Below, one piece after another: positions 1 through 64,000 of a stretch of DNA of 64,000 nucleotides. Made by a program: the position numbers and the translations under genes. Position 1 is the stretch's first letter. Each line of letters opens with the position of its first letter. The stretch is taken from positions 1-64,000 of the IMG/VR virus record IMGVR_UViG_3300031951_009873; one strand, 5' to 3'. The DNA comes from a virus. The notes under the pieces are model-generated. The model had not been told where the DNA came from. It made no database searches and was given only the letters and a program-made list of their open reading frames with translations.

Positions 1-2
1 CA

Positions 3-185
3 GAATTCTACAAGAAGGACATCATCATTAATGTTCTTGGTCCAGTAGGTGATAAGGTTGAAGAATGGATTCTTAAGGGCGCACAAATCACCAAAGTTGA
101 ATTCGGTGAAATGAGTTGGGAAAAGGACGACCCTATGTCCATCTCATTGACCATCCAACCAGACTACTGCATCCTCAACTACTAA
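3..185 (+). CDS. Tail tube protein (T4 gp19-like), C-terminal fragment, 5'-truncated by window edge
   Basis: Manual translation EFYKKDIIINVLGPVGDKVEEWILKGAQITKVEFGEMSWEKDDPMSISLTIQPDYCILNY*; LGPxG...EEW.L.GA and the terminal 'LTI.PDY' match myophage tail tube C-termini; followed by a terminator. Confidence 0.8.
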   Translation, partial: EFYKKDIIINVLGPVGDKVEEWILKGAQITKVEFGEMSWEKDDPMSISLTIQPDYCILNY

Positions 186-200
186 TATTGTAGTAAAAGC

Positions 201-230
201 AAAAACCCCACCTAAAAAGTGGGGTTTTTT
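201..230 (+). terminator. Rho-independent (possibly bidirectional) terminator
   Basis: AAAAACCCCAC-ctaaaaa-GTGGGGTTTTTT: perfect inverted repeat with T-run, just after the tube stop codon. Confidence 0.9.
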
Positions 231-251
231 GTTATATACCAATACTTAGTG

Positions 252-260
252 ATACTTATA
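252..260 (+). promoter_or_regulatory. Putative late-promoter motif variant (ATACTTATA)
   Basis: One mismatch to ATATTTATA, which recurs upstream of structural genes; 27 nt upstream of ATG 288. Confidence 0.4.
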
Positions 261-287
261 TAAAGGTGTATTTTTTCGAGGAAGACT

Positions 288-626
288 ATGGCAGAAATTA
301 CTGAATTCAACATTGGTCAAGGGGAAACTTTCAAAATATTGACCAGCCTAGAAAATATAGATACAGATTCTTACTTAGATATAACAAATTATACATTTAC
401 TGGCCAAGTTCGTGAAAATTTTAGCACGGATGAAATTGCTGCTACATTTACGATTACAAAAATAAATCCACAGACTTCGGGAAGTTTCTATATAGAATTA
501 AGCCCTTCGGATACAAGTGCATTAACACAGCGTAAGTATGTGTATGATGTCAAGATGACCAGTGGTTCCATCACTCGTCGTGTTCTTGAAGGATACTTTG
601 TCGTTCGCCCAGCTGCTACGAGATAA
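288..626 (+). CDS. Small virion structural protein, LtfC/BppU-like fibre-attachment domain
   Basis: GETF...DITNYTFTGQVR...LSPSDT.AL...YVYDV...RVLEG.FVV.P pattern typical of this beta-sandwich family; precedes fibre genes; GAGG RBS. Confidence 0.6.
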   Translation: MAEITEFNIGQGETFKILTSLENIDTDSYLDITNYTFTGQVRENFSTDEIAATFTITKINPQTSGSFYIELSPSDTSALTQRKYVYDVKMTSGSITRRVLEGYFVVRPAATR

Positions 627-629
627 TAG

Positions 630-1709
630 ATGAGTAATTTTATCGTCAATACCGATATTCCAAATCTTCGGGTTGTTGTTAGAGAAGGTGACCAATATAA
701 TATAAACATCGTCCCAGGTAGAATTACTACACAAGTCACTGGGTCGTTTACTAGTTACGCAGATATGGCCGGAATGGCAGCATCTGCTTCATATGTTAGT
801 GGTGCAGGTGTATTCGCAGAGTTTGCAACATCGGCAAGTTATGCACAAACCGCAGAAACTATAAATTTTGCAACGGTAACAGATAATAGAAGATTTCCTG
901 TTGTATTTATCAGCGGTTCCCGTATATCCACAGATACGACAGGACATTTTGGATTTAATCCGAACACGCACACAGTAACTATTAGTGGTAGCCTTGACCA
1001 AGATGGTGGAGTCGCAAGTCTATCACCACGAAGTATACTATTCTTTTCCGGTAGTAGTTCTGCAATATTAGACAAGTATGGAATGTATGCTAATTCCGAA
1101 GGTAAACTAATAGGATTAGCATCGAACCCATCACAAATAGATCCATTTTTATCGGGTAATACCGACCCTGCAATATTTCTTACATCGGGTAGTGGATTTA
1201 ACAGTGCATACATACCAGTACAATTTCAAGCATCAGGAAGTTATACCGACGGTCGGGTAACAGTAAATACTCCACTTTTAGCAAAACAAAGTGTAGAAGT
1301 CACTGGATCAGCTACAATAACGGAATTTGTAAAATCTAATGAATACAAGTTAAATGCAGGTACAGTTTCAATCATATTCACGGGTTCAATTAATCAAGGT
1401 ATATTTGGGGTAACTGAATATATCCAACCCTACATTTCTACCACAGAATACTCAGGAATGACAGTAGAATACCTCGCCCAACGACCAGGCGCATGCAGAA
1501 TGGGTATTATTATGGCATCGTGGTTAGATACAGCCAGTATTGTATTTACTGATATTTCCACTACCGATATCGGGGATACAAGTGATATAACATTTAGATT
1601 TTTAAGTAGTTCAAATGAATTACGGTTACGGGTCAATAGTGACGGGTCAGGCAGTGGAGCTTGGACTGTACAAAGTTTATTCAAATTGTTTCCAAATTTG
1701 AGTTCTTAA
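630..1709 (+). CDS. Virion fibre/decoration protein
   Basis: ASASY/SASYA motifs, Ser/Gly/Thr rich; C-terminal domain (R.G.I.A.W...FTD.ST.D.G.T.D) shared with the 1758..4214 product. Confidence 0.55.
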   Translation: MSNFIVNTDIPNLRVVVREGDQYNINIVPGRITTQVTGSFTSYADMAGMAASASYVSGAGVFAEFATSASYAQTAETINFATVTDNRRFPVVFISGSRISTDTTGHFGFNPNTHTVTISGSLDQDGGVASLSPRSILFFSGSSSAILDKYGMYANSEGKLIGLASNPSQIDPFLSGNTDPAIFLTSGSGFNSAYIPVQFQASGSYTDGRVTVNTPLLAKQSVEVTGSATITEFVKSNEYKLNAGTVSIIFTGSINQGIFGVTEYIQPYISTTEYSGMTVEYLAQRPGACRMGIIMASWLDTASIVFTDISTTDIGDTSDITFRFLSSSNELRLRVNSDGSGSGAWTVQSLFKLFPNLSS

Positions 1710-1720
1710 AGAAGTATTTA

Positions 1721-1729
1721 ATATTTATA
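1721..1729 (+). promoter_or_regulatory. Putative late-promoter motif ATATTTATA
   Basis: Intergenic, 28 nt upstream of ATG 1758; the same motif occurs at 9172, 51509 and 56462. Confidence 0.55.
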
Positions 1730-1757
1730 TACAATAAAACCCCGTTGGGAGAACCGT

Positions 1758-4214
1758 ATGGCAAATGAATTTATTGCACGTAAAGGTCTGATAGTCCTTG
1801 CGAATGGCGCGAAGGTAACAGGCTCTTTAGGTGTTCAAGGTGATATTAACGCAACTGGCTACAATGTCACGGCATCAAACCTCCAGTTACTTGGAAGTGC
1901 AAGTATCAATGGTGACATTACCGTTGGCGGAAATCTTACAGTCGGTAATGCGGATATTGATGTCGTCAAGTTCCTGGCCGAAGTTAGTTCATCTATCGTA
2001 CCAGATATTAATAATTCGTTTGACCTTGGGTCTGGTTCTAAGTCATGGAAAGACTTATATGTGAGTGGAACCGCATATGTTAACAATGTTGCAGCAACAA
2101 GTATAACTGGTTCAATAACCGGTTCGTTTACTGGTAATGTAAACGCAACAACATTTAGTTTTGATATAGACGGATTTGGTAGCGACCTAACTGGTATCAC
2201 AGTTGCCGGTACAGACAAATTAATATTATCAGATGGTGGCACCGATGGTCGTATCAATGTCAGTCAACTCGCTACACCACTTGCAGGAACTGGACTTGAA
2301 GCAGATGCAGGTACCATTCGTATCGCATCATCAGCAGCAGGTTCTGGTTTAACTGGTGGGGCGGGTTCCGCACTTGCAGTTGGTGCAGGTAGTGGTATTA
2401 CAGTAAACCCAGAAGATGTCGAACTTAATACTGGATCTGCACATTTCGTAACTGGTGCAAGAGCAACCATTTCATCCACTGATACTACAGGTGCAAGTGG
2501 TATTAATCTTAGATACAATCCTGCAACTGGTGTCATCTCTGGTTCTCTTGTTAATAGTTCAGTAACAGTAAGTGCAGGTAGTGGTTTAAGTGGCGGTGGT
2601 TCAGTTAGTCTTGGTGGTACTACTACAGTCACACTTGATACATCATCTGCTCACTTTACTGGTGGTGTTAAGGCTAAATTAAACGTAGATAATGTTGTCA
2701 GTAGTTCAATACAAATTGACCACGATGCAACTACAAACTTTGTAGCAAACGAACACATCGACCACACTGCAGTCAGTATCACAGCAGGTTCTGGTTTAAG
2801 TGGTGGTGGTGACATTACCACAACTCGTACAATCACACTTGATACATCATCTTCTCACTTTAACGATGGTGTCAAGACTAAGTTAAACACAGAAGGTATA
2901 TTCAGTAGTTCTGTACAAACCGATGTTCGTAACACCACTGGTATTGCAACCATTGCAACTACTGGTTCAAACACCTTTACTGGTATTCAAACAATCAGTA
3001 ACACTACCAACAGTACAAATTTTGCAGATGGTGCATTAATTGTACAAGGTGGTGTTGGTATCACTAAGGATGTAAACATCTCTGGTAGTTTGACCGTTAC
3101 TGGATTGTTGACCGCAGTATCCAGTTCTATCCAATATGTTACATCTTCACAACTTAATATCGGTTTAAGCAGAATCACGGTAAATGACGATGACCTAGTA
3201 AGATTTGCTGGTCTATCCGTTATTGATTCTGGTTCTACATTTGGTACTGGTTCACTACTTTGGGACAGTCTGAATAATCACTGGATAGCTGAAGTTGACG
3301 ACCAAAATTATAATTCTACTATTTTAATTGGTGGTCCAAAAAATAGTGGTTCACTTGGAAGTGAAATTGGATTAACCGCAAATCGTGTTCCAGTAGCAGT
3401 AGACACAAACCACATTGATAGTAGACTAGAATCAAGTTCTATCCGTGTTGATTTCCCATCACGACTTACTCATATTGAAGCTGGACTGGTTGTAACGGGG
3501 TCAGTAACATCTTCAGTAGGATTCTCTGGTGATGGTAGTCAACTTACAGGTATCGTTACAGAACTTGCACTTACTGGTTCAGATGGTGGTACGGGTACTG
3601 TCTCACTTAAGACACAAGCACTTACTGTAGATGGTACAAATGGTCTAACCGCAACCGTTAGTGGTCAAACTATTACCATCAGTGGTAGTAATGCAACAAC
3701 AACTACAAAGGGTGTTGCATCATTTACTGGTTCAAACTTTACCGTCATTGGTGGTGAAGTAAGTTCCAATCCAATTAATTTCAACGGTGCAAATATCAAT
3801 CTTGGTGGGACGCATTCATTTGGTCTTGCAAACATTACTTCACAAGGTGCAAGTACTGCCGACCAAGTTACATTCAACGGTGGGGCAATTGTACATGGTG
3901 TTCTCTTTACTTCTGGTAGTAATCTAGATATTGATAGTGGTACAGAAGTTATTGCATCGGTATCAACTGGAAGTTTTGACGCAGCATACTTTGATTATGT
4001 TGTAAAGAAAGAAAGTAACTATAGAGCAGGTACCGTGACCGCAGTATGGGAAGCAGGTACAGGTAACGTTGAATTTACCGATGTATCTACCAACGACTTA
4101 GGAAATACTGCAGATGTAGTACTCTCAGTAGACCTAGCTTCAGCAACCGCACGGTTGAAGGCAACGGTAACCTCAGACAATTGGATAGTTAAGACCGCAG
4201 TAAGAGCATTATAA
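1758..4214 (+). CDS. Tail fibre-like virion protein (818 aa)
   Basis: [12 protein letters not shown]-terminus shared with the next gene; repeated AGSGL.GGG and LDTSS.HF motifs; FDLGS.SK.WKDLYV fibre motif. Confidence 0.7.
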   Translation: MANEFIARKGLIVLANGAKVTGSLGVQGDINATGYNVTASNLQLLGSASINGDITVGGNLTVGNADIDVVKFLAEVSSSIVPDINNSFDLGSGSKSWKDLYVSGTAYVNNVAATSITGSITGSFTGNVNATTFSFDIDGFGSDLTGITVAGTDKLILSDGGTDGRINVSQLATPLAGTGLEADAGTIRIASSAAGSGLTGGAGSALAVGAGSGITVNPEDVELNTGSAHFVTGARATISSTDTTGASGINLRYNPATGVISGSLVNSSVTVSAGSGLSGGGSVSLGGTTTVTLDTSSAHFTGGVKAKLNVDNVVSSSIQIDHDATTNFVANEHIDHTAVSITAGSGLSGGGDITTTRTITLDTSSSHFNDGVKTKLNTEGIFSSSVQTDVRNTTGIATIATTGSNTFTGIQTISNTTNSTNFADGALIVQGGVGITKDVNISGSLTVTGLLTAVSSSIQYVTSSQLNIGLSRITVNDDDLVRFAGLSVIDSGSTFGTGSLLWDSLNNHWIAEVDDQNYNSTILIGGPKNSGSLGSEIGLTANRVPVAVDTNHIDSRLESSSIRVDFPSRLTHIEAGLVVTGSVTSSVGFSGDGSQLTGIVTELALTGSDGGTGTVSLKTQALTVDGTNGLTATVSGQTITISGSNATTTTKGVASFTGSNFTVIGGEVSSNPINFNGANINLGGTHSFGLANITSQGASTADQVTFNGGAIVHGVLFTSGSNLDIDSGTEVIASVSTGSFDAAYFDYVVKKESNYRAGTVTAVWEAGTGNVEFTDVSTNDLGNTADVVLSVDLASATARLKATVTSDNWIVKTAVRAL

Positions 4215-4278
4215 GATAATAAGTAAAAAGGTTGTAATACAATAGAAACTTACCTTTGGATAATGAAGAAGGGGAAAT

Positions 4279-7200
4279 ATGGCAAATGAATTTATAGCCA
4301 GAAAGGGACTGGTTGTCCCTACTGGTAGTATAATAGTTTCATCTGGTTCGGTTACCGCAAATGATTTCTTCGGAACTGCAAGTCGAGCAGTTACCGCATC
4401 ATTTGCGTTAAACGCAGCAGGTTCAGGATTCCCCTTCAGTGGTAGTGCAGTCATCACCGGGTCACTTAATGTAACCCAGGCGGTGACTGCATCGTTTTTT
4501 AAGGGTGACGGGTCACAAATTACAGGATTAAATACTTTAAGTAGTTCAGTAAATATTGATACACATACTTTCCAAGGTGATGGCTCTACCTCAAACTTTG
4601 TATTATCTCAAAGTTATGAACTGTCCTCATTATTTGTTTCTGTCGATGGATTATCGCAAACAAGTATCACAGACTATAGTATATCAACAAACATTCTTTC
4701 ATTTGTAGAAGCACCGCCTTCACAATCAAGTATATTAGTTAGAGCCTTAATAAATGTAACCCAAGGTGCTACGGGTTCATTTAGTGGTTCATTTCAAGGT
4801 GTAATTACAAGTGCAAGTTATGCAGAAACCGCTAGTTTTGCACTAACCCCATCAGGAACTTCTGGTAGTTCGGGAACGTCGGGTACATCGGGTAGTTCTG
4901 GAAGTACAGGCACCTCGGGTTCATCAGGTAGCACAGGAACTTCGGGTAGTTCCGGTTCAACAGGAACGTCTGGTTCATCTGGATCAAGTGGTATAGATGG
5001 TACTTCAGGAACATCAGGTTCATCAGGAACCTCTGGTAGTTCTGGTTCTACGGGAACCTCAGGTAGCTCGGGAAGTACAGGAACGTCTGGTAGTAGTGGT
5101 AGCACGGGTACCTCTGGTAGCTCGGGTTCAACCGGTACATCGGGTAGTTCAGGCACATCTGGTACTTCTGGTTCAAGTGGGACTGCTGGTTCTTCTGGAA
5201 CAAGTGGTACGCTTACATTAACGGGTACCACAGATAATGGATTGATTACTCTCAATGGTTCAGCTCCAAATGCAACCGTAGAAAGTAATCTTACCTTTGA
5301 TGGTAATTCGTTAGTAGTTACAGGAGCAATCACAGCAAGTACTATACGAGTTAATGGTACTGCATCATTACGATATTTAGAAACACAATTTGTAACCGCT
5401 TCAGTTATCTATGAAAGTGGTTCTACTAAGTTTGGTGACAGCTTTGATGATGTACATCAACGCACTGGTTCACTAGAAATTACTGGCTCACTTGTAATAA
5501 ACGGAACTTCGTATACCGCAGCAACTTCTGGAACATCAGGTACTGCAGGAAGCGCGGGCACATCAGGAAGTAGTGGTACTTCTGGAACATCTGGTTCATC
5601 AGGCAGTACCGGAACCTCAGGCAGTTCAGGAACATCAGGCAGTTCTGGTTCTTCAGGAACAACAGGAACTAGTGGAAGTAGTGGAACTTCGGGAGAAAAT
5701 GGAAGTAGCGGAACCTCTGGTAGTTCGGGCACAACAGGAACTAGTGGTAGTGCAGGAACTTCAGGTTCTTCCGGTAGTTCGGGTACTTCAGGAAGCGCCG
5801 GTACATCAGGTACCGCTGGTAGTAGCGGTAGTACGGGAACCTCTGGAAGCGCAGGAACAGCTGGTAGTAGTGGAACAAGTGGTTCTTCTGGGTCAACGGG
5901 CACCTCAGGGTCAAGCGGTTCAACTGGAACTTCTGGTAGTAGCGGCTCAACAGGAACATCCGGTAGTAGCGGTAGTACAGGAACTTCAGGTTCATCCGGA
6001 TCAACAGGTTCATCTGGAACCAGTGGAAGTTCGGGAAGTACTGGTACAAGCGGATCAGCAGGAACAAGTGGTACTACCGGTAGCTCAGGAACATCAGGTA
6101 CATTAACGCTCACAGGCACCACTGATAATGGATTAATTACATTAAATGGAACCGCACCAAACGCAACCGTAGAAAGCAACTTAACATTTGACGGCAGTAC
6201 CTTAACAGTGGTTGGTAATGAAGTTATATCCGGTTCCACTACAATTACAGGTAACCTCACAGTTCTTGGGTCATCATCAATTGGATATCTTACCCAAAGT
6301 CAATTAAATATCGGTACCAATTTAATCACAGTTAATGCACTCAATCCTGAATTCCGTTTTGGAGGATTAGCTGTTATTGATTCAGGATCATCACCAAAAG
6401 TTAGTGGTTCGTTATTATTTGATTCCATTAATGACCAATGGATATTCATTCATCAACAAGTAGCAGGGGCAGGTACTACATCATCCGTATTATTAATGGG
6501 CCCGCAAACCTTTAATGATGTTGGGAACGAAACGAATTTAAGTACAAATAGAATTCCAAAGAGTAATAACTCAGAACATCTCTCAGACTCCATCATTACG
6601 GATAATGGGTCGCAAATAACTGTTAGTGGGTCGGTATCTGCATCCTCATTTACAAGTTCTATTTCAAACGGAGTTGGCTTCTTTGGCACCGCATCTTATG
6701 CATTAACTCCTGCGGGAACTGCGGGTAGTAGTGGAACATCTGGTAGCTCTGGCACATCAGGTTCATCAGGTAGTACAGGAACCTCTGGTAGCAGTGGTAG
6801 TGCGGGAACCTCTGGCTCGTCTGGAAGTACGGGAACATCAGGAAGCTCAGGAACAACAGGTACTTCTGGAAGTTCGGGTACATCTGGAGCAGGGGGAAGT
6901 TCTGGAACCAGTGGAACAGCTGGTAGTTCGGGAACTACTGGAACTAGTGGCAGCGCAGGAACTTCTGGTTCGGCAGGAACTAGTGGTAGCGCAGGTACAT
7001 CTGGAACCGCAGGTAGTTCTGGTACTTCTGGAGCAAATGGTTCATCTGGCACTTCTGGCTCATCAGGAAGTAGTGGAACTACGGGAACCAGCGGTAGTTC
7101 GGGTACTTCTGGAGCAAACGGTAGTTCCGGTACCTCTGGTAGTTCAGGAACATCAGGCAGTTCTGGTACGTCGGGCTCATCAGGAAGTAGTGGAACTACG

Positions 7201-9138
7201 GGAACCAGTGGTAGTTCAGGCTCCACAGGAACAAGCGGTTCTTCTGGTAGTACAGGTACATCTGGAAGTAGCGGTAGTACTGGAACATCTGGATCTTCTG
7301 GAACAGCTGGTAGTTCTGGTACTTCTGGGGCAGGAACCATTAGTGGCGGAGCAGCCAACAGAGTTGCATTCTACTCAGGAGAAACATCACTCACAGGAAG
7401 TGCAAATCTTACCTATGATGGTAATTCACTAGTAGTTACTGGTCCTCTTACTGCAAGTGCTTTAAGAGTTAATGGTACAGCATCAATTAGATATTTAGAA
7501 ACACAATTCGTAACATCATCTATTATCTTTGAATCTGGTTCTACAAAATTTGGTGATAGTTTTGATGATGTTCACCAAAGAACTGGTTCGCTAGCAATTA
7601 CCGGTTCGTTAACTATAAATGGTACCTCGTATACAGCAGCAACTTCTGGAACATCGGGTACTTCTGGTAGCGCAGGTACATCAGGCACCAGCGGTAGTTC
7701 AGGTACCTCTGGTAGTTCTGGTTCTACGGGAACAAGCGGTTCATCAGGTACATCCGGATCATCTGGCACATCAGGTAGCTCAGGATCTACAGGTACCTCA
7801 GGCTCATCTGGAACCACTGGTACATCAGGTTCTTCTGGAAGCACTGGTTCATCGGGTACCTCGGGTTCTTCTGGAACTACGGGCACATCTGGAAGTTCTG
7901 GTACCAGTGGCTCTTCAGGAAGTTCTGGTACAACCGGGTCTAGTGGTACCACGGGAAGTAGTGGTACTTCGGGTACATTAACATTAACTGGTACTAAAGA
8001 TAATGGTTTAATTACCTTAAACGGGTCTGCCCCAAACGCCTCGGTCGAAAGTAATCTAACCTTTGATGGAAATTTATTAACCGCTATCGGTAGTGGTAAT
8101 TATCAAGCAGCAATTAGTGGAAGTACTGCTGCAGCATATACACAATTGTATATCAACGGTACTGGTCGTGCTTATGGCATTGGTGTTGGTAACGCAAGTG
8201 AAACTACATACGGTGTAGCAAACGAATTCTTCCTATTTGACCACAATGCAGCAGCAATGCGATTGGCAGTTGATATCAATGGTAACATTGGTGTCGGTAC
8301 AACCAGTCCAGTAAACAGATTACAAATTGCGGGTAATGTCTCAGCGTCATCATATACCAGTTCTATTTCTAACGCAGTAGGATTCTTTGGTACCAGTAGT
8401 GTAGCAGTATCTTCGTCACATGCAACCACCGCATCATTCGCACTAAATGCTGGTGGAGCTGGTTTCCCATTCAGTGGTAGTGCAGTTATTACGGGTTCAT
8501 TGTATGTATCGGGTAGTAATATCTCTGGGTCATTTGTTGGCGATGGTAGTGGATTAACCAATGTAAACGCCGCACTGAATGTAATTGAATCTTCATTTGT
8601 TGGAGATGGTACCACCACATCATATTCACTGGGAGCTAGTTATCCAGCAAAATCATTAATTGTTACAGTGGATGGATTAAGATTTAATGCTCCAGACGAT
8701 TTCACTATGTCTGGAAACAATGTAGTATTTACCTCAGCACCACCATCTTCATCAACAATATTCGTTTCGGCGCTAATAAACACCGCAACAAATGTTACGG
8801 GGTCATTTAGTGGGTCATTCTTTGGTAATATTGCTAGTGCAAGTTTCGCAACTAGTGCGTCATATGTACAACCAAGCGGGTTACCATCTGGTGTAGTCTC
8901 AGCTTCTTCACAAATTAGTATAGTGGCTGATAACCATGCATTAGTGGGGGACGGGACCACTACTATATACACACTATCCCAATCGTATTCGCCGGCAATA
9001 CTAACGGTGTCGATTGATGGATTGGTAAATACATTGACGGAAGATTATACAGTATCTACGAATCAACTCACATTCGTTTCCGCACCTCCGTCCTCGTCAA
9101 ATATCTTGGTAAAAGGTATTAGAATAGCACTAATATAG
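4279..9138 (+). CDS. Long collagen-like (Gly-Ser/Thr) fibre protein (1619 aa)
   Basis: Four Gly-X-Y tracts separated by repeated globular modules; three GDG.T..(F/Y).L...V.(V/I)DGL...D(Y/F)...APPS.S.I domains; [10 protein letters not shown] fibre motif. Confidence 0.75.
4855..5214 (+). repeat. Gly-X-Y tract 1 (40 triplets, GTS/GSS/GST)
   Basis: Gly at every third residue, counted from the translation; no Pro. Confidence 0.9.
5530..6105 (+). repeat. Gly-X-Y tract 2 (~64 triplets)
   Basis: 9-nt period GGN-ACN/TCN/AGY repeats; length from coordinates. Confidence 0.9.
6715..7326 (+). repeat. Gly-X-Y tract 3 (~68 triplets)
   Basis: GTA GSS GTS... through GTS before GAGTISGG. Confidence 0.9.
7648..7980 (+). 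repeat. Gly-X-Y tract 4 (~37 triplets)
   Basis: GTS GTS GSA... through GTL. Confidence 0.9.
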
Positions 9139-9171
9139 AGGTAAAAAAATGGTTTTATTAGAGGTTTCTTT

Positions 9172-9180
9172 ATATTTATA
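9172..9180 (+). promoter_or_regulatory. Putative late-promoter motif ATATTTATA
   Basis: Intergenic, 28 nt upstream of ATG 9209. Confidence 0.55.
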
Positions 9181-9208
9181 TCAGATAACTCATTTTTAGA
9201 GATTATAA

Positions 9209-11410
9209 ATGGCGATAACTAGACTTACCGGTGTATTGATTAAGAGCGGAAGTATTCCTACACATGCTTTAAGTGGTGGGGTAGTTTCTAGTTCGGCGCA
9301 GATTACCAGTTTACTACCCGCGGGCGCGGTTAGTAGTTCTGCACAAATCAATACTGGTTCATTTACTGGCTCTTTTACTGGTTCACTATTTGGCACCGCG
9401 AGTTATGCAGACTTTGCATTAACTCCCGCAGGTACTGCTGGTAGTTCGGGTACATCTGGTTCTTCTGGAACCAGTGGCTCATCGGGTACAGCAGGAAGTA
9501 GTGGAAGTACAGGTACCAGTGGAACATCAGGTAGTTCTGGAACAGCCGGTAGTAGTGGAACCTCAGGATCATCTGGTACAACAGGCTCTTCAGGAAGTAC
9601 AGGTACATCAGGAAGTAGCGGTTCTACTGGCACGAGCGGCTCATCAGGTTCTACCGGAACATCTGGTAGTAGCGGAACTTCTGGTTCTTCGGGTACCAGT
9701 GGAAGTTCTGGAAGCACTGGCACAAGCGGGTCATCTGGAACCGCAGGAAGTAGTGGAACAGCCGGTAGTTCAGGTACTAGTGGAACACTCACTCTTACAG
9801 GCACCACCGACAACGGATTAATCACACTTAATGGCTCTGCACCAAACGCAACCGTAGAAAGCAACTTAACATTTGACGGAAGTACCTTACGAGTTACGGG
9901 GTCCGCAATTATTACTAGTAACTTGACGGTACTCGGTACATCTTCTATTAGTTTTGTTTCTCAAAGTACCTTAGATATTGGTACCAATGTTATTACCGTT
10001 AATACATTATCTCCTGGTACAAGATTCGGTGGTCTATCGGTAATTGACTCTGGTTCATCACCAAAAGTAAGTGGTTCAATATTCTTTGATTCTCTCAAGG
10101 ACGAATGGATATTCATTCATCAACAAGCAGCAGGTGCAGGAGTTACCTCATCTGTATTTATGATGGGCCCACAAACATTTGATAGTGTTGGTAATGAACT
10201 TACTTTAACTACAAATAGAATTCCAAAGAGTCAAAATGCAGAACATCTTAGTGATTCTATTATCACTGATAATGGGTCACAAATTACTGTCGCAGGTACC
10301 GTATCAGCTTCCTCATTCACAAGTTCGATTGTAAATGGCGTTGGATTCTTTGGTACCGCATCATTCGCATTAACTCCAGCAGGTACAGCAGGTTCCTCTG
10401 GAACATCTGGAACCGCAGGAAGTAGTGGAACCGCTGGCTCATCGGGTACAGGCGGCAGTTCTGGTACCACGGGTACATCTGGTAGTAGTGGAACAGCGGG
10501 AACATCTGGTAGTTCAGGAACATCTGGTGCAGCAGGTACATCAGGTAGTTCGGGAACCAGTGGTAGTTCAGGAACATCTGGTTCTTCTGGAACTACAGGT
10601 ACATCAGGTAGTTCGGGAACAGCCGGAACCGGCGGTAGTTCTGGTACATCAGGAGCAAACGGAGCAACAGGAGCAACGGGTGCGGCAGGAACCAGTGGTA
10701 GTTCTGGTACAGCAGGTACTTCTGGCGCTGGAACTATTAGTGGTGGTTCCGCTGACAGAGTAGCAATATTCTCTGGAGCTACAACACTCACAAGTAACAC
10801 AGGACTAACATATAGTTCACCAAGACTTACTGTATCTGGTGACAGTCCAAATATTTACTTAAACTCTGGTAATGACGATTCCAGAATATATTTCACGGGT
10901 CTAGATAGATATATCCAAGGTTCAGCTGGCTCGGCCTTAAAATTCATCACACAAGATGGTCAACGCGCCCATATGGATTCATTTGGTGTGTATGTTAATG
11001 CGGCACTTGGTGTGGGTTCTCAACCAACTACGGGATGGACTGGTGGTGAAATCCGCGCAACTAATGAAATTACCGCATACGCATCGGATGCACGATTAAA
11101 GAATTTTCATGGAACTATTCAAGATGCGGTCAAGAAAGTATTATCAATTAATGGGTACTACTTCACAGAAAACGAAGTGGCTAAGTCACTAGGATTCAAT
11201 AAAGATGCAATGCAAGTCGGTGTCAGTGCACAAGAAATACAAGAAATACTTCCAGAAGTCGTTGCACCAGCTCCTGTTAATAATGAATACCTAACCGTGC
11301 GTTACGAACGGCTTACTGCATTATTAATTGAAGCAATTAAAGAACAACAAGGCACTATTGACAAATTACAAGAAAGAATTACGATTCTTGAAACAAATAA
11401 TAAAGGTTAA
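9209..11410 (+). CDS. Collagen-like tail fibre with C-terminal Peptidase S74 intramolecular chaperone
   Basis: Two Gly-X-Y tracts; C-terminal [10 protein letters not shown]...[15 protein letters not shown]...[20 protein letters not shown] is the S74 autocleaving chaperone signature. Confidence 0.85.
9431..9790 (+). repeat. Gly-X-Y tract 5 (~40 triplets)
   Basis: GTA GSS GTS... through GTL. Confidence 0.9.
10382..10723 (+). repeat. Gly-X-Y tract 6 (~38 triplets)
   Basis: GTA GSS GTS... including GAN GAT GAT GAA. Confidence 0.9.
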
Positions 11411-11422
11411 CGGGAGTACGGT

Positions 11423-11599
11423 ATGGGTATAATACCAGCAACCGGTTCGGAAATTGCGATGGGGCGGGTGCGAAACGCATACGGCCTTTCGGGACAAGTC
11501 GCACTGCGTGCCAATCTAGGTGCTCAAATTGGTATTACTACTGGTCAAATTCGTTTGTCTATTGATTTCGGTGGCAGAACCACACCAAATAATTATTAA
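11423..11599 (+). CDS. Small fibre-associated protein (58 aa; not in ORF track)
   Basis: GGGAG RBS; MGIIPATGSEIAMGRVRNAYGLSGQVALRANLGAQIGITTGQIRLSIDFGGRTTPNNY*; resembles the short P.SG.I proteins that follow S74-fibre genes. Confidence 0.7.
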   Translation: MGIIPATGSEIAMGRVRNAYGLSGQVALRANLGAQIGITTGQIRLSIDFGGRTTPNNY

Positions 11600-11608
11600 T
11601 ACTGGGAC

Positions 11609-11637
11609 TTGACAAGTTTAGTAGTATAATATATATT
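11609..11637 (+). promoter_or_regulatory. sigma70-type promoter at the start of the modification island
   Basis: TTGACA-N17-TATATT in the intergenic region upstream of 11670. Confidence 0.7.
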
Positions 11638-11669
11638 TAAATACGGTTATCTAATAAGGGGTTACTTTT

Positions 11670-12128
11670 ATGAGTGAAATAACATTCGAAACATTATTGG
11701 CAGCAGTAAATACTAACCCATCGGAATACGAAGAAAAGTATGTCCGATGGGTTTCTATTGGGTATGACAAAAAAGTTTTGGCAGAACTATTGTATGAATT
11801 ACAATATCTGAAAGAGAAAGACGAATGGCCAGAACGAATTAAATTTTTAGAAGGTATTCTCGCCCAATATAATCCACAACATTTATTGAATTTATTAAAC
11901 GGTGAAACGCAAACGACACGATTTGCGTTAATTGAAAAGTGGTCACGTCAAGGGGCTATGGAAATACTCATCTTTGATAAGTACAGTATCGATACATTAA
12001 ATACTGTCACACAGTTTCCATTGGCAGATTATCAACTCTTTGTCAAACGAGTACAAGAAATTGTCACTATGATTCGTGAAATCACCAGCCAAGCAGCAAC
12101 ATTAGCATCCGGAGTCGCCGGGCTATGA
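11670..12128 (+). CDS. Hypothetical protein (helical)
   Basis: 152-aa ORF with AAGGGG RBS; overlaps the next gene (ATGA). Confidence 0.6.
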   Translation: MSEITFETLLAAVNTNPSEYEEKYVRWVSIGYDKKVLAELLYELQYLKEKDEWPERIKFLEGILAQYNPQHLLNLLNGETQTTRFALIEKWSRQGAMEILIFDKYSIDTLNTVTQFPLADYQLFVKRVQEIVTMIREITSQAATLASGVAGL

Positions 12129-12823
12129 AGAACATCTACGACTTGACGATTTGGCAAACTAGACCTACAAAATTAGCGATTCTTATTCCATGCAGAGAAT
12201 CTGTATATAGTTTATTCACTGCGTCCTTAGTTGAGTTGGTCAAGACTACGACGATGGCAGGAATAGATGTTCATGTCATTTATGACCAAAGTACGATTTT
12301 ACTCACACAACGAGAAAGATTGGCACAGCAAGCATTAGCGATGAAAGCAGATTATGCTCTGTGGTTGGACTCGGATATGATGTTCCCAAGCACCACCGCG
12401 ATGCGTTTAATGGGACATAATGTTGATATCGTATGTTCCAACTATATGAAACGGTCGGTCCCACTTCAAACAGTCGCATATCCAGAACGAGGAAACTGGG
12501 AAAACTGGTTACCACTAGAGGGTGACCAAGAACTGCAAGAAGTGGAAGGTGTGGGTATGGGATGTATGATGATGAAAACCGAAGTACTGAACAAGCTGGT
12601 TCCTCCATATTTTGCCTTTGAATATAAGGACAAAGAATGGCACGGGGAAGATTTCTTTTTCCAGAGTAAATTGCGCAAAGCAGGATATAAGATACTCGTA
12701 GATATGAATCTCAGTTTCCAAGTTCGCCATGTAGGACAATGGGCGTTTGGGCCAAGTATTGCTACTAATGAAGAACAACGAATTAAGAGACATACAAAAA
12801 AGGTAAAGAAAAATGCTGAATAA
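12125..12823 (+). CDS. GT-A fold (GT2-like) glycosyltransferase
   Basis: ILIPCR, LWLDSDM (DxD), GVGMGCMMM, HGEDFFF and HVG motifs. Confidence 0.75.
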   Translation: MKNIYDLTIWQTRPTKLAILIPCRESVYSLFTASLVELVKTTTMAGIDVHVIYDQSTILLTQRERLAQQALAMKADYALWLDSDMMFPSTTAMRLMGHNVDIVCSNYMKRSVPLQTVAYPERGNWENWLPLEGDQELQEVEGVGMGCMMMKTEVLNKLVPPYFAFEYKDKEWHGEDFFFQSKLRKAGYKILVDMNLSFQVRHVGQWAFGPSIATNEEQRIKRHTKKVKKNAE

Positions 12824-13922
12824 TGAGTCGTGGTTAGCACATAGTGATTTATTTAAAAAATATTGGGTAGTAGAAATTAAACCGTGGGTACGTAGTTTGG
12901 GTTGGTTTACTGACTATATGGAAACTGTAAAGGACGCAGATGGTTGGGCACAAGCAGGAGAAAAAGAATTATCAGTATTTGATTATGTTCAGATTGTAGA
13001 CCAACCGTTAGCTGAAAAGAAATTATATCGTTGTATTAATAGTGTTTCTTGGGAGCACATTTCTGGTCCTGTATTATTTGTCGTTCGTAAAGATAACGAG
13101 CAAGTGTTTATTGCAGGGTGGGCGGGAGAACGGAAGATTATTGAAAAGATGAAACAAGAAAGTGATGACCCATGGCAATGGTCAGAAAAGATGATTGTCG
13201 AAGTTAATCCCGCATCTGCAATACGAACTGTGCCGACTGCAAAAAGACCAAAAGACAAAACTGTTCCTGTATTTTTCGTCAGTAATGGGGAAAGTAATGC
13301 AGATGAAAATTGGAAGCATTTAACTAACTTATATCCACATGCAATTCGTATAGATGGAATAAATGGACGAAGAAAGATGTTTCATCGTTGTGTTGATTTA
13401 GCTAGGGACGCAAAGCAATTCTTTGTAATCACTGGCAAAAATTACATAACTGATTTAAATGTATTTAATTATCCGGTTGAAACGGTTACAGATGCTCACA
13501 TTATATTTCATGCAAAGAATATGAGTAATCGTTTGGAATATGGACATATGGGTATCGTCTGTTATAATAGCAATCTTGTACTGAATACTCCAAAAAACTT
13601 TGGATTGGATTTCACACAATTTAGTAAGACCGTTACTATTCCAATGACAGTCAGTGAAGCACACTTTGCAACATCTCCGTTCGAAGCATGGAGAACTGCG
13701 TTCCGTGAAGCAGTTAAGTTATCTATGACACACACTCCAGATGCACATCTGTGGTTACAACGGTGGACTGCCTTTGCTGAAGGTCCAAACGCTAACTGGG
13801 TATTAAAGGGTACGGAAGACGGTATACAGTACGCAGAACAGTATGTAAAGAATCCAGATGAATTACAAAAAACTGTGGATTGGAATTGGTTACAAGAAAA
13901 GTTTGAAGAGTTGCATGATTGA
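12813..13922 (+). CDS. Putative glycosyltransferase-like protein (phage family)
   Basis: FVSNGESNADENW, IDGING, N.LEYGHMG and EAWRTAFREAVKL motifs; the usual DxD is not evident (VITGKN). Confidence 0.5.
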   Translation: MLNNESWLAHSDLFKKYWVVEIKPWVRSLGWFTDYMETVKDADGWAQAGEKELSVFDYVQIVDQPLAEKKLYRCINSVSWEHISGPVLFVVRKDNEQVFIAGWAGERKIIEKMKQESDDPWQWSEKMIVEVNPASAIRTVPTAKRPKDKTVPVFFVSNGESNADENWKHLTNLYPHAIRIDGINGRRKMFHRCVDLARDAKQFFVITGKNYITDLNVFNYPVETVTDAHIIFHAKNMSNRLEYGHMGIVCYNSNLVLNTPKNFGLDFTQFSKTVTIPMTVSEAHFATSPFEAWRTAFREAVKLSMTHTPDAHLWLQRWTAFAEGPNANWVLKGTEDGIQYAEQYVKNPDELQKTVDWNWLQEKFEELHD

Positions 13923-13924
13923 CA

Positions 13925-14584
13925 ATGACAATAAATCCAAACAATTTAATTCCTATATCAACTATCAACGATACGTTAATGATAAAGTCATCACGCGTTA
14001 TTCAATGGATGACAACAATACGTGAATGTCCTCCTGGTGCACGTTATAGAATACTTGAAAATTTTTGGGAAAGTCAAATACGTAGTAAATGTTGGTTAGT
14101 GAATTCTATAAAAAAGCATTTGCCTGCATTAACTGGACGAGTTTATGTAATTGGCGGATGGTATGGAATATTATCACAATTGATAGTAGATAATTTTCCT
14201 ACTATAGTATATAATGTAGATATAGATGATAGTTGTATAAAGTATGGTAAACTACTTTCAAACGATGATTCTAGAATACAATTTATAACAAATGATATGG
14301 CAAAGTTCAACAAATATGTCGATGCCAAGTTGATAATCAATACTAGTACAGAACACGTTACGGAAGAAAAATACAATGAGTGGTTTTCAGGATTACCAGA
14401 AAATGTACCTATTGTTGTTCAAGGAAATGATTTTCATGAATGCGAAGACCATATAAGAACTACAGAATCATTAGATGAGTTTAATAGAGTTAGTTTATTA
14501 AGAACTATAATATATTCAGATAAAATAGAATGTCCGGGTGTAGGTAAACCATTTCACAGATTTATGACAATAGGATATAAATAA
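13925..14584 (+). CDS. Class I SAM-dependent methyltransferase-like protein
   Basis: VIGGWYG glycine motif, VDID, INTSTEH, RFMTIG; TTG at 13919 is an alternative start. Confidence 0.65.
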   Translation: MTINPNNLIPISTINDTLMIKSSRVIQWMTTIRECPPGARYRILENFWESQIRSKCWLVNSIKKHLPALTGRVYVIGGWYGILSQLIVDNFPTIVYNVDIDDSCIKYGKLLSNDDSRIQFITNDMAKFNKYVDAKLIINTSTEHVTEEKYNEWFSGLPENVPIVVQGNDFHECEDHIRTTESLDEFNRVSLLRTIIYSDKIECPGVGKPFHRFMTIGYK

Positions 14585-14585
14585 T

Positions 14586-15998
14586 ATGAGCGCATCGGAG
14601 TTATTTAGAAGCACAAAAAGAAAACTGGACGTTATTAGTTCAACAATGTGTTTAGCAAAGTGGCAACAAGTTACAATTCATTTAGGTAACGGAACGACTC
14701 ATAGCTGCCACCATCCTAGGGTTCATTTAATTCCTTTAGAAGAATTAGAAAATAATCCATCTGCTTTACATAACACACAGTATAAAAAAGAATTAAGAAA
14801 GCAGATGTTAAATGGAGAACGTCCAGACGAATGTGATTATTGTTGGAGAGTAGAAGATAATCCACGTGGTGATACGGATGGGGATGTATATAGTGACAGA
14901 ATTGTGAAGAGTTCTGAAAATTGGGCTGCTCCGCACTATGACCAAGTTAAAAATATGCCGTGGAGCACCAATATAAATCCATCATATATGGAAGTTGATT
15001 TCGATACTACTTGTAATTTTAAGTGTGCGTACTGTTCTCCGCTGTATTCTACTACGTGGATGCAAGAAATTAAACAACACGGTCCATATAAATTACCAAC
15101 TATGGTCTTTAATAACATAGATCACTTAGAACGTGGTAAAGGATTACCTATTTTACAGTCTGAAGAAAATCCTTATATTGATGCGTTCTGGAAGTGGTGG
15201 CCTGATGCTGTACGTCACCTCCATACGTTTAGAATTACTGGTGGGGAACCACTACTAAGTAAGAATACATTTAAAGTTCTTGACTTCTTAATTGACAACC
15301 CACAACCACAGATGGAATTTAACATCAACAGTAATTTGGGTGCACCTAAGGAAATTGTAGATAAATTTATTGAAAAAATTGCAATCATACAAGACAAAAA
15401 GGCTGTCAAGGAATTTAAGCTATTTACTAGTAATGAAGCTCACGGCAAACGAGCAGAATATATTCGTTTTGGTTTAAACTACGATTACTGGTTAGGTAAT
15501 GTGGACAGAGTTTTAAGCGAAGTGCCCGATAGTAAAGTCACTATGATGAGTACGTTTAATTTATTGTCTGTTACTTCTTACTTAGATTTCTTAAAGGATA
15601 TGTTGGAATTGAAATTACGTTATTCACATCAAACAAAGAGACAAATACCATTAGCAGTAGACGTACCATACCTAAGACATCCAGACTTTTTAGCAGCATG
15701 GGTGTTAACTGAGAATTATCTTGATTATATTGGAGAGTGTGTAACTTTCATGTATAGAAATCAAGAATTTGGCAGATGGTATCCGTTGGCTACCAAGGGA
15801 TTCTTTGAACATGAAATTCACAGAATGGAACGGTTGTATTATTTAGTTTCTAAACAAATGGGAGTTAATAAACCAGAAAACATAGAACAGAGAAGAAACT
15901 TTGGCCTATTCATTGATGAATATGATAAGCGTAGAGGAACAAATTTCACACAAACCTTTCCAGAATTAGAAGATTTTTACCGTTTCTGTAAGATTTGA
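14586..15998 (+). CDS. Radical SAM enzyme with N-terminal twitch/SPASM-like Cys cluster
   Basis: CNFKCAYC (CX3CX2C), ITGGEPLL; N-terminal CLAKW..SCHH..CDYCW. Confidence 0.9.
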   Translation: MSASELFRSTKRKLDVISSTMCLAKWQQVTIHLGNGTTHSCHHPRVHLIPLEELENNPSALHNTQYKKELRKQMLNGERPDECDYCWRVEDNPRGDTDGDVYSDRIVKSSENWAAPHYDQVKNMPWSTNINPSYMEVDFDTTCNFKCAYCSPLYSTTWMQEIKQHGPYKLPTMVFNNIDHLERGKGLPILQSEENPYIDAFWKWWPDAVRHLHTFRITGGEPLLSKNTFKVLDFLIDNPQPQMEFNINSNLGAPKEIVDKFIEKIAIIQDKKAVKEFKLFTSNEAHGKRAEYIRFGLNYDYWLGNVDRVLSEVPDSKVTMMSTFNLLSVTSYLDFLKDMLELKLRYSHQTKRQIPLAVDVPYLRHPDFLAAWVLTENYLDYIGECVTFMYRNQEFGRWYPLATKGFFEHEIHRMERLYYLVSKQMGVNKPENIEQRRNFGLFIDEYDKRRGTNFTQTFPELEDFYRFCKI

Positions 15999-15999
15999 G

Positions 16000-17379
16000 A
16001 TGAAGAGAATAAATTTTTTGTATGAGTTTATAACACCGAACGGCGTATTACCGCTGGGATATCAAAAAACAGATCTTCCAATAATCTTTAGTGAAATTAA
16101 TGAAGTATTAATAGGAGTAGACCACGCTACTATTAGAAGCGTGAATGCTCCTAAGTTTAGAGTGTCATCACCAGCATATGATATTTTTGATATCATATCA
16201 GATTACTTTGAACCATATAAAGATATACGTAGAGTATTACTTAAAGATTTAAGTGAAGCAGAACTTAAAAATGATTATAATATTTTTGCAATAACTAGTA
16301 CACATGACCAATCTATTGTCGAGTACATATCTGGATTAGACTTTGATGATATGTTTACTAGTTCGGCGTTTTCATTACTTAAAAAGCATGATAGAGTAAA
16401 ATTGGTGTTTATTGATAATAAAGAAGGCGGGTTTCAGTACCCAGATAAATTTTTTAAATCTATTCACACGTTTGTTGATAAGCATAAATTTAATAAAAAC
16501 AAAATAATTTTTATAACTAATACTTCTAACATAAAAGAAATTTATGAAAATTATTTAAAAAAGTCACAATTATATTCATTTATGATTTGTGAGTCCATTA
16601 ACTTTTACATTAGTGGTGAACCTGGTAAAAATATTGTACGGTATGAAAACACCACTAAAAACTATCTAGTAGATAAGATAGTAGAACATGATATGGAGTA
16701 TTCCTTGGATATGTCTCCATCAAGTAATCTACGCAATAAACACTTCTTATGTATGAACAGAAATAGTGGTAGACTGCATAGACCCAAATTAATATTAAAA
16801 TTAATACAAGAAGGAATATTTGATAAAGGATTGTCGTCTTTATTAAGGTCCGACGAATTTAATAGATTCTGCGAAAAACCAGAAAATATAGATTATAAAA
16901 CTAATATAAAAGAAAAGTATCCATTTGTGATAGATTATGAAAACGCAGATTATGTTGCGGGTATGCACAATTATTTCACAAAAAAAGAAATGTGGAATGA
17001 TACTTACTTCTCGATAGTAGCAGAAAGTTGTATAGAAACAGGTCCGGTGTTTATTACAGAAAAGGTAGTAAGACCTATGATATATTTTCATCCGTTTATA
17101 GTTTATGGTAATCCAAACACGTTGTCAGAACTACGTAAACTAGGATTTAAAACTTTCCCAGAATTTTTTGATGAAAGTTATGATTTAATTGAGAACGAAG
17201 ATGAACGTTTATCAATGATTGTAGAAAATATAAAGCGTATAAGTAATATGACATTGGAAGATGTACATAAGTTATATAACTCTGTATATCCAAAATTAGT
17301 CCACAACAGAAATTTGTTAGCTAAAATGGCAAAAGATAATTTTGTTGGTAACAAGTTTTTAGATACTATAAATTTATGA
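16000..17379 (+). CDS. GT10/fucosyltransferase-like (GT-B) protein, paralog 1
   Basis: FLCMNR...R.HR and FSIVAES...ITEKVVRPM..HPFIVYG...L..LGFKTF...DESYD. Confidence 0.5.
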   Translation: MKRINFLYEFITPNGVLPLGYQKTDLPIIFSEINEVLIGVDHATIRSVNAPKFRVSSPAYDIFDIISDYFEPYKDIRRVLLKDLSEAELKNDYNIFAITSTHDQSIVEYISGLDFDDMFTSSAFSLLKKHDRVKLVFIDNKEGGFQYPDKFFKSIHTFVDKHKFNKNKIIFITNTSNIKEIYENYLKKSQLYSFMICESINFYISGEPGKNIVRYENTTKNYLVDKIVEHDMEYSLDMSPSSNLRNKHFLCMNRNSGRLHRPKLILKLIQEGIFDKGLSSLLRSDEFNRFCEKPENIDYKTNIKEKYPFVIDYENADYVAGMHNYFTKKEMWNDTYFSIVAESCIETGPVFITEKVVRPMIYFHPFIVYGNPNTLSELRKLGFKTFPEFFDESYDLIENEDERLSMIVENIKRISNMTLEDVHKLYNSVYPKLVHNRNLLAKMAKDNFVGNKFLDTINL

Positions 17380-18809
17380 AAGACATTTTTTTAGTGCATG
17401 ATTATATAACACCGTATGGTGAGTTGGAAAACGGTTTGAATTTTGATTATTTTTATTCTTATATTGAAAAGGATTTCAACAAATACCACGACATCATAGC
17501 CGATTTACAAAAAAAATATTACGATGGTGTCTCTGTATGGATTGGACAAGGTACTATCTCGTATGCAGTAAAGGAAGAACTATCCACATATGATGTATTT
17601 GCAAATAATCATAAAACCGATGGTGTGTATCTATATCCTATATCTCCATTTGGTGGAGCTAGTTGTGCGTTTGGAATAAACCATAGTTTACACCAGAACA
17701 GGTCATTTTTCTTTTTCATACCAGAGAAAACAAAATACTTAATTAGAACTTTAGAAAATTTCTACTTATTTATAAATTATTCCAACGAAGGTACGTTGGA
17801 TACTAATTTTTTTGAAGTAATATATAAAGATGCAGAAGAATTCAATATTCCGTTCGAAAAAATAATATTCTGTATATCTGATTATGATATAAAAATGAGT
17901 TTCGATGCTTGGTATCAAGGATATAAAAACAGACCAGATGTAAGTTCAAACATATCCAAAATCAAGATTTTGTATCACACATGGTCATTGAGAGACAAGG
18001 CAAAGGAGTTTAAAAAAATATTAAACAACGAGGCCACGGTATTTAATCACAATAAAAACAAATGTACAGTCGTAACAAAAGAAGAAGTTACAGACAAAAT
18101 TGTTAGACAAAAACGATTTTTAATGTTGAATAGAAGATTAAGACCGCATAGGTTATACTCTATATTACTATGCAGCCATTTGAATTTGCTAAACGAGTTT
18201 TATATTTCTTATGATTTAAACAATATGGAAGTGTTTGAATTAGAAAAATCAATGTATACAACCGACCATCTTAAAAATGAATTTCCATTTGAATTAGTAG
18301 AAGAAGAATACAAAAAATTAAAGATGACAGCTCCGGTTAGTACGCTAGATTTTAAAAATTTACAAGATGTGTGGGGATTTAATTTTGAAGATAAACGAAT
18401 TTATCAGCAATCATACATACACATAACTTCGGAAACTAATTTTTTTGAAAATGGTGGATATTTTTCTGAAAAGACATGGAAACCCATCGGCCATCTCCAA
18501 CCGTTCATTTTTCTTGGACCAGCAAATGGATTAAAAGAAATTAAAAAGTTAGGATTTAAAACATTTTCTCCATTTATAGATGAAAGTTATGATGAAGAAA
18601 GAAATAATGCAAAACGATTTAAAATGATAATAAATGAAATAGAAAGATTAGCAAAATTGCCATTAGAAGAAATTCATAATTGGTATCATTCTATTTTTGA
18701 AGATATTTTAATATATAATCAAGAGTTGTTTATACAATATGAAAATGATGACTTGATGAAAAATTTTTTCACTAAAAATCTGTTTGAGGTCTTGGATGTT
18801 AACACCTAA
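17376..18809 (+). CDS. GT10-like protein, paralog 2
   Basis: FLMLNRRLRPHR; ITSETN..FSEKTWKPI..QPFIFLG..LGFKTFS.FIDESYD. Confidence 0.5.
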   Translation: MKDIFLVHDYITPYGELENGLNFDYFYSYIEKDFNKYHDIIADLQKKYYDGVSVWIGQGTISYAVKEELSTYDVFANNHKTDGVYLYPISPFGGASCAFGINHSLHQNRSFFFFIPEKTKYLIRTLENFYLFINYSNEGTLDTNFFEVIYKDAEEFNIPFEKIIFCISDYDIKMSFDAWYQGYKNRPDVSSNISKIKILYHTWSLRDKAKEFKKILNNEATVFNHNKNKCTVVTKEEVTDKIVRQKRFLMLNRRLRPHRLYSILLCSHLNLLNEFYISYDLNNMEVFELEKSMYTTDHLKNEFPFELVEEEYKKLKMTAPVSTLDFKNLQDVWGFNFEDKRIYQQSYIHITSETNFFENGGYFSEKTWKPIGHLQPFIFLGPANGLKEIKKLGFKTFSPFIDESYDEERNNAKRFKMIINEIERLAKLPLEEIHNWYHSIFEDILIYNQELFIQYENDDLMKNFFTKNLFEVLDVNT

Positions 18810-19803
18810 TGTAAATAATGAATGGGGACAACTTAAAAAAATAATACTGGGAAGTTCTTTCGGTGCGCAAATTCCTACTACGAAGGATAAAGGACTGCAT
18901 TGTGTAGATTACGCTCATTATACTGATGAAGAGTTTTCTACAATACCAACTGGTTCATATCCATTACAAGTCTTAGAAGAAACACAACAAGACTTAATGC
19001 AGATAGAACAAATTTTAACTGGATTGGGAGTCGAGGTATATCGTCCACCCTCTATTCCGAAAAATAGACCATTTAATGACTCGTATTATGATTATTGTCC
19101 ACGGGATTCTATGTTGGTAATTAAAGATAAAGTTATAGCTACTCCTATGACATTACGTCAACGAAGAGATGAAGCGGACAAATACAGACAACTATTTACG
19201 CCGGAAAGTTGGGTAACCTTTCCAAAACCAGTTGCAGATGATAGCTTATATGACCGTAGTGATTTGTCGAGAAGTACGTTGATGAATACTGAGCCCGTAT
19301 TTGATGCAGCAAACGTACTTAAAGCAAACTATGATTTATTATACTTGGTATCAAATACTGGAAACAAGGCTGGAGCTGAATATTTACAAAATTGGTTACA
19401 CGACAACATATCAGAACACTATAGAGTACATCTTGCAGAGAATATATACGCATATATTCATATAGACACCACGTTTGTTTTCTTACGAGAGGGGTTGGTA
19501 TTGACAAACCCAGCTAGAGTTAATGTAAACAACATGCCAGATTTTCTAAGAAGATGGGATGTATTAAATGCATCGGAACCATATCCGACTCAAGTTATGT
19601 CAGATTGGTGTCCGGCGTCACCGTGGTTAGGTATGAATATTTTGTCTATTAATGAAAAACTGGTTATGGTAGAAGAACACCAGATTATGTTAATGAAAAT
19701 GTTAAAAAAGTTTGGAATTGAGTCAATACCAGTTAAATTACGCCACGCAAGAACATTAAGCGGCGGTCCTCACTGTATTACATTGGATATTGAAAGAGAG
19801 TAA
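18796..19803 (+). CDS. Amidinotransferase (glycine/inosamine-phosphate amidinotransferase family)
   Basis: NEWGQL, YCPRD, FDAAN, HIDTT and GGPHCITLD (catalytic Asp/His/Cys). Confidence 0.9.
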   Translation: MLTPNVNNEWGQLKKIILGSSFGAQIPTTKDKGLHCVDYAHYTDEEFSTIPTGSYPLQVLEETQQDLMQIEQILTGLGVEVYRPPSIPKNRPFNDSYYDYCPRDSMLVIKDKVIATPMTLRQRRDEADKYRQLFTPESWVTFPKPVADDSLYDRSDLSRSTLMNTEPVFDAANVLKANYDLLYLVSNTGNKAGAEYLQNWLHDNISEHYRVHLAENIYAYIHIDTTFVFLREGLVLTNPARVNVNNMPDFLRRWDVLNASEPYPTQVMSDWCPASPWLGMNILSINEKLVMVEEHQIMLMKMLKKFGIESIPVKLRHARTLSGGPHCITLDIERE

Positions 19804-19807
19804 CCCC

Positions 19808-19836
19808 TTGACATATTTACAAAAAAGTATTATAAT
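19808..19836 (+). promoter_or_regulatory. Perfect sigma70 consensus promoter
   Basis: TTGACA-N17-TATAAT followed by AAGGAGG RBS before ATG 19865. Confidence 0.85.
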
Positions 19837-19864
19837 TAATTAACCTTTAAGGAGGGTAAGTGTT

Positions 19865-20647
19865 ATGAAAGAATGGAAGTATATAACGACAGAAGAACAA
19901 CAGCAAATGTTATTCGCATGGCGGTACATTGGTTTCGTTAATTTGGAACTTTTGACCGAAGAAGAAGTAGACGAAATAAACGAAGAAATGGATACACTTC
20001 GCCGTGCAAGAACAGGAACTACTTCACCCGATGGAAAGGTTTGGGGAGAATGGGATCCATTCTCATATCCACACAAGTTATCTCCTAAATTAGCAAAGTT
20101 GTATTCACACCCAAAGATTCTTGAAGCATCAGAATTCTTAATGGGAACAGAAATCATCGGTATGCAAAGTTGGGGATATTTCAAGCCACCCGGACAGCTC
20201 GGACGGGATATGCATCAAAACGCATTCTATACTAAGTGTGGCCCAAATGAAATCATCAATGTGGCTATTGCACTAGATAACCATGACCCTGTGAATGGTG
20301 CGGTATGGAATTACGAAGGTTCGCATCTTCTCCCAGTACTTCCAATCGAAGTTGATGAAGAACGGACAAAGACCAATCCAGCATTCTGGCACAATGAACG
20401 CGGTAAGCCTTGTGTAATGCCAGAAGGACATGGGTTCCGAAAGATTGAAGGTTTCCAACGAAAGGGAACGATGACTCTTCTTCACTCCCACGTTGTCCAT
20501 GGCTCTGAACCAAATGTATCAAATAGAATGCGCCGTAACTTCATCGGCGGTTATTTGAAGAAGGGAGCACCTTTCGCTTCTGGAAATCAAATGAAGCGTG
20601 AACCAATCGATATGTACGCAATGCGAAGGGAGCATTGGGGGTTCTAA
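19865..20647 (+). CDS. Phytanoyl-CoA dioxygenase (PhyH) family Fe/2OG enzyme, atypical HQN motif
   Basis: FKPPG...HQN, IALD, NGA, GSH, VHGS..N.S.RMRR. Confidence 0.8.
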   Translation: MKEWKYITTEEQQQMLFAWRYIGFVNLELLTEEEVDEINEEMDTLRRARTGTTSPDGKVWGEWDPFSYPHKLSPKLAKLYSHPKILEASEFLMGTEIIGMQSWGYFKPPGQLGRDMHQNAFYTKCGPNEIINVAIALDNHDPVNGAVWNYEGSHLLPVLPIEVDEERTKTNPAFWHNERGKPCVMPEGHGFRKIEGFQRKGTMTLLHSHVVHGSEPNVSNRMRRNFIGGYLKKGAPFASGNQMKREPIDMYAMRREHWGF

Positions 20648-20648
20648 A

Positions 20649-21617
20649 GTGAAAGTATTATTAACTGGTGGTGCTGGTTATTTAGGTTCTATAATCACCA
20701 ACAAGCTACTTAATGACGGATACGCGGTGACTGTGTTAGACTCTTTGGAGTTTAACCAGCTATCGCTGCTTCCGTATGTCAAAAATAAAAACTTTACTTT
20801 TATTTACGGTGATGCTAGAAATAAAACCATCCTTAAAAAATTAATAGAATCACACGATGTAATCATCCCGCTAGCAGCAAGAGTAGGATTTCCAGCGTGC
20901 GATGCTGACCCTCTTACCGCAACGCAACTGAATTACGAACAAATCGTTGATGTGGTTAAGTTTGCAGATGGTAAAGCTAAGATACTATTCCCAAATACTA
21001 ATAGTGGATATGGAGTGGCAGAGGGTGGACAGGTTTGTAAAGAAACTAGTCCACTCAATCCTATTTCTCACTATGGAGTAACTAAGGTAAACGCAGAACG
21101 ATTCTTATTACAGAATAGTGATGCTATATGCTTTAGACTCGCTACTGTATTTGGTCCATCCCCACGAATGAGAACCGATTTGCTGGTGAATGAATTCGTG
21201 TATAAAGCCATAACTGACAAATATATTGTATTGTTTGAACCACACTTCAAGAGAAATTACATTCATATTGAAGATGTGGCAAATGTATTTTCATTTATGT
21301 TAGCAAATTATGACACACATAAGAACGAAGTATTCAATGTAGGATTATCTGATGCTAACTTGTCAAAGTTGGAATTAGTTAATCTGATTAAAAAATATGT
21401 TCCAGATTTTGCTATAAGTGTTTCTGATTATTACGAAGACCCAGACAAGCGGGATTACATCGTATCTAACGAAAAGATTGAAGCAACCGGATGGCGTCCA
21501 CAATATAGTATTGATGATGGTATCGTGGAACTTATTAACACATATAGAATGATTGTTCCTAGAATGTCATCTGAATTTAGAAACGGATTTCCATTGGGAT
21601 ACGCAAACAATCTCTAA
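20649..21617 (+). CDS. NAD-dependent nucleotide-sugar epimerase/dehydratase (extended SDR)
   Basis: GTG start; TGGAGYLGS, YGVTK (YxxxK), FRLATVFG.SPRMR.DL. Confidence 0.9.
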   Translation: MKVLLTGGAGYLGSIITNKLLNDGYAVTVLDSLEFNQLSLLPYVKNKNFTFIYGDARNKTILKKLIESHDVIIPLAARVGFPACDADPLTATQLNYEQIVDVVKFADGKAKILFPNTNSGYGVAEGGQVCKETSPLNPISHYGVTKVNAERFLLQNSDAICFRLATVFGPSPRMRTDLLVNEFVYKAITDKYIVLFEPHFKRNYIHIEDVANVFSFMLANYDTHKNEVFNVGLSDANLSKLELVNLIKKYVPDFAISVSDYYEDPDKRDYIVSNEKIEATGWRPQYSIDDGIVELINTYRMIVPRMSSEFRNGFPLGYANNL

Positions 21618-21618
21618 T

Positions 21619-22170
21619 ATGAACTATAAATATACTCGCTGGAATGACTTTGAGGTTCGTCCATCAAAAGTATTTGGTGACGAAGTTCCTATGTTTTCTC
21701 CTACATCATATCAAGAATTTCGCGGGGAAATCTGGACCAGCTATCATTCTAAGTTCCATCCGATGAAGGATTATATTAGTTATATGACCGACCCCGTAAT
21801 ACACGATAGACATTCTCGGTCGTATAAAGGTGTATTGCGGGGACTACATTATGACCATAAAACTTGGAAAATGGTTCAGGCGCTAGTAGGTGACATTTAT
21901 TTAGTGGTACTGGATGTTCGGGAAGATTCATTTACCTACGGAAAATGGGAATCATATATAATCTCAGAAGCCAATAAAATGCAAGTACTTGTCCCACCTG
22001 GGTTCGCTAATGGCCATTATGCATTAACTGACTGTATATTTAGTTATAATTTATTTTATGACGGTGATTTTGTTGACGTAGATAAACAATTAGTTATCAA
22101 ATGGAATGACCCCAAGTTTGGTATGGAATGGCCAACCTCTACCCCAATATTACAAAAACGTGATTCATAA
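21619..22170 (+). CDS. rmlC: dTDP-4-dehydrorhamnose 3,5-epimerase family
   Basis: S.KGVLRGLHY, VLDVR..S.TYGKW, VPPGFANGH, I.WNDP..G.EWP. Confidence 0.85.
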   Translation: MNYKYTRWNDFEVRPSKVFGDEVPMFSPTSYQEFRGEIWTSYHSKFHPMKDYISYMTDPVIHDRHSRSYKGVLRGLHYDHKTWKMVQALVGDIYLVVLDVREDSFTYGKWESYIISEANKMQVLVPPGFANGHYALTDCIFSYNLFYDGDFVDVDKQLVIKWNDPKFGMEWPTSTPILQKRDS

Positions 22171-22880
22171 TGAAAAGGTACAATCATGTATTATCTTTCG
22201 GATGTAGTTTTACCGAAGGTGGTGGGCTGGACTCACCAGAACATTATAGATATGTAAAAGGTAATTGTAATATAGGAAAAAGTACACTAAAAACATATAT
22301 GTCGGACCACGCATATCCAGCGGTTTTAGCAAAACAATTAAAATGCGTTCACACAAATAAAAGTATTTCTCGTGCATCAAATGAATTAATTTTCAAAACT
22401 TTGTATGAAAATACAAAAAATATTTTTGATGGAACTGGATTATTAGTAACAATACAAACAACTATATTATCTAGATTACTATTATACCTTGAAGATAATA
22501 AGCAATTTCAGACGGTTAATGGATTGTATGGTCCCGATTATATTCAACAATACTATGAACTATACATAAAACATTTTTATAACGCAAAAATTGAATACGC
22601 AAAATTATTACAAAATATAGATGTGTACAGTCAGTATTTAAAAAATAAAAATATAGATTTTGTTTGGTTGTTAGGGGACACAGACGGAGAACCAGTGGTA
22701 GCAAACAAATATACGATACCATTTGAACATGAAAGTTTACTGTCATTTATCAGTAGTAATAAATTAAGAATATGCGATTTACCTAATAACCCGTTCGTTG
22801 ATTATCATATTTCTGAACGTGGCCACGAAGTAGTTTCAGAAAAAATAATAAAGCATTTAGAGGAATATTATGGTTACTAA
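22170..22880 (+). CDS. SGNH/GDSL-like protein
   Basis: FGCSFTEG block I, ASNE, C-terminal DYH.S..GH. Confidence 0.55.
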   Translation: MKRYNHVLSFGCSFTEGGGLDSPEHYRYVKGNCNIGKSTLKTYMSDHAYPAVLAKQLKCVHTNKSISRASNELIFKTLYENTKNIFDGTGLLVTIQTTILSRLLLYLEDNKQFQTVNGLYGPDYIQQYYELYIKHFYNAKIEYAKLLQNIDVYSQYLKNKNIDFVWLLGDTDGEPVVANKYTIPFEHESLLSFISSNKLRICDLPNNPFVDYHISERGHEVVSEKIIKHLEEYYGY

Positions 22881-23502
22881 TTTAGAAAAATATCCAGTAG
22901 TCAGAGACATTTTACATACAACCGACGATTTAATTTTATTTGAAGATAAAATTGTACAGCATTGGGAAGATGGTAAGATTCGTGGTCCTGTTCATCTTTC
23001 GAATGGAAACGAAAGTCAGCTTATAGATATTTTCAAACGTATTAAAACAACTGATTGGGTATTCTCAACATGGCGTTCACACTATCATGCCCTACTCAAA
23101 GGAATCTCACCAGAGTGGATTGAATCGGAAATTCTTCAAGGTAAATCAATTACGCTATGTAATATAGATGAAAAGTTTTATTCTTCTGCCATAGTCGGAG
23201 GAACTCTTTCTATCGCTCTAGGTGTAGCCACGGCTATCAAGCGTGACGGCGGGAATGACAAGGTGTGGTGCTTTATTGGTGATATGTCGTTTGAAAGTGG
23301 TATATTCTATGAAGTTCATAAGTACGCCAGAAACTTTGGATTACCATTATATTTTATTGTAGAAGATAATCATGTTTCTACTAATACACCAACAGAAGCC
23401 ACTTGGAATTATACCCTACGGGATATTCCAGAGGATGTTATTTATTATAATTACAAGTCAAAATATCCTCATTACGGCACTGGAAAATGGGTAGTGTTTT
23501 GA
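22870..23502 (+). CDS. ThDP-dependent dehydrogenase E1 alpha-like subunit (short)
   Basis: GPVHLS.G.E, WRSHYH, SAIVGG, GDMS...VEDN ThDP-binding motif. Confidence 0.85.
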   Translation: MVTNLEKYPVVRDILHTTDDLILFEDKIVQHWEDGKIRGPVHLSNGNESQLIDIFKRIKTTDWVFSTWRSHYHALLKGISPEWIESEILQGKSITLCNIDEKFYSSAIVGGTLSIALGVATAIKRDGGNDKVWCFIGDMSFESGIFYEVHKYARNFGLPLYFIVEDNHVSTNTPTEATWNYTLRDIPEDVIYYNYKSKYPHYGTGKWVVF

Positions 23503-23506
23503 GTTT

Positions 23507-24706
23507 ATGCGGTATAATTCTGAACAGCACAACTTTAAAAAATTTATAAAAGAGTGGGATACTGACTCCGAATATGTTTTATTTGGGGCAAGTAAAGAGT
23601 GCGTTCAGTTTATCAGAAGTTTGGATTTGTTGATGGGAGAAGGAACGCTAAAGATAAAGTATATAGTTGACCATAATCTTAAGAGTTCTACGACAGTTGA
23701 CAGTATACAAGAAATAAGTTCATTCTATCGGCAGTCCAAGAAAATAGATAACAAACGTAATAACTTAAGATTAGTTCATATAGATGACTTTAATGATTCC
23801 GAAGCAAAGGTCATTATTACAACTGACGAATTTAGAAACGAGTATAAAAAGTACTTAGGAGAAAGAAACATAAAATTTACTTGGTACAAAAATATAGCAG
23901 CTATTTGGCCGTTCGAACATAAAAACAAAGTCCACATATTTCAGACAGACATATTGGTTACGGAACGCTGTAACTTGAATTGTTCTCACTGTAATATGTT
24001 TATACCGCATTATGAAACCCCCACACATAGAGATGCGGATATTATGATAAATGATATTGATTTGTTATTTACTAAGGCAGATTATGTAAGTATACTTCAT
24101 CTGGTCGGAGGAGAACCGTTTTTATATCCTAACATAGATGCTGTGATTAAGCATATAGTGTACAATTATATCAATAGAATAGATAAGTTTATTATCACTA
24201 CCAACGGCACGGTCACTCCAAAAGATACCACTATGCAATTATTACGAAATAGTGATGTAATATTGAGTGTCAGCGACTATTCCAATAAACTAGAAAAACT
24301 TAAGACCAAAGTAACCAAAAACATAGAGAATTACCAGAACAATAATATCACACATTATGTTCGAAATAATATAGAGTGGTATGATTTTGGTGATTTACGA
24401 GTAAAGAAAAACCTACCAGAAGATGAGTTAATACAACACTTTGATAGCTGTACAGCTCCGTTCCGTGGACTAAATGAAGGTAAATTCTACTATTGTCACT
24501 TGAACACCAGCGCGGTATTAACTAAATTGTTCCCACAAAACAACAATGATTATGTAGACTTAAAGTCGGTATCTCGGGAAGATTTTCTAAAATTTGATTT
24601 GGGATATACAAATTTGGGATACATTACATTCTGTGATAACTGTAATGGATGTAATACTGGAATAAAAATACCAGTTAGCTATGAAAAACAAGGGGTACGT
24701 CAATGA
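23507..24706 (+). CDS. Radical SAM enzyme with N-terminal Rossmann-like domain
   Basis: CNLNCSHC, VGGEPFL, ITTNGT; C-terminal CDNCNGC. Confidence 0.85.
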   Translation: MRYNSEQHNFKKFIKEWDTDSEYVLFGASKECVQFIRSLDLLMGEGTLKIKYIVDHNLKSSTTVDSIQEISSFYRQSKKIDNKRNNLRLVHIDDFNDSEAKVIITTDEFRNEYKKYLGERNIKFTWYKNIAAIWPFEHKNKVHIFQTDILVTERCNLNCSHCNMFIPHYETPTHRDADIMINDIDLLFTKADYVSILHLVGGEPFLYPNIDAVIKHIVYNYINRIDKFIITTNGTVTPKDTTMQLLRNSDVILSVSDYSNKLEKLKTKVTKNIENYQNNNITHYVRNNIEWYDFGDLRVKKNLPEDELIQHFDSCTAPFRGLNEGKFYYCHLNTSAVLTKLFPQNNNDYVDLKSVSREDFLKFDLGYTNLGYITFCDNCNGCNTGIKIPVSYEKQGVRQ

Positions 24707-25176
24707 TTGTTATAGTTGATATTGACGGTACGGTTGGTACCCATAAGAAAAGAACTGAGCTAGCGACAGATAGTAATGGAGTATTTGATTGGGATATTTT
24801 CTATGCTCACGAAAATGTTATGTCTGATGAACCTATTTGGCAAACCATTTACAATGTTCGCCGGTATAAAAGTCAAAATTTTAAGATAGTAATGTTTACC
24901 GCTAGACCTGAATTTGTAAGGCGTTCTACTGAGGAATGGTTAAACTTGTATGATATACCATTCGATGAGTTACACATGCGGAGCGCTGAAGACCATAAGA
25001 TACCCGCGGTAGAATTAAAAAAGAAAATGTATGAAGCGTTTATTGATGATAGGGTGTTTTGTGCGTTTGATGACAGAGATGAAATAATAGAACTGTGGTC
25101 ATCATATGGGATACCAACATTTAAAGTAGATTATGAAATCGATAGATTACCAAACAAAATTATTACTGAGAAGTAA
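24703..25176 (+). CDS. HAD-superfamily phosphatase (polynucleotide kinase 3'-phosphatase-like)
   Basis: VDIDGT, FTARP, LHMR..D, AFDDR. Confidence 0.8.
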   Translation: MIVIVDIDGTVGTHKKRTELATDSNGVFDWDIFYAHENVMSDEPIWQTIYNVRRYKSQNFKIVMFTARPEFVRRSTEEWLNLYDIPFDELHMRSAEDHKIPAVELKKKMYEAFIDDRVFCAFDDRDEIIELWSSYGIPTFKVDYEIDRLPNKIITEK

Positions 25177-26134
25177 AGATTTGCGAAGCCCCAAATCATT
25201 TGAAGATTTGGGGTACATATATTTTGGACCTTTATTGTTTAATTTTTTTGTTTGGCTGAAACGTGAAGTAAATGGTTGCGATAAAATTTTGTTTAATTCC
25301 AGAGAAGGATTTTTTCTTGAACAAATGTATAAAATGTTTCAAGAAAAATACCAACTGCCAGAGTCAGTTTACTTTAAAACTTCAAGAAAACTTTCCTCTA
25401 TGGCAGCATGTTTTACTAGAGAAGATATATACAAAACATTTGAATTACATAGATATTCTGGTCATCTATCCAATTTATTGAGAGATAGGTTTGGAATCTG
25501 TCCTAAAGTTGAACATGATTATGTATTAGATACACACATTACTACTCCTTTTTTAGACAATTATATAGATGAAATTTTGGATAAGGCTAAATACTTACGT
25601 AATGAATACAGTACATACATTAGTAGTATAGTAGCTAATTCTAAAGACATTGTAATGGTTGACAGTGGATATCAAGGAACCACACAATACTATATTCAAA
25701 AGGCATATGGGTTGACATTTAAAGGTAGATATTTTACTTTTAAAGGTAACGAATATTTGAAAAATGTGTCTGGATTCTATGATTTTAAAACAACTATGTT
25801 GCCAAAAAATATTATATTTTTTGAATCAGTTTTTATAGATAATGTCGGTTCTTATATAGACATAGTAAACGGTCAATTTGTAAATGAAAAACTTGAGGAA
25901 CAAGTTCAATTCTTTGAAGAGAAAAAAGAAATAGTTCTAGGAGCACAACGGTTTATAAAAGATATGTTAGAGAATAACATAGATATTGAGTATAACTCAG
26001 CCACATACTCAGACTATCTGTTTAGTCTTATGTGTACGAAAGATTTTATCAAAAACGTAGAGTTGATGGACATTTTTTATCACGATAACTATTATACTAG
26101 AGATAGTATTAAAAAAGTAATTGCAAAGGACTAA
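25133..26134 (+). CDS. HAD-associated domain protein of capsule/LPS loci
   Basis: GY..FGP, F.SREG..L, SRK and VDSGYQGTTQ motifs seen in C-terminal halves of polysaccharide-locus HAD proteins. Confidence 0.5.
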   Translation: MKSIDYQTKLLLRSKDLRSPKSFEDLGYIYFGPLLFNFFVWLKREVNGCDKILFNSREGFFLEQMYKMFQEKYQLPESVYFKTSRKLSSMAACFTREDIYKTFELHRYSGHLSNLLRDRFGICPKVEHDYVLDTHITTPFLDNYIDEILDKAKYLRNEYSTYISSIVANSKDIVMVDSGYQGTTQYYIQKAYGLTFKGRYFTFKGNEYLKNVSGFYDFKTTMLPKNIIFFESVFIDNVGSYIDIVNGQFVNEKLEEQVQFFEEKKEIVLGAQRFIKDMLENNIDIEYNSATYSDYLFSLMCTKDFIKNVELMDIFYHDNYYTRDSIKKVIAKD

Positions 26135-26135
26135 T

Positions 26136-27323
26136 ATGAATACGTCTTTAAATTTTATATTCCTCAATGACACGTTGACAGCAAATGGAGATGGGTTATT
26201 CGGCACATCTGGACCATTTTTTAATTATATACAAAAGGAAAACTTTCAGTATAGCCTCAGTGGGACAATTAAAGATGGGTGTAAAAATATACTACCGATT
26301 GAAATTTCCAAAGGCGGTATGGGAATTAAAGAAATACCTAACGAAATTTTTGATTTTGTCAATACCAATGACATAAAGTTATTAATAATAAACTTAGCGG
26401 ACCCGACTGCTAAGAATCAATATATACAGTGCCTAAATTATCTAAAGGATAGGCATTTGGATTTTGATAAATTAATTTATGTAGATAGTAATTTACAATT
26501 ATCAAAGCTTAAAACAAATTTTACCAATAAAATTTATACGTTTAATTATTTTATAGAAGAGGCAACGTGGACAAAGGATGGGTTTTATGACACCAATAAT
26601 GATCTCGGGTATGTCAGTAAACATATAGAAGTAAGTGAATTAGACAACTTCAGAAGTAAAAAGTTTTTATGTTTTAATAGAAATATAGATAGAGCACATA
26701 GATTTGTTTTGTTATATGAATACATAAAAGGTGTATTTCATAACTCATACTTTAGTTTTCTCAGGCCTATAGATTATTTTAAAGAAAATCAACACTTCAT
26801 TGAAAATTATAATCAAACCATTTTAACAGAAGAAGATATAGATTTTTATAACCAAAAGCTTCCAATTGAATTGGATACACAAAATACAGAAAAAAAGCAT
26901 GGATTTTCAGTTACAAATACTTTGAAAAAAGATTTATTTTTAGATAGTTGTATTCATCTTGTTACGGAAACCAAATATATAGATAATGAACTGTTTTTAT
27001 CGGAAAAGATACTGAAACCAATATTAGGGTATCAGCCGTTTATTGTATTCGGACCTCATGGATATTTAAAAGAGCTAAAAAAATACGGATTTAAAACTTT
27101 TTCTGATATTTGGGATGAATCATACGATGACATAAAAGACCCAGTTGAGAGAATGAAATCTCTAATTTCTCTAGTAAAACAACTAAATAATAAGAGTATA
27201 GAAGAGTTGAATGATATTTATAGAAGTACGAAAGAAATCTGCATACACAACAGAGATTTGTTTTATAGTTTAGAGTTAGATACATTAAAAGTTATTTTTG
27301 AGGAAATACAAAATGAATGGTAA
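26136..27323 (+). CDS. GT10-like protein, paralog 3
   Basis: FLCFNRN.DR.HR; LVTET..LSEKILKPI..QPFIVFG..YGFKTFS..WDESYD. Confidence 0.5.
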   Translation: MNTSLNFIFLNDTLTANGDGLFGTSGPFFNYIQKENFQYSLSGTIKDGCKNILPIEISKGGMGIKEIPNEIFDFVNTNDIKLLIINLADPTAKNQYIQCLNYLKDRHLDFDKLIYVDSNLQLSKLKTNFTNKIYTFNYFIEEATWTKDGFYDTNNDLGYVSKHIEVSELDNFRSKKFLCFNRNIDRAHRFVLLYEYIKGVFHNSYFSFLRPIDYFKENQHFIENYNQTILTEEDIDFYNQKLPIELDTQNTEKKHGFSVTNTLKKDLFLDSCIHLVTETKYIDNELFLSEKILKPILGYQPFIVFGPHGYLKELKKYGFKTFSDIWDESYDDIKDPVERMKSLISLVKQLNNKSIEELNDIYRSTKEICIHNRDLFYSLELDTLKVIFEEIQNEW

Positions 27324-28296
27324 AAGGGTTCTGATTACAGGCGCCAACGGTTTAGTTGGTAACTACATGATTGCAAAATGTATAAACCGTGGGGCATTAG
27401 TTACCGCAGTAGATATTGTAGAACCAACTAATCAAATTAAACAATATAAAGAAAATTATTGGTATAAAGATAATTATAATTTCATCCAAGCCGATTTACG
27501 TGAATTTAGTCAATGTAAAGAAGTCGTAAAAGGTCAAGATATAATATTTCATATAGCCGGAGTAAAGGGTTCCCCCAAGAGAGCGATGGAACAACCCGCA
27601 GATTACTTCGTCCCAATGTTACAATTTAATACCAATATGATGGAAGCCGCTCGACTCGAAGATGTCGAGTGGTACGTTTTTACGTCTACCGTAGGCGTAT
27701 ACCAACCCGCAGAAGTATTCATTGAAGATGATGTGTGGAAGACCTTCCCATCAGAAAAAGATAAGTATGCTGGTTGGGCTAAACGTCTTGGGGAACTTCA
27801 AGCCGAAGTATACCAAGTATCCTATAATTGGAACAAAGCATCTATTGTCAGACCCGCCAACATTTATGGCAGACACGATAATTTTGGTCTAGAATCTACC
27901 GTTATCGCTTCATTAATTAAGAGATTGTTTGGCGAAAAGGAACACCCATTAGTATGTTGGGGTGATGGTTCGCCTATTCGTGATTTCATTTATGCAGGTG
28001 ACGTAGCTGATGGTATCATCCAAGCATACGAACAACGTATCACACAACCAATCAATTTGGGTAGTGGAACTGGAGTGACGATTAAGGAACTTGCAGAAAC
28101 TTTAGTGGAAATATATGAAGAAATGTACGGTGTTAAGGTTGCAATCGAATGGGATCCTACAAAACCAAATGGTGATGCCAAGAGATTGATGAGTACTGAA
28201 CGAGCAGAATCGTTTGGTATTAAACAAAAAGTATCATTAAAAGAAGGATTGAAAGAAACTATAGATTACTATCTAACACATTTTAAAGGGAAGTAA
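27313..28296 (+). CDS. GDP-fucose synthase/GDP-mannose epimerase-like extended SDR
   Basis: TGANGLVG, RPANIYG.HDNF, WGDGSPIRDFIY, INLGSG. Confidence 0.8.
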   Translation: MNGKRVLITGANGLVGNYMIAKCINRGALVTAVDIVEPTNQIKQYKENYWYKDNYNFIQADLREFSQCKEVVKGQDIIFHIAGVKGSPKRAMEQPADYFVPMLQFNTNMMEAARLEDVEWYVFTSTVGVYQPAEVFIEDDVWKTFPSEKDKYAGWAKRLGELQAEVYQVSYNWNKASIVRPANIYGRHDNFGLESTVIASLIKRLFGEKEHPLVCWGDGSPIRDFIYAGDVADGIIQAYEQRITQPINLGSGTGVTIKELAETLVEIYEEMYGVKVAIEWDPTKPNGDAKRLMSTERAESFGIKQKVSLKEGLKETIDYYLTHFKGK

Positions 28297-28299
28297 GTT

Positions 28300-29283
28300 A
28301 TGAATAAGACAGATAAGATTTTAGTTACTGGAGCTAGTGGATTTATTGGTTCACGTTTATTGAAGATGTTACATGAAACCGGGTATACTAATTTACGTGC
28401 TACATCTTGGAATAGAGAATTACGTGATACTTTATCAGATATAGAACATATTAAGGGTAACTTACAAGATGCAGACTTTTGTGAAGTAGTATCAAAAGAC
28501 GTTGACGTAGTATTTCATTGTGCAGCTAATACGTCGAACGCTCTTGATACCAAGTTCAATCCTCTTCTTCACGTTACTCCAAACGTTGAAATGAATGTGA
28601 ACCTTATGGAACAGAGTTGGAAGAATAAGGTTCGTAAGTTTATTTTCATCTCATCAAATACCACGTATCCAGATATGGGTGACATTCCTTGCAAAGAAGA
28701 TACAAACGTTCAAACCCCAGACATCGTTCCAGTCTATAAAGCGGTAGGTTGGATGAAACGTTATTGTGAGACTTTGTGTGATTTCTTTTCTAATCAAATC
28801 CACAATCCTATGCAATGTGTAATTATCAGACCTTCAAACGCATACGGTCCTAATGACAAGTATGATTATGAAAAGTGTCACGTAACACCAGCTAATATCC
28901 GTAAGGTAGCAGATGGACTCAACCCAATTCCAGTTTGGGGTGACGGTACAGAAGTCCGTGACGTAATTCACGTTGATGATATGGTCAGTGGATTTATTAC
29001 CGTGGCTGAAAAAGTAGACACCTATGACATTTATAACGTGTCGTATGGAGAGGGATATACTGTTATAGAAGTTTTGAATGCCATCAAGGAAATTGAAGGT
29101 AACACAAATCCAGTCAACTTTGTAAACAACAAGGCACCAATGATTCCAGTTCGATTACTTGATAACACCAAGTTAAAGAGCTTGGGATGGTCACCCAAGT
29201 ATGACTTACGTAGTGGCTTGGCAGATGCATTGCGGTGGTACAAGGAAAACAAGCACCAATTCAACCCAAATTCACAGCCATGA
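28300..29283 (+). CDS. GDP-fucose synthase-like extended SDR
   Basis: TGASGFIGS, RPSNAYGPND, H(VT)PA.IRK, WGDGTEVRD.IHVDD. Confidence 0.8.
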   Translation: MNKTDKILVTGASGFIGSRLLKMLHETGYTNLRATSWNRELRDTLSDIEHIKGNLQDADFCEVVSKDVDVVFHCAANTSNALDTKFNPLLHVTPNVEMNVNLMEQSWKNKVRKFIFISSNTTYPDMGDIPCKEDTNVQTPDIVPVYKAVGWMKRYCETLCDFFSNQIHNPMQCVIIRPSNAYGPNDKYDYEKCHVTPANIRKVADGLNPIPVWGDGTEVRDVIHVDDMVSGFITVAEKVDTYDIYNVSYGEGYTVIEVLNAIKEIEGNTNPVNFVNNKAPMIPVRLLDNTKLKSLGWSPKYDLRSGLADALRWYKENKHQFNPNSQP

Positions 29284-29795
29284 GCTACAAAGATGAATTA
29301 ACAAATGCTATGAAACTGTTGATGGATAAACCAGAAACAGTTTTCATCGGTCAACAAATCGTGTACTACGGTAATCCTATGTCAAAAACAATTGAGGGAC
29401 TACCAAAAGAACGAATGATAGAAACTCCCGTTATGGAAGAAACTCAGATGGGAATGACACTGGGTATGGCTATGGCTGGTAAATTAGTAGTAAGTTTCTA
29501 TCCACGGTGGGACTTTGTAATTTCTGCGATGAACCAATTGGTAAATCACCTTGATAAGTACACACTTATGACCGGTAAAAATGTTCATGTGATTATACGT
29601 GTTGGTAAAGGTTCGGATAAACCTCTGGACCCGGGCCATCAACATAAGGCAAATTACATAAAGCCGTTTGGTGAAATATTAAAAACGATAACCTTACTAG
29701 ATTGCACAACAGTAGAAAGTGTAAGAAAAAATTATAATACAGCAATAAACACACCAGGTATCTATATCATAAACGAATATCCTGAGGTATATTAA
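29280..29795 (+). CDS. ThDP-dependent E1 beta/transketolase pyrimidine-binding subunit (short)
   Basis: FIGQ, ETPVMEE..MG..LG.A, NQLVNHLDK, PGHQH. Confidence 0.8.
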   Translation: MSYKDELTNAMKLLMDKPETVFIGQQIVYYGNPMSKTIEGLPKERMIETPVMEETQMGMTLGMAMAGKLVVSFYPRWDFVISAMNQLVNHLDKYTLMTGKNVHVIIRVGKGSDKPLDPGHQHKANYIKPFGEILKTITLLDCTTVESVRKNYNTAINTPGIYIINEYPEVY

Positions 29796-29796
29796 T

Positions 29797-30666
29797 ATGC
29801 AAAATGGAATATTATTTTTAGGTGATAGTTTTACATGGGGAGAGGGATTAGAACTTTATTGTGATACACCTAAATGGATTGAAGAACGAACCCAACAAAA
29901 TGGTTGGCCAACATTATCAACTAAACAAGACGAAGATGGTATTCGTTTTCGTGAAGAAAATAGATTTTCTAGATTAGTTGCTAATCATTTTGGTAAAATT
30001 GATTGTGTTAATGACACAAATGGAGGATGTGTAGCGGGGTATATTAATGTTGCACATAAGTTTTTATTTGATCCTGATATAAGAATTGACACCATTATTA
30101 TTCAATTTTCTATACTTGACCGAGAGCCTATTCATGGAAGTTTTAGTTGTGTGTGTGACTTTTGTAAAGCAACGGGATATCATCGATATTTTGAACAAGT
30201 AGAACACGTTATAGCAGCACTTATAAATGGTAATTTAACTGATAATCAAAAAGAAGCTTTAATATTTTTCGAAAAAAAAACAAATAGAAAGGCAACTGAC
30301 AACGATTTTTTAGATGCTCTTATTAATGTAAGAGGAATCTGGTATTCCAATTTAGTACATGATTTTTATGTCAATCATATTTTACACTGGGAAGCTTCTG
30401 GGAAACGAAAAATATATTACATAGATTCATGGGATAACGAAACAAGTTATAAATTACACAATTCAATTATACCTATAGATAAAAAAGGAATTCCTTTAAT
30501 TGGAGAAGATGATAGAAAATATCAAATATGGACCAAGTGGGAGAATTCATTCGAATTTAAAAACATATCACAGCAGTTTGTGAAAACTGGAAACGGTCAC
30601 CCTACATTAAAACAACATCAACATTTAGCAAAATCTATTATACAATTTTTAGAAGAAAGACAATAG
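29797..30666 (+). CDS. SGNH/GDSL-like protein
   Basis: LGDSFTWGEG; C-terminal NGHPT...H. Confidence 0.6.
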   Translation: MQNGILFLGDSFTWGEGLELYCDTPKWIEERTQQNGWPTLSTKQDEDGIRFREENRFSRLVANHFGKIDCVNDTNGGCVAGYINVAHKFLFDPDIRIDTIIIQFSILDREPIHGSFSCVCDFCKATGYHRYFEQVEHVIAALINGNLTDNQKEALIFFEKKTNRKATDNDFLDALINVRGIWYSNLVHDFYVNHILHWEASGKRKIYYIDSWDNETSYKLHNSIIPIDKKGIPLIGEDDRKYQIWTKWENSFEFKNISQQFVKTGNGHPTLKQHQHLAKSIIQFLEERQ

Positions 30667-30679
30667 GAGAAATAGTATT

Positions 30680-30808
30680 ATGTTTAAGTTTATTAAAAAA
30701 ATATACAATTCTTATTTAGAAAAGAAAAAAAAGAAGCAGTTAGAAAAATTATACAAAGAACGGTTAGAAGAATTAAGAAAGCGTGATCCGTTCGTGTACA
30801 AGCATTGA
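30680..30808 (+). CDS. Small basic protein (42 aa; not in ORF track)
   Basis: AGGAG RBS; MFKFIKKIYNSYLEKKKKKQLEKLYKERLEELRKRDPFVYKH*; fills the gap exactly. Confidence 0.7.
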   Translation: MFKFIKKIYNSYLEKKKKKQLEKLYKERLEELRKRDPFVYKH

Positions 30809-30814
30809 TATTAC

Positions 30815-32068
30815 ATGCATAATAAAGAAACGTTTTGTATATTGCCATTCGTACATTTCTACACCCAACCAGACGGTGAGGTAAAGCCTTGCTGTATCGC
30901 AGGTGGATTTGACAATAAACAATCTTTGCGGGATAAAAATCTAGAGGATATATTTAATTCTGATGAATATAAACAACTCAGAAAAGATATGTTAACGGGA
31001 AAACGTAACAAGATGTGTGATATATGCTATAAAAAAGAGGATGCGGGGGAGTTTTCCCCTAGACATAATTATAATAACAATCTTACAATTGGTGGTCCAT
31101 GTGAATGGACTACTCCCGTGATACACGAAGATTATTCTGTACCTATCGAGTTTCAGCATATCGATATTAGATTTTCTAATCTATGTAATTTTAAGTGTAG
31201 AATGTGTAATCATTCCTTTTCTTCCCATTGGTATGAGGATTCCCAGAAAATAAAAGTGGGAAATCATCATATATATGCGACAAACGAGAACACAAAGATA
31301 ATAGAAGCAAGTAAAACAATTATCGAAGATTTACTACCGTACTTAAAAAATTTAAAGAGTGTATATTTTGCAGGTGGTGAACCATTAATTAATGAGAAGC
31401 ATTACAACTTGTTGGTTTGGTTAAGTGAAAATTTAGAGGATACCAATGACACTAATGGATTGGGTGCTCGTAAAAAGTTATCGATGCACTATAATACCAA
31501 CTTGTCAGTTTTGAAATATCGTGATTATGATTTTGTGAAGTATTGGAAGAAATTTAAACGCGTACACTTAGCTATATCATGTGACGGAATCGGTAATGTA
31601 GGAGAATACCAACGAGTTGGATTTAATCATACTACATTTATAAAAAACTTAAAAGAATTACAAACATACGCAATATCAAAGTCAACAACAGGACAAATAG
31701 ATAATATTTCGTATAGTTTTCAGTACACTACTACAATTTTTAACATAGAACACATATTTGAATTTATAAATTTTATGATGGAAAATAAATTCATTGATAG
31801 TGAAGATTGTATTAATTTTTATTATGCATGGGGTCCATTGATGTCAGTAAACAATATGTCCGATACTGATAAAAGAAGAATTACGGATATGTTTACAAAA
31901 AATATAAATAATATTTCATCAGAGATTACAAAAAGTCAGTTGACGGCGATAGTAAATTATATGAATAGTTCACCTACACATGAAATCAGTTTACTTAATG
32001 AATTGGTTACAAAACTAGATGATTTACACGGAACCGATTACAAAACTATAACTAACATACGACTATAG
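30815..32068 (+). CDS. Radical SAM enzyme with N-terminal twitch domain
   Basis: CILPF..KPCC...CDICY; CNFKCRMC; FAGGEPLI. Confidence 0.9.
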   Translation: MHNKETFCILPFVHFYTQPDGEVKPCCIAGGFDNKQSLRDKNLEDIFNSDEYKQLRKDMLTGKRNKMCDICYKKEDAGEFSPRHNYNNNLTIGGPCEWTTPVIHEDYSVPIEFQHIDIRFSNLCNFKCRMCNHSFSSHWYEDSQKIKVGNHHIYATNENTKIIEASKTIIEDLLPYLKNLKSVYFAGGEPLINEKHYNLLVWLSENLEDTNDTNGLGARKKLSMHYNTNLSVLKYRDYDFVKYWKKFKRVHLAISCDGIGNVGEYQRVGFNHTTFIKNLKELQTYAISKSTTGQIDNISYSFQYTTTIFNIEHIFEFINFMMENKFIDSEDCINFYYAWGPLMSVNNMSDTDKRRITDMFTKNINNISSEITKSQLTAIVNYMNSSPTHEISLLNELVTKLDDLHGTDYKTITNIRL

Positions 32069-32074
32069 AACAAA

Positions 32075-33013
32075 ATGAAATATATATTAGCTACGGGATG
32101 TTCATTTACAAACAATATAAGATTGAATCCAGATATACCGCAACAAGATACGGAACACAAAAGACGTTCTTGGCCGTATTATTTACAGCAAGAACTTGGA
32201 AATGAGTATTGTGTTTTAAATTATGGTGGAGCAACTAATGATAATGTGTCAATGTGTAGAATTATATTATATCACATAAATCGTTTGTTGAAAGAAAACA
32301 TAGACCCAAAAGATATAAAGATTATACTCCAATGGTCATCTGGTACTAGACAAGCAATTTATATGAGTAGACAGATGGATAAATATTCTCATAGTATGGG
32401 GCACACATTGGTCTATCATAATAATTGGGAAACAACACCCGGAGTGTTTTATTTGACAGGTGGGTTTGACCCCCCGATGGGACCTGGTAGTGCAATAGAA
32501 AAATTTGGTATATATAATGCGATAAAGTACTGGCAAGCGGAAATTATGTGGGATAACCATATCAATACCGTTATGCCTTGGTTAGAAATGTGGTTATTAC
32601 TAGAAAAAACTTGTAAAGAATTGGGCATTGATGCGTATTACATGAATATGTGGGATAACTTTTCCCACCAATCGGAGTCCAATTTTACAAAAAATGGTAA
32701 TAGCTTGCAGTTATATGGTAATCCAACCACAGATATTTGGATGGATAAAATTGAAGTTTTAAAACCATACCTTGACAAGTTACCAATAAAGTCTGATAGA
32801 CACTGGCATCATGAAAATTATAAGGGATTACTGGAATGGGCCATAGATACTAGAGATGATAATATACCTGTATTCCAAGAGTTCGATGAATATAAAGCAA
32901 AAACGTTTGAAGAGTATTTATATGCTACTGGTGGAAATTCGTGGGGACATCCTTCCGCTGAAATGATGGGAATATTTGTTAGAACAGAACTTCTTAAGTT
33001 GATAAAATTATGA
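32075..33013 (+). CDS. SGNH-like protein
   Basis: TGCSFT, SWP, GATN, QWS..R, GHPS. Confidence 0.55.
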   Translation: MKYILATGCSFTNNIRLNPDIPQQDTEHKRRSWPYYLQQELGNEYCVLNYGGATNDNVSMCRIILYHINRLLKENIDPKDIKIILQWSSGTRQAIYMSRQMDKYSHSMGHTLVYHNNWETTPGVFYLTGGFDPPMGPGSAIEKFGIYNAIKYWQAEIMWDNHINTVMPWLEMWLLLEKTCKELGIDAYYMNMWDNFSHQSESNFTKNGNSLQLYGNPTTDIWMDKIEVLKPYLDKLPIKSDRHWHHENYKGLLEWAIDTRDDNIPVFQEFDEYKAKTFEEYLYATGGNSWGHPSAEMMGIFVRTELLKLIKL

Positions 33014-35121
33014 ACTTATACAAAAAGAAATATCTATATGCGAATGGTTCTTCCGTGACTGCAGGTGGTGGGTTTGAACCAATAGAAAAAAGAACGGATG
33101 TACGGCCATTTTATGAACAAAAAGGAATCAAATTGCCCGATACACAAATTGAGTGTTCTTATCCTTATTTTATCGCAAAAAAATTGAATCTTGAACTAAT
33201 AAACGAAGCTAAAAGTGGTAGTGGTATCGATAGATTGATACGAACCACCCTAGATTGGATATTAGCTAATGAAGATATAGTAGACCAAACAATCTTTATA
33301 TTAGAACCACAGGTTGGTATACGTCTAGATTGGTATGTTTTTGAATGGCAAGACTATGGTGTGTTGAACGCACATAGGAATGGACAAGGAGAGTACCCGT
33401 TTACTCTGGTCAAAGAATATTTCGAAGACGATGTAGAGGAGCAAATCGACTGGAATCTAAAATATAAGTCAGCGATAGATGGATATTTCTCTAATTTTTA
33501 TGATCCAGATGAGCAATATAAATCTGAGTTCAAGCGATTAATATTATTTTTGGAATTTTTAAACAGTAGAAAGATAGATTATCTTGTTTCAATGCCAAGT
33601 CATTTGGATTTTGGATTGTACGAACAGTTTAAAAAAGTTATTCCGAAAAAATGTAATCTATTTTATGCATTTAAAGAAGCAATAGCAAAAGCTTCTCCTA
33701 ATGGTTGGGCAACAACCGGTCCTACTTGTGTATGGGAATATGCAAGATATTCTGAAATTTTAATATATAATGAAACTGATAGTGAAGATAATCACATAGG
33801 TTACAAGGGAAATCAAATCGTAGCAGATATAATCACGGATTATATCAGATACAACAATTTCATCAAATATTATTCTGACAAACATTCGTATAATTTAGAT
33901 GGAAATATCTATGTAAAAAATTTATCAATAAAGTTTGATAGAGTAGAAAATGTTGAAGATGCAGATTTTATATATTTGGGTGATATGAACATATTCAATT
34001 ATGAGCATGTACTCAGACATTCTGGTGTATTTCACAATATCGTAGGTTATAGTGACACATTCCAAAAAATGGAAGATTATGTAAAATCAGTTGATGAAAC
34101 TTGGTCATGGTTGAGGGAAATCAATAAGAAGGGAAAAAGATTTTTTATAAAACTGTTTCATGAAAGAGTATTTACAACAACATTTATACATTTTCTTGAT
34201 TTTATGGAAAAAGAATATGGTATAAAATCTTCACAGATATGGTATCTGGACTGTAATATAACAGACTATCCATGTACTAATACTGTACCGTTGGAATTAA
34301 AACTTAGATCATTTGCTGCGTTAGATGCCTCAGAGGGTATAGTGGATGTAGATGTTTTTAATAAACCGGATGATAACTTTAGAAACAAAAAACTAATTTC
34401 GTTGAATAATAAAGTTACCTTTAATAGATTGTTGGTATTTGATAGAATATTAAAAGAATACAATGACCACAATTTACTAAGAAAAGAGAACATAATTTCT
34501 ATGAGAGAGGATGGTGGAGTAAATGTACCATCAAATGAACCTCTATTTTCTCGTAACTTGAAAAATGATATACGTAGGTATGCGGATATACAACTCCCAT
34601 GGTATATTGATTCTTGGACCAGAGAAACACAACAAGTAAACGCAAGTGAAGTGTTATTGGATATTATAAATTATCATAGACAATGCATATTTTCAATAAC
34701 AAACGAAACGGAAAGACAATTATATTATGAATATGATATGACACGTGATTATGAACTGCTAAAAGAAATACAGTTCAGTGAAAAATGTATAGTGCCTATA
34801 CTTGGGGGAGTATTTCCGTTCATCATAACCGATGGATTATTTTATAGAAATATGGAAAAAATTGGATTTGACTTTAGTTATCTTAAAAAGTTCTTTGACA
34901 TAGATTATTTAACAAATACCTTAAGTCAAAATACAGAATCGGTTTCAAAAATAGCAAAGTTTGTAGCAAACACATCTATTGAAGAATTAAACAAATTTAG
35001 AAAAGAAAACTATCACTATATTAAACATAATAGAAAATTATTATTAGATATTATGATAGGTGATTGCGGAGAAACAGAATTGAAATTTTGGGAAAGGCTT
35101 AGTGGAAAAAGCCTACGATGA
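33010..35121 (+). CDS. SGNH-like + GT10-like fusion protein
   Basis: N-terminal NGSSVTAG...KSGSG...DNHIG..GN; C-terminal LISLNN...NR, ITNET, FSEKCIVPI...PFII...IGFD. Confidence 0.5.
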   Translation: MNLYKKKYLYANGSSVTAGGGFEPIEKRTDVRPFYEQKGIKLPDTQIECSYPYFIAKKLNLELINEAKSGSGIDRLIRTTLDWILANEDIVDQTIFILEPQVGIRLDWYVFEWQDYGVLNAHRNGQGEYPFTLVKEYFEDDVEEQIDWNLKYKSAIDGYFSNFYDPDEQYKSEFKRLILFLEFLNSRKIDYLVSMPSHLDFGLYEQFKKVIPKKCNLFYAFKEAIAKASPNGWATTGPTCVWEYARYSEILIYNETDSEDNHIGYKGNQIVADIITDYIRYNNFIKYYSDKHSYNLDGNIYVKNLSIKFDRVENVEDADFIYLGDMNIFNYEHVLRHSGVFHNIVGYSDTFQKMEDYVKSVDETWSWLREINKKGKRFFIKLFHERVFTTTFIHFLDFMEKEYGIKSSQIWYLDCNITDYPCTNTVPLELKLRSFAALDASEGIVDVDVFNKPDDNFRNKKLISLNNKVTFNRLLVFDRILKEYNDHNLLRKENIISMREDGGVNVPSNEPLFSRNLKNDIRRYADIQLPWYIDSWTRETQQVNASEVLLDIINYHRQCIFSITNETERQLYYEYDMTRDYELLKEIQFSEKCIVPILGGVFPFIITDGLFYRNMEKIGFDFSYLKKFFDIDYLTNTLSQNTESVSKIAKFVANTSIEELNKFRKENYHYIKHNRKLLLDIMIGDCGETELKFWERLSGKSLR

Positions 35122-35122
35122 T

Positions 35123-35836
35123 ATGAAAGTACTATATTCCAATGGAGATTCCGTTATCTGGGGAGCAGAATTAGAAAACAAAACAGAGGAAAGATTTTCA
35201 AAGTTATTAGCAGATAAGTTGAAAATGGTTGATTGCAACAATGCTTCTGCTGGGGTGTCAAACGACTATATCTACCGACAAACGATGAGAGATGTCTCTC
35301 ATTGGTTAGACACTAAACAAATATGGAGTGAAGAATCTGATTGGGTCAGCGCAGATGAAATCCTTATAATTATTGGGTGGACCTCCCCTACCAGATTTGA
35401 ATGGTGGAACGGACAACAATACATTCAAGAAAGATTGTGGACAGGATATGATAAGTGGGGCAATCCAGACTTACATAGAACTACAGAAGATGAGTTCGTA
35501 TTGCATCAAACAGAACTTATTCCATCTTATATACGAACGCTAAACCATATTAATGCTTTACATGCATTTCTTACAGTAAATACAATTCCTCATTATTTTT
35601 TCAATGTGTTCTATGAATATGAAGACTTATACGAACCAACGGATAAAATAGACACTTTTGGTAGAAAAAATTACCAATTATCGACAAATTCTTTGTTAAA
35701 ACTCACTCCAAACTCGTTTAGAAGCAAGACGATGTATAATTATATAAAGGAGAACGGGGGTGGATTTTTACCTAGAAATCACCCCGATAAACTGTCCCAC
35801 AAGTTATGGGCGGAGTTTTTATTTAAGGAGGTTTGA
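35123..35836 (+). CDS. SGNH-like protein (DUF6071-like)
   Basis: NGDSVIWG, GVSND.I.R.T, GWTSP.R.E, NHP...H..WA. Confidence 0.6.
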   Translation: MKVLYSNGDSVIWGAELENKTEERFSKLLADKLKMVDCNNASAGVSNDYIYRQTMRDVSHWLDTKQIWSEESDWVSADEILIIIGWTSPTRFEWWNGQQYIQERLWTGYDKWGNPDLHRTTEDEFVLHQTELIPSYIRTLNHINALHAFLTVNTIPHYFFNVFYEYEDLYEPTDKIDTFGRKNYQLSTNSLLKLTPNSFRSKTMYNYIKENGGGFLPRNHPDKLSHKLWAEFLFKEV

Positions 35837-37467
35837 TGTACATAATTGGAATATCGTGTTTCTATCACGATTCGTCTATTTGTTTGTTCAAGGATGGTGA
35901 ATTGGTTTTTGCGTGTGAAGAAGAAAGGTTTACTGGCAAAAAACACGATTCGTCGTTCCCCCACAACGGATTGCGTTACATATTAGACACGTACAAGATA
36001 CGTTTAGATGAAATAGAAAAGTTTTGCTTCTACGAAACCCCAGCACTAAAGCTGGGCAGAATAGTCAAAAACTACATCCGACATCCTATTTCGTCGTTTT
36101 CATTTACTAAACAATCCTTGATAAACTGGTATAAGAATGCCCAAACTCTACGAAAAGAGGTTGGGAATAATGTCTATTACCAGCCACATCATCATTCCCA
36201 TCTATATTATTCGTACTATACATCTATGTTCAAAGATGCAGTAGTTGTATCGGTCGATGGTGTGGGGGAAACAGATACCGCAACCGTAGCGATTGTCAAA
36301 GACGGTAAATTTACATTCAAACCACTAATGAAATACCCACAGTCATTGGGACTATTTTACTCTGCGATGACTTCGTTCTTAGGGTTCAAACCCAACAACG
36401 GCGAATATAAGTTGATGGGGCTAGCTGGGTTTGGTAATCCTCACATATACTACGACAGAGTTAGTAGTTTAAGTATGAAACACTTTGTATGGGACAAGTC
36501 TAATGAAGTAATGTTCAATGAGAACTTATCAAAGGAATTAGGAATCCCAAATAGACTCCCAGAAGAAGAAATATTACAAGTCCATAAAGATATTGCCGCA
36601 GCAACTCAACTGGTATACGAACATAATTTGTTCTCGTTGTTAGACCAAGTAGCCAAAGAAACCGATATCAGAAACTTGTGCCTCGGTGGTGGATGTGCAT
36701 ACAACGGGGTGGCTAACGGTAAAATAAAGAACATCACTCCGTTTACAGAATTATGGATACCACCCGCTCCATCTGATGCTGGGTCGTCTGTTGGTGCCGT
36801 ACTAGGATATTTACGACACCAAAATGGATTTGAACATCGGGTAAAAGAAACCCCGTTCCTAGGACCAGAATATTCTGACGAAGATATTATCAACCAACTA
36901 CCAGGAGTAAAGCTAAAGAAAGTCAGTGATAGTAAATTATACGAACTGGTTTCCCAAGAATTACAGAAGGGGAAAGTAGTTGGGTGGCTCAGAGGTAAGT
37001 CTGAATTCGGTGCAAGAGCATTAGGGCATCGGTCAATCCTAGCAAACCCATTCATCGATGGAACCAGAGATAAGGTAAACAGTATCATTAAGAAGAGAGA
37101 AGGGTTTCGTCCGTTTGCACCTATGGTCCGCTATGATATTCAATCTGAATATTTTCACGAAGAGGACTATGTTCCGTATATGAACCAAGTGGTTAATGTC
37201 AAGGAAGAACATCGAAACTTATTGAAAGAAGTGTCAAATGTCGATGGTACGGCTAGAATACAGAGTGTGAAACGGGCTGAGAACCCTACCATCCATAAGT
37301 TACTTACGAAGTTCTCAGAAGTATCGGGTAATCCACCCATCCTATTGAATACATCATTTAATGTTCGGGGTCAAACGATGGTCTTGACACCACGCATGGC
37401 ATATGATACATTTATAAGTACCGATATTGGCGTACTAGTATTAAATAATTTTATTATAATAAAGTGA
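35836..37467 (+). CDS. O-carbamoyltransferase (NodU/CmcH/TobZ family)
   Basis: HDSS, EEERF..KHD, HH.SH, DGVGE, EYKLMGLA, GG.A.N, EFGARALG.RSILA, RE.FRPFAP, LNTSFN. Confidence 0.95.
   Translation: MYIIGISCFYHDSSICLFKDGELVFACEEERFTGKKHDSSFPHNGLRYILDTYKIRLDEIEKFCFYETPALKLGRIVKNYIRHPISSFSFTKQSLINWYKNAQTLRKEVGNNVYYQPHHHSHLYYSYYTSMFKDAVVVSVDGVGETDTATVAIVKDGKFTFKPLMKYPQSLGLFYSAMTSFLGFKPNNGEYKLMGLAGFGNPHIYYDRVSSLSMKHFVWDKSNEVMFNENLSKELGIPNRLPEEEILQVHKDIAAATQLVYEHNLFSLLDQVAKETDIRNLCLGGGCAYNGVANGKIKNITPFTELWIPPAPSDAGSSVGAVLGYLRHQNGFEHRVKETPFLGPEYSDEDIINQLPGVKLKKVSDSKLYELVSQELQKGKVVGWLRGKSEFGARALGHRSILANPFIDGTRDKVNSIIKKREGFRPFAPMVRYDIQSEYFHEEDYVPYMNQVVNVKEEHRNLLKEVSNVDGTARIQSVKRAENPTIHKLLTKFSEVSGNPPILLNTSFNVRGQTMVLTPRMAYDTFISTDIGVLVLNNFIIIK
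37384..37412 (+). promoter_or_regulatory. Possible sigma70 promoter inside the 3' end of the carbamoyltransferase gene
   Basis: TTGACA-N17-TACATT with extended TGn, 64 nt upstream of ATG 37477. Confidence 0.4.
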
Positions 37468-37476
37468 GGAAGTGTT

Positions 37477-37881
37477 ATGAGTGAAAGAAAGTATTTGCCC
37501 ACCTTAGCAGAGCTTGTGGATAGACTATCTATTTCGCAGCTGAAAGAAGTATTCATCCCACAACATAAGGGTGAGTATTCACAAGAAATTAAAGATATTG
37601 TTCACGATATTCAACTAGTACTGGACGAACAGCAAGGTGCGATTACCGCCGAAACTATTCGTGCTATTGTAGTATTGGCACAGATGAATCTACACATTTG
37701 GCATAACGAATCAAACTATCGTAAGGGTATCAAGGAGGGTAACAATCTTGAACTTACCCACGGTATCAATGGTATTCGTAACACCGCCAAGAACAAGATT
37801 CAAGAAATCGTTGGTGGTCGGAAGGACTACAAGATTGATTGTTTAGCGGCTGAATTTAAAGATTGGGAAATTAGCTGGTAA
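37477..37881 (+). CDS. Hypothetical helical protein (DUF4254-like)
   Basis: LPTLAELVDRLSI.QLKE, N..IWH.E...R, N..RN..KN.I; GAGG RBS. Confidence 0.55.
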   Translation: MSERKYLPTLAELVDRLSISQLKEVFIPQHKGEYSQEIKDIVHDIQLVLDEQQGAITAETIRAIVVLAQMNLHIWHNESNYRKGIKEGNNLELTHGINGIRNTAKNKIQEIVGGRKDYKIDCLAAEFKDWEISW

Positions 37882-37882
37882 C

Positions 37883-38839
37883 ATGAAGAAATATAAATAT
37901 TTGGTAGTGTGTGGATGTTCGTTATCATACGGTCAGCACTGTCCTGCCAATCAAACTTATGCGAAATTATTAGCAGATAAGTTAGGACTGACACTAATAA
38001 ATTTGTCTACTCCAGCTACTGGTTGGTACTCGGTGGAAACAAATATAACATCATTTATACAAAATAACAAAAGTATACTTGATGAATGTTTTTTCATACT
38101 ACAAAAATCAATGTTGGATAGGCGAGTGAACTACGAAGAGGTTTCTACATGTAGAACAGATGTGTGGGAAAAATGGAACATAAAGTATATGTCACCTATC
38201 AATGTGTTATTTCATGGATTTAATGATTGGTATACATATTTTGGACAAGACAAAGCAAGGATATATACTACCAAAGATGTATCTATGTCTGAATTAGCAA
38301 TATCAATTTTTCCAGAGCATAAGCGTTCTATAGACCGACATAATCAAGGTTCATTTTACTGGAAATTGCAAGAAGGCATGTTAGATGTACAAGCAGTTTT
38401 TGAGGAAATCATGTTACATTGGGCTATGCGAATAAATTCGTTTCACTTGTTCCTTAAAAATTTAAATCTTGACCATATAATTGTTGATGGGTATTCTCCA
38501 TTTTTGTCATATAAATTAAATTTTACAAATTATTATGATACCGACGATGATTACGAAATGGTAAAAAGATTCTGGTCAACCCAACCAACCACCACTCACG
38601 CAAATACTGACTTTATTTTTGATTTTAAAAATATAAAAGCAGGATGGATATTTGATTCTATAGATACAAAATATAAGATAGATGACGTAGTACTTTGGGG
38701 ATTGTATTTATTCAAGCAAATAGGAACAGCTTGGAATATCGATGGAGGTCATGCTGGACCGCTGGGCATGCAACTGATAGCAAATACGATATATAAGAAT
38801 CTATTGAATAAAGGTTGGTTTTTGCCGGAGAATACATGA
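37883..38839 (+). CDS. SGNH-like protein
   Basis: CGCSLSYG, LINLS, C-terminal DGGHAG..G. Confidence 0.55.
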   Translation: MKKYKYLVVCGCSLSYGQHCPANQTYAKLLADKLGLTLINLSTPATGWYSVETNITSFIQNNKSILDECFFILQKSMLDRRVNYEEVSTCRTDVWEKWNIKYMSPINVLFHGFNDWYTYFGQDKARIYTTKDVSMSELAISIFPEHKRSIDRHNQGSFYWKLQEGMLDVQAVFEEIMLHWAMRINSFHLFLKNLNLDHIIVDGYSPFLSYKLNFTNYYDTDDDYEMVKRFWSTQPTTTHANTDFIFDFKNIKAGWIFDSIDTKYKIDDVVLWGLYLFKQIGTAWNIDGGHAGPLGMQLIANTIYKNLLNKGWFLPENT

Positions 38840-39561
38840 AGAAAAAATTATTAATAGGAGGATGTTCCTTCTCACAGTATCAAGGCCCTCCAACAGAAAG
38901 TCGTAAACCAAAATGGAAGCCGTGGACGGATTTTTTGATGGACGAATTTGAAGAAAAATTTAAAATCATAAACCGTGCGCAGAGTTCATTTGGCCAAGGT
39001 ATGATTGCGCAATCTATTGTCGAAGAATTAATAAGATACAATTTTGAAGTTGATTATGTAATAATACAATGGTCAGCTATAGGTAGGTCTTATTCATTGA
39101 ATAAAAAAGATTTCATCGATAGAGTAGTTCAGCATGGAGAATTACAATTCGCACCACATATGGAGGAGTACGTTACTGGTAAGCCAGAAGGGCAGGTAAC
39201 AGGTAACAATCCTCTTATGGATGTGATAAATGAAACTTCTTCACATTTTTATACAGCATCTCTAATAAAAATATTGATGACGAAGGCACTATTGGAAAAC
39301 AAAAAGATTCCATACATAATGTTCTGGGGATGGCAGCAAATTACTACGGAAATTGAATACGAAAATAAAAAGATAATAGATTCAATTTATGATGAAAATT
39401 TTTGGAGATTTAATGATAATGGTGGAATGAACGAGTACATAGTATCTAATTTAGGAAAAGAGATAGGATTGGTGGGTAAAGGTGATTTTCATCCATCTAC
39501 CACTGGGCAAAAGTTTTTTTATGATAATATAGTTAAGTCTTGGAAGTTTTTATGGGAGTAA
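38836..39561 (+). CDS. SGNH-like protein
   Basis: GGCSFS, QWS..R, DFHPS..G. Confidence 0.55.
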   Translation: MKKKLLIGGCSFSQYQGPPTESRKPKWKPWTDFLMDEFEEKFKIINRAQSSFGQGMIAQSIVEELIRYNFEVDYVIIQWSAIGRSYSLNKKDFIDRVVQHGELQFAPHMEEYVTGKPEGQVTGNNPLMDVINETSSHFYTASLIKILMTKALLENKKIPYIMFWGWQQITTEIEYENKKIIDSIYDENFWRFNDNGGMNEYIVSNLGKEIGLVGKGDFHPSTTGQKFFYDNIVKSWKFLWE

Positions 39562-39761
39562 TAGAAACTAAGAAAAGAACTATGTTTAAAACTATTAGTT
39601 GGAGATTGGTTGCGATATTAAATTCATTTTTAATTTTAACTATGAACCTAACTACAAACAATTTACTCAATGCGATATACATGAATATTACTGGGTTTTT
39701 TGTTTTCTATTTTTTTGAAAGAGTTTGGGCCAATATACAATATGGGAGATACATAGAGTGA
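39552..39761 (+). CDS. DUF2061 family small membrane protein
   Basis: RT..KTISWR...FY..ERVW..I.YG. Confidence 0.75.
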   Translation: MGVIETKKRTMFKTISWRLVAILNSFLILTMNLTTNNLLNAIYMNITGFFVFYFFERVWANIQYGRYIE

Positions 39762-40957
39762 TATATGTTTTGGATATAGATGGTTGGCCGTTCGATTCAC
39801 AGTGGCCCAGTAATAAGGAACCATTTCAATATGTAACATTAGAATACTTTATTAAAGATTTTTTGTTTAAAGGGAAACAAATTGCGGTACATAAAATAGA
39901 AGGCAATAACAAAATTTCCCCAGAGGCTGTAGATAAAATACTGACAGAAAATACAGATATTAAAGTATTTGCCTGTAATTTAGATGCATTTGAAGACAAG
40001 CAGTCATTATTATTATATGATGAACAACTTTGTCAAAAATATCCGAACGTATTTTTTATATTTTTTTACCACGAATTAGATTTTACATTTTTAGTAGACT
40101 CGACTAGCAAAGGTATAAAAAATATAAGTTATGTCGTTAATTCGTTCACTACAAATGATTATGAAGAACTTAATAAAAAGATATTTCCATACTATGTTAT
40201 AAATTCCTACCTACAGAAAAATTATGAATCGATGTACAGAATGTACCATCCGAACTATAATCTAAGAAAAATTAAGAAATTTAATTTTCTAAATGGCATA
40301 CATAAACCGCATAGATTAGCTGCGTACGAATTGATAAAAACGCATAATATGTTAGATGATGGTTTCTTTTCTTATTTAGATTACACAAAATTTTTAAAGA
40401 ATGACCAACACAAAGAAACAACAGCTAACTGGTTGGACATAACCATAGAAGAACTAGAAACCAGATTATCTAACCTTGAAGTTCCTTATTTGTTAGAAAC
40501 ATACGAACCAAAGAACCAACCTGGGGTATTTGCTGCACCGTTCTTAATTCCCTTTATATATTCTTGGCAAAGTTATATTTCGATTACATCTGAAACAAAT
40601 TATATAGAACGTACAAACGTGGTATCCTTATCAGAAAAATCATTTAAAGCATTCGCTGGGTTTAATATTCCATTGATATATGGACAACCCAATCTAGTTG
40701 AATATTTAAAAAAGTTAGGATTTGATATGTTCGATGATTTATTTGATAACACTGTTGTAAACAGCAAAGCAGAAACATTAAGTAAACTGGATAGAAATTT
40801 ACAAGTTATTAAAAATATGTCGTTAGAAGAATTACACAATTTCTATGTAAAAAATTACAATAGGGTACAAAATAATTTTTATAATCTAATTTACAAAATA
40901 AAAGATAGACACTTTAACCAAATTCAACAAAATGTTAATGAAATATTCAATAAGTGA
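39758..40957 (+). CDS. GT10-like protein, paralog 4
   Basis: FNFLNG..KPHR; ITSETN..LSEKSFKA...PLIYG...LGFDMFDD; GTG start overlapping the previous stop. Confidence 0.5.
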   Translation: MIYVLDIDGWPFDSQWPSNKEPFQYVTLEYFIKDFLFKGKQIAVHKIEGNNKISPEAVDKILTENTDIKVFACNLDAFEDKQSLLLYDEQLCQKYPNVFFIFFYHELDFTFLVDSTSKGIKNISYVVNSFTTNDYEELNKKIFPYYVINSYLQKNYESMYRMYHPNYNLRKIKKFNFLNGIHKPHRLAAYELIKTHNMLDDGFFSYLDYTKFLKNDQHKETTANWLDITIEELETRLSNLEVPYLLETYEPKNQPGVFAAPFLIPFIYSWQSYISITSETNYIERTNVVSLSEKSFKAFAGFNIPLIYGQPNLVEYLKKLGFDMFDDLFDNTVVNSKAETLSKLDRNLQVIKNMSLEELHNFYVKNYNRVQNNFYNLIYKIKDRHFNQIQQNVNEIFNK

Positions 40958-41564
40958 TTCGTGGGACTGGGTTACACATTTTGAAAATACTATAGCAGAG
41001 TATTGTGGGTCACGGTATGCAGTTGCGTGTGATTCCAACACCAATGCAATACGACTTGTATTACACTATCTGGGTATACAAAATCAACGCATACATATTC
41101 CGGCGAGAACATATGTGTCTGTACCGAACCAAATTATACTATCAGGAAATACACCAGTATTCGTAGATATTGATTGGCAAGGGTTGTACAATATTGGAAA
41201 TACTTCTATTGTTGATGCGGCTACCGCATTTTATAAGGGAATGTACCAAGAAAAGTATACCATATTATCTTTTCATCTTAAGAAAATTTTGAACATCGGA
41301 ACGGGTGGTATGATTCTGACCAACGATAAAGAGTTTGAACAATGGGCACGCCCTATGATTTATGATGGTAGACATAAGAACAAAATGTACGTTGATGACC
41401 AATTTGAGTGTGTAGGTTGGCATATGTATATGACTCCAGAACAAGCCAAGCGTGGATTAGAAATATTTCATTCCGACAAAATTAAAGATTGGAACTCTCC
41501 GTGTGGTGGAAGTTGGTTATACAAAGATTTACGAGAACAAAATGTTTTTAAGAGTTACGTATGA
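40938..41564 (+). CDS. DegT/DnrJ/EryC1/StrS sugar aminotransferase, short form
   Basis: FE..IAEY.G..YAVA..S.T.A, P..TY.S, DAA, SFHLKK (PLP lysine), GGMILT. Confidence 0.8.
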   Translation: MKYSISDSWDWVTHFENTIAEYCGSRYAVACDSNTNAIRLVLHYLGIQNQRIHIPARTYVSVPNQIILSGNTPVFVDIDWQGLYNIGNTSIVDAATAFYKGMYQEKYTILSFHLKKILNIGTGGMILTNDKEFEQWARPMIYDGRHKNKMYVDDQFECVGWHMYMTPEQAKRGLEIFHSDKIKDWNSPCGGSWLYKDLREQNVFKSYV

Positions 41565-41908
41565 CAAATTTAGTTTATTTTTTCTATTCTCTGGGATTAT
41601 TTATTTTAGGTTCATTTGGTCACTGGTATATTATGTATTGGCAATTTAAGAATCCTAATTGGATTAAAATGCCGACGCCATACATACTAGCAGCAGCGTC
41701 CGCATTTTTCTGGATTTCCGCATCTCATTACGGGGTTAAAGCATTCAACGGTGAGATGTGGTCAAACAGATTTTTGTTTTTCGTTACTGGTATAATGGTA
41801 GCAGCAATACTTTATCCTTATCATTTTAATCAACCATTTACAGGAAAGACGTTTGTACAACTACTTCTTTCACTAACCATAATTCTTGTAAGTTTACTTT
41901 GGAAATAA
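41561..41908 (+). CDS. Small 4-TM membrane protein (SMR/DMT-like)
   Basis: 115 aa with four hydrophobic stretches. Confidence 0.5.
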   Translation: MTNLVYFFYSLGLFILGSFGHWYIMYWQFKNPNWIKMPTPYILAAASAFFWISASHYGVKAFNGEMWSNRFLFFVTGIMVAAILYPYHFNQPFTGKTFVQLLLSLTIILVSLLWK

Positions 41909-41909
41909 T

Positions 41910-42614
41910 ATGAAACAAAAACTATTTCATTATGGGTGTTCGTTCACAGAAAACATTCGTTCATTTAAACTACATAACTTGTTTACGGACAAGTATGATT
42001 ATCATAATCACGGTTTAGCTAGTTCCGGTAACGGATTGATTTTTGATACTTTTAAGAAAACCGCAGAATCAGATTCTATAGCTATTTTACAGTGGTCATC
42101 TCTTACTCGTCCTCGGGATGAAAATTATAAAATATTAGAAACGTCTGATAATCCATTGTATGATTATTTGGAAGAATGGTATGGTACCTTATCCGAAGCA
42201 AGAGAATTTTCCAATAAAAATAATATAAAACTAGTACAGTATATTGGATGGGCTGAGTGGAAGGACTCTGAGTTAAACGATTATCATAGAAATAAACTTC
42301 AATCGTTTGGTATACATTGGTTTAAGTCTAAAAAGCAGTGGGACATAATTGCATCAAATTGTTTTCAATTTGAGGATCCTTACGAATGGAGTTCTCCTCC
42401 CAGACAGTTACCAGATGGAGAATATTTCCTTTGGTCAGATATAGAATGGGGCGGCATGAGTGAATGGATTAGATCAAATATAGAGATACACGATAGATAT
42501 AGGGGATGGACGGATGACACAGTTGCGGGAACCACATATTATGACCCGCACCCATCGGAGTATGCTAGTATTCAGTTTATAAAGGAATTTTTATTAAAAA
42601 CATTGGAAATGTAA
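41910..42614 (+). CDS. SGNH-like protein
   Basis: YGCSFT, SGN..I, QWSS..R, GGM.EW, DPHPS. Confidence 0.55.
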   Translation: MKQKLFHYGCSFTENIRSFKLHNLFTDKYDYHNHGLASSGNGLIFDTFKKTAESDSIAILQWSSLTRPRDENYKILETSDNPLYDYLEEWYGTLSEAREFSNKNNIKLVQYIGWAEWKDSELNDYHRNKLQSFGIHWFKSKKQWDIIASNCFQFEDPYEWSSPPRQLPDGEYFLWSDIEWGGMSEWIRSNIEIHDRYRGWTDDTVAGTTYYDPHPSEYASIQFIKEFLLKTLEM

Positions 42615-42615
42615 G

Positions 42616-43413
42616 ATGAAAACTATACTTTCTATTGGTTGTTCTTATGCTCTTGATTTAAATCAACACTATAAAAAAACTAGTACGCTTAGATTTTCAT
42701 ATGATGGTGCCTCGATAGAAACAATACTGGAAATGGTTAAGTATTTAGAAAGTACGGAAGAGCACTCAACTGAAAATTGGGTTGTGGGTATAACTCAAAT
42801 AGGTAGATTGAATAAACAAATTCCAAAAGGATTAGAATGGCAATCTCCAACATTAATAAAACCTAGAAATTTATTTTTCGACAAAGACCATAAATGGTGT
42901 TTTTTCTCGGAAGGACAAGAAGAAAAAGAAATGTCCTCTAATTTTTCATCAGAGTGGTGGAAAACCGAACATATCTCACACGTTTCCAAGCCAATAGAAG
43001 AACACATTAGAAATTATCTGAATGCTATTGTTGAAATACAAAATATTTTGAAAGATAAAAAATTTGTAATGTTTTTGATGAATAATACATTAGATGGTTG
43101 GGTTTATAAAAAAGATGGTAGATTATCACATATATATTCTGAATATAAAGGTTTCGACATACCAGAATTTAATGACACATTCACATTAGAAAAGATATGT
43201 CCCAGAGAGTGGTCTAATATAGATTTTAGTAAATTTTGTTTGTATGAACACATGCAAAGTAAGTTTGGTGGGCTTGATGAATACACTATACACAAGTATG
43301 GAGTAAATCATTTTGGTACGTATCAATCGGCGGATAAAAATGTATTTGGACAACATCCTATACACGAAGCACAATGGAATTTTTTCAATGAGGTCATAAA
43401 ACACAGATTATGA
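42616..43413 (+). CDS. SGNH-like protein
   Basis: IGCSYA, GAS, TQ..R, GGLDEY, QHP. Confidence 0.5.
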   Translation: MKTILSIGCSYALDLNQHYKKTSTLRFSYDGASIETILEMVKYLESTEEHSTENWVVGITQIGRLNKQIPKGLEWQSPTLIKPRNLFFDKDHKWCFFSEGQEEKEMSSNFSSEWWKTEHISHVSKPIEEHIRNYLNAIVEIQNILKDKKFVMFLMNNTLDGWVYKKDGRLSHIYSEYKGFDIPEFNDTFTLEKICPREWSNIDFSKFCLYEHMQSKFGGLDEYTIHKYGVNHFGTYQSADKNVFGQHPIHEAQWNFFNEVIKHRL

Positions 43414-44195
43414 TAAATAAAAAAACAGAATGGGATTTTAATAAATCCGAATATGGATTTGGCAGAACTAAAATTGATAATTTCTTGGACGAAAACACCG
43501 TTCGGGCTTTATATGAAGAATGTGTAAACGCACCAAAGGGCGGATGGACTGTGTTTACTCGCGCGGGTTCTCGTATGGAAGAGTTTAACGACTTGATTTC
43601 TTTACCGACCGCACACAGGATTACATATGATATTATGCACTCCGGTGAGTTCTTATATGAACTAGAACAAATGACTGGTATCGTTGGATTACTACCAGAC
43701 CCACATTTAGTTGGTTCGGGATATTCGATTATCAGAAATGGTAACACACTTGGGTGCCATTACGACTTTAACTGGAATGACCGTATCCGATTACATAGAA
43801 AATTGACATCATTGTTGTACATTACCCCAGACTGGCAAGACGAATGGGGTGGACATATTCAATATTATGATGATAATATAGATGTTAATCCGAACGCAAA
43901 ACTAATTGAATCGGTGGCACCAAGATTTAATAGATTTGTTATCAACGAGAATATTAAGCACGGACCATATCACAGAGTAAGTGCGGTAAATGCACCAGAT
44001 GATATTGGTCGGTGTGCTATCAGGTTCTTCTATTATATCAGTACTTCTGATCCAGATAAAGACAATCCACCACACAGAAGTACTTATAAATCCAACGAAT
44101 ATTCACATCACAAGCTATATGAAGAAGAAACTTGGGATGGGCATTTCGTAGGAAATGGCGGGGAAGACTACGGATATAACCACACGAATAAATAA
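43410..44195 (+). CDS. 2OG-Fe(II) oxygenase (2OG-FeII_Oxy_3-like)
   Basis: L.PDP.L.G.G, HYDFN (HxD), LLY..P.W..EWGG, P.FNR, YHRV, R.AIRFFYY. Confidence 0.85.
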   Translation: MINKKTEWDFNKSEYGFGRTKIDNFLDENTVRALYEECVNAPKGGWTVFTRAGSRMEEFNDLISLPTAHRITYDIMHSGEFLYELEQMTGIVGLLPDPHLVGSGYSIIRNGNTLGCHYDFNWNDRIRLHRKLTSLLYITPDWQDEWGGHIQYYDDNIDVNPNAKLIESVAPRFNRFVINENIKHGPYHRVSAVNAPDDIGRCAIRFFYYISTSDPDKDNPPHRSTYKSNEYSHHKLYEEETWDGHFVGNGGEDYGYNHTNK

Positions 44196-44842
44196 TGTAT
44201 TGTGTTTTCCACTTACCGAGAACAGGCTCAAGATATTTACACAGTTTAATTAATAGTAGCTTGTCATATCTTGACCCAAGACACATAGGTACACATTTAG
44301 AACCATTCAATCCTGAGTTCAACACTTTAAATGATATTGAACATAAGTTTGAAGAGTTCACTAATAACGAACCACCGACAACCGTGAAAATGGTTATCAA
44401 TCATTATCCGTGGTTAGCGGATAAATTCATACAGCACCAAAAATACACTACGATTTTTATAAAACCTTTAAATTATAGAAAACGTTTATTGAAAGCACTG
44501 GTAGAAAAACATTTCAGAACATACAGTAACGGAACGAATAGAAAGGATGTAAGAGAGCCATTTGTGGGTAAATTAAAGTTTTCTGATGAATTAATAGAAG
44601 AACGTTTTTTTCATTACAAACTTCATATGGAATATGAAACACGATGCGACTATGTTTTTTATGATGAGTATTTATTCACGCATACAACTGACGTATTAAC
44701 TAAATTGAATTTACCATTAGTTACTACAAGATATAAACGGGTGGCACCATACTATTCAGATGAAGATATGCTAGAAAATATTGATGAGTTCAACAAACAA
44801 TACGATAAACTTAGTGTAAAAATTTTTGGATATGTTGTATGA
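44195..44842 (+). CDS. Sulfotransferase-like P-loop protein
   Basis: N-terminal LPRTGS (5'-PSB-like), EPFNP; paralog of 45437. Confidence 0.5.
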   Translation: MYCVFHLPRTGSRYLHSLINSSLSYLDPRHIGTHLEPFNPEFNTLNDIEHKFEEFTNNEPPTTVKMVINHYPWLADKFIQHQKYTTIFIKPLNYRKRLLKALVEKHFRTYSNGTNRKDVREPFVGKLKFSDELIEERFFHYKLHMEYETRCDYVFYDEYLFTHTTDVLTKLNLPLVTTRYKRVAPYYSDEDMLENIDEFNKQYDKLSVKIFGYVV

Positions 44843-45420
44843 TAACAAATGAATTGTTAAAAATAGAACGTATCAAACCTACTGATATGGTAGGTATAAT
44901 GTTGTCTGGTGGAATGGATAGTGCATTATTATTATATCTACTAGCTAAAAATTTAACTAATCAAATAATTCCGTTCACTGTTCCAAAAACAGATGGTGCG
45001 AAACATTACGTCGTACCGATTGTTACGTGGGTAAATAATAAACTAAATAAAAACATACCAGAACCACAGTTGATAGGAAATCCATCAGTATATCATTCTC
45101 AAATAATAAACCATTCTTTAAAGGAAATAGAAGAAATGTACGATGTTTTATACTTTGCAGGAAATTCATATCCAGAAAATATATTGCCTGGCGGACCCAA
45201 TCGTACTAAAAGAACAAATTCCAAACATTTACAACCATTTTTTGAGTTATATAAAACAGATATCTTACGAGGATATATAACTTATGATATAATGGATTTA
45301 ATATTACTAACTCATACGTGCACAGAATTAGAATATGGTAGATGTAATGTCTGTTGGCAATGCAAGGAAAGAGAATGGGCCTTCAAAGAACTAGATATAT
45401 TAGACAGAGGGATACAATGA
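44839..45420 (+). CDS. QueC-like PP-loop ATP pyrophosphatase
   Basis: LSGGMDS; PF...KT.I; THTC....RCNVCWQCKER.WA Zn motif. Confidence 0.7.
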   Translation: MITNELLKIERIKPTDMVGIMLSGGMDSALLLYLLAKNLTNQIIPFTVPKTDGAKHYVVPIVTWVNNKLNKNIPEPQLIGNPSVYHSQIINHSLKEIEEMYDVLYFAGNSYPENILPGGPNRTKRTNSKHLQPFFELYKTDILRGYITYDIMDLILLTHTCTELEYGRCNVCWQCKEREWAFKELDILDRGIQ

Positions 45421-45436
45421 TAATAGAGATATTAAT

Positions 45437-46072
45437 ATGTATTGTATAGTTGCATTACCTAAAACTGCTTCTACACTTACATGGCACATAATTGATGACG
45501 CACTGAAACGAAATAATTTAAACTGTGATTACGGAGATATAGAACCATTTAATCCATATAATAAAAATTATACACCTAGATTAGAAAACCAAGAAATTAT
45601 TTATCAACGTTTGTTGATTAGTAAACCGTTACCATTGATAAAATTATTAACTAACTATAACTACAATATATTTAATTGGTTTAATAATTCACCGTATCAA
45701 TTGATTTTTTTAAAACCAAAAAACATTAGAAAACAAATACTTGGTTCATTAATAGGCAACGTGACAAAAAATTATTTTGGTATAAGAGAAGAACGATTGG
45801 AGTTGAAAGGTAAGTTAAAATTTGAAAGATATAAAATAGAACAAAAAGTGTTCGCATACAAAAAACATATGAGACTAGAACGATTCTGTAAATACAGTTT
45901 TTACGATACAGAAATCATAACCAATCCAAATTATTTATTAGAAACTTTAAAGTTACACAAAACAGAAACAGTATATAATAATTACACACTACCAATTATC
46001 AGCGATGATGATATGTTAGAAGATATTGATGAGTTTAATAAACTATATGAGGAGTGTATTAATACATTATGA
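45437..46072 (+). CDS. Sulfotransferase-like P-loop protein
   Basis: LPKTAS, EPFNP, IFLKP.N.RK; DDDMLEDIDEFNKLY resembles the C-terminus of 44195. Confidence 0.5.
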   Translation: MYCIVALPKTASTLTWHIIDDALKRNNLNCDYGDIEPFNPYNKNYTPRLENQEIIYQRLLISKPLPLIKLLTNYNYNIFNWFNNSPYQLIFLKPKNIRKQILGSLIGNVTKNYFGIREERLELKGKLKFERYKIEQKVFAYKKHMRLERFCKYSFYDTEIITNPNYLLETLKLHKTETVYNNYTLPIISDDDMLEDIDEFNKLYEECINTL

Positions 46073-46290
46073 CAGTTCATATAAAAAGACATATTGCAAA
46101 AGCAATTACATATAGAATAGTAGGTACCTTGACAACATTTATTATTTCGTATATATTTACGGGTAGTATATCTCTATCATCCGCGATAGGGGCCACAGAA
46201 TTAATAGTCAAACCCGTCAATTATTTTTTACACGAACGGGCGTGGTATAAGTGGATTAAATTTGGTCTTACTAATAAGAACGAGGAATAA
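46069..46290 (+). CDS. DUF2061 family small membrane protein
   Basis: RHIAKAITYRIVGT...K...YFLHERAW..I.FG. Confidence 0.8.
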   Translation: MTVHIKRHIAKAITYRIVGTLTTFIISYIFTGSISLSSAIGATELIVKPVNYFLHERAWYKWIKFGLTNKNEE

Positions 46291-46293
46291 TAT

Positions 46294-47058
46294 ATGAGAA
46301 TTTTGGTTATGGGATTGCCTGGGTCTGGAAAGACTACATTATCTAAGGTATTGGCGGAAAAGTTAGATGCCGCTTACTTCAATGCAGACGAAGTACGGAA
46401 ACAGTTCAACGATTGGGACTTTTCTGAAACTGGTCGTAAACGTCAAGCATATCGGATGCGGGAACTTTGTGATATGTCAGAAACGTATCATACGGTGGCA
46501 GATTTTGTCTGTCCCACAGAAGAAACCCGTGAACTCTTCTTACCAGATTTTATTGTGTTTATGAATACAATAGATGCTGGGAGATTTGAGGATACCAATA
46601 GAGTGTTTGAGGTACCCGAAAAGGTAAATGTATTGGTGAATGGATGGATAGACACAAATACACAAGCAGATATTATCATTGAACAAATCAAGAAAGTGGA
46701 CGTACATTTTGGTTGGCAGAATCCTACGGGACTGATGATTGGTCGGTTCCAACCATTCCACGATGGGCACTTGAAGTTATTTGAGACTATCTTGGAGAAG
46801 GAAGGTCAGGTACTTATTGCGGTCAGAGACACCTATAATACCGACGAAAAGAACCCATTCAATTATGTGGAGGTTATCGAAGGAATCCACAAGAAGCTGG
46901 AAAATAAGTACCGTGGAAAATACTATATAATGTCTGTCCCGAATATCACTGGGGTCTATTATGGTCGGGATGTGGGATATAAAGTCGAGAAAATCAATCT
47001 GGACCCACAAACTGAATCGATTTCTGCTACCCAAATTCGGAAGGAAATGGGGAAGTAA
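46294..47058 (+). CDS. Adenylyl-sulfate (APS) kinase-like + HxGH nucleotidyltransferase fusion
   Basis: GLPGSGKTT, NADEVR..DWDFS..GR.RQ, DFVCP, FE.P; then GRFQPFHDGH, YGRDVGY, ISATQIR. Confidence 0.8.
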   Translation: MRILVMGLPGSGKTTLSKVLAEKLDAAYFNADEVRKQFNDWDFSETGRKRQAYRMRELCDMSETYHTVADFVCPTEETRELFLPDFIVFMNTIDAGRFEDTNRVFEVPEKVNVLVNGWIDTNTQADIIIEQIKKVDVHFGWQNPTGLMIGRFQPFHDGHLKLFETILEKEGQVLIAVRDTYNTDEKNPFNYVEVIEGIHKKLENKYRGKYYIMSVPNITGVYYGRDVGYKVEKINLDPQTESISATQIRKEMGK

Positions 47059-47061
47059 ACG

Positions 47062-47070
47062 ATATTTATT
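47062..47070 (+). promoter_or_regulatory. Late-promoter-like motif ATATTTATT
   Basis: One mismatch to ATATTTATA, directly upstream of ATG 47074. Confidence 0.3.
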
Positions 47071-47073
47071 AGT

Positions 47074-47640
47074 ATGCAAGTAAATGTACCTGCGAATTGT
47101 GAAAGAATAAATGTTTTGTTTTCTGGAGGGGCAGATAGTTCACTATTGGCGTATCTGTTGATAAAGCAAAATACTGATATACCGATAGTTCTTCATTTTA
47201 TGAAACATAGGCTGGATTTTCAGAGTCCACACATGACTAACTGCCACAATTGGTTAGAACGACATTTTAATAAGAAAATTTTGTTAAATGGATGGGGAAA
47301 GACATTTATTAGACAAGCAGTTGAAATGATACTCATAGACTTTCCAGGATATGTGTATAGTGGGTGTAATAAGGTTCCTGAAAACGTATTTGTTCCAACG
47401 GTTATTATTCCGTACGATACCCCGCCGGTACGTGGTACTGAATATAATGAGTTTCATAAACGTCCGTTCATAGAAATGTTAAAGCCAGAGTTATATAAAA
47501 TATACCAGAAAGAAAATATTTTAGATTTATTTAATCTATCTTTTTCTTGCGGGGCTCCTGTAAAAAATGAAGATGGAGTAAATGTTCCGTGTGGGGGTTG
47601 TTTTTTCTGTATGGAACGCGTATGGGGAATGCAAAGTTAA
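47074..47640 (+). CDS. QueC-like PP-loop ATP pyrophosphatase
   Basis: FSGGADS; RPF...K; SFSC...PCGGCFFCMER.WG. Confidence 0.7.
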   Translation: MQVNVPANCERINVLFSGGADSSLLAYLLIKQNTDIPIVLHFMKHRLDFQSPHMTNCHNWLERHFNKKILLNGWGKTFIRQAVEMILIDFPGYVYSGCNKVPENVFVPTVIIPYDTPPVRGTEYNEFHKRPFIEMLKPELYKIYQKENILDLFNLSFSCGAPVKNEDGVNVPCGGCFFCMERVWGMQS

Positions 47641-47663
47641 TTATACACTAGTTTGGAGATTTT

Positions 47664-49163
47664 ATGTCTGTATATAATGTAGTTTACACCGGAGACACAT
47701 CAAATCTTGTTACCAGTCTTACCTCCGCAGGTATCACTGTTAACAAAACATTTGAAGCTCTTAAGGTTTTAAATGTTACCTCGGATAGTTCTGATTTTTC
47801 TCAATTTGCACAAATACTTGTAGTTGAGGAAGATATAGAAACCACGCCTGTGTTGGGTGCTTGGGCATTAAATAGAGTAAACAGTAAGATGTTACCTATG
47901 AGAAATGTATATACCCCAAGAAATTATGGCGATAACGTGGTTGTGTATGTTGTGGACTCCGGTATCGACTGGACACATCCAGAACTAACACATCTTACTC
48001 CAAACAATTTATATTCATATGATGAAAATTTCCAAGACATTATAGGTCACGGAACTGCTATTGCTAGTTTAGTTGCGGGAATGGTAGTGGGTGCATCTAA
48101 GTACGCCGTCTTAAAATCAGTAAAAATTCAAAGTGGAGTTCCCATACCAGTTAGTGATTTATTAACTGCGTTCAATGTAATACTTACTGACCACAATGTA
48201 ACTCCAACAGTTGTAAAAGTTGTAAACTGTTCGTGGTCAGTTGCAAAAAGTCAAATTCTTGATTTAAAAATTCAAGAATTGAAGGACGCGGGATTGGTAG
48301 TAGTTGCGTCGGCAGGTAATACTGTGTCAGATGCAAACTTACTGTCTCCTGTGGGATTAAACACCGTAATAGGTGTTGGTGCATGTGATGCATACGACAG
48401 AGTAATTAACTGGGGTCCAGCTGCAGGGTCAAACTGGGGGCCTGATGTAGATATTACTGCGCCAGGAATAGATGTAGAATATGCAAATGTTTCCGGTGGA
48501 CTTATGTTGGGGTCAGGTACATCATTTGCGGCAGCTCTAGTTAGTGGATTAATCTGTCAATATATCTCCGCATATCCAACAAAAACAGCAGCAGAAATAC
48601 AAAGTGAATTCCTTGCCGCAGGTTTGCCGGATATGTTGTTTAGAAACGAAACAATATATGGTACTACCCCCAATCTTTTAGCACAAGCTCTAGCACACGA
48701 AGAATTATTCACTTCACCGACACAAGTTTATTACAAAATACAACGTGGAACGGAATTGATTATTCCTATAACCGTGTTATCTCCTGCAGTAGCCGTACGT
48801 ATCGATGATATTTTATTTGGTACACACGTACGAGATTGTTTACCGTGGGTGACTAGAAATAGTAATGGTGAGTTGGTAGTTTCACCACCAGCAGATTTGT
48901 TAGTTGGTGGGTATCGTATGTTTTTAGAAGCATTAGATGAAAACAATCAATCGTTAGAGATACGAGGAATTCGTTTTGGTGTGTACAATATAGACCCTAA
49001 TGAAGTGGATTCAAGTGAACCAGATCAATATTATAGTCATCAAGAAGATGGTACAGTTGTAGTTCGTTTGGACGCATGTGTGTCTAGTTGTTTTGATACG
49101 TGTTCTGAAAGTTTCAAAGAAGGTCAATGTGCTTGTATTGGTGGTGGATGTAGTACTTTTTAA
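47664..49163 (+). CDS. Subtilisin-like S8 serine protease with propeptide and Cys-rich tail
   Basis: VVDSG (Asp), GHGT (His), SAGN, GTSFAA (Ser). Confidence 0.9.
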   Translation: MSVYNVVYTGDTSNLVTSLTSAGITVNKTFEALKVLNVTSDSSDFSQFAQILVVEEDIETTPVLGAWALNRVNSKMLPMRNVYTPRNYGDNVVVYVVDSGIDWTHPELTHLTPNNLYSYDENFQDIIGHGTAIASLVAGMVVGASKYAVLKSVKIQSGVPIPVSDLLTAFNVILTDHNVTPTVVKVVNCSWSVAKSQILDLKIQELKDAGLVVVASAGNTVSDANLLSPVGLNTVIGVGACDAYDRVINWGPAAGSNWGPDVDITAPGIDVEYANVSGGLMLGSGTSFAAALVSGLICQYISAYPTKTAAEIQSEFLAAGLPDMLFRNETIYGTTPNLLAQALAHEELFTSPTQVYYKIQRGTELIIPITVLSPAVAVRIDDILFGTHVRDCLPWVTRNSNGELVVSPPADLLVGGYRMFLEALDENNQSLEIRGIRFGVYNIDPNEVDSSEPDQYYSHQEDGTVVVRLDACVSSCFDTCSESFKEGQCACIGGGCSTF

Positions 49164-49189
49164 AATATGTATAATATAACAGTTATTAT

Positions 49190-49615
49190 ATGATACGAGT
49201 GTATACCGGAGGAACATTTGATTTATTTCACTATGGTCATATGAACTTCCTCCGGCAGTGTTCTGAGTTAGGTGATGAGGTGATAGTGGCATTAAACACT
49301 GACGAGTTCATAGAAAAATATAAAAATCAGAAACCTATACTGTCATACGCAGAACGTTATGAGAGTTTAATGGGTTGCAAATATGTCACTCGTATAGTAA
49401 AAAATTTGTCAAGTGAGGATAGTAAGCCCACCATCTTGTCAGTACAACCTGATATCATTGCAATTGGAGATGATTGGAAACATAAAAACTATTATAAACA
49501 AATGATGTTTACTGAAGAATGGCTTCGAGAACATTACATTGAATTGGTGTATTTGCCATACACCTCTATTATTTCTACCACTATTTTGAAAGAACGTATT
49601 AGGTATGGAAAATAA
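49190..49615 (+). CDS. TagD-like (glycerol-3-phosphate) cytidylyltransferase
   Basis: YTGGTFDLFHYGH, NTDEF, ER, IGDDW, YT..ISTT. Confidence 0.85.
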   Translation: MIRVYTGGTFDLFHYGHMNFLRQCSELGDEVIVALNTDEFIEKYKNQKPILSYAERYESLMGCKYVTRIVKNLSSEDSKPTILSVQPDIIAIGDDWKHKNYYKQMMFTEEWLREHYIELVYLPYTSIISTTILKERIRYGK

Positions 49616-50354
49616 AATTGCAGTTGTTATTCGTGGACAGTTCAGAACTTGGAATTTTTGTAAACATCAAACATTTCACGTATTTGAATCTCGCTATCCA
49701 GAAGTTGACTGGTATTTTATGTCCTGGGAAGATAGTGTCACAGACTCACAATTAGAAACACTGCAAGAAGATTTCAAAGACAGAAATGCCACAATAAAAA
49801 TACTTGTTCGTGATGAAACTGGAAATAATTCTTGGAATTCTCAACGTCGGTTAGGTTATGAATTACTAGGTAAAATGGATGCCTACACACAAATATTTGA
49901 AATGCGCCCAGATGTTTATTTGGAGATATCTGACACTCAACAATTTCCAAGTAACAACACACAATGGTATGTTACTGGCCTGAGAACTAGAGAAGAAGTG
50001 TGTAGGGAATCTGATAGATACATTCGACGAGTAAAGACCAGCATCAACGATTGGTTCTATGTGCAAAATCCTCTCATGTTCCAAAAATTCACTGAGTCAT
50101 ATACAGAGTCCATGAAATTGGAAGGACCACGGGCACAACTAGTTGATGTGGCTCTAGGAAACAACATAGAGATTACTGACATCTCTGATGTAGTGACCCC
50201 ATGGGTGCTTCGTCCCACATACACGCCCAACGCACTATTTGGTCATGAAAAATTATGGATGGGGATGGCCAGCAAAGAAAAAATAAAATTGTTGGAATCT
50301 TTGAATATTCAGATACAAGATTATAAAACTAATAACAGGTTTATTAGTATATGA
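49605..50354 (+). CDS. Putative glycosyltransferase-like protein
   Basis: KIAVVIRGQFRT N-terminus, D.Y...W, RPD and ND motifs typical of a viral/bacterial GT-like family. Confidence 0.45.
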   Translation: MENKIAVVIRGQFRTWNFCKHQTFHVFESRYPEVDWYFMSWEDSVTDSQLETLQEDFKDRNATIKILVRDETGNNSWNSQRRLGYELLGKMDAYTQIFEMRPDVYLEISDTQQFPSNNTQWYVTGLRTREEVCRESDRYIRRVKTSINDWFYVQNPLMFQKFTESYTESMKLEGPRAQLVDVALGNNIEITDISDVVTPWVLRPTYTPNALFGHEKLWMGMASKEKIKLLESLNIQIQDYKTNNRFISI

Positions 50355-51262
50355 AATATGAAAGAAGCATTTTGATAAGAAGAACTTTACCAACTGTTGA
50401 GTTTGCACCAAGCTATTTTGGGCAGGTGTTGAAATTTCCACACCAAGGTGTTAGAAAATTTCACAATAACTATGATAGTGAACGCTATCAGGATGTTGTA
50501 AAATTAGTTAGTGATTTGGAGATTTCTGAAGAGATATGGCCATATTATCACCTCGAAGAAGACTTTTACAAATACAACTCTTTTGGTTATCGTACTTATG
50601 AATTGGATGAACTACAAAAATCTTTTGATATTGCTATAGGTTGTTGTTGTGTGGAGGGGTTAGGGTTAAGGCAGGAAGAAACCTGGGTACACCATTATGA
50701 AAAAAATACTGGCAGACAACTTGTTAACTTAGGAAAAGGTGGTACTGGATCAAACTACATTAATATAAACTTAACTGCCTGGTTGAGTCATCGCCGGCGT
50801 CCAGACAGAGTTATCATTTTTTGGTCAGATCCAACCTCTAAAACAGTGTTTCGTGATAATGGTGATTTTACTACACTGCAATTTGGAAACCAACGTATAC
50901 ATCCAGTGGTTACTGATGGTGATGAGAACATAAATAAATGGTACAAAGCTGAACTACAAGACCGAGGCATTTCCAGTAATGAATTTGTCTTGACATATAT
51001 GAGCACAAATGTTATGTTACACAGTAGTGGTATAGATGTTAGAAACTTTTTTCCTAGCATTTATTGGAAAGAAGAAGATGTAAGAAGTATAGAACAGTTC
51101 ACCAACACCCAAGCTCACTATCTGGATTACAACAATGTTAGTGGCGGGTGGTCCTCTTTTCGTGATTATCAATATTTTCCTTCATCTGACATGACTCATC
51201 ATGGTTGGCAGCATCAAAAACCAATAGCAACTAAAATAGGTGAAATTTATGAAAATACCTGA
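50351..51262 (+). CDS. SGNH-like protein with Cys at the catalytic Ser position
   Basis: YKYNSFGYR, IGCCCVEGLG, NLGKGG.G, W....K, SD..H.G..H. Confidence 0.55.
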   Translation: MKYERSILIRRTLPTVEFAPSYFGQVLKFPHQGVRKFHNNYDSERYQDVVKLVSDLEISEEIWPYYHLEEDFYKYNSFGYRTYELDELQKSFDIAIGCCCVEGLGLRQEETWVHHYEKNTGRQLVNLGKGGTGSNYININLTAWLSHRRRPDRVIIFWSDPTSKTVFRDNGDFTTLQFGNQRIHPVVTDGDENINKWYKAELQDRGISSNEFVLTYMSTNVMLHSSGIDVRNFFPSIYWKEEDVRSIEQFTNTQAHYLDYNNVSGGWSSFRDYQYFPSSDMTHHGWQHQKPIATKIGEIYENT

Positions 51263-51488
51263 TATTAAAGAAATCATTACCGCTTGGCATCATGCAGCCA
51301 ACCCTACACCAGAACAACGAGAATTGGCTGAGTATCGTGGTTCTATTTGTGAGAGATGTGAACATAAAGAGTTCCGAACACTTATCAGATTCTATGTGTG
51401 TGGAGCATGTGGGTGTCCAATATCAAAGAAAATATACAGTCCCAAACCAGGCCCAGAAGCTTGTCCTAAAGAGAAGTGGGATAAATAA
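51249..51488 (+). CDS. Small Cys-rich Zn-finger-like protein (DUF6171-like)
   Basis: R..IC..C, C..CGCP...K, CP..KW. Confidence 0.65.
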   Translation: MKIPDIKEIITAWHHAANPTPEQRELAEYRGSICERCEHKEFRTLIRFYVCGACGCPISKKIYSPKPGPEACPKEKWDK

Positions 51489-51508
51489 CGTAATTTATTA
51501 GTATTGCG

Positions 51509-51517
51509 ATATTTATA
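51509..51517 (+). promoter_or_regulatory. Putative late-promoter motif ATATTTATA
   Basis: Intergenic, 28 nt upstream of ATG 51546. Confidence 0.55.
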
Positions 51518-51545
51518 CTAGTACACTTTAAGAGTAAACCACAGT

Positions 51546-52982
51546 ATGGGATTCATAAACCAATTCTCACGCAACGTAAATACACGGACAGAAACCGTCA
51601 TCTCTAAAGATGCGGGGTCACCTGATATTGCAAGTTCCTCGCTCCAAACAATGGGTGGGGCATTTGTGTTATTGGATGCCAAGGTGTCCACAAACCCACC
51701 AGTACGACTTAGATTATATACAGATTCATCCAGTATGGTTATAGATGCTAACCGTGCAGCTGGAAACTTTAATCTTTCCCAATCTGTAGGATTAATTGCA
51801 GATATCAATCTCACCACAACAGAAAAACTAGTATTTGCACCGCCGGTAATCGGACACACCAACGCTGGTGGGGAGGTGTGGTATAATCTAAGTGGGTCAG
51901 GGTTACAAAATGTTACCCTCACTACCTACGCTTTAAGTAATATAGGTGACAGTGAAGATAACAAAGAGGCTATTCATATCAGTGGGTCACAAGTATTGGT
52001 CACAGGTGGGTCGATATACGGAGTTAGTGGAAGTATTACCACCCCAAAGAGTTTTGCAATCTTGAAGGCTAAGGGTACTTATAATTTCAATGTAGACCAA
52101 CAATGGGAACGTGGGCTCGCATCGTTTGATCTTGATGGTTGGGAATTTTGGCAAACTCGTTCTCTAACAAGTGAATTACACACAACCACTGACCCAACAA
52201 AAGTAACCCAACAATTCCCAGAAATTCCAGTCGGGTCTACATTATATGCTGGACAAATTGCAACACGTACCGGAACATTCTGGAAAGATGGTAATTTCTA
52301 CTACTTACCGGTAGACGTAGGAAATGTGTATAGAATTTCTGGTTGGGTATATGGCACGTATGATGGTACTGCTAACGATACATTATTTGGTAACTATGAT
52401 ATTGGATTTTTAGTCATCGGCGCAGATGCTGGAAATAATCTAATACCCGATTATACCTTTGCACGAACCGCTCCTGCTCCTCGTTGGCAATATGTATCTG
52501 CCGACTTTACCGTTGGAGCAGGTACTTCATCTTTGGTTGTTGGAACATTTATTGATGGACCATATCCAGCAGGTTATGGATACGGTGCACCAGTATGTAC
52601 CTCCCCAACGTATGATTTTCAACCAATGGTATGTCCTGGATACGCTTGGTATACTGGATTTACCGTAGAAAATGTAACTGATTTTGCTAGTAGATTACGA
52701 CTATATTCTACGGATATTGAAGATGTACCTTTAGCAGAACAAATCAGACCGTTCGGAAATGTTCCAAACTCTGGGTCAAAACTTATCGCTGATATGATGT
52801 TTGATTCTGCAAGTTATCATTATCCGTTAGTTCCTGTATTGGAAGGATTTACTTGGGAAGACCCTAATTATAGTCCTGGTGTCAACCGTACCAGTTACAT
52901 ACTAGAAAATTTATCTGCGGTAGCCACAGTATATTCTGGTTCATTAAACGCAGACCTTACCATTTATAACTTAGAAGATTAA
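51546..52982 (+). CDS. Virion structural protein with duplicated RLRLY domain and inserted CBM-like module
   Basis: RLRLY...R..G...LIAD occurs twice; central aromatic-rich YRISGWV...WQYVSADFT segment. Confidence 0.5.
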   Translation: MGFINQFSRNVNTRTETVISKDAGSPDIASSSLQTMGGAFVLLDAKVSTNPPVRLRLYTDSSSMVIDANRAAGNFNLSQSVGLIADINLTTTEKLVFAPPVIGHTNAGGEVWYNLSGSGLQNVTLTTYALSNIGDSEDNKEAIHISGSQVLVTGGSIYGVSGSITTPKSFAILKAKGTYNFNVDQQWERGLASFDLDGWEFWQTRSLTSELHTTTDPTKVTQQFPEIPVGSTLYAGQIATRTGTFWKDGNFYYLPVDVGNVYRISGWVYGTYDGTANDTLFGNYDIGFLVIGADAGNNLIPDYTFARTAPAPRWQYVSADFTVGAGTSSLVVGTFIDGPYPAGYGYGAPVCTSPTYDFQPMVCPGYAWYTGFTVENVTDFASRLRLYSTDIEDVPLAEQIRPFGNVPNSGSKLIADMMFDSASYHYPLVPVLEGFTWEDPNYSPGVNRTSYILENLSAVATVYSGSLNADLTIYNLED

Positions 52983-52985
52983 CCT

Positions 52986-53249
52986 ATGCGTTTTTATCCA
53001 TTTGGGTCCAGTTCGCTAAACCAGATATATAATACTACACTTGCGACCACTGCCTCGTTGTCAACTTATGCAGCATCTGCGAGTTTCGCAACACGCATAC
53101 TCAGTGCATCGTTTGCAATTTCTGGTTCACGTGGAATTGCTGGTACAGACGGTAGTTGTAGTTTCACCCCAGGACTTACAGGCGACATAGGAATTCAAGG
53201 AATTGGTGGTTCGGCTGGTGGGGTATCCTTAGCAGTAGGAGTACCATAA
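52986..53249 (+). CDS. Small structural protein with short collagen-like segments
   Basis: MRFYPFG; SASFA; GSRGIAGTDG; GLTGDIGIQGIGG. Confidence 0.55.
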   Translation: MRFYPFGSSSLNQIYNTTLATTASLSTYAASASFATRILSASFAISGSRGIAGTDGSCSFTPGLTGDIGIQGIGGSAGGVSLAVGVP

Positions 53250-53250
53250 C

Positions 53251-53805
53251 ATGCAATTTTATCCGAATACTATCTCCGTAAATGAAGTAGCATTTGCTGT
53301 AAGTGCTAGTATCGCTAGATCCGGCTCACTTATTGAAAAGTTTGCTGCTGTACCTATAACCGCAAGTTTGGCATTAAATATAAGAGGGTCAACTGGAACT
53401 GCGGGCACTAACGCAGGACCAATATCTGGGCCAAAGGGGGCACAAGGACAACGAGGTGTAACTGGTCTGCGTGGAGATAGCGTATATCTTCTCTCCAGTT
53501 CATGGCATGATGAAAGTAAAGGTGGGGCTTCTTGTTCATCAGCACCAGCAAATTGTTATCCGTATGATTTCTGGCCATCCTATAGAGTAGGAGGAGTCAG
53601 ATTCTGCGACTACAGTGGTGTTTATATTACGTATTATAGTACAGATCTTACTTTGGGAGCAGGAAGTCCAATGTTCTATAATGAGGTGTGTACGAATCCT
53701 GCGCTTGACCAGAAACTTGGTGCATATCAGATTGAACAAACAGTATACAACACAGATGCAAACGGCGACTTAGTAATAGTAGGTTCATGCGAGCAATCAC
53801 TATAA
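53251..53805 (+). CDS. Small structural protein with collagen-like segment
   Basis: MQFYP; GPKGAQGQRGVTGLRGD; Cys-containing C-terminal domain. Confidence 0.55.
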   Translation: MQFYPNTISVNEVAFAVSASIARSGSLIEKFAAVPITASLALNIRGSTGTAGTNAGPISGPKGAQGQRGVTGLRGDSVYLLSSSWHDESKGGASCSSAPANCYPYDFWPSYRVGGVRFCDYSGVYITYYSTDLTLGAGSPMFYNEVCTNPALDQKLGAYQIEQTVYNTDANGDLVIVGSCEQSL

Positions 53806-53817
53806 AATAATTTAAAT

Positions 53818-54318
53818 ATGTCATACTATTTTCCATTCGGTGGTAGTCAAGCAACTACAACACAGAACATAAGTCATTCATTATCAGCAGCAACCGCTAG
53901 TGCACCAACGTCAAACAGTACCACAGCAATTACTGCATCTTGGGCAGCAACAACTAAATTTACACCAGAATCGGGGTTTGCTGGGTTAAATGTAACTTTG
54001 GAAGGATGTCAAACCGCTTCAGCTGCAAATCCGTCATTACTGGTATCTGGTGCTACTGGAAATCAAGGACCATCGGGGTCAAACGGAACTAATATACTAA
54101 CGTGTCCAGATGGTACTGTTCGGTGTATGGCGTTAGAACCTTCATTATCCGCACAGTTTTTTATTGGTGGTATACGAGGTGCGAACTATAATGTCCCATC
54201 GGGGTCACAGTATAGTATTGTCTGTATGCAAATTCCAACCACCTGTAGCGCAGCACAAGCATTAGCTGGTTGTCCAGATTCCTTGTATATACCTACTCCA
54301 CGACCAAGCATCCCTTGA
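53818..54318 (+). CDS. Small structural protein with collagen-like segment
   Basis: MSYYFPFG; TASWA; GATGNQGPSGSNG; 6 Cys. Confidence 0.55.
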   Translation: MSYYFPFGGSQATTTQNISHSLSAATASAPTSNSTTAITASWAATTKFTPESGFAGLNVTLEGCQTASAANPSLLVSGATGNQGPSGSNGTNILTCPDGTVRCMALEPSLSAQFFIGGIRGANYNVPSGSQYSIVCMQIPTTCSAAQALAGCPDSLYIPTPRPSIP

Positions 54319-54343
54319 CAAATAATAAACTATATTTTAAATT
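54315..54343 (+). promoter_or_regulatory. sigma70-type promoter
   Basis: TTGACA-N17-TAAATT upstream of ATG 54371. Confidence 0.6.
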
Positions 54344-54370
54344 TAATTAAACACCAACAAAAGGTAATTT

Positions 54371-54595
54371 ATGGCACAAACGGTTCCACTACCAACAGCA
54401 TTACGTAGTTTAATTGAAAGTAATAATCAATTATTAAAAATGTATCAATCTGATTTGACTAAGCAAGTTATGCAAGCAAATGAAGAAATGATGCGAATGT
54501 TGAATCTTAACCCAAGTGAGGGGTGGAGATTAGATTTAGATAGTCTCACATATGTCAAGGTAGAAAATACTGATGCTACATCAGTCAGCGAATAA
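54371..54595 (+). CDS. Hypothetical protein (74 aa)
   Basis: AAGG RBS, own promoter, overlaps the helicase start. Confidence 0.6.
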   Translation: MAQTVPLPTALRSLIESNNQLLKMYQSDLTKQVMQANEEMMRMLNLNPSEGWRLDLDSLTYVKVENTDATSVSE

Positions 54596-56459
54596 CGCGA
54601 TACTGACATTCGGGAAGTTCAGAGGACACTCACTCGCCCACATATATTATAATAATCAGTCATACCTAACTTGGATGACGCAGACTGTCGGGATTCCCGA
54701 AGTCTGGAAAGAAGCGGCGACATTGACTCTTAAAGGTGAAGATATCTCGCACTTAAAGATAGCGAGAACCAATAATCCGACTGTCACCAATACACCACAA
54801 ACATCTACAGATACCACAGTTACTATTCATTTAAAGGATAGTAAAACTGCGGTTGTTGTTATGCCATATAATCCCAACTTGATGGCAAAGTTCAAGTATG
54901 AAGTGGATGGTCGGAAATGGAACGGGGAAGAAAAGTGGTGGGAGTTTCCTGCGGTACATCTCCCCAAAGCATTTAATGTATTCGGTCCAACCAATATCAA
55001 ATGTGATGACAAGGTATTGAACTTACTGGAGAAACTCAAAGACCGCCGTGAGGATTTAGACGAAATACGTGTGAAAGAAGATGTAGAATTTGACATTAAG
55101 GGGATGCAACTCCAACTCTATCCATACCAGAAAGTCGGTGTCAAGTTCGTCGAACGAGCAGATGGTCGTTGCTTGATTGCCGATGCGCCTGGGTTGGGTA
55201 AGACTGCACAAGCTATTGGATTTGCCCAACACAAGAAACTCAAAACCATTATCGTCTGTCCTTTATCAGTCGTGGTCAATTGGAAGCGTGAAATCAAAAA
55301 GTTCACGGGCAAAGATGCCACCATCTGGGATAGTAAGAGTTATGATGGAAAGCTGTCGAATCAGTTCCACATCGTCCATTATGATGCGGTCGGTAAGGTG
55401 GTCAATGATTTACGAAAGCAAGAGTTTGACCTGCTGGTATGTGACGAGGCTACCTATCTAAAAAACAGACAAACCATCAGAGCAAAGTCTATTTTAGGTT
55501 CTTATAAAGAACGACGAAAATATCCCGGCATTAAAACGAAGTACTGCTTATTCCTCACTGGTACTCCCGTGATGTCTCGTCCAATCGAAGCGTTCGCTTT
55601 GTTGAACTTCCTTGACAAAGAGCGTTTCAATAATTTCTTCCACTTCACCCAACGATACGGTGGATGGAAAGGAGAAGCCCCCCGTAATCTCCAAGACTTG
55701 CATGACCGTACAAAGGATTTGGTTATCCGCAGAAAGAAAGAACAAATATTGACGGAACTTCCAGCAAAACAACGCAATGACTTGTATGTGGAATTGACGA
55801 AGGACGAACAAAAGCAGTACAAGGAATTATTAAGAGAAGTCTTTGGTCGTTGGAAGGTGGAGAAACCTACCATTGGTCACATGCCAAAGATTCAAAGTTT
55901 CTTGATTGAAAAGAAGATTCCACGGTTGGTGGAGATGGTGGATGAATTCTTAGATAACGATAAACCTATCCTCATTTTCAGTAATTATCTTGCTCCATTG
56001 AAGTTCTTGGCTGAACAATACGGAGATAAGGCGGCAATGTTGACGGGTGAGATGAATAGTAAGGAACGTCAACATACTATTGACCGATTAACCAAGGGTG
56101 AAGCAAAAGTCGGACTATTCAGTTTGATGGCAGCAGGTATGGGTATTGACGGACTCCAACATCAGATAGATACAGTTGTTTTTCTCAATTGTGATTGGGT
56201 TCCCGCAAACCACGAACAAGCAGAGGACAGAACCCACCGCATCGGTCAAAAGGGTCAAGTTCAAGTCTATTATATGTTATGCGCCGATACCATTGACGAA
56301 TATATGCGGGATATCCTTAAAGAGAAGCAGCAGGTGGCAGACTTGGTGGTGGACGGGGCGTTGGTCACCCCAGAACGGTCAAAATCGTATTTTAAGGAGT
56401 TTGTCAGTAAAATAAATCAGGTTTATAAGCAGGATATTTCTACTAAAAACGTGGAGTAA
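54573..56459 (+). CDS. SNF2-family helicase (SMARCAL1/HARP-like)
   Basis: LYPYQ..GV, ADAPGLGKT, CDEATYLKN, LTGTP..RP.E, RRKK..L.ELP.K, QAEDR.HRIGQ; N-terminal TFGKFRG module. Confidence 0.92.
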   Translation: MLHQSANNAILTFGKFRGHSLAHIYYNNQSYLTWMTQTVGIPEVWKEAATLTLKGEDISHLKIARTNNPTVTNTPQTSTDTTVTIHLKDSKTAVVVMPYNPNLMAKFKYEVDGRKWNGEEKWWEFPAVHLPKAFNVFGPTNIKCDDKVLNLLEKLKDRREDLDEIRVKEDVEFDIKGMQLQLYPYQKVGVKFVERADGRCLIADAPGLGKTAQAIGFAQHKKLKTIIVCPLSVVVNWKREIKKFTGKDATIWDSKSYDGKLSNQFHIVHYDAVGKVVNDLRKQEFDLLVCDEATYLKNRQTIRAKSILGSYKERRKYPGIKTKYCLFLTGTPVMSRPIEAFALLNFLDKERFNNFFHFTQRYGGWKGEAPRNLQDLHDRTKDLVIRRKKEQILTELPAKQRNDLYVELTKDEQKQYKELLREVFGRWKVEKPTIGHMPKIQSFLIEKKIPRLVEMVDEFLDNDKPILIFSNYLAPLKFLAEQYGDKAAMLTGEMNSKERQHTIDRLTKGEAKVGLFSLMAAGMGIDGLQHQIDTVVFLNCDWVPANHEQAEDRTHRIGQKGQVQVYYMLCADTIDEYMRDILKEKQQVADLVVDGALVTPERSKSYFKEFVSKINQVYKQDISTKNVE

Positions 56460-56461
56460 GG

Positions 56462-56470
56462 ATATTTATA
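56462..56470 (+). promoter_or_regulatory. Putative late-promoter motif ATATTTATA
   Basis: Intergenic, 34 nt upstream of ATG 56505. Confidence 0.55.
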
Positions 56471-56504
56471 TAGGTGGTAAAACCAAATAGTTTAAGGAGT
56501 TATT

Positions 56505-57257
56505 ATGGCAGAATACAATTTCCCGACAGAAACGATAGACCTTCCAAGTGGTGGGAAGTTCTATTCTGAGGGGAGTCCGTTACGAAGTGGAAAAGTCGAT
56601 GTCAAGTATATGACCGCTAAGGAAGAAGATATCTTGACCTCGACCAATTTGATTCAAAAGGGTGTGGTCATTGACAAATTGATGGAAAGTTTGATTGTCA
56701 CACCAGGCGTCAAACCAGATGATTTATTGATTGGGGATTTAAATGCAGTAATGGTTGCCGCTCGTATTTTAGCATACGGGAAGGAGTATCCAATTCAGTT
56801 GGTCTGTGGTACCTGCGTAACCAAGGTTGACCATAACGTTGACTTATCGAAGTTGGAAACCATTACCCCAGATATACCAGCAGAAAACAGTGAGTATCAA
56901 GTCACTTTACCAACTGGTGTTGTAATTACATTTAAGTTATTGACTCGCGGTGATGAAAAGGATATTCAAGCAGAAGTTGAAGGAATGAAGAAGTTTAACA
57001 AGTCAATTGAAGGAGATTCCACTACCCGATTGAAGTATATGATTACTTCGGTTAATGGAAACAGTGACCGTAAAGTAGTTCGAGAATTTGTTGATGCAAT
57101 GATTATTCGTGATGTACGAGCATTTCGTGAACACTATAAGAAGGTTTCTCCAGATGTCAACTTTGATTTAGATATACAATGTTCTAACTGCGACGGTACA
57201 ATTAAAGCGAGGATGCCCTTTGGGGCAAACTTTTTTTGGCCTGACTTCGGAACATAA
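56505..57257 (+). CDS. T4 gp26-like baseplate hub/tail assembly chaperone
   Basis: TE.IDLPS.G.FY, MTAKEEDILTS, GD..A..V.ARI..YG..Y, two CxxC, terminal FFWP; directly upstream of tape measure. Confidence 0.8.
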   Translation: MAEYNFPTETIDLPSGGKFYSEGSPLRSGKVDVKYMTAKEEDILTSTNLIQKGVVIDKLMESLIVTPGVKPDDLLIGDLNAVMVAARILAYGKEYPIQLVCGTCVTKVDHNVDLSKLETITPDIPAENSEYQVTLPTGVVITFKLLTRGDEKDIQAEVEGMKKFNKSIEGDSTTRLKYMITSVNGNSDRKVVREFVDAMIIRDVRAFREHYKKVSPDVNFDLDIQCSNCDGTIKARMPFGANFFWPDFGT

Positions 57258-57441
57258 GGTCGATATCCACAAGACGTTGTTTACAATGGCGTATTATAGT
57301 AATGGAGCGTTTGATTTCCAACAAGTGTATAATATGCCGGTCTATTTACGAACCTTCCATATGAAACAATTGGAAGATGCAAAAACCAAAGAAGCAGAAG
57401 CGGTAAAGTCGGCACAAAAAAGTAGACCTTCAAAGAGATAG
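57220..57441 (+). CDS. Tail assembly chaperone C-terminal extension (GT-like), probably made by frameshift
   Basis: FFGLT...H..LF.M.YY..G.F....VYNMP.YLR.F; only a TTG start or an RBS-less ATG (57286). Confidence 0.65.
   Translation: MGQTFFGLTSEHKVDIHKTLFTMAYYSNGAFDFQQVYNMPVYLRTFHMKQLEDAKTKEAEAVKSAQKSRPSKR
57228..57240 (+). other. Putative programmed ribosomal frameshift site AAC TTT TTT TGG C (+1/-2)
   Basis: T7 run joins the chaperone frame to the overlapping +1 ORF; position matches G/GT chaperone frameshifts before tape measure genes. Confidence 0.6.
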
Positions 57442-57444
57442 CAC

Positions 57445-59151
57445 ATGGAAGAAGATTTTGAACAAGGTAGTTCTGCTATACAAAAATTAACAGACAGTAT
57501 TCTTGCACTGATGAACGCAAATAAGGAAGCTGAACAAGCTGCATTAGACCGTGCCAAAGAAGATAAAGAAGCCTCAGAAAGAAAAAAGAAAGAAAAAGAA
57601 GTTGATGATAAGTCTAAAGCTACTAAAAAAGAGTTAATTGAAGCAACTAAACGATTGGGATCAGAGTTTCTAAAAATCGGTGAAGCTGGTATTAAGTTTG
57701 CATCCACAATAGGAACCAGCGCAACCCGTGGTATAGAATTAGAATTCCGAAACAGAGCAGCGGTTGTCGCCCAAATATTAAAGTTGGATGCAGACCGAGC
57801 AGTATCTCTTGCACAACAACAAGCAGCTCAACAAGCACTGACCGATACCTTTATCAGTACCCGTGAAGGATTTCAACTTAGTGCAGACGGTACTAAAGCA
57901 TTCGCTGCAAATCTTAAGGGTGGGTTCAAATCAGAATTCCAACTTACCAATGAATCTCTTCGTGCCTTAGTTACCACGGGAATGGCAACGGAAGCACAAT
58001 TTGAAAACTTCCGTAAAGCAAGTGGTCGAGCAAGTCTATCCTCTGGTCAATTCGCCAATATTGTTAACAAGAATACATTATCATTCTTATTATATGGACC
58101 TAAGTTCGCAAAAGCAGCTACCGATGCAGAACGCTTAGGAATTAGTTTAGCAGGAGTTCAAGCCGCTCAAGAAGGATTGGTCACCAATCTTGATGGTACG
58201 ATTGATACCGTTGCACAACTTAATCAGCTTGGAGCACAAGTAGATTTTGGTACATTAGTCAGAGTTGCTGAACAAGAAGGACCAGATGCGTTGATGGCAT
58301 ATGCTAGAGCAACCATTCCAGCAAATCTCCTACAAAGTACCAGTACTCGTGCGCTCTTCAAACAATTAGGTATTTCCGCTGAAGATTTCTTAAAAGCTGG
58401 AGGTCAACAAAAGAGTGCAGCAGAATCTATTGAAGAACAAATGACAGAAGCAGCAAAGAAAACTAATAACTTTGGTGCAACACTAGTAGCGATTGGTACT
58501 AGAGCCTTTAGTCTATTGACTACCACATTTGGAGGAGTTGCTATTGCTGGATTCGCAGCAGCTAAAGCACTGTTGGCAGTGGCTCGCTCTGGTGGATTAA
58601 GTTCACTTGGTAGGTCTATGGGTTTCGTTTCTCCTATGGGTGGACTAGGAAGAGTTGGAGCTATGTATAGAGCTACTGGGATGTTGGGCACCTTAGGTGC
58701 AGCCGGTGTTGGTATAGGTGGTGGAGCAATGCTAGGAAATGCTTTGGGGGGAACCACAACAGGTAGTACTATTGGTTCATTAATCGGTACAGGTCTTGGT
58801 GCATTCTTTGGTCCAGCAGGTATGATGGTTGGTGGTGCATTAGGTGGAGCAGTAGGAGGATATTTAACTAAAGCAAACGACATGTTCTCCGCTGGGTATG
58901 GTAAACGAATGTTGGTCACCCCAACCGGCGCATTTGCAATGAATAACGCAGATGATATTATCGCCGGTACTAATCTTTTCCCGAAGGGATCACTAAACGC
59001 TGGTTCCAATAACTCTGATTTGGTTCTCAAGGTTGATAGTCTTATTACCGCATTATCGAACGCAACTACGACAATTAATGTTGGTGGTAGTACACAAACG
59101 GTTCCTCGTATGCAATTGGTTGGTGTGTACTCTCGTAACGAAGTGAGATAA
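57445..59151 (+). CDS. Tape measure-like protein
   Basis: Ala/Gln-rich helical body, Gly-rich hydrophobic stretch, C-terminal ND....GYG.R.L..P.G...N..D.I.AGTNL; follows the chaperone. Confidence 0.7.
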   Translation: MEEDFEQGSSAIQKLTDSILALMNANKEAEQAALDRAKEDKEASERKKKEKEVDDKSKATKKELIEATKRLGSEFLKIGEAGIKFASTIGTSATRGIELEFRNRAAVVAQILKLDADRAVSLAQQQAAQQALTDTFISTREGFQLSADGTKAFAANLKGGFKSEFQLTNESLRALVTTGMATEAQFENFRKASGRASLSSGQFANIVNKNTLSFLLYGPKFAKAATDAERLGISLAGVQAAQEGLVTNLDGTIDTVAQLNQLGAQVDFGTLVRVAEQEGPDALMAYARATIPANLLQSTSTRALFKQLGISAEDFLKAGGQQKSAAESIEEQMTEAAKKTNNFGATLVAIGTRAFSLLTTTFGGVAIAGFAAAKALLAVARSGGLSSLGRSMGFVSPMGGLGRVGAMYRATGMLGTLGAAGVGIGGGAMLGNALGGTTTGSTIGSLIGTGLGAFFGPAGMMVGGALGGAVGGYLTKANDMFSAGYGKRMLVTPTGAFAMNNADDIIAGTNLFPKGSLNAGSNNSDLVLKVDSLITALSNATTTINVGGSTQTVPRMQLVGVYSRNEVR

Positions 59152-59154
59152 TCT

Positions 59155-60948
59155 ATGGCAACCTTAGCAGACCTATTTAACGAAAAATCTCAGGACATCT
59201 ATAAAAGATTTTCTCCAAGTTCTGACCAGTTCGTAAGAGTCAAACCAGATACCGAAGGAGTCTTTGGTAGTCGTAGTCGTATCAAGAATGACAATCGTTC
59301 GGTCCCTACTATATCTGTACTGCGTGACACTCAACGAGTCAGTAAATTTTTGGCGTCTGCCGAGGGTGTGTTATTTTTAACTAAGCAGGCTTTACTACAA
59401 ACTGGAAATACTTTCGTTAATACAAAACTGTACAATCCAGCATCTCCATTATTAAATGTTGTGCCGTTCTTACATACTAGACGACACATACCAACACAAG
59501 AAGTCACCGGAGCTGCATCTGGACTACTACAGAATACTACAGTAAATAATGTAACTAGTAAGTTTATTATTAGTGGTCAACTTCAAGCATTGTCTACTGG
59601 CGGCCGCGGATTACTACCTACGATTGGAAGTATAGCAAAAACTTATGTAGCAACACAATTAAAAAACGCAGCTAATACCATAGTCCCCTTACCACAGACT
59701 TTCTTAGGTTCTAGACCAGAATATAAAGTATTTACCGATGCAATTGGACCTATGGTGTTCGCTCCTCAACCGTTAGAACAACGAGGTAAAGTATTAACCA
59801 GTTTAACTGCTAATGTTAAAGATGTGGTGGTATCAGCCGCGCGTAAAAAAATAGTATCTGTTGCTACTGCAGCGTTAAATCGTGCATTACCAAAATCATT
59901 AAGAAATAATATTCCTTTACCAATACCACTTTCAAGCGAACCACAAAAAATCCCCACATTTGTAAAGGCTGCCAAGGACTTTAGAAAAAACTTTTATGAT
60001 AGACAACTAAGAAAATTTAGAGGAGACTCTACAAATAGTAGACTAAAAAACAAATATTTTTATGAAAGTGATAATGGTTTTGCTGATACGGACGAAAATC
60101 CAAGTACCAAAACATTTGGTACTGCAAAACCTACATCATATTATCCAACTGATAACGGTTTAAAATCAACATTAAAAGACCCATATAATATTGCTCCATT
60201 CGTACCTGCCTCTGAAGAAAATACCATTAGTTACAGAAAAATAATAAAAGAGCAAGATAAAAATACAGATATTATACGATTTATATTTTCTGATGTAGAT
60301 GGTAACAATCCCGTATACTTTCGTGCATTACTATCATCTATTAAAGAGTCAATCAAGCCTGAATTCAATGAACAACGATATGTCGGTCGTACCGAACGAT
60401 TTGTAACTTATGGTGGTGTAAAGCGTGGTGTGAATTTAACATTCAATATCGTGGCGTTTTCACCAGACGAACGAGATGGTATGTGGACCAAAGTAAATTA
60501 TCTATCCGGTTTAACTTTTCCAAAAGAAATAAAAAATGGATTTATGGTTCCGCCTTTGTTTAAAATTACTATCGGTGGTATTTACGATAACCAACCATGT
60601 TATATTGAATCTTTAGACTATGATTTCTTGGATGAAAGTATTACATTTGATATTGATAAAGAAGTACCATTTGCAATTAATGTTACAATGCAACTGAGTA
60701 TTCTTGAAAAACGTAGTAAATTCTCAGACAGTCCATTCTATAAGATTACAGAAGATGCTAGTAAACTAGGGATAGAACGATTGGGGTCTGCCGCCACTAC
60801 AACTGCTATAGCTGCACGACCAAATACCGCAGTGGCCCCACCTAAAAGTTTGGGTTCGTTGATTACTCCAACTAAGTTTCCTACCACTGGACCGACTACT
60901 GGAGAAGGGTTTGTATTACTAGATGAAAGTGGTCAACCTATTCCTTAA
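59155..60948 (+). CDS. Baseplate/tail-tube initiator-like protein
   Basis: C-terminal FRA....E...PE....YVGR.E...Y....R...L.F.I.A, K.NYL.GL.FP, PP..K.TIG, PCYI.SL tube-like fold. Confidence 0.65.
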   Translation: MATLADLFNEKSQDIYKRFSPSSDQFVRVKPDTEGVFGSRSRIKNDNRSVPTISVLRDTQRVSKFLASAEGVLFLTKQALLQTGNTFVNTKLYNPASPLLNVVPFLHTRRHIPTQEVTGAASGLLQNTTVNNVTSKFIISGQLQALSTGGRGLLPTIGSIAKTYVATQLKNAANTIVPLPQTFLGSRPEYKVFTDAIGPMVFAPQPLEQRGKVLTSLTANVKDVVVSAARKKIVSVATAALNRALPKSLRNNIPLPIPLSSEPQKIPTFVKAAKDFRKNFYDRQLRKFRGDSTNSRLKNKYFYESDNGFADTDENPSTKTFGTAKPTSYYPTDNGLKSTLKDPYNIAPFVPASEENTISYRKIIKEQDKNTDIIRFIFSDVDGNNPVYFRALLSSIKESIKPEFNEQRYVGRTERFVTYGGVKRGVNLTFNIVAFSPDERDGMWTKVNYLSGLTFPKEIKNGFMVPPLFKITIGGIYDNQPCYIESLDYDFLDESITFDIDKEVPFAINVTMQLSILEKRSKFSDSPFYKITEDASKLGIERLGSAATTTAIAARPNTAVAPPKSLGSLITPTKFPTTGPTTGEGFVLLDESGQPIP

Positions 60949-60960
60949 CTAGACTCATAT

Positions 60961-61218
60961 ATGGAACGATATACTACACCATTAGAAACAGATACTACTA
61001 AAAAGATTCCATACTATAAGACGGTGTTACCAACCTCAATTCCGTCTGAAGATATTCCATTCTATTATGTCGTTCAAGACGGTGATAGATTGGATACTTT
61101 ATCTTATAAGTTTTACAACACCACAGAAAATTGGTGGATGTTGGCAAAGGCTAATAACTTAGCAAACGGTAGTATGGCAGTACCTATTGGTACCAGACTT
61201 TTTATTCCAAATATCTAA
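60961..61218 (+). CDS. LysM/tail X-like baseplate wedge protein
   Basis: GDRLD.LSY.FY....WW..A.AN...G.RL.IP. Confidence 0.8.
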   Translation: MERYTTPLETDTTKKIPYYKTVLPTSIPSEDIPFYYVVQDGDRLDTLSYKFYNTTENWWMLAKANNLANGSMAVPIGTRLFIPNI

Positions 61219-61219
61219 T

Positions 61220-64000
61220 ATGGCACAAGTTAATGATGCACCGTGGAGTGCTGCGTTTATCGTTTGGGTGGTAAATGAAGCAGCAAGAAAAGAAGGTGTA
61301 ACCGGACTTACATTCCCAACTGGACCAAACTTTGTTGCTCACGTTGAATACGCTAATGCAATTCGTCGTGGAGGATTTCCATGGAAAGCCCTCAAACCAA
61401 CAAACTTTGGTGTACCTATTAAATTACAACCTGGCGACATCGTAGTAATCAATCGTGCGAACAACAATTTAACATTTGATGGGTGGGATAGAACTACTGG
61501 ATGGGGCGGGTTTAGTCATGGAGATGTTGTAATAGAAGATAACGACGGTCCAGGTTTTACAATAATTGGTGGTAACTTAAGCAATAGAGTACGGTCTGAC
61601 ACTAAATACGGACTAGGAAAAGCATTCGTTGTACTGCGGCCAAATAATATAGCACACGGTAATATTATACGAGATGTTGCGAAAGCAGAATTAAAACTTT
61701 GGGAAGATAACAAATGGATAAGTGAAAACCAAGCAGGCGCTCGTGAACGTGTAGCATTATATTGGAACACTTCCGGATTACCATACATCCCATCTTCTGC
61801 GTTTACTAACCCAGGAGGAGTAACCCCACGACAAGCACCAGAGTCACCAGCCGCTATCTCACCATTTATTGAATCACTTGAATCATTTCATCCAAATATT
61901 CAATACGAACTAACACGGCGCAGAGTATCGGCAGAAACGGCGAATACATATATGCCGTTTGTCAAACTAACATCGTTGTCAAGAGTATTGCCCGACAATT
62001 TACCAGACGGACAAACTTCGGCATACTGCCCTTCACTTGGTATACATGGTCAAGATAATATATCTTTCGATGATATTTACCTACCAAAAAGTAATAAAAG
62101 TATTATAGGATACGCAAGAGCTGGTGCTAATGGGGAAACTACCGTACCCGTGGTTGTGTCTGATTCAACAAGAGATGCAGCAAATATTCCTATACCTGGA
62201 ATTACTCAATTCACTGTTGAGCGCAGTACTGCGGGTCCAATGGGAGTACGTGGTGGATTGGTAAAAGCTGATTTAAAAATAGTTGCATATTCTATTGGAC
62301 AAGTAGATACACTACTTAGATATTATTTACGCCCTGCTACTAGATTAGTTCTTGAAGTAGGTAGAATGTCGGCTAATCAAAAAGAAAAACAAATAAAACA
62401 GTTTGACTGGAATTTACCAGAATCATTCATTAGTGATTACTTCAGTAAATTTATTAAAAGTCAGCGTCTACAAAACGCCTTTATCAAAGAATATATTTAC
62501 AACAATAATGGTAATTATGAAGCCTTTATTACTTATGTAGTGAAATTTAATCTTAAGTATAATAAAAACAATACTTTTGAAATAGACTTAACATTACACT
62601 CGGTTCAACAATTTGAAGTAACAACAAAACACACCGCGGTACAATCTAGTTGCCCAAGTCCAACGAAGGCATGCGATGTAATGGACATTCAAGAGTATTT
62701 TAATGGTGCATATGATTGGAAAAACAATTCGTTTAGTAAACTGATGTCACGATATCAAAATGATATAGATTGGGGTGCTCAAATTGTACCAATAAAAAAT
62801 AAAGATACTAATGAAGTTGGTGCGCAAAGTACTCAGGCGGGAACTAGAGAAAATGAGTATTATGTATCGTGGACATTTTTTGTAGAAAAAATATTAAACG
62901 ATAGAGAATACGGTATTGCTGCTATGTTGGGAGATAGTACATCTGTGGGAGCACTATCAGACTTAGCATTATTACGACCTGTAGCAAATCCAACTGGATC
63001 GTTTGAATCTGGACTAATTTCAAATCAATGTGGATACCATCCAAATTTAAGATCGGTAAACCCAGGCGTAATGATTATTTACAATCCAGAAGCACAAATA
63101 AGATATGAAAAATCAAAAGATAAAGGCATATTTGAAAGTGTTAAAAATGCGGCCGCATCCGGCTCAAAAGAAGTAAGCGATGCGTTAAAAGTTAGTTCCT
63201 TAGCACAACAAATCAGTGGGTCATCTGTCCCATTTACCAACACACTAAATAAAGTAAATACTGTAGCGGGTGCAAGTTCATTAACAAATGGTGTGTGGTT
63301 AAATACCCAAGCAATTAAGCAAGCATTTACATCCACCGATACAATTTCATCCGCAATAAGTTCATTGTTAAGTATGATGAATTCGGCAACAGAAGGTTAC
63401 TGGAATCTTCAATTATACTCTACTGATGTGAAGAACCCAGGCCTCCATGTGATTGATATGGGACTGTCGAAAGAACCAAAATTACTTTCCAAGCCTTCAC
63501 TTGGTATTGATAGAGAAGAAGCAGAAACAAGTAATATTCTGAATAGTATTACTGGTATAACTCCCGCTCGTTATCGCGGTGACAAAGAAGATGAACCTAA
63601 ATACATCTACATGTTTAATCGAGGTACAAAATTATTTGACGATGGGGAACTTGGTAGTGAATTAATTGACTTAAATGTAGAATTTAATTTACCACAAGTA
63701 ATCGCAGTACAAGCTATTGCTAACATTGGTGGCCCTGCACAAAAACCACTGTTGTCATCTATTAATGTAAAAGAATTACAAGAAATTAGTCTTATCAAAG
63801 GATTATATACATCATGTGGTGATTCGGCAGACGATGCTAGCTGCGAAAGTGACGAAATAAGAAAGCTCCGTGCACAAATAAGCGAAGCTGAAAGTGCCAA
63901 TCAACGTGCACAGGGGCTTCGAGCCCCTAGTATATTCGCGGGAGATGTTAGTACTCAACTTGCGTTAGCAATAAATCGTGATATAGCATCAACAAATCTT
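61220..64000 (+). CDS. Baseplate hub-like protein with N-terminal DUF2272/CHAP-like domain (3'-truncated by window; not in ORF track)
   Basis: Manual translation MAQVNDAPWSAAFIVW...PGDIVV.NR...SHGDVV...IGGNLS; later PIPGITQFTV...G...LLRYYLRPATRLVLEVG hub motif; frame appears open to 64000. Confidence 0.75.
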   Translation, partial: MAQVNDAPWSAAFIVWVVNEAARKEGVTGLTFPTGPNFVAHVEYANAIRRGGFPWKALKPTNFGVPIKLQPGDIVVINRANNNLTFDGWDRTTGWGGFSHGDVVIEDNDGPGFTIIGGNLSNRVRSDTKYGLGKAFVVLRPNNIAHGNIIRDVAKAELKLWEDNKWISENQAGARERVALYWNTSGLPYIPSSAFTNPGGVTPRQAPESPAAISPFIESLESFHPNIQYELTRRRVSAETANTYMPFVKLTSLSRVLPDNLPDGQTSAYCPSLGIHGQDNISFDDIYLPKSNKSIIGYARAGANGETTVPVVVSDSTRDAANIPIPGITQFTVERSTAGPMGVRGGLVKADLKIVAYSIGQVDTLLRYYLRPATRLVLEVGRMSANQKEKQIKQFDWNLPESFISDYFSKFIKSQRLQNAFIKEYIYNNNGNYEAFITYVVKFNLKYNKNNTFEIDLTLHSVQQFEVTTKHTAVQSSCPSPTKACDVMDIQEYFNGAYDWKNNSFSKLMSRYQNDIDWGAQIVPIKNKDTNEVGAQSTQAGTRENEYYVSWTFFVEKILNDREYGIAAMLGDSTSVGALSDLALLRPVANPTGSFESGLISNQCGYHPNLRSVNPGVMIIYNPEAQIRYEKSKDKGIFESVKNAAASGSKEVSDALKVSSLAQQISGSSVPFTNTLNKVNTVAGASSLTNGVWLNTQAIKQAFTSTDTISSAISSLLSMMNSATEGYWNLQLYSTDVKNPGLHVIDMGLSKEPKLLSKPSLGIDREEAETSNILNSITGITPARYRGDKEDEPKYIYMFNRGTKLFDDGELGSELIDLNVEFNLPQVIAVQAIANIGGPAQKPLLSSINVKELQEISLIKGLYTSCGDSADDASCESDEIRKLRAQISEAESANQRAQGLRAPSIFAGDVSTQLALAINRDIASTNL

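Follow-up and report, generated by a model that had tools for sequence, protein, structure and literature searches.

A large gene island with predicted glycan-synthesis enzymes behind Ser/Thr-rich collagen-like fibre genes of an uncultured freshwater phage

The window (the whole 64,000-nucleotide stretch of DNA analysed here) comes from a widespread, uncultured freshwater phage. Near-identical sequence is present in freshwater and lake metagenomes from 13 studies (2019-2025), and error-free contigs from four runs cover both the junction behind the fibre genes and the island, so that the DNA is genuine. The left anchor of the region is the C-terminal end of a gp19-like tail tube gene (positions 3..182, on the plus strand, as are all genes and sites given below), with 57% identity to the annotated tail tube of Microcystis phage Mel-JY01 and 98% identity to a 162-aa ORF of the relative L084. 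The right anchor (56505..57257) encodes a hub-like protein, a homologue of phrog_150, “baseplate hub”; the two genes that flank the entire region here form an adjacent pair in Mel-JY01, the hub-like gene standing directly after the tube gene. Between the island and the hub-like gene lie four genes with no assigned function (51546..54318), which follow the glycosyltransferase slot in all relatives, and, just before the hub-like gene, a conserved SNF2-family helicase (54573..56459; SNF2-rel_dom, 6.2e-33; 86-96% identity in close relatives). A weak tape-measure match is detected downstream of the island, at 57445. The GC content is 34% in the island and 40% in the flanks. The best explanation of the locus is a hypervariable tail-fibre region, of the “host recognition cluster” (HRC) type, of a T4-like freshwater myophage with a genome of about 200 kb. 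The location inside the tail module given in the preliminary description is thus confirmed by both anchors.

A tail-fibre-assembly-like protein of 112 aa is encoded at 288..626; it matches phrog_1084 (3.5e-21) and phrog_3304, “L-shaped tail fiber protein assembly” (3.3e-15), and its homologues precede fibre genes in 60 related loci. The next gene (630..1709, 359 aa), a member of the fibre module conserved in 65 loci, yields no family match in a profile search, and the C-terminus of its product is 27% identical to that of fibre 1. Fibre 1 (1758..4214, 818 aa, with counterparts in 76 related IMG/VR loci) contains no Gly-X-Y tract and has its first 13 residues in common with fibre 2. Fibre 2 (4279..9138, 1619 aa, with homologues in relatives) contains 210 Gly-X-Y triplets in four blocks, and fibre 3 (9209..11410, 733 aa) contains 79 in two blocks. 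The resulting count of 289 matches the roughly 290 hydroxyl-rich triplets reported previously: the 578 X and Y positions, 90% of which are Ser or Thr (338 and 183, respectively), include 41 Ala, only 2 charged residues and no Pro. The repeats are degenerate in DNA (63-87% matches); the periodicity is therefore retained in the protein sequence, and recent slippage does not account for it. Chance cannot explain runs of 37-69 triplets. The C-terminal 120 aa of fibre 3 match the tail-fibre families phrog_11011 and phrog_5668 and represent a kind of domain in which long tail fibres terminate; we take it to be an S74-type intramolecular chaperone. In other lineages, too, the fibre ahead of the junction module, described next, terminates in this domain.

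The junction module starts with a 58-aa ORF (11423..11598) that was missing from the gene list of the preliminary description and is conserved in the same position in two lineages (26 loci, with aa identities of up to 100%). It is followed by a 152-aa protein with no assigned family (11670..12128), 84-97% identical in island-bearing relatives and 75-79% in a non-collagen lineage, and by a 232-aa GT-A-type glycosyltransferase (12125..12823) that is conserved at 88-96% and matches Anp1 (5.8e-6), phrog_1574 (1.9e-20) and two “glycosyltransferase” PHROGs. The fourth gene (12813..13922) encodes a 369-aa protein of a large, virus-only family, with no Pfam domain, an N-terminal domain of no recognised kind and a C-terminal domain with a predicted GT-A fold. 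A Foldseek search with its AF2 model (pLDDT 87.7) retrieves GT-A enzymes only, including PcManGT, SunS/ThuS, PBCV-1 A64R and Mimivirus R699, that is, peptide and capsid glycosyltransferases among others; matches of such predicted models identify glycosyltransferase folds, not acceptors. In the second (L192-type) lineage, the module is embedded among fibre genes, inside fibre operons, and the surrounding fibres are non-collagen.

From 11670 to 51488, a stretch of 40 kb, 45 non-overlapping plus-strand ORFs of at least 80 aa are counted, in agreement with the earlier figure of about 45 co-oriented genes behind the fibres; packing is mostly tight, with only three internal gaps above 100 bp. Models for GT2, GT10, sulfotransferases and methyltransferases have no match in the island at E <= 0.01, and the glycosyltransferase, sulfotransferase and methyltransferase assignments are based on our own family profiles, two predicted folds and motifs. 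Predicted folds and family profiles point to seven glycosyltransferase domains, two GT-A and five GT10-like GT-B, consistent with the GT2-like and GT10-like proteins claimed initially. The best match of the GT-B model is the alpha-1,3-FucT of H. pylori (2nzw, E 3.5e-5), and all remaining matches are GT-B. About 10 SGNH-like paralogues are present, along with SDRs, an RmlC-like epimerase, split TPP enzymes, radical-SAM enzymes and a carbamoyltransferase. Enzyme content and position thus bear out a phage-encoded island for glycan synthesis and tailoring; sugar enzymes are among its products, but the statement that they make up most of it does not hold, given that 22 of the 45 proteins have no match at all in Pfam or PHROGs.

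The first variable block (13919..19803) encodes a 221-aa protein with a putative methyltransferase-like motif, a weak radical-SAM protein (14586), two GT10-like GT-B enzymes (16000 and 17376) and a protein with a weak match to the amidinotransferase/ADI fold (18784). A conserved sugar-nucleotide core, delineated with Pfam and NCBIfam (19865..29795), encodes a PhyH dioxygenase, an SDR, the RmlC-like epimerase, an SGNH-like protein, a TPP E1-alpha-like protein, a radical-SAM enzyme and a HAD phosphatase, and then a 333-aa protein of no family, a GT10-like enzyme, two GDP-fucose-synthase-like SDRs and a TPP beta-like protein; the same gene order, with 43-94% identity, is found in eight other contigs, including the complete genome of the relative G001. 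The block of SGNH-like paralogues and their partners (29797..39561) comprises SGNH-like genes at 29797, 32075, 35102, 37883 and 38815, an SGNH-like/GT10-like fusion (33010), a radical SAM/SPASM protein (30815), a NodU-type carbamoyltransferase (35833) and a 134-aa protein with no assigned family. The next block (39725..46072) is led by a GT10-like gene (39725) and includes the N-terminal half only of a DegT-type aminotransferase (40932), a 115-aa four-helix membrane protein (41561), two SGNH-like genes (41910 and 42616), a 2OG-Fe(II) oxygenase (43410) and two Stf0-sulfotransferase-like genes (44195 and 45437) that flank a PP-loop protein gene (44839). The last block (46294..51488) encodes a P-loop kinase fused to a nucleotidyltransferase (46294), a PP-loop protein (47074), an S8 subtilase (47664), a TagD/RfaE-II-like nucleotidyltransferase (49190), a 249-aa protein with no assigned family, an SGNH-like protein (50351) and a small Cys-rich protein (51240) conserved beyond the island-bearing phages. 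Of the decorations proposed earlier for the glycan, sulfation, methylation, amidination and amination correspond to weak or motif-level matches. A single small membrane protein is predicted among the 45, and none that is polytopic.

Three of the four best plus-strand matches to a sigma-70-like promoter fall within the few intergenic gaps. Putative sites are located at 11609..11637 (11 of 12 positions, 33 nt before the first island gene), 19808-19836 (12 of 12) and 46129-46157 (11 of 12). Such sites precede island blocks and none precedes the fibre genes, a pattern that suggests a timing of island expression different from that of the late structural genes.

In all relatives that have (GTS/GSS)n fibres and can be read in this region, glycosyltransferase genes lie directly beside those fibres, and three non-homologous enzyme sets are involved: the junction module with a GT10-like/SGNH island (G000, G006, G007, G009, G012 and G020); GT4+FkbM and GT4+TibC-N+GT9+methyltransferase fusions (G005); and a GT17-like enzyme with two GT2 enzymes (G013/G014). 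In the cultured Mel-JY01, nothing lies between tube and hub, and a 1771-aa (GTS/GSS/GTR)n protein is encoded at another genome position, with a 1226-aa GT4+TibC-N+GT9 protein one gene beyond it and a weak cytidylyltransferase-like match a few genes further on; the different position implies that fibre and glycosyltransferase moved together. The TibC_1st matches in G005 and Mel-JY01 are below the Pfam cut-off. In L139, a relative without Gly-X-Y tracts, the fibres run straight to the SNF2 and hub-like genes with zero ORFs in between, and its contig yields no GT2 or GT1 match. Fibre adjacency is kept in at least five configurations, and island content is mosaic between strains. The complete 202-kb genome of G001 carries a homologous island, again after a fibre with the fibre 3-type C-terminal domain, and this fibre has no collagen-like tract. 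Thus, of the co-occurrence proposed previously, the pairing of (GTS/GSS)n fibres with adjacent glycosyltransferases stands, and an island specific to (GST)n does not; given G001 and the junction module among non-collagen fibres, specific coupling to (GST)n collagen is not supported in that form, and the link is one between fibre and glycan. The fibre tree lacks resolution and the island may have arisen only once, so that the association of Ser/Thr-rich fibres with it may reflect shared ancestry. Many large or jumbo phages carry GT10-like, SGNH-like and 12813-like genes together and lack a GXY tract in the 10 kb around them; six of seven (near-)complete large or jumbo genomes carry such genes, and none of the seven has a pure G-[ST]-[ST] run of six triplets, a pattern that is too strict and also missed Mel-JY01.

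Our best reading, to which we assign a probability of about 0.5, is O-glycosylation of the fibres, or of the virion, by the island. The locus would then combine three long fibres with a phage-encoded cytoplasmic system for their glycosylation. Transcribed from its own sigma-70-like promoters, the island would produce an activated deoxy-sugar of an unusual kind, which probably carries a two-carbon branch, through the SDR dehydratase/reductases, RmlC-like epimerase, split TPP enzyme, radical-SAM enzymes, HAD phosphatase and nucleotidyltransferases of the conserved core. The junction module, placed immediately after a fibre gene that ends in a chaperone-like domain, would initiate O-glycosylation at fibre Ser/Thr residues; the five GT10-like enzymes would extend the glycan, and the SGNH-like proteins, carbamoyltransferase, Stf0-like proteins and others would tailor it. 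Dense glycans on the proline-free (Gly-Ser/Thr-Ser/Thr)n tracts would, in addition, contribute to holding the triple helix together. Strains would exchange the variable part as cassettes, so that the glycan coat would vary along with the fibres. There are precedents for the individual elements: Thr-rich collagen repeats of BclA are O-glycosylated, Riftia cuticle collagen is stabilised by glycosylated Thr, AAH/TibC heptosyltransferases O-glycosylate Ser of repeat proteins in the cytoplasm, and viruses that glycosylate parts of their own virions with enzymes they encode include Mimivirus (fibrils), PBCV-1 (capsid) and some mycobacteriophages.

It is rather unlikely, although worth serious consideration, that the enzymes instead build unusual nucleotide sugars and transfer them onto lipid-linked O-antigen, capsule or S-layer glycan of the host during infection, blocking superinfection by competing phages or changing the cell surface, with the fibre genes as mere neighbours in a hypervariable host-interaction region. 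This is the published reading of the glycosyltransferase-rich HRCs of pelagimyophages and cyanomyophages (PMC7029224). Expression apart from the late fibre genes, as the sigma-70-like promoters suggest, would fit it, as would the presence of the same enzyme families in large phages without nearby collagen-like fibres and the conserved four-helix membrane protein adjoining the DegT-type half, loosely like ArnB with ArnE/F; the lack of TM helices is compatible with action on lipid-linked intermediates because many O-antigen glycosyltransferases are peripheral. However, no initiating phosphoglycosyltransferase, Wzx/Wzy, GT-C, GtrB, AT3 acyltransferase or any polytopic protein is recognised among the 45 genes, neither a family nor a solved structure matches the four-helix protein, and the membrane AT3 partner on which periplasmic glycan acylation relies is missing for the SGNH-like proteins. 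The relocated pair in Mel-JY01 and the junction module inside fibre operons likewise argue for fibres as the target.

Within the virion, the glycan might reside mainly on other proteins (capsid, sheath or other fibre domains), with (GST)n serving as flexible or extended spacers. The non-collagen fibres beside the island in G001 and beside the junction module in the L192-type lineage are in line with this, and so are the reported glycosylation targets, namely capsid and tail-tube proteins in mycobacteriophages and the major capsid protein in PBCV-1. We consider it improbable in view of the adjacent glycosyltransferases in every readable (GTS/GSS)n-bearing relative, the obvious acceptor field of 521 hydroxyl residues in strict register, and the need of a proline-free triple helix for some stabiliser. 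Fibre-glycosyltransferase adjacency could also be the product of a recombination-tolerant hot spot, but cargo with no bearing on fibres or host surface (for example, enzymes for a small molecule that is glycosylated or aminoglycoside-like, for a modified peptide or for sugar-based DNA hypermodification) is still less probable: three or four radical-SAM enzymes (one with a SPASM domain, another with peptide maturases as best NCBIfam neighbours), the S8 protease, two PP-loop ATPases, the carbamoyltransferase, the aminotransferase half, the amidinotransferase-like match, the low GC, the mosaicism and GT-B model matches to the T4 alpha- and beta-glucosyltransferases would suit it, but seven glycosyltransferase domains with about 10 SGNH-like proteins suggest that the product is an oligosaccharide and not a single small molecule, no gene for a precursor peptide is recognised, fibre adjacency persists across configurations, the T4 matches score below the fucosyltransferase as generic GT-B similarity, and the absence of a ThyA-family hydroxymethylase gene from the complete genome of G001 is evidence against DNA glycosylation of the T4 type.

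The label of a candidate new system is overstated, since hypervariable islands with fibre and glycosyltransferase genes have been published for pelagimyophages and cyanomyophages (PMC7029224); islands of this kind are partly known, and the present one is unusually large among them. The HRC described by Zaragoza-Solas et al. 2020 (PMC7029224) is likewise a large (35-45 kb), non-syntenic island in the structural module of aquatic T4-like myophages in which tail-fibre genes lie together with numerous genes for glycosyltransferases and LPS-type sugars and whose content is mosaic between strains. It differs in position (VrlC to gp14, here tube to hub), in its mainly GT8 enzymes (here GT10-like, SGNH-like and the 12813 family) and in its interpretation as host O-chain modification rather than fibre glycosylation (PMC7029224), whereas the present lineage is freshwater, nearest to Mel-JY01, and its fibres are proline-free Ser/Thr collagen-like. 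The serotype-converting gtrABC and oac modules of temperate phages also alter a glycan but are built on polytopic membrane proteins (GtrA flippase, GtrB, GT-C, AT3), none of which is recognisable here. BclA/ExsJ exosporium filaments share Thr-rich Gly-X-Y repeats on a surface filament and a dedicated locus for sugar synthesis and glycosyltransferases (rhamnose and anthrose loci in Bacillus); in contrast, GPT is the predominant triplet of BclA, whereas the repeats here lack Pro; a tail-fibre chaperone-type domain takes the place of BclA_C at the trimerising end, and the fibres, whose glycosylation is putative, belong to a virus and not to a spore. AAH/TibC systems similarly O-glycosylate Ser in long repeat proteins in the cytoplasm, and TibC-N and GT9 domains occur beside the (GTS)n genes of G005 and Mel-JY01 but not in the island of the window. 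Further parallels are Mimivirus fibrils, PBCV-1 Vp54 and some mycobacteriophages, with virus-encoded cytoplasmic nucleotide-sugar pathways, soluble glycosyltransferases and clade-specific gene sets, and the capsid glycosyltransferase A64R and R699 are among the fold matches of the 12813 protein; here, the virus is a bacteriophage, and the proposed acceptor is a collagen-like tail fibre. The 45-gene island is larger than any case of phage virion glycosylation known to us.

The two collagen-like fibre genes recognised in the preliminary description are real: 4279-9138 (fibre 2, 1619 aa) encodes 210 Gly-X-Y triplets and 9209-11410 (fibre 3, 733 aa) another 79. Ser or Thr occupies 90% of the X and Y positions (n=578); Pro is absent, and charged residues number two. 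The repeats are degenerate at the DNA level, so that the periodicity is kept at the protein level. Many PHROG tail-fibre families match fibre 3, whose C-terminal domain is common to long tail fibres (phrog_11011, phrog_5668) and reads, by its sequence, as a probable S74-type intramolecular chaperone. The first 13 residues of fibre 1 (1758-4214; residues encoded by 1758-1796), which has no repeats, are nearly identical to those of fibre 2 (4279-4317), and the two proteins may share, or compete for, one virion attachment site.

The island behind these fibres (11670-51488) was described as a run of about 45 co-oriented genes, and the ORF count confirms 45. The window is part of an 80,474-bp single viral contig without a terminal repeat, of which it forms the first 64 kb and in which every gene lies on one strand; downstream of the window, tail-fibre genes are followed by genes for DNA polymerase, SSB, a UvsX-like recombinase, an exonuclease, a DnaB-like helicase and ribonucleotide reductase (RNR). 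Among cultured phages, Microcystis phage Mel-JY01 (190 kb) is the closest; its replication block is syntenic, and identities are 52% for RecA and 62% for RNR. In the window, positions 3-182 are the end of a gp19-like tail tube gene; in Mel-JY01, the homologue of the hub-like gene 56505 (56505-57257, phrog_150; genes are named by their start positions) directly follows the tube gene, so that, by comparison with this phage, 288-56459 represents about 56 kb of extra DNA inside the tail module. CheckV-type estimates for relatives, together with three complete relatives (183-202 kb), suggest a genome size of about 200 kb, of which the island would occupy about a fifth; it accounts for half of the 80-kb contig. 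Freshwater and lake metagenomes from 13 studies (2019-2025) contain near-identical DNA, with no RNA dataset among the public runs listed, and error-free contigs from four independent runs span both the fibre-island junction and the island, which shows that the arrangement is not an assembly artefact. Relatives in IMG/VR number in the hundreds; among phage records, a megablast search with 40 kb of the window (50,697 records) and a tblastn search with a post-island protein give no real match and no match, respectively.

The island encodes seven glycosyltransferase domains, namely five GT10-like domains of the GT-B type, the GT-A enzyme 12813 and the GT-A-like enzyme 12125. The GT10-like domains comprise a paralogue family delineated in this analysis (16000, 17376, 26121, 39725 and the C-terminal part of 33010), with the invariant residues E283, E295-K296 and H193-R194. 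An AlphaFold model (pLDDT 82.8) has the GT-B fold; its best Foldseek match is 2nzw, the alpha-1,3-fucosyltransferase of H. pylori (GT10), with an E-value of 3.5e-5 and a TM-score of 0.40-0.44, and all remaining matches are GT-B as well. The family hits no Pfam family at E <= 0.01, has no meaningful match to PDB sequences in a profile search, and shows a looser pattern in place of the GT10 fucosyltransferase motif (..FENS....Y.TEK). Given the lack of both a curated-model match and this motif, we denote these proteins GT10-like rather than members of GT10. The 12813 protein contains no Pfam domain. Its family is confined to viruses, with more than 500 viral contigs, and the family profile has no meaningful match among PDB sequences. 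The model of 12813 (pLDDT 87.7) includes a C-terminal GT-A domain; SunS and ThuS, which are glycocin S-glycosyltransferases, and the capsid glycosyltransferase A64R of PBCV-1 are among its fold matches. A PHROG scan of the 20 island proteins without a convincing Pfam match yields a single result, the GT-A protein 12125.

About half of the island genes are named by curated libraries (Pfam, NCBIfam) and 22 have no Pfam or PHROG match; NCBIfam provides no equivalog-level assignment for any island enzyme. The named products are three extended SDRs (two of them nearest to GDP-fucose synthase, far below the equivalog cut-off), an RmlC-like epimerase, a split TPP enzyme (22870, E1-alpha-like, and 29235, pyrimidine-binding), three radical-SAM proteins (one with a SPASM domain), a HAD phosphatase, a PhyH and a 2OG-Fe(II) oxygenase, a NodU-type carbamoyltransferase, two HxGH-type nucleotidyltransferases, two PP-loop proteins and an S8 protease. 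A second paralogue family defined here consists of ten proteins, including the N-terminal part of 33010, and appears to be SGNH-like: nearly all sequences contain G-[CD]-S at residues 9-11, as in SGNH block I, with the Ser at least 90% conserved. A C-terminal His (H268), a candidate for that of block V (D-x-x-H), is near-invariant, and an Asp three residues upstream of it is not evident in this very divergent alignment (mean identity 20%). The family profile matches seven SGNH/GDSL esterase sequences in the PDB, weakly (best E-value 8.6e-4) and with nothing else among the best matches; in Pfam, it matches no SGNH model, and DUF6071 alone is detected, for 35102 (2.3e-5). The 703-aa protein encoded by 33010-35121 is a fusion of an SGNH-like N-terminal and a GT10-like C-terminal domain, which hints that the two expanded families might act together on the same substrate; a search for related loci with this protein as the query finds no relative. 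Some of the more specific modifications initially proposed for the glycan fare less well. Sulfation depends on an Stf0 reading of 44195 and 45437 that comes from an Atlas lead only (Stf0-named clusters, score 0.96), a profile search of PDB sequences giving no meaningful match, and the readings of 13919 as a methyltransferase and of 18784 as an amidinotransferase are weak. The assignment of 25133 as a phosphoribosyltransferase is unsupported, a PDB profile search with its family yielding no meaningful match.

The pairing of fibres with glycosyltransferases can be followed in related genomes by comparing the slot between the last fibre gene and the four genes (51546-54318) that precede the SNF2 helicase and hub-like genes. 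The window and four relatives (G006, G009, G012 and G020) have Ser/Thr-rich, proline-free Gly-X-Y fibres followed by a junction module of 79-97% identity (a 58-aa ORF at 11423-11598, the 152-aa protein 11670 and the GT-A enzymes 12125 and 12813) and then by a mosaic island of 27-40 kb with 3-5 GT10-like genes. Two further relatives, G007 and G008, with fewer triplets, combine the same module with a different island that includes four radical-SAM, two GT10-like and two SGNH-like genes; the content is mosaic among G006, G007, G009, G012 and G020. In G005, about 200 (GTS/GSS) triplets are accompanied by none of the window's island genes; instead, there are two large fusions, of GT4 with an FkbM methyltransferase and of GT4 with TibC-N, GT9 and a methyltransferase, and a 2OG oxygenase. 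The collagen-like (GPQ/GNQ)n fibres of G013 and G014 are followed by DUF6445, a GT17-like gene, two GT2 genes and a 2OG oxygenase of the kind seen in G005. In L139, a minimal relative without a Gly-X-Y tract, the island is absent: the fibres lead directly into the SNF2 and hub genes with no intervening ORF, and neither GT2 nor GT1 is matched anywhere in the contig. Finally, joining the two ends of the linear Mel-JY01 record (PP395634.1, 187738..190001 joined to 1..3052) reveals a continuous plus-strand ORF of 1771 aa that encodes about 200 (GTS/GSS/GTR)n triplets. After it come a gene annotated as "structural protein" and then one for a 1226-aa GT4+TibC-N+GT9 protein; a weak cytidylyltransferase-like match is found a few genes on. 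The record annotates two antisense genes in this region (1-651 and 739-2298, both on the minus strand) and only the C-terminal piece (2519-3052), so the collagen-like gene seems to be unannotated there.

Thus, all readable (GTS/GSS)n phages pair such fibres with glycosyltransferases one to two genes apart, with three unrelated enzyme sets and at two genome positions, which supports one part of the proposed link between fibre and island. The other part, a strict coupling of this island type to (GST)n tracts, is not supported: the complete 202-kb genome G001 carries a homologous 27-kb island (sugar core of 43-77% identity, two full GT10-like genes and a weak third, SGNH-like genes) behind a 1746-aa fibre with the same C-terminal domain as fibre 3, only nine Ala-rich triplets and ordinary Ser/Thr content. 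Moreover, in another lineage (L188-L200) the junction module, at 70-83% identity, lies among fibre genes without a Gly-X-Y tract and without a large island, always behind a fibre ending in the same C-terminal domain, and in many large or jumbo phages 12813-like, GT10-like and SGNH-like genes co-occur with no Gly-X-Y tract within 10 kb. These cases link the glycan islands to tail fibres rather than strictly to (GST)n. A DNA pattern for six pure G-[ST]-[ST] triplets finds nothing in 27 other records, a weak negative given that this pattern is too strict and missed Mel-JY01. The tree of the fibre 1 C-terminal domain gives no resolved branching, and a single origin of the island is possible. It is defensible to regard (GST)n collagen-like fibres as one kind of acceptor-rich fibre, always accompanied by glycosyltransferases, with an island type that is not restricted to them.

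The adjacency of fibres and glycosyltransferases in unrelated enzyme sets, the location of the junction module inside fibre operons, the joint relocation in Mel-JY01 and the soluble nature of the enzymes are best compatible with O-glycosylation of the fibres or the virion by the island products, a prediction from genes to which we assign a probability of about one half. Hypervariable islands of fibre and glycosyltransferase genes have been published, and such clusters were read as modifying the host O-antigen (PMC7029224). Remodelling of the host surface appears rather unlikely for the present island, even though peripheral glycosyltransferases could use lipid-linked host intermediates and the sigma-70-like promoters of the island (near-consensus, in three of its few intergenic gaps, at 11609, 19808 and 46129) suggest a timing other than that of late genes. 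The polytopic membrane components typical of gtrABC/oac modules (GtrA flippase, GtrB, GT-C, AT3 acyltransferase) are not recognised among the 45 island genes, the only membrane protein of which is the 115-aa four-helix protein 41561 (no Pfam match and no meaningful match in a PDB profile search); one further hydrophobic stretch is found in 33010. No promoter of this kind precedes the fibre genes, the T4 late-promoter motif TATAAATA is no more frequent than expected (11 occurrences versus 11.1), and the interval between fibre 3 and the island contains no terminator-like site. The radical-SAM, PP-loop and S8 genes might make a small molecule or a peptide, a reading that would leave the seven glycosyltransferases unexplained. 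DNA glycosylation of the T4 type, in which a ThyA-family dNMP hydroxymethylase supplies the acceptor base, is unlikely because PF00303 has no match in the complete G001 or in Mel-JY01, nor in the window's contig (genome about one third complete).

Collagen-like phage fibres are known, as is virion glycosylation in some phages and giant viruses. With BclA-type filaments the present system shares, as judged from the genes alone, Thr/Ser-rich Gly-X-Y repeats and an adjacent dedicated glycosylation locus; BclA ends in the C1q-like trimerisation domain BclA_C, whereas fibre 3, by PHROG comparison, ends in the long-tail-fibre domain. With the host recognition clusters of aquatic T4-like myophages it shares a large, non-syntenic, strain-variable island within the virion structural module and the combination of tail-fibre genes with glycosyltransferase and LPS-type sugar genes; in pelagi- and cyanomyophages, these clusters lie between VrlC and the neck gene gp14, whereas the island of the window lies between the gp19-like tube gene and the phrog_150 hub-like gene. 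New aspects are the lineage, an island as large as 45 genes, its enzyme families, a conserved junction module and proline-free Ser/Thr collagen-like fibres, along with comparative evidence that favours the fibres over the host as the likely acceptor. Glycosylation of the fibres, if real, would make this the largest virion-glycosylation system known from a bacteriophage, and the glycosyltransferase-rich host recognition clusters of abundant aquatic phages could then be reread as virion decoration and not host O-antigen editing. Fibre glycosylation is testable now, since the cultured Mel-JY01 possesses a (GTS/GSS)n protein with a multidomain glycosyltransferase one gene away. In addition, the island offers several uncharacterised enzyme families, namely the five GT10-like GT-B paralogues, the virus-only GT-A and the tenfold-expanded SGNH-like family.

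The 58-aa ORF of the junction module, which lies in the 259 bp that separate fibre 3 from the island, had been overlooked, being below the initial ORF-length cut-off; 26 loci of two lineages have it in the corresponding place, with amino acid identity of up to 100%, which identifies it as a real gene. The GC content of the module (39%) is backbone-like (island, 34%; downstream region, 40%). In four independent lake metagenomes, the summed contig depth over 11500-12700 is several-fold higher than over the remaining island, and many contigs are interrupted near 11320-11350, where fibre 3 ends; both observations fit a junction module that is common to several co-occurring genotypes, with recombination at its borders. 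A more speculative and doubtful extension is that the (Gly-Ser/Thr-Ser/Thr)n tracts constitute a new kind of collagen triple helix, devoid of Pro and charge pairs, that would fold only by virtue of a dense O-glycan coat made by the phage. The glycan rather than the protein would then be the strain-variable surface for host contact or shielding, diversified by the exchange of glycosyltransferase and tailoring cassettes behind a conserved priming module (the 58-aa ORF, the 152-aa protein and the two GT-A enzymes). If so, this would be a natural proline-free, sugar-stabilised collagen-like helix.

Several other features of the region deserve mention. A 2OG-FeII_Oxy_3 (prolyl-4-hydroxylase-like) oxygenase gene ends the glycosyltransferase set in G005 and G013 (L013:5367-5954 and L109:20275-20859), and another lies inside the island (43410-44195); prolyl hydroxylation of a phage collagen is conceivable for the (GPQ/GNQ)n fibre of G013, whereas the fibres of the window have no Pro to hydroxylate. 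The 210-aa protein 40932, which overlaps the start of 41561, matches only the N-terminal part of DegT-type aminotransferases, and the pair (40932-41908) is 69-96% conserved in relatives. The PP-loop protein and S8 subtilase pair (47074-49163) is conserved at 41-72% in several other viral contigs (L168-L175), partly outside the fibre context, and may be a separate module. The last gene of the reported span (51240-51488), for a Cys-rich protein of 82 aa that is zinc-ribbon-like, has homologues of 53-57% identity in hub-gene loci where no island genes are seen and, for this reason, probably lies outside the island proper. The SNF2-family helicase gene (54573-56459) is located inside the tail module, right before the hub-like gene, an odd location for a helicase; the identity of this protein is 86-96% in close relatives and 53% even in L139.

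What the first reader, a model, noticed from the sequence alone, without database searches (positions are those of the whole stretch)
4855..10723. Proline-free Gly-X-Y collagen built from Ser/Thr
Seen: six tracts (~40, 64, 68, 37, 40 and 38 triplets) with strict Gly periodicity, X/Y almost only S/T/A, no Pro and almost no charged residues. These are not random GS linkers. Known: triple helices lacking Pro/Hyp and charge pairs are unstable, but glycosylated Thr in the Y position stabilises the cuticle collagen of the vent worm Riftia. Inference: O-glycosylation may be required to fold these fibres, which would make the island structurally essential. An alternative fold is a polyglycine-II bundle, as in snow-flea antifreeze protein.
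Basis: partly seen in the sequence, partly recalled or inferred. Interest (0 to 1): 0.8.

Follow-up and report, generated by a model that had tools for sequence, protein, structure and literature searches.

The report
Proline-free collagen-like phage tail fibres
Two tail-fibre genes of an uncultured freshwater jumbo phage carry six long Gly-Thr/Ser-Ser repeat tracts with no proline and almost no charge, a widespread but unstudied variant of phage "collagen" whose fold and supposed need for glycosylation remain untested.

Summary
ORF B (4279-9138) and ORF C (9209-11410) hold six unbroken Gly-X-Y tracts of 40, 64, 69, 37, 40 and 39 triplets. They contain no Pro and 2 charged residues in 578 X/Y positions. 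The genes are tail fibres of a lake jumbo phage (record 80 kb, about 33% complete).

Evidence that the tracts are structural:
- Gly and tract length are strictly conserved against an orthologue with only 61-63% DNA identity.
- A conserved cap of about 37 residues follows tracts 1, 2, 4 and 5, and a second motif follows tracts 3 and 6.
- ORF C ends in a Peptidase_S74 chaperone domain, as known in trimeric phage fibres.

A collagen-like triple-helical shaft is therefore the best reading.

This composition is family-wide: 105 related phage proteins with 16,870 triplets. Thr sits in X and Ser in Y, the reverse of the Riftia and BclA pattern.

The claim that glycosylation is required is not supported:
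- The adjacent GT-A glycosyltransferase belongs to a conserved "S74 fibre - orf152 - GT" cassette that also accompanies fibres without collagen tracts.
- A 97%-complete relative with proline-free tracts lacks this GT family.

Fibre glycosylation remains possible. A polyglycine-II bundle is unlikely. My verdict is a new compositional variant of a known kind, of moderate interest.

The parts
1758..4214 (+). ORF A, 818 aa. A third fibre-like protein without Gly-X-Y tracts. It shares the first 13 residues ([11 protein letters not shown][IV]V) with ORF B.
   Evidence: conserved at 70-76% identity in relatives
4279..9138 (+). ORF B, 1619 aa. A tail-fibre protein with four proline-free Gly-X-Y tracts separated by non-collagen nodes.
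4540..4791 (+). Phage T7 tail-fibre N-terminal-like domain of ORF B. It recurs twice at the C-terminus, at 8569-8817 and 8917-9120.
   Evidence: Pfam PF03906, E 2.9e-9; internal BLASTP 46-51% identity, E 4e-21 and 1e-20
4855..5214 (+). Tract 1, 40 triplets
5215..5529 (+). Node D1. It begins with the conserved post-collagen cap [32 protein letters not shown].
5530..6105 (+). Tract 2, 64 triplets
6106..6714 (+). Node D2: cap plus a roughly 200-aa domain homologous to the node of ORF C. It ends in the pre-collagen motif [15 protein letters not shown].
   Evidence: 80% identity to the ORF C node; 228 relatives in IMG/VR
6715..7335 (+). Tract 3, 69 triplets
7336..7647 (+). Node D3, with the variant post-collagen motif [17 protein letters not shown]...NLTYDG. 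It is a paralogue of D1.
   Evidence: sequence
7648..7980 (+). Tract 4, 37 triplets. Lake-metagenome contigs from two studies carry a 27-nt insertion (three triplets) at 7710.
7981..9138 (+). C-terminal region of ORF B: a cap, then two T7-tail-fibre-N-like domains.
   Evidence: Pfam DUF3642 hit on the cap at aa 1230-1276
9209..11410 (+). ORF C, 733 aa. A tail-fibre protein with two tracts and a C-terminal intramolecular chaperone.
9431..9790 (+). Tract 5, 40 triplets
9791..10381 (+). Node D of ORF C: cap plus the conserved domain.
10382..10732 (+). Tract 6, 39 triplets
10733..11083 (+). Distal tip region of ORF C, the probable receptor-binding part. It is variable among relatives.
   Evidence: only L013 and L012 align across it
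11084..11407 (+). Peptidase_S74 intramolecular chaperone domain, starting at Ser626 in the motif S-D-A-R-L-K.
   Evidence: Pfam PF13884, 31.2 bits against a cut-off of 22; motif located; PHROG tail-fibre C-terminal families; shared by most relatives' giant fibres
11670..12128 (+). orf152, a small conserved gene between the fibre and the GT. No family was found.
12125..12823 (+). Anp1-like GT-A glycosyltransferase with an invariant DSD motif at aa 82-84. It is the first gene of the sugar island.
12813..13922 (+). orf369, a conserved member of the cassette in the closer relatives.

Best explanation
ORFs B and C, with ORF A, are tail-fibre proteins of an uncultured freshwater jumbo phage.

I infer that each proline-free Gly-[Thr/Ser]-Ser tract forms a homotrimeric collagen-type triple-helical rod. 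Each tract is bounded by a conserved N-terminal motif (..GFFGTAS[YF]ALTP[AS]G.. or ..[12 protein letters not shown]..) and a conserved C-terminal cap of about 37 residues (TLTG..DNG..T.NG....VE.NL.FDG). The caps would hold the three chains in register and nucleate folding.

In ORF C, folding would start from the C-terminal S74 chaperone, which then cleaves itself off at Ser626.

The rods would act as length-setting shafts. At 0.286 nm per residue the tracts give about 34, 55, 59 and 32 nm in B and 34 and 33 nm in C, with globular nodes between them as joints.

With no imino acids and no salt bridges, stability would have to come from the end caps, from chain length, from Ser/Thr hydroxyl hydration, and from the cool lake habitat. 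O-glycosylation may add to this.

Shown here: the tracts, their conservation, the caps, the S74 domain and the phage and fibre context. Inferred: trimer formation, the triple-helical fold, the folding order and the ruler function.
For: Tracts and composition.

Fibre identity:
- Pfam Collagen, Phage_T7_tail and Peptidase_S74.
- PHROG tail-fibre and collagen-like minor tail families.
- Phage replication and fibre genes in the rest of the record.

Purifying selection: against the L013 orthologue, DNA identity is 61-63%, all 79 Gly codons are kept (43 of them by synonymous change), and tract lengths are identical at 40 and 39 triplets. Orthologous tract sets are 43/62/54/42 and 42/60/59/40 against 40/64/69/37 here. 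A natural variant differs by exactly 27 nt, which is three triplets.

Cap: invariant residues hold across 14 sequences down to 34% identity, whatever domain follows.

Trimer context: the S74 Ser-x4-Lys motif is present, and S74 domains end most relatives' fibres.

Family-wide pattern: 105 proteins and 16,870 triplets have 0.1% Pro and 3.6% charged residues, and Thr is commoner in X than in Y in 99% of them. This position-specific grammar is not expected of a disordered linker.

Link to ordinary collagen-like repeats: in megaphage LR756501 a 37-triplet GTS tract runs, after a 2-residue break, into a 163-triplet GPQ/GPT tract in the same chain.

Habitat: lake and freshwater metagenomes from more than 10 studies.
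Against: - There is no direct test of the fold.
- The tracts lack every stabiliser described for natural triple helices. Pro/Hyp and Lys-Glu/Asp salt bridges are proposed as the general folding code (PMC11923368). EPclA stability is attributed to Pro in X and 22% charged residues (PMC3368898).
- Ac-(Gly-Pro-Thr)10 is a random coil unless glycosylated (cited in PMC11923368).
- From my memory of Persikov et al. 2000, not verified here, Thr favours Y and Ser favours X. The observed G-T-S order would then be the less favourable one.
- PDB and Pfam collagen hits rest on Gly periodicity alone.
Confidence: 0.6

Rival explanations
1. The tracts form a triple helix only after O-glycosylation of Ser/Thr by phage enzymes (the adjacent GT and the sugar island), so the island is essential for fibre folding.
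For: - A GT-A glycosyltransferase with an invariant DxD motif lies 0.7 kb downstream of ORF C on the same strand. It is more conserved (88-96%) than the fibres.
- The order fibre - orf152 - GT recurs in 47 of 54 loci, down to about 48% GT identity.
- Its closest solved folds include the GT-like domains of collagen-glycosylating enzymes: LH3 (Z 20), COLGALT1 (Z 17) and Mimivirus R699 (Z 18). Generic GT-A folds score about 14.
- Glycosylated Thr is known to stabilise collagen in Riftia, and BclA is a glycosylated bacterial collagen-like protein (PMC11923368; PMC8968730).
- G005 has other GT1 and GT2 genes 10-20 kb from its fibre.
Against: - The cassette follows the S74 fibre, not the collagen tracts. 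Only 23 of 54 linked fibres have 20 or more triplets, and 13 of 19 GT-bearing records have no collagen match, although those records are incomplete.
- A 97%-complete 324-kb relative with tracts of 77 and 71 triplets has no member of this GT family.
- None of 14 other incomplete relatives with such tracts has this GT family either.
- Thr is in X, not in the Y position that is glycosylated in Riftia and BclA.
- Large aquatic phages commonly carry GTs, so nearness alone is weak evidence.
- Shared fold shows neither acceptor nor function.
Confidence: 0.12
2. The tracts are not helical assemblies. They are extended, flexible Ser/Thr/Gly tethers, single-chain PPII or disordered and perhaps mucin-like and glycosylated, that link trimeric nodes and give the fibre reach and flexibility.
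For: - The composition has no known triple-helix stabilisers.
- AF2 gives the tracts very low confidence.
- Ser/Thr-rich regions next to GT genes recall mucin-type stalks, and ppGalNAc-transferases appear among the GT's fold matches.
Against: - A tether needs no Gly at every third residue. Here there are 0 breaks in 289 triplets, 0 non-synonymous Gly changes at 61-63% DNA identity, and exact length conservation.
- The X=Thr, Y=Ser asymmetry holds in 99% of 105 proteins.
- Conserved caps sit at both ends of the tracts.
- An in-register 27-nt insertion variant exists.
Confidence: 0.2
3. The tracts fold back on themselves into a polyglycine-II bundle, as in snow-flea antifreeze protein or the PGII sandwich of phage S16 gp38.
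For: - Gly every third residue with small side chains is also the PGII grammar.
- PGII domains do occur in phage fibre tips (Dunne et al. 2018, cited in PMC12143355).
Against: - From my own knowledge of the sfAFP and gp38 structures, known PGII bundles use short segments of about 10 residues joined by turns or loops.
- Here the tracts run 111-207 residues with no interruption or turn-type residues. In relatives they reach 234-308 triplets.
- The tracts lie between trimeric nodes rather than at the tip.
- X and Y are hydroxylated residues, not the Gly/Ala needed for tight PGII packing.
Confidence: 0.04

Closest known systems
Phage collagen-like tail-fibre proteins (Smith et al. 1998 'Bacteriophage collagen'; E. 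coli prophage EPclA, PMC3368898; PHROG 'collagen like minor tail')
   Same: Gly-X-Y tracts lie inside trimeric phage fibre proteins and are flanked by trimerisation modules. The role is a shaft or spacer. Pfam Collagen and PHROG fibre families hit.
   Different: EPclA has Pro in about half of its X positions and about 22% charged residues. P-SSM2 orf023/027/028 are GPT/GPA/GPP-rich. The tracts here have 0 Pro and 0.3% charged residues, with X = Thr/Ser and Y = Ser. The caps are a different, undescribed module with no PDB relative by sequence.
BclA of the Bacillus anthracis exosporium and Riftia cuticle collagen (Thr-glycosylated collagens)
   Same: Both are Thr-rich Gly-X-Y sequences without hydroxyproline. 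Glycosylation of hydroxyl residues is a proposed or shown stabiliser. A GT gene lies next to the fibre here.
   Different: In those proteins X is Pro and the glycosylated Thr is in Y. Here there is no Pro, Thr is in X and Ser in Y. Glycosylation is not shown here, and the GT is not specific to collagen-bearing fibres.
Mimivirus collagen-like proteins with virus-encoded collagen-modifying enzymes (L230; R699 structure 9dzs)
   Same: A large virus encodes collagen-like structural proteins together with its own glycosylation machinery. The GT model matches R699 at Z 18.2.
   Different: From my own knowledge, the mimivirus system hydroxylates and glycosylates Lys. There is no Lys in these tracts, and no lysyl hydroxylase was identified.
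Endosialidase / T5 pb1-type fibres with a C-terminal intramolecular chaperone (Peptidase_S74; Schulz et al. 2010)
   Same: A C-terminal S74 domain carrying the Ser...Lys motif ends ORF C and most of its relatives. Such domains are described in homotrimeric fibres and are released by self-cleavage.
   Different: The known examples chaperone triple beta-helices and beta-helical stalks. Here the domain would sit downstream of collagen-like rods.
Polyglycine-II bundles (snow-flea AFP; S16 gp38 adhesin)
   Same: Gly at every third residue with small side chains.
   Different: The tracts here have no turns or loops, are up to 207 residues long, and lie between nodes rather than in a compact tip.

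Membership tests
Collagen triple-helix repeat (PF01391 / collagen-like proteins) | Uninterrupted Gly-X-Y repeats of at least 6-20 triplets | tested here: met
   Six tracts of 37-69 triplets with no break. Pfam scores of 273 and 104 bits against a cut-off of 27.2.
Collagen triple-helix repeat (PF01391 / collagen-like proteins) | Stabilising residues: imino acids in X/Y and/or Lys-Glu/Asp salt bridges | tested here: not met
   0 Pro and 2 charged residues in 578 X/Y positions. The wider family has 0.1% Pro and 3.6% charged residues.
Collagen triple-helix repeat (PF01391 / collagen-like proteins) | Three chains assembled in register (trimer) | not testable with these tools
The only support is indirect: the S74 chaperone domain and the fibre context.
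Collagen triple-helix repeat (PF01391 / collagen-like proteins) | Triple-helical conformation (CD maximum near 225 nm, cooperative melt, protease resistance) | not testable with these tools
   Needs experiment. The AF2 monomer is uninformative.
Glycosylated-Thr collagens (Riftia / BclA type) | Thr predominantly in the Y position | tested here: not met
   Thr is 139 in X against 44 in Y here. Across the family it is 49% in X and 5% in Y.
Glycosylated-Thr collagens (Riftia / BclA type) | A dedicated glycosyltransferase that co-occurs specifically with the collagen tracts | tested here: not met
   The GT is adjacent, but it also accompanies collagen-free S74 fibres (31 of 54 loci; 13 of 19 records). 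It is absent from a 97%-complete relative that has such tracts.
Glycosylated-Thr collagens (Riftia / BclA type) | Glycans attached to the tract residues | not testable with these tools
   Needs mass spectrometry.
Peptidase_S74 intramolecular chaperone | Profile match over the curated cut-off, at the C-terminus of a fibre | tested here: met
   PF13884, 31.2 bits against 22, at aa 626-685 of 733. PHROG fibre C-terminal families score E 1e-13 to 3e-23.
Peptidase_S74 intramolecular chaperone | Nucleophile Ser and base Lys (S-D-x-R-x-K) | tested here: met
   SDARLK at aa 626-631. That this motif is the catalytic dyad is my own knowledge of Schulz et al. 2010.
Peptidase_S74 intramolecular chaperone | Autoproteolytic release | not testable with these tools
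   Needs expression and mass spectrometry.
Polyglycine-II bundle (sfAFP / gp38 PGII sandwich) | Short PGII segments joined by turns or loops into a compact bundle | tested here: not met
   Unbroken tracts of 111-207 residues with no turn positions.
GT-A glycosyltransferase (Anp1/GT62-like) for ORF 12125-12823 | GT-A Rossmann-like fold with a DxD motif | tested here: met
   AF2 pLDDT 80.9. Z 14-20 to GT-A structures. D82-S83-D84 is invariant in 16 homologues. The Pfam Anp1 hit is below its cut-off, at 26.4 against 28.8 bits.

The most novel reading that the evidence does not exclude
G-[Thr/Ser]-Ser repeats are a distinct, 'hydroxyl-only' class of natural collagen triple helix that folds with neither imino acids nor salt bridges. 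Either inter-chain Ser/Thr hydroxyl and hydration ladders, locked by dedicated cap modules, would hold it together, or O-glycans would, added by the LH3/COLGALT1/R699-like GT of the conserved fibre - orf152 - GT cassette. This class would be abundant in freshwater and marine phages.
Probability: 0.3. Interest if true: 0.75.

Novelty: new variant of a known kind. Interest (0 to 1): 0.5.

Why it matters
The rules for collagen stability rest on Pro/Hyp, charge pairs and, in a few cases, glycosylated Thr in Y. This is a large natural family that keeps a perfect Gly register over up to hundreds of triplets and uses none of these. I counted over 100 distinct proteins in the fetched loci, tracts of up to 308 triplets in a 735-kb megaphage, and a very high depth of look-alike repeats in lake metagenomes.

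If the tracts are triple helices, they define a minimal sequence solution built from Gly, Ser and Thr only. They would be a simple model for how hydroxyl groups or glycans stabilise the helix, and a possible source of proline-free recombinant collagens.

If they are not triple helices, Pfam and PHROG 'collagen' labels on many phage fibres are misleading.

The conserved fibre - orf152 - GT cassette is also a concrete, testable candidate for tail-fibre glycosylation in phages.

Tried and rejected
I used the search for related loci instead.
- AF2 monomer of the node with flanking tracts: mean pLDDT 52.7 and about 30 in the tracts. It is not usable for fold search or as evidence of disorder.
- PDB sequence searches: the hits to animal collagens and to a generic GAPGSQ fibril model (8zxl) reflect Gly periodicity only. 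The node gave only marginal hits to lactococcal phage BPP (E 0.04-0.17). The cap/node profile gave nothing credible.
- Cultured relatives: tblastn of the node against 50,697 phage records found nothing. The S-WAM2 giant fibre has no Gly-X-Y tract. P-SSM2 tracts are Pro-rich, so it is not an example of this composition. The DNA hit in Erwinia phage pEa_SNUABM_48 showed no tract of 8 or more triplets in any frame.
- NCBIfam found nothing for ten cassette and island ORFs. The ESM Atlas gave nothing usable for orf152.
- Host clue from 185,579 species genomes: only three short MAG contigs carry the cap, probably binned phage DNA.
- One metatranscriptome run held a small share of the words (X20). 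I did not lay it, so I make no claim about expression.
- I could not verify the host-guest propensity values (Persikov 2000) in the held library. They are quoted from memory only.
- The minus-strand ORFs across the tracts, with (P-x-x)n translations such as 4818-5333 and 5457-6260, are shadow frames of the GGN repeats and not genes.

Full report
**Observation**

ORF B (4279-9138, 1619 aa) and ORF C (9209-11410, 733 aa) lie head to tail on the + strand. A regular-expression scan of their translations finds six unbroken (G-X-Y)n tracts of 40, 64, 69, 37, 40 and 39 triplets. They lie at 4855-5214, 5530-6105, 6715-7335, 7648-7980, 9431-9790 and 10382-10732.

Over the 289 triplets, X is T139, S138, A10 and Y is S200, T44, A31. 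There is no proline and there are two charged residues. GTS and GSS make up 200 of the 289 triplets.

The DNA is not a fresh slippage array. Tandem Repeats Finder sees only imperfect units of 18-63 nt with 63-87% matches. Ser is encoded by both codon families, 203 TCN and 135 AGY. The minus-strand ORFs with P-x-x repeats are shadow frames.

**What the genes are**

The window is the first 64 kb of an 80.5-kb IMG/VR virus record that CheckV rates 33% complete, so the phage is probably over 200 kb. The rest of the record encodes more fibre proteins, a UvsX-like recombinase, DnaB, ribonucleotide reductase and a DNA polymerase. Near-identical DNA occurs in lake and freshwater metagenomes from more than ten studies.

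- ORF B hits Pfam Collagen and the T7 tail-fibre N-terminal domain. That domain occurs once near the N-terminus and twice at the C-terminus.
- ORF C hits Collagen and, at aa 626-685, Peptidase_S74, the intramolecular chaperone of endosialidase-type fibres. Many PHROG tail-fibre and 'collagen like minor tail' families also hit.
- The S74 motif S-D-A-R-L-K starts at Ser626.
- ORF A (1758-4214) has no tract and shares the first 13 residues with ORF B.

**Are the tracts under structural constraint?**

Yes.

- The orthologue in locus L013 has tracts of exactly 40 and 39 triplets, as here, yet the tract DNA is only 61-63% identical. Of 79 Gly codons, 36 are identical, 43 differ synonymously and none differs non-synonymously. 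X and Y change freely within S/T/A.
- Orthologues of ORF B carry tract sets of 43/62/54/42 and 42/60/59/40 triplets, against 40/64/69/37 here.
- Lake contigs from two studies carry a 27-nt insertion in tract 4, coding G-T-S-G-S-S-G-T-S. That is three triplets, in register.
- Tracts 1, 2, 4 and 5 are followed at once by a conserved module of about 37 residues (TLTG..DNG.iT.nG....VE.NL.FDG..L). It has 15 invariant positions across 14 sequences down to 34% identity, whatever domain comes next.
- Tracts 3 and 6 are followed by a second motif (AGTISGG..RVA..SG...NLTY).
- Two conserved motifs precede the tracts.

**How widespread is this composition?**

The non-collagen node of ORF C has 228 relatives in IMG/VR. 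Nearly all of the fetched loci carry Gly-X-Y tracts with 0 Pro and 75-99% Ser/Thr/Ala, some up to 223 triplets long.

Pooling the distinct proline-poor proteins from both locus sets gives 105 proteins, 473 tracts and 16,870 triplets:
- X is T 49% and S 42%.
- Y is S 73%, A 6% and T 5%.
- Pro is 0.1% and charged residues are 3.6%.
- Thr is commoner in X than in Y in 99% of the proteins.

These proteins are related to one another, so this is a family trait and not 105 independent events. The same G-T-S grammar does, however, appear in the cultured Microcystis phage Mel-JY01 (149 triplets) and in the 735-kb megaphage LR756501 (tracts of 238-308 triplets). In the megaphage, one protein joins a 37-triplet GTS tract to a 163-triplet GPQ/GPT tract after a two-residue break. 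Tract bins recruit 10-100 times the depth of non-tract bins from lake contigs at 85% likeness or more. This suggests that such repeats are very common there.

By contrast, the classic examples are proline-rich or charge-rich: P-SSM2 and EPclA (PMC3368898). I found no paper in the held library that describes the proline-free G-T-S class.

**Most likely fold**

The best reading is a homotrimeric collagen-type triple helix used as a rigid shaft between trimeric nodes. The grounds are:
- the absolute Gly register;
- the position-specific X/Y grammar;
- conserved tract length;
- dedicated caps;
- continuity with ordinary GPQ/GPT tracts in a megaphage;
- the S74 chaperone, which ends ORF C and most relatives' giant fibres.

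At 0.286 nm per residue the tracts would add about 180 nm to ORF B and 68 nm to ORF C. This is an inference.

The fold itself is not shown.

The composition also contradicts published stability rules. Salt bridges and imino acids are proposed as the general code, and (Gly-Pro-Thr)10 needs glycosylation to fold (PMC11923368). By my recollection of host-guest scales, which I could not verify, Thr prefers Y and Ser prefers X, the reverse of what is conserved here. That reversal is unexplained. It could reflect inter-chain hydroxyl bonding, an enzyme recognition motif, or a different fold.

A flexible tether is the main rival, at about 0.2. It explains the composition but not the Gly register, the length conservation or the caps. 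A polyglycine-II bundle (about 0.04) does not fit unbroken tracts of 111-207 residues.

**The glycosylation inference**

The gene 0.7 kb downstream of ORF C (12125-12823) is a GT-A glycosyltransferase.
- It gives a weak Pfam Anp1 hit and PHROG glycosyltransferase hits.
- D82-S83-D84 is invariant among 16 homologues.
- The AF2 model has pLDDT 80.9.
- It has at least 786 environmental homologues.
- Its nearest solved folds are the second GT-like domain of human LH3 (Z 20), STIV A197 (18.6), Mimivirus R699 (18.2), COLGALT1 (16.9) and Mnn9 (16.7). Generic GT-A enzymes score about 14. This is a suggestive neighbourhood of collagen-modifying enzymes, but a shared fold does not give the acceptor.

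Of 54 viral loci with this GT and at least 3 kb of upstream sequence, 47 have an S74-ended fibre gene upstream. It usually ends about 0.8 kb before the GT, with an orf152 homologue in between. So 'S74 fibre - orf152 - GT (- orf369)' is a conserved cassette, and a functional link between GT and fibre is plausible.

The link is not to the collagen tracts, however.
- Only 23 of the 54 fibres have 20 or more triplets.
- 13 of 19 GT-bearing records have no collagen match at all, although they are 9-56% complete.
- A 97%-complete 324-kb relative with proline-free tracts of 77 and 71 triplets has no GT of this family. It does carry other GT1 and GT2 genes 10-20 kb from its fibre.
- Of the 17 other tract-bearing records searched, 14 lack this GT family; all of them are incomplete.

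I therefore rate 'the fibres are glycosylated' at roughly 0.3-0.35 and 'glycosylation is required for folding' at about 0.1.

The rest of the island (12-51 kb) encodes NDP-sugar epimerases and dehydratases, RmlC, radical SAM enzymes, ThDP enzyme fragments, a carbamoyltransferase, a DegT aminotransferase, 2OG oxygenases and an APS-kinase-like protein. Only its first 8 kb or so is syntenic in the closest relatives.

**Verdict**

The feature is a compositional variant of a known kind, phage collagen-like fibres. It is widespread and apparently undescribed, and it conflicts with current stability rules. Interest is moderate, at 0.5.

Noticed in passing
window 9209-13922; loci L094-L173: A conserved cassette of S74-ended tail fibre, orf152, Anp1-like GT-A glycosyltransferase and often orf369. 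It is present in 47 of 54 viral loci with enough upstream sequence, down to about 48% GT identity, whether or not the fibre has Gly-X-Y tracts. A homologue of the radical SAM gene 14586-15998 often lies 6-8 kb further on.
   Followed up: yes
window 12125-12823: The GT model (pLDDT 80.9) is closest to the GT-like domains of collagen-modifying enzymes: LH3 residues 293-536 at Z 20 and COLGALT1 at Z 17. It is also close to the viral GTs STIV A197 and Mimivirus R699. All of these score 3-6 Z units above generic GT-A folds.
   Followed up: partly
window 4540-4791, 8569-8817, 8917-9120: ORF B carries three copies of a roughly 70-aa T7 tail-fibre N-terminal-like domain, one near the N-terminus and two at the C-terminus (46-51% identity). 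ORFs A and B share only their first 13 residues, [11 protein letters not shown][IV]V, which may be a common attachment peptide.
   Followed up: partly
window 4993-5230, 5469-5706, 7611-7848, 10467-10704: In four lake or freshwater metagenome runs, the tract bins recruit 10-100 times the summed contig depth of the non-tract bins at 85% likeness or more. Similar G-T-S-coding repeats therefore seem to be very abundant in those communities. A 27-nt in-register insertion at 7710 appears in contigs from two studies.
   Followed up: partly
L091 (Microcystis phage Mel-JY01, PP395634.1) 2-3049 + strand: An open frame with a 149-triplet G-T-S tract runs on the strand opposite to the annotated CDS 739-2298. 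The deposited annotation may have called the shadow frame.
   Followed up: no
L092 (megaphage LR756501.1) 14776-16596, minus strand of the locus: A separate 607-aa open frame consists of (Gly-Pro-Cys/Val/Ile)n, with Pro in every X and Cys in about half of the Y positions over 128 triplets. It looks like a Cys-rich collagen-like protein next to the 3488-aa G-T-S protein.
   Followed up: no
window 43410-44195: The sugar island contains a 2OG-Fe(II) oxygenase of the prolyl-4-hydroxylase-like Pfam family PF13640, yet the phage's collagen-like tracts contain no proline. Its substrate is unknown.
   Followed up: no
window 4818-5333, 5457-6260, 6696-7358, 7572-7952, 9403-9864, 10231-10800 (minus strand): Long minus-strand ORFs that translate to (P-[EDLV]-[VLE])n are mirror frames of the GGN-rich tracts. 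They could be miscalled as genes.
   Followed up: no
L020 1094-7456; L016 8211-11383: Some contigs that carry the same node domain also encode fibres whose tracts follow the classical bacterial grammar (X = Pro, Y = Thr/Gln), with different flanking sequences. The two tract types therefore coexist in related phages.
   Followed up: partly
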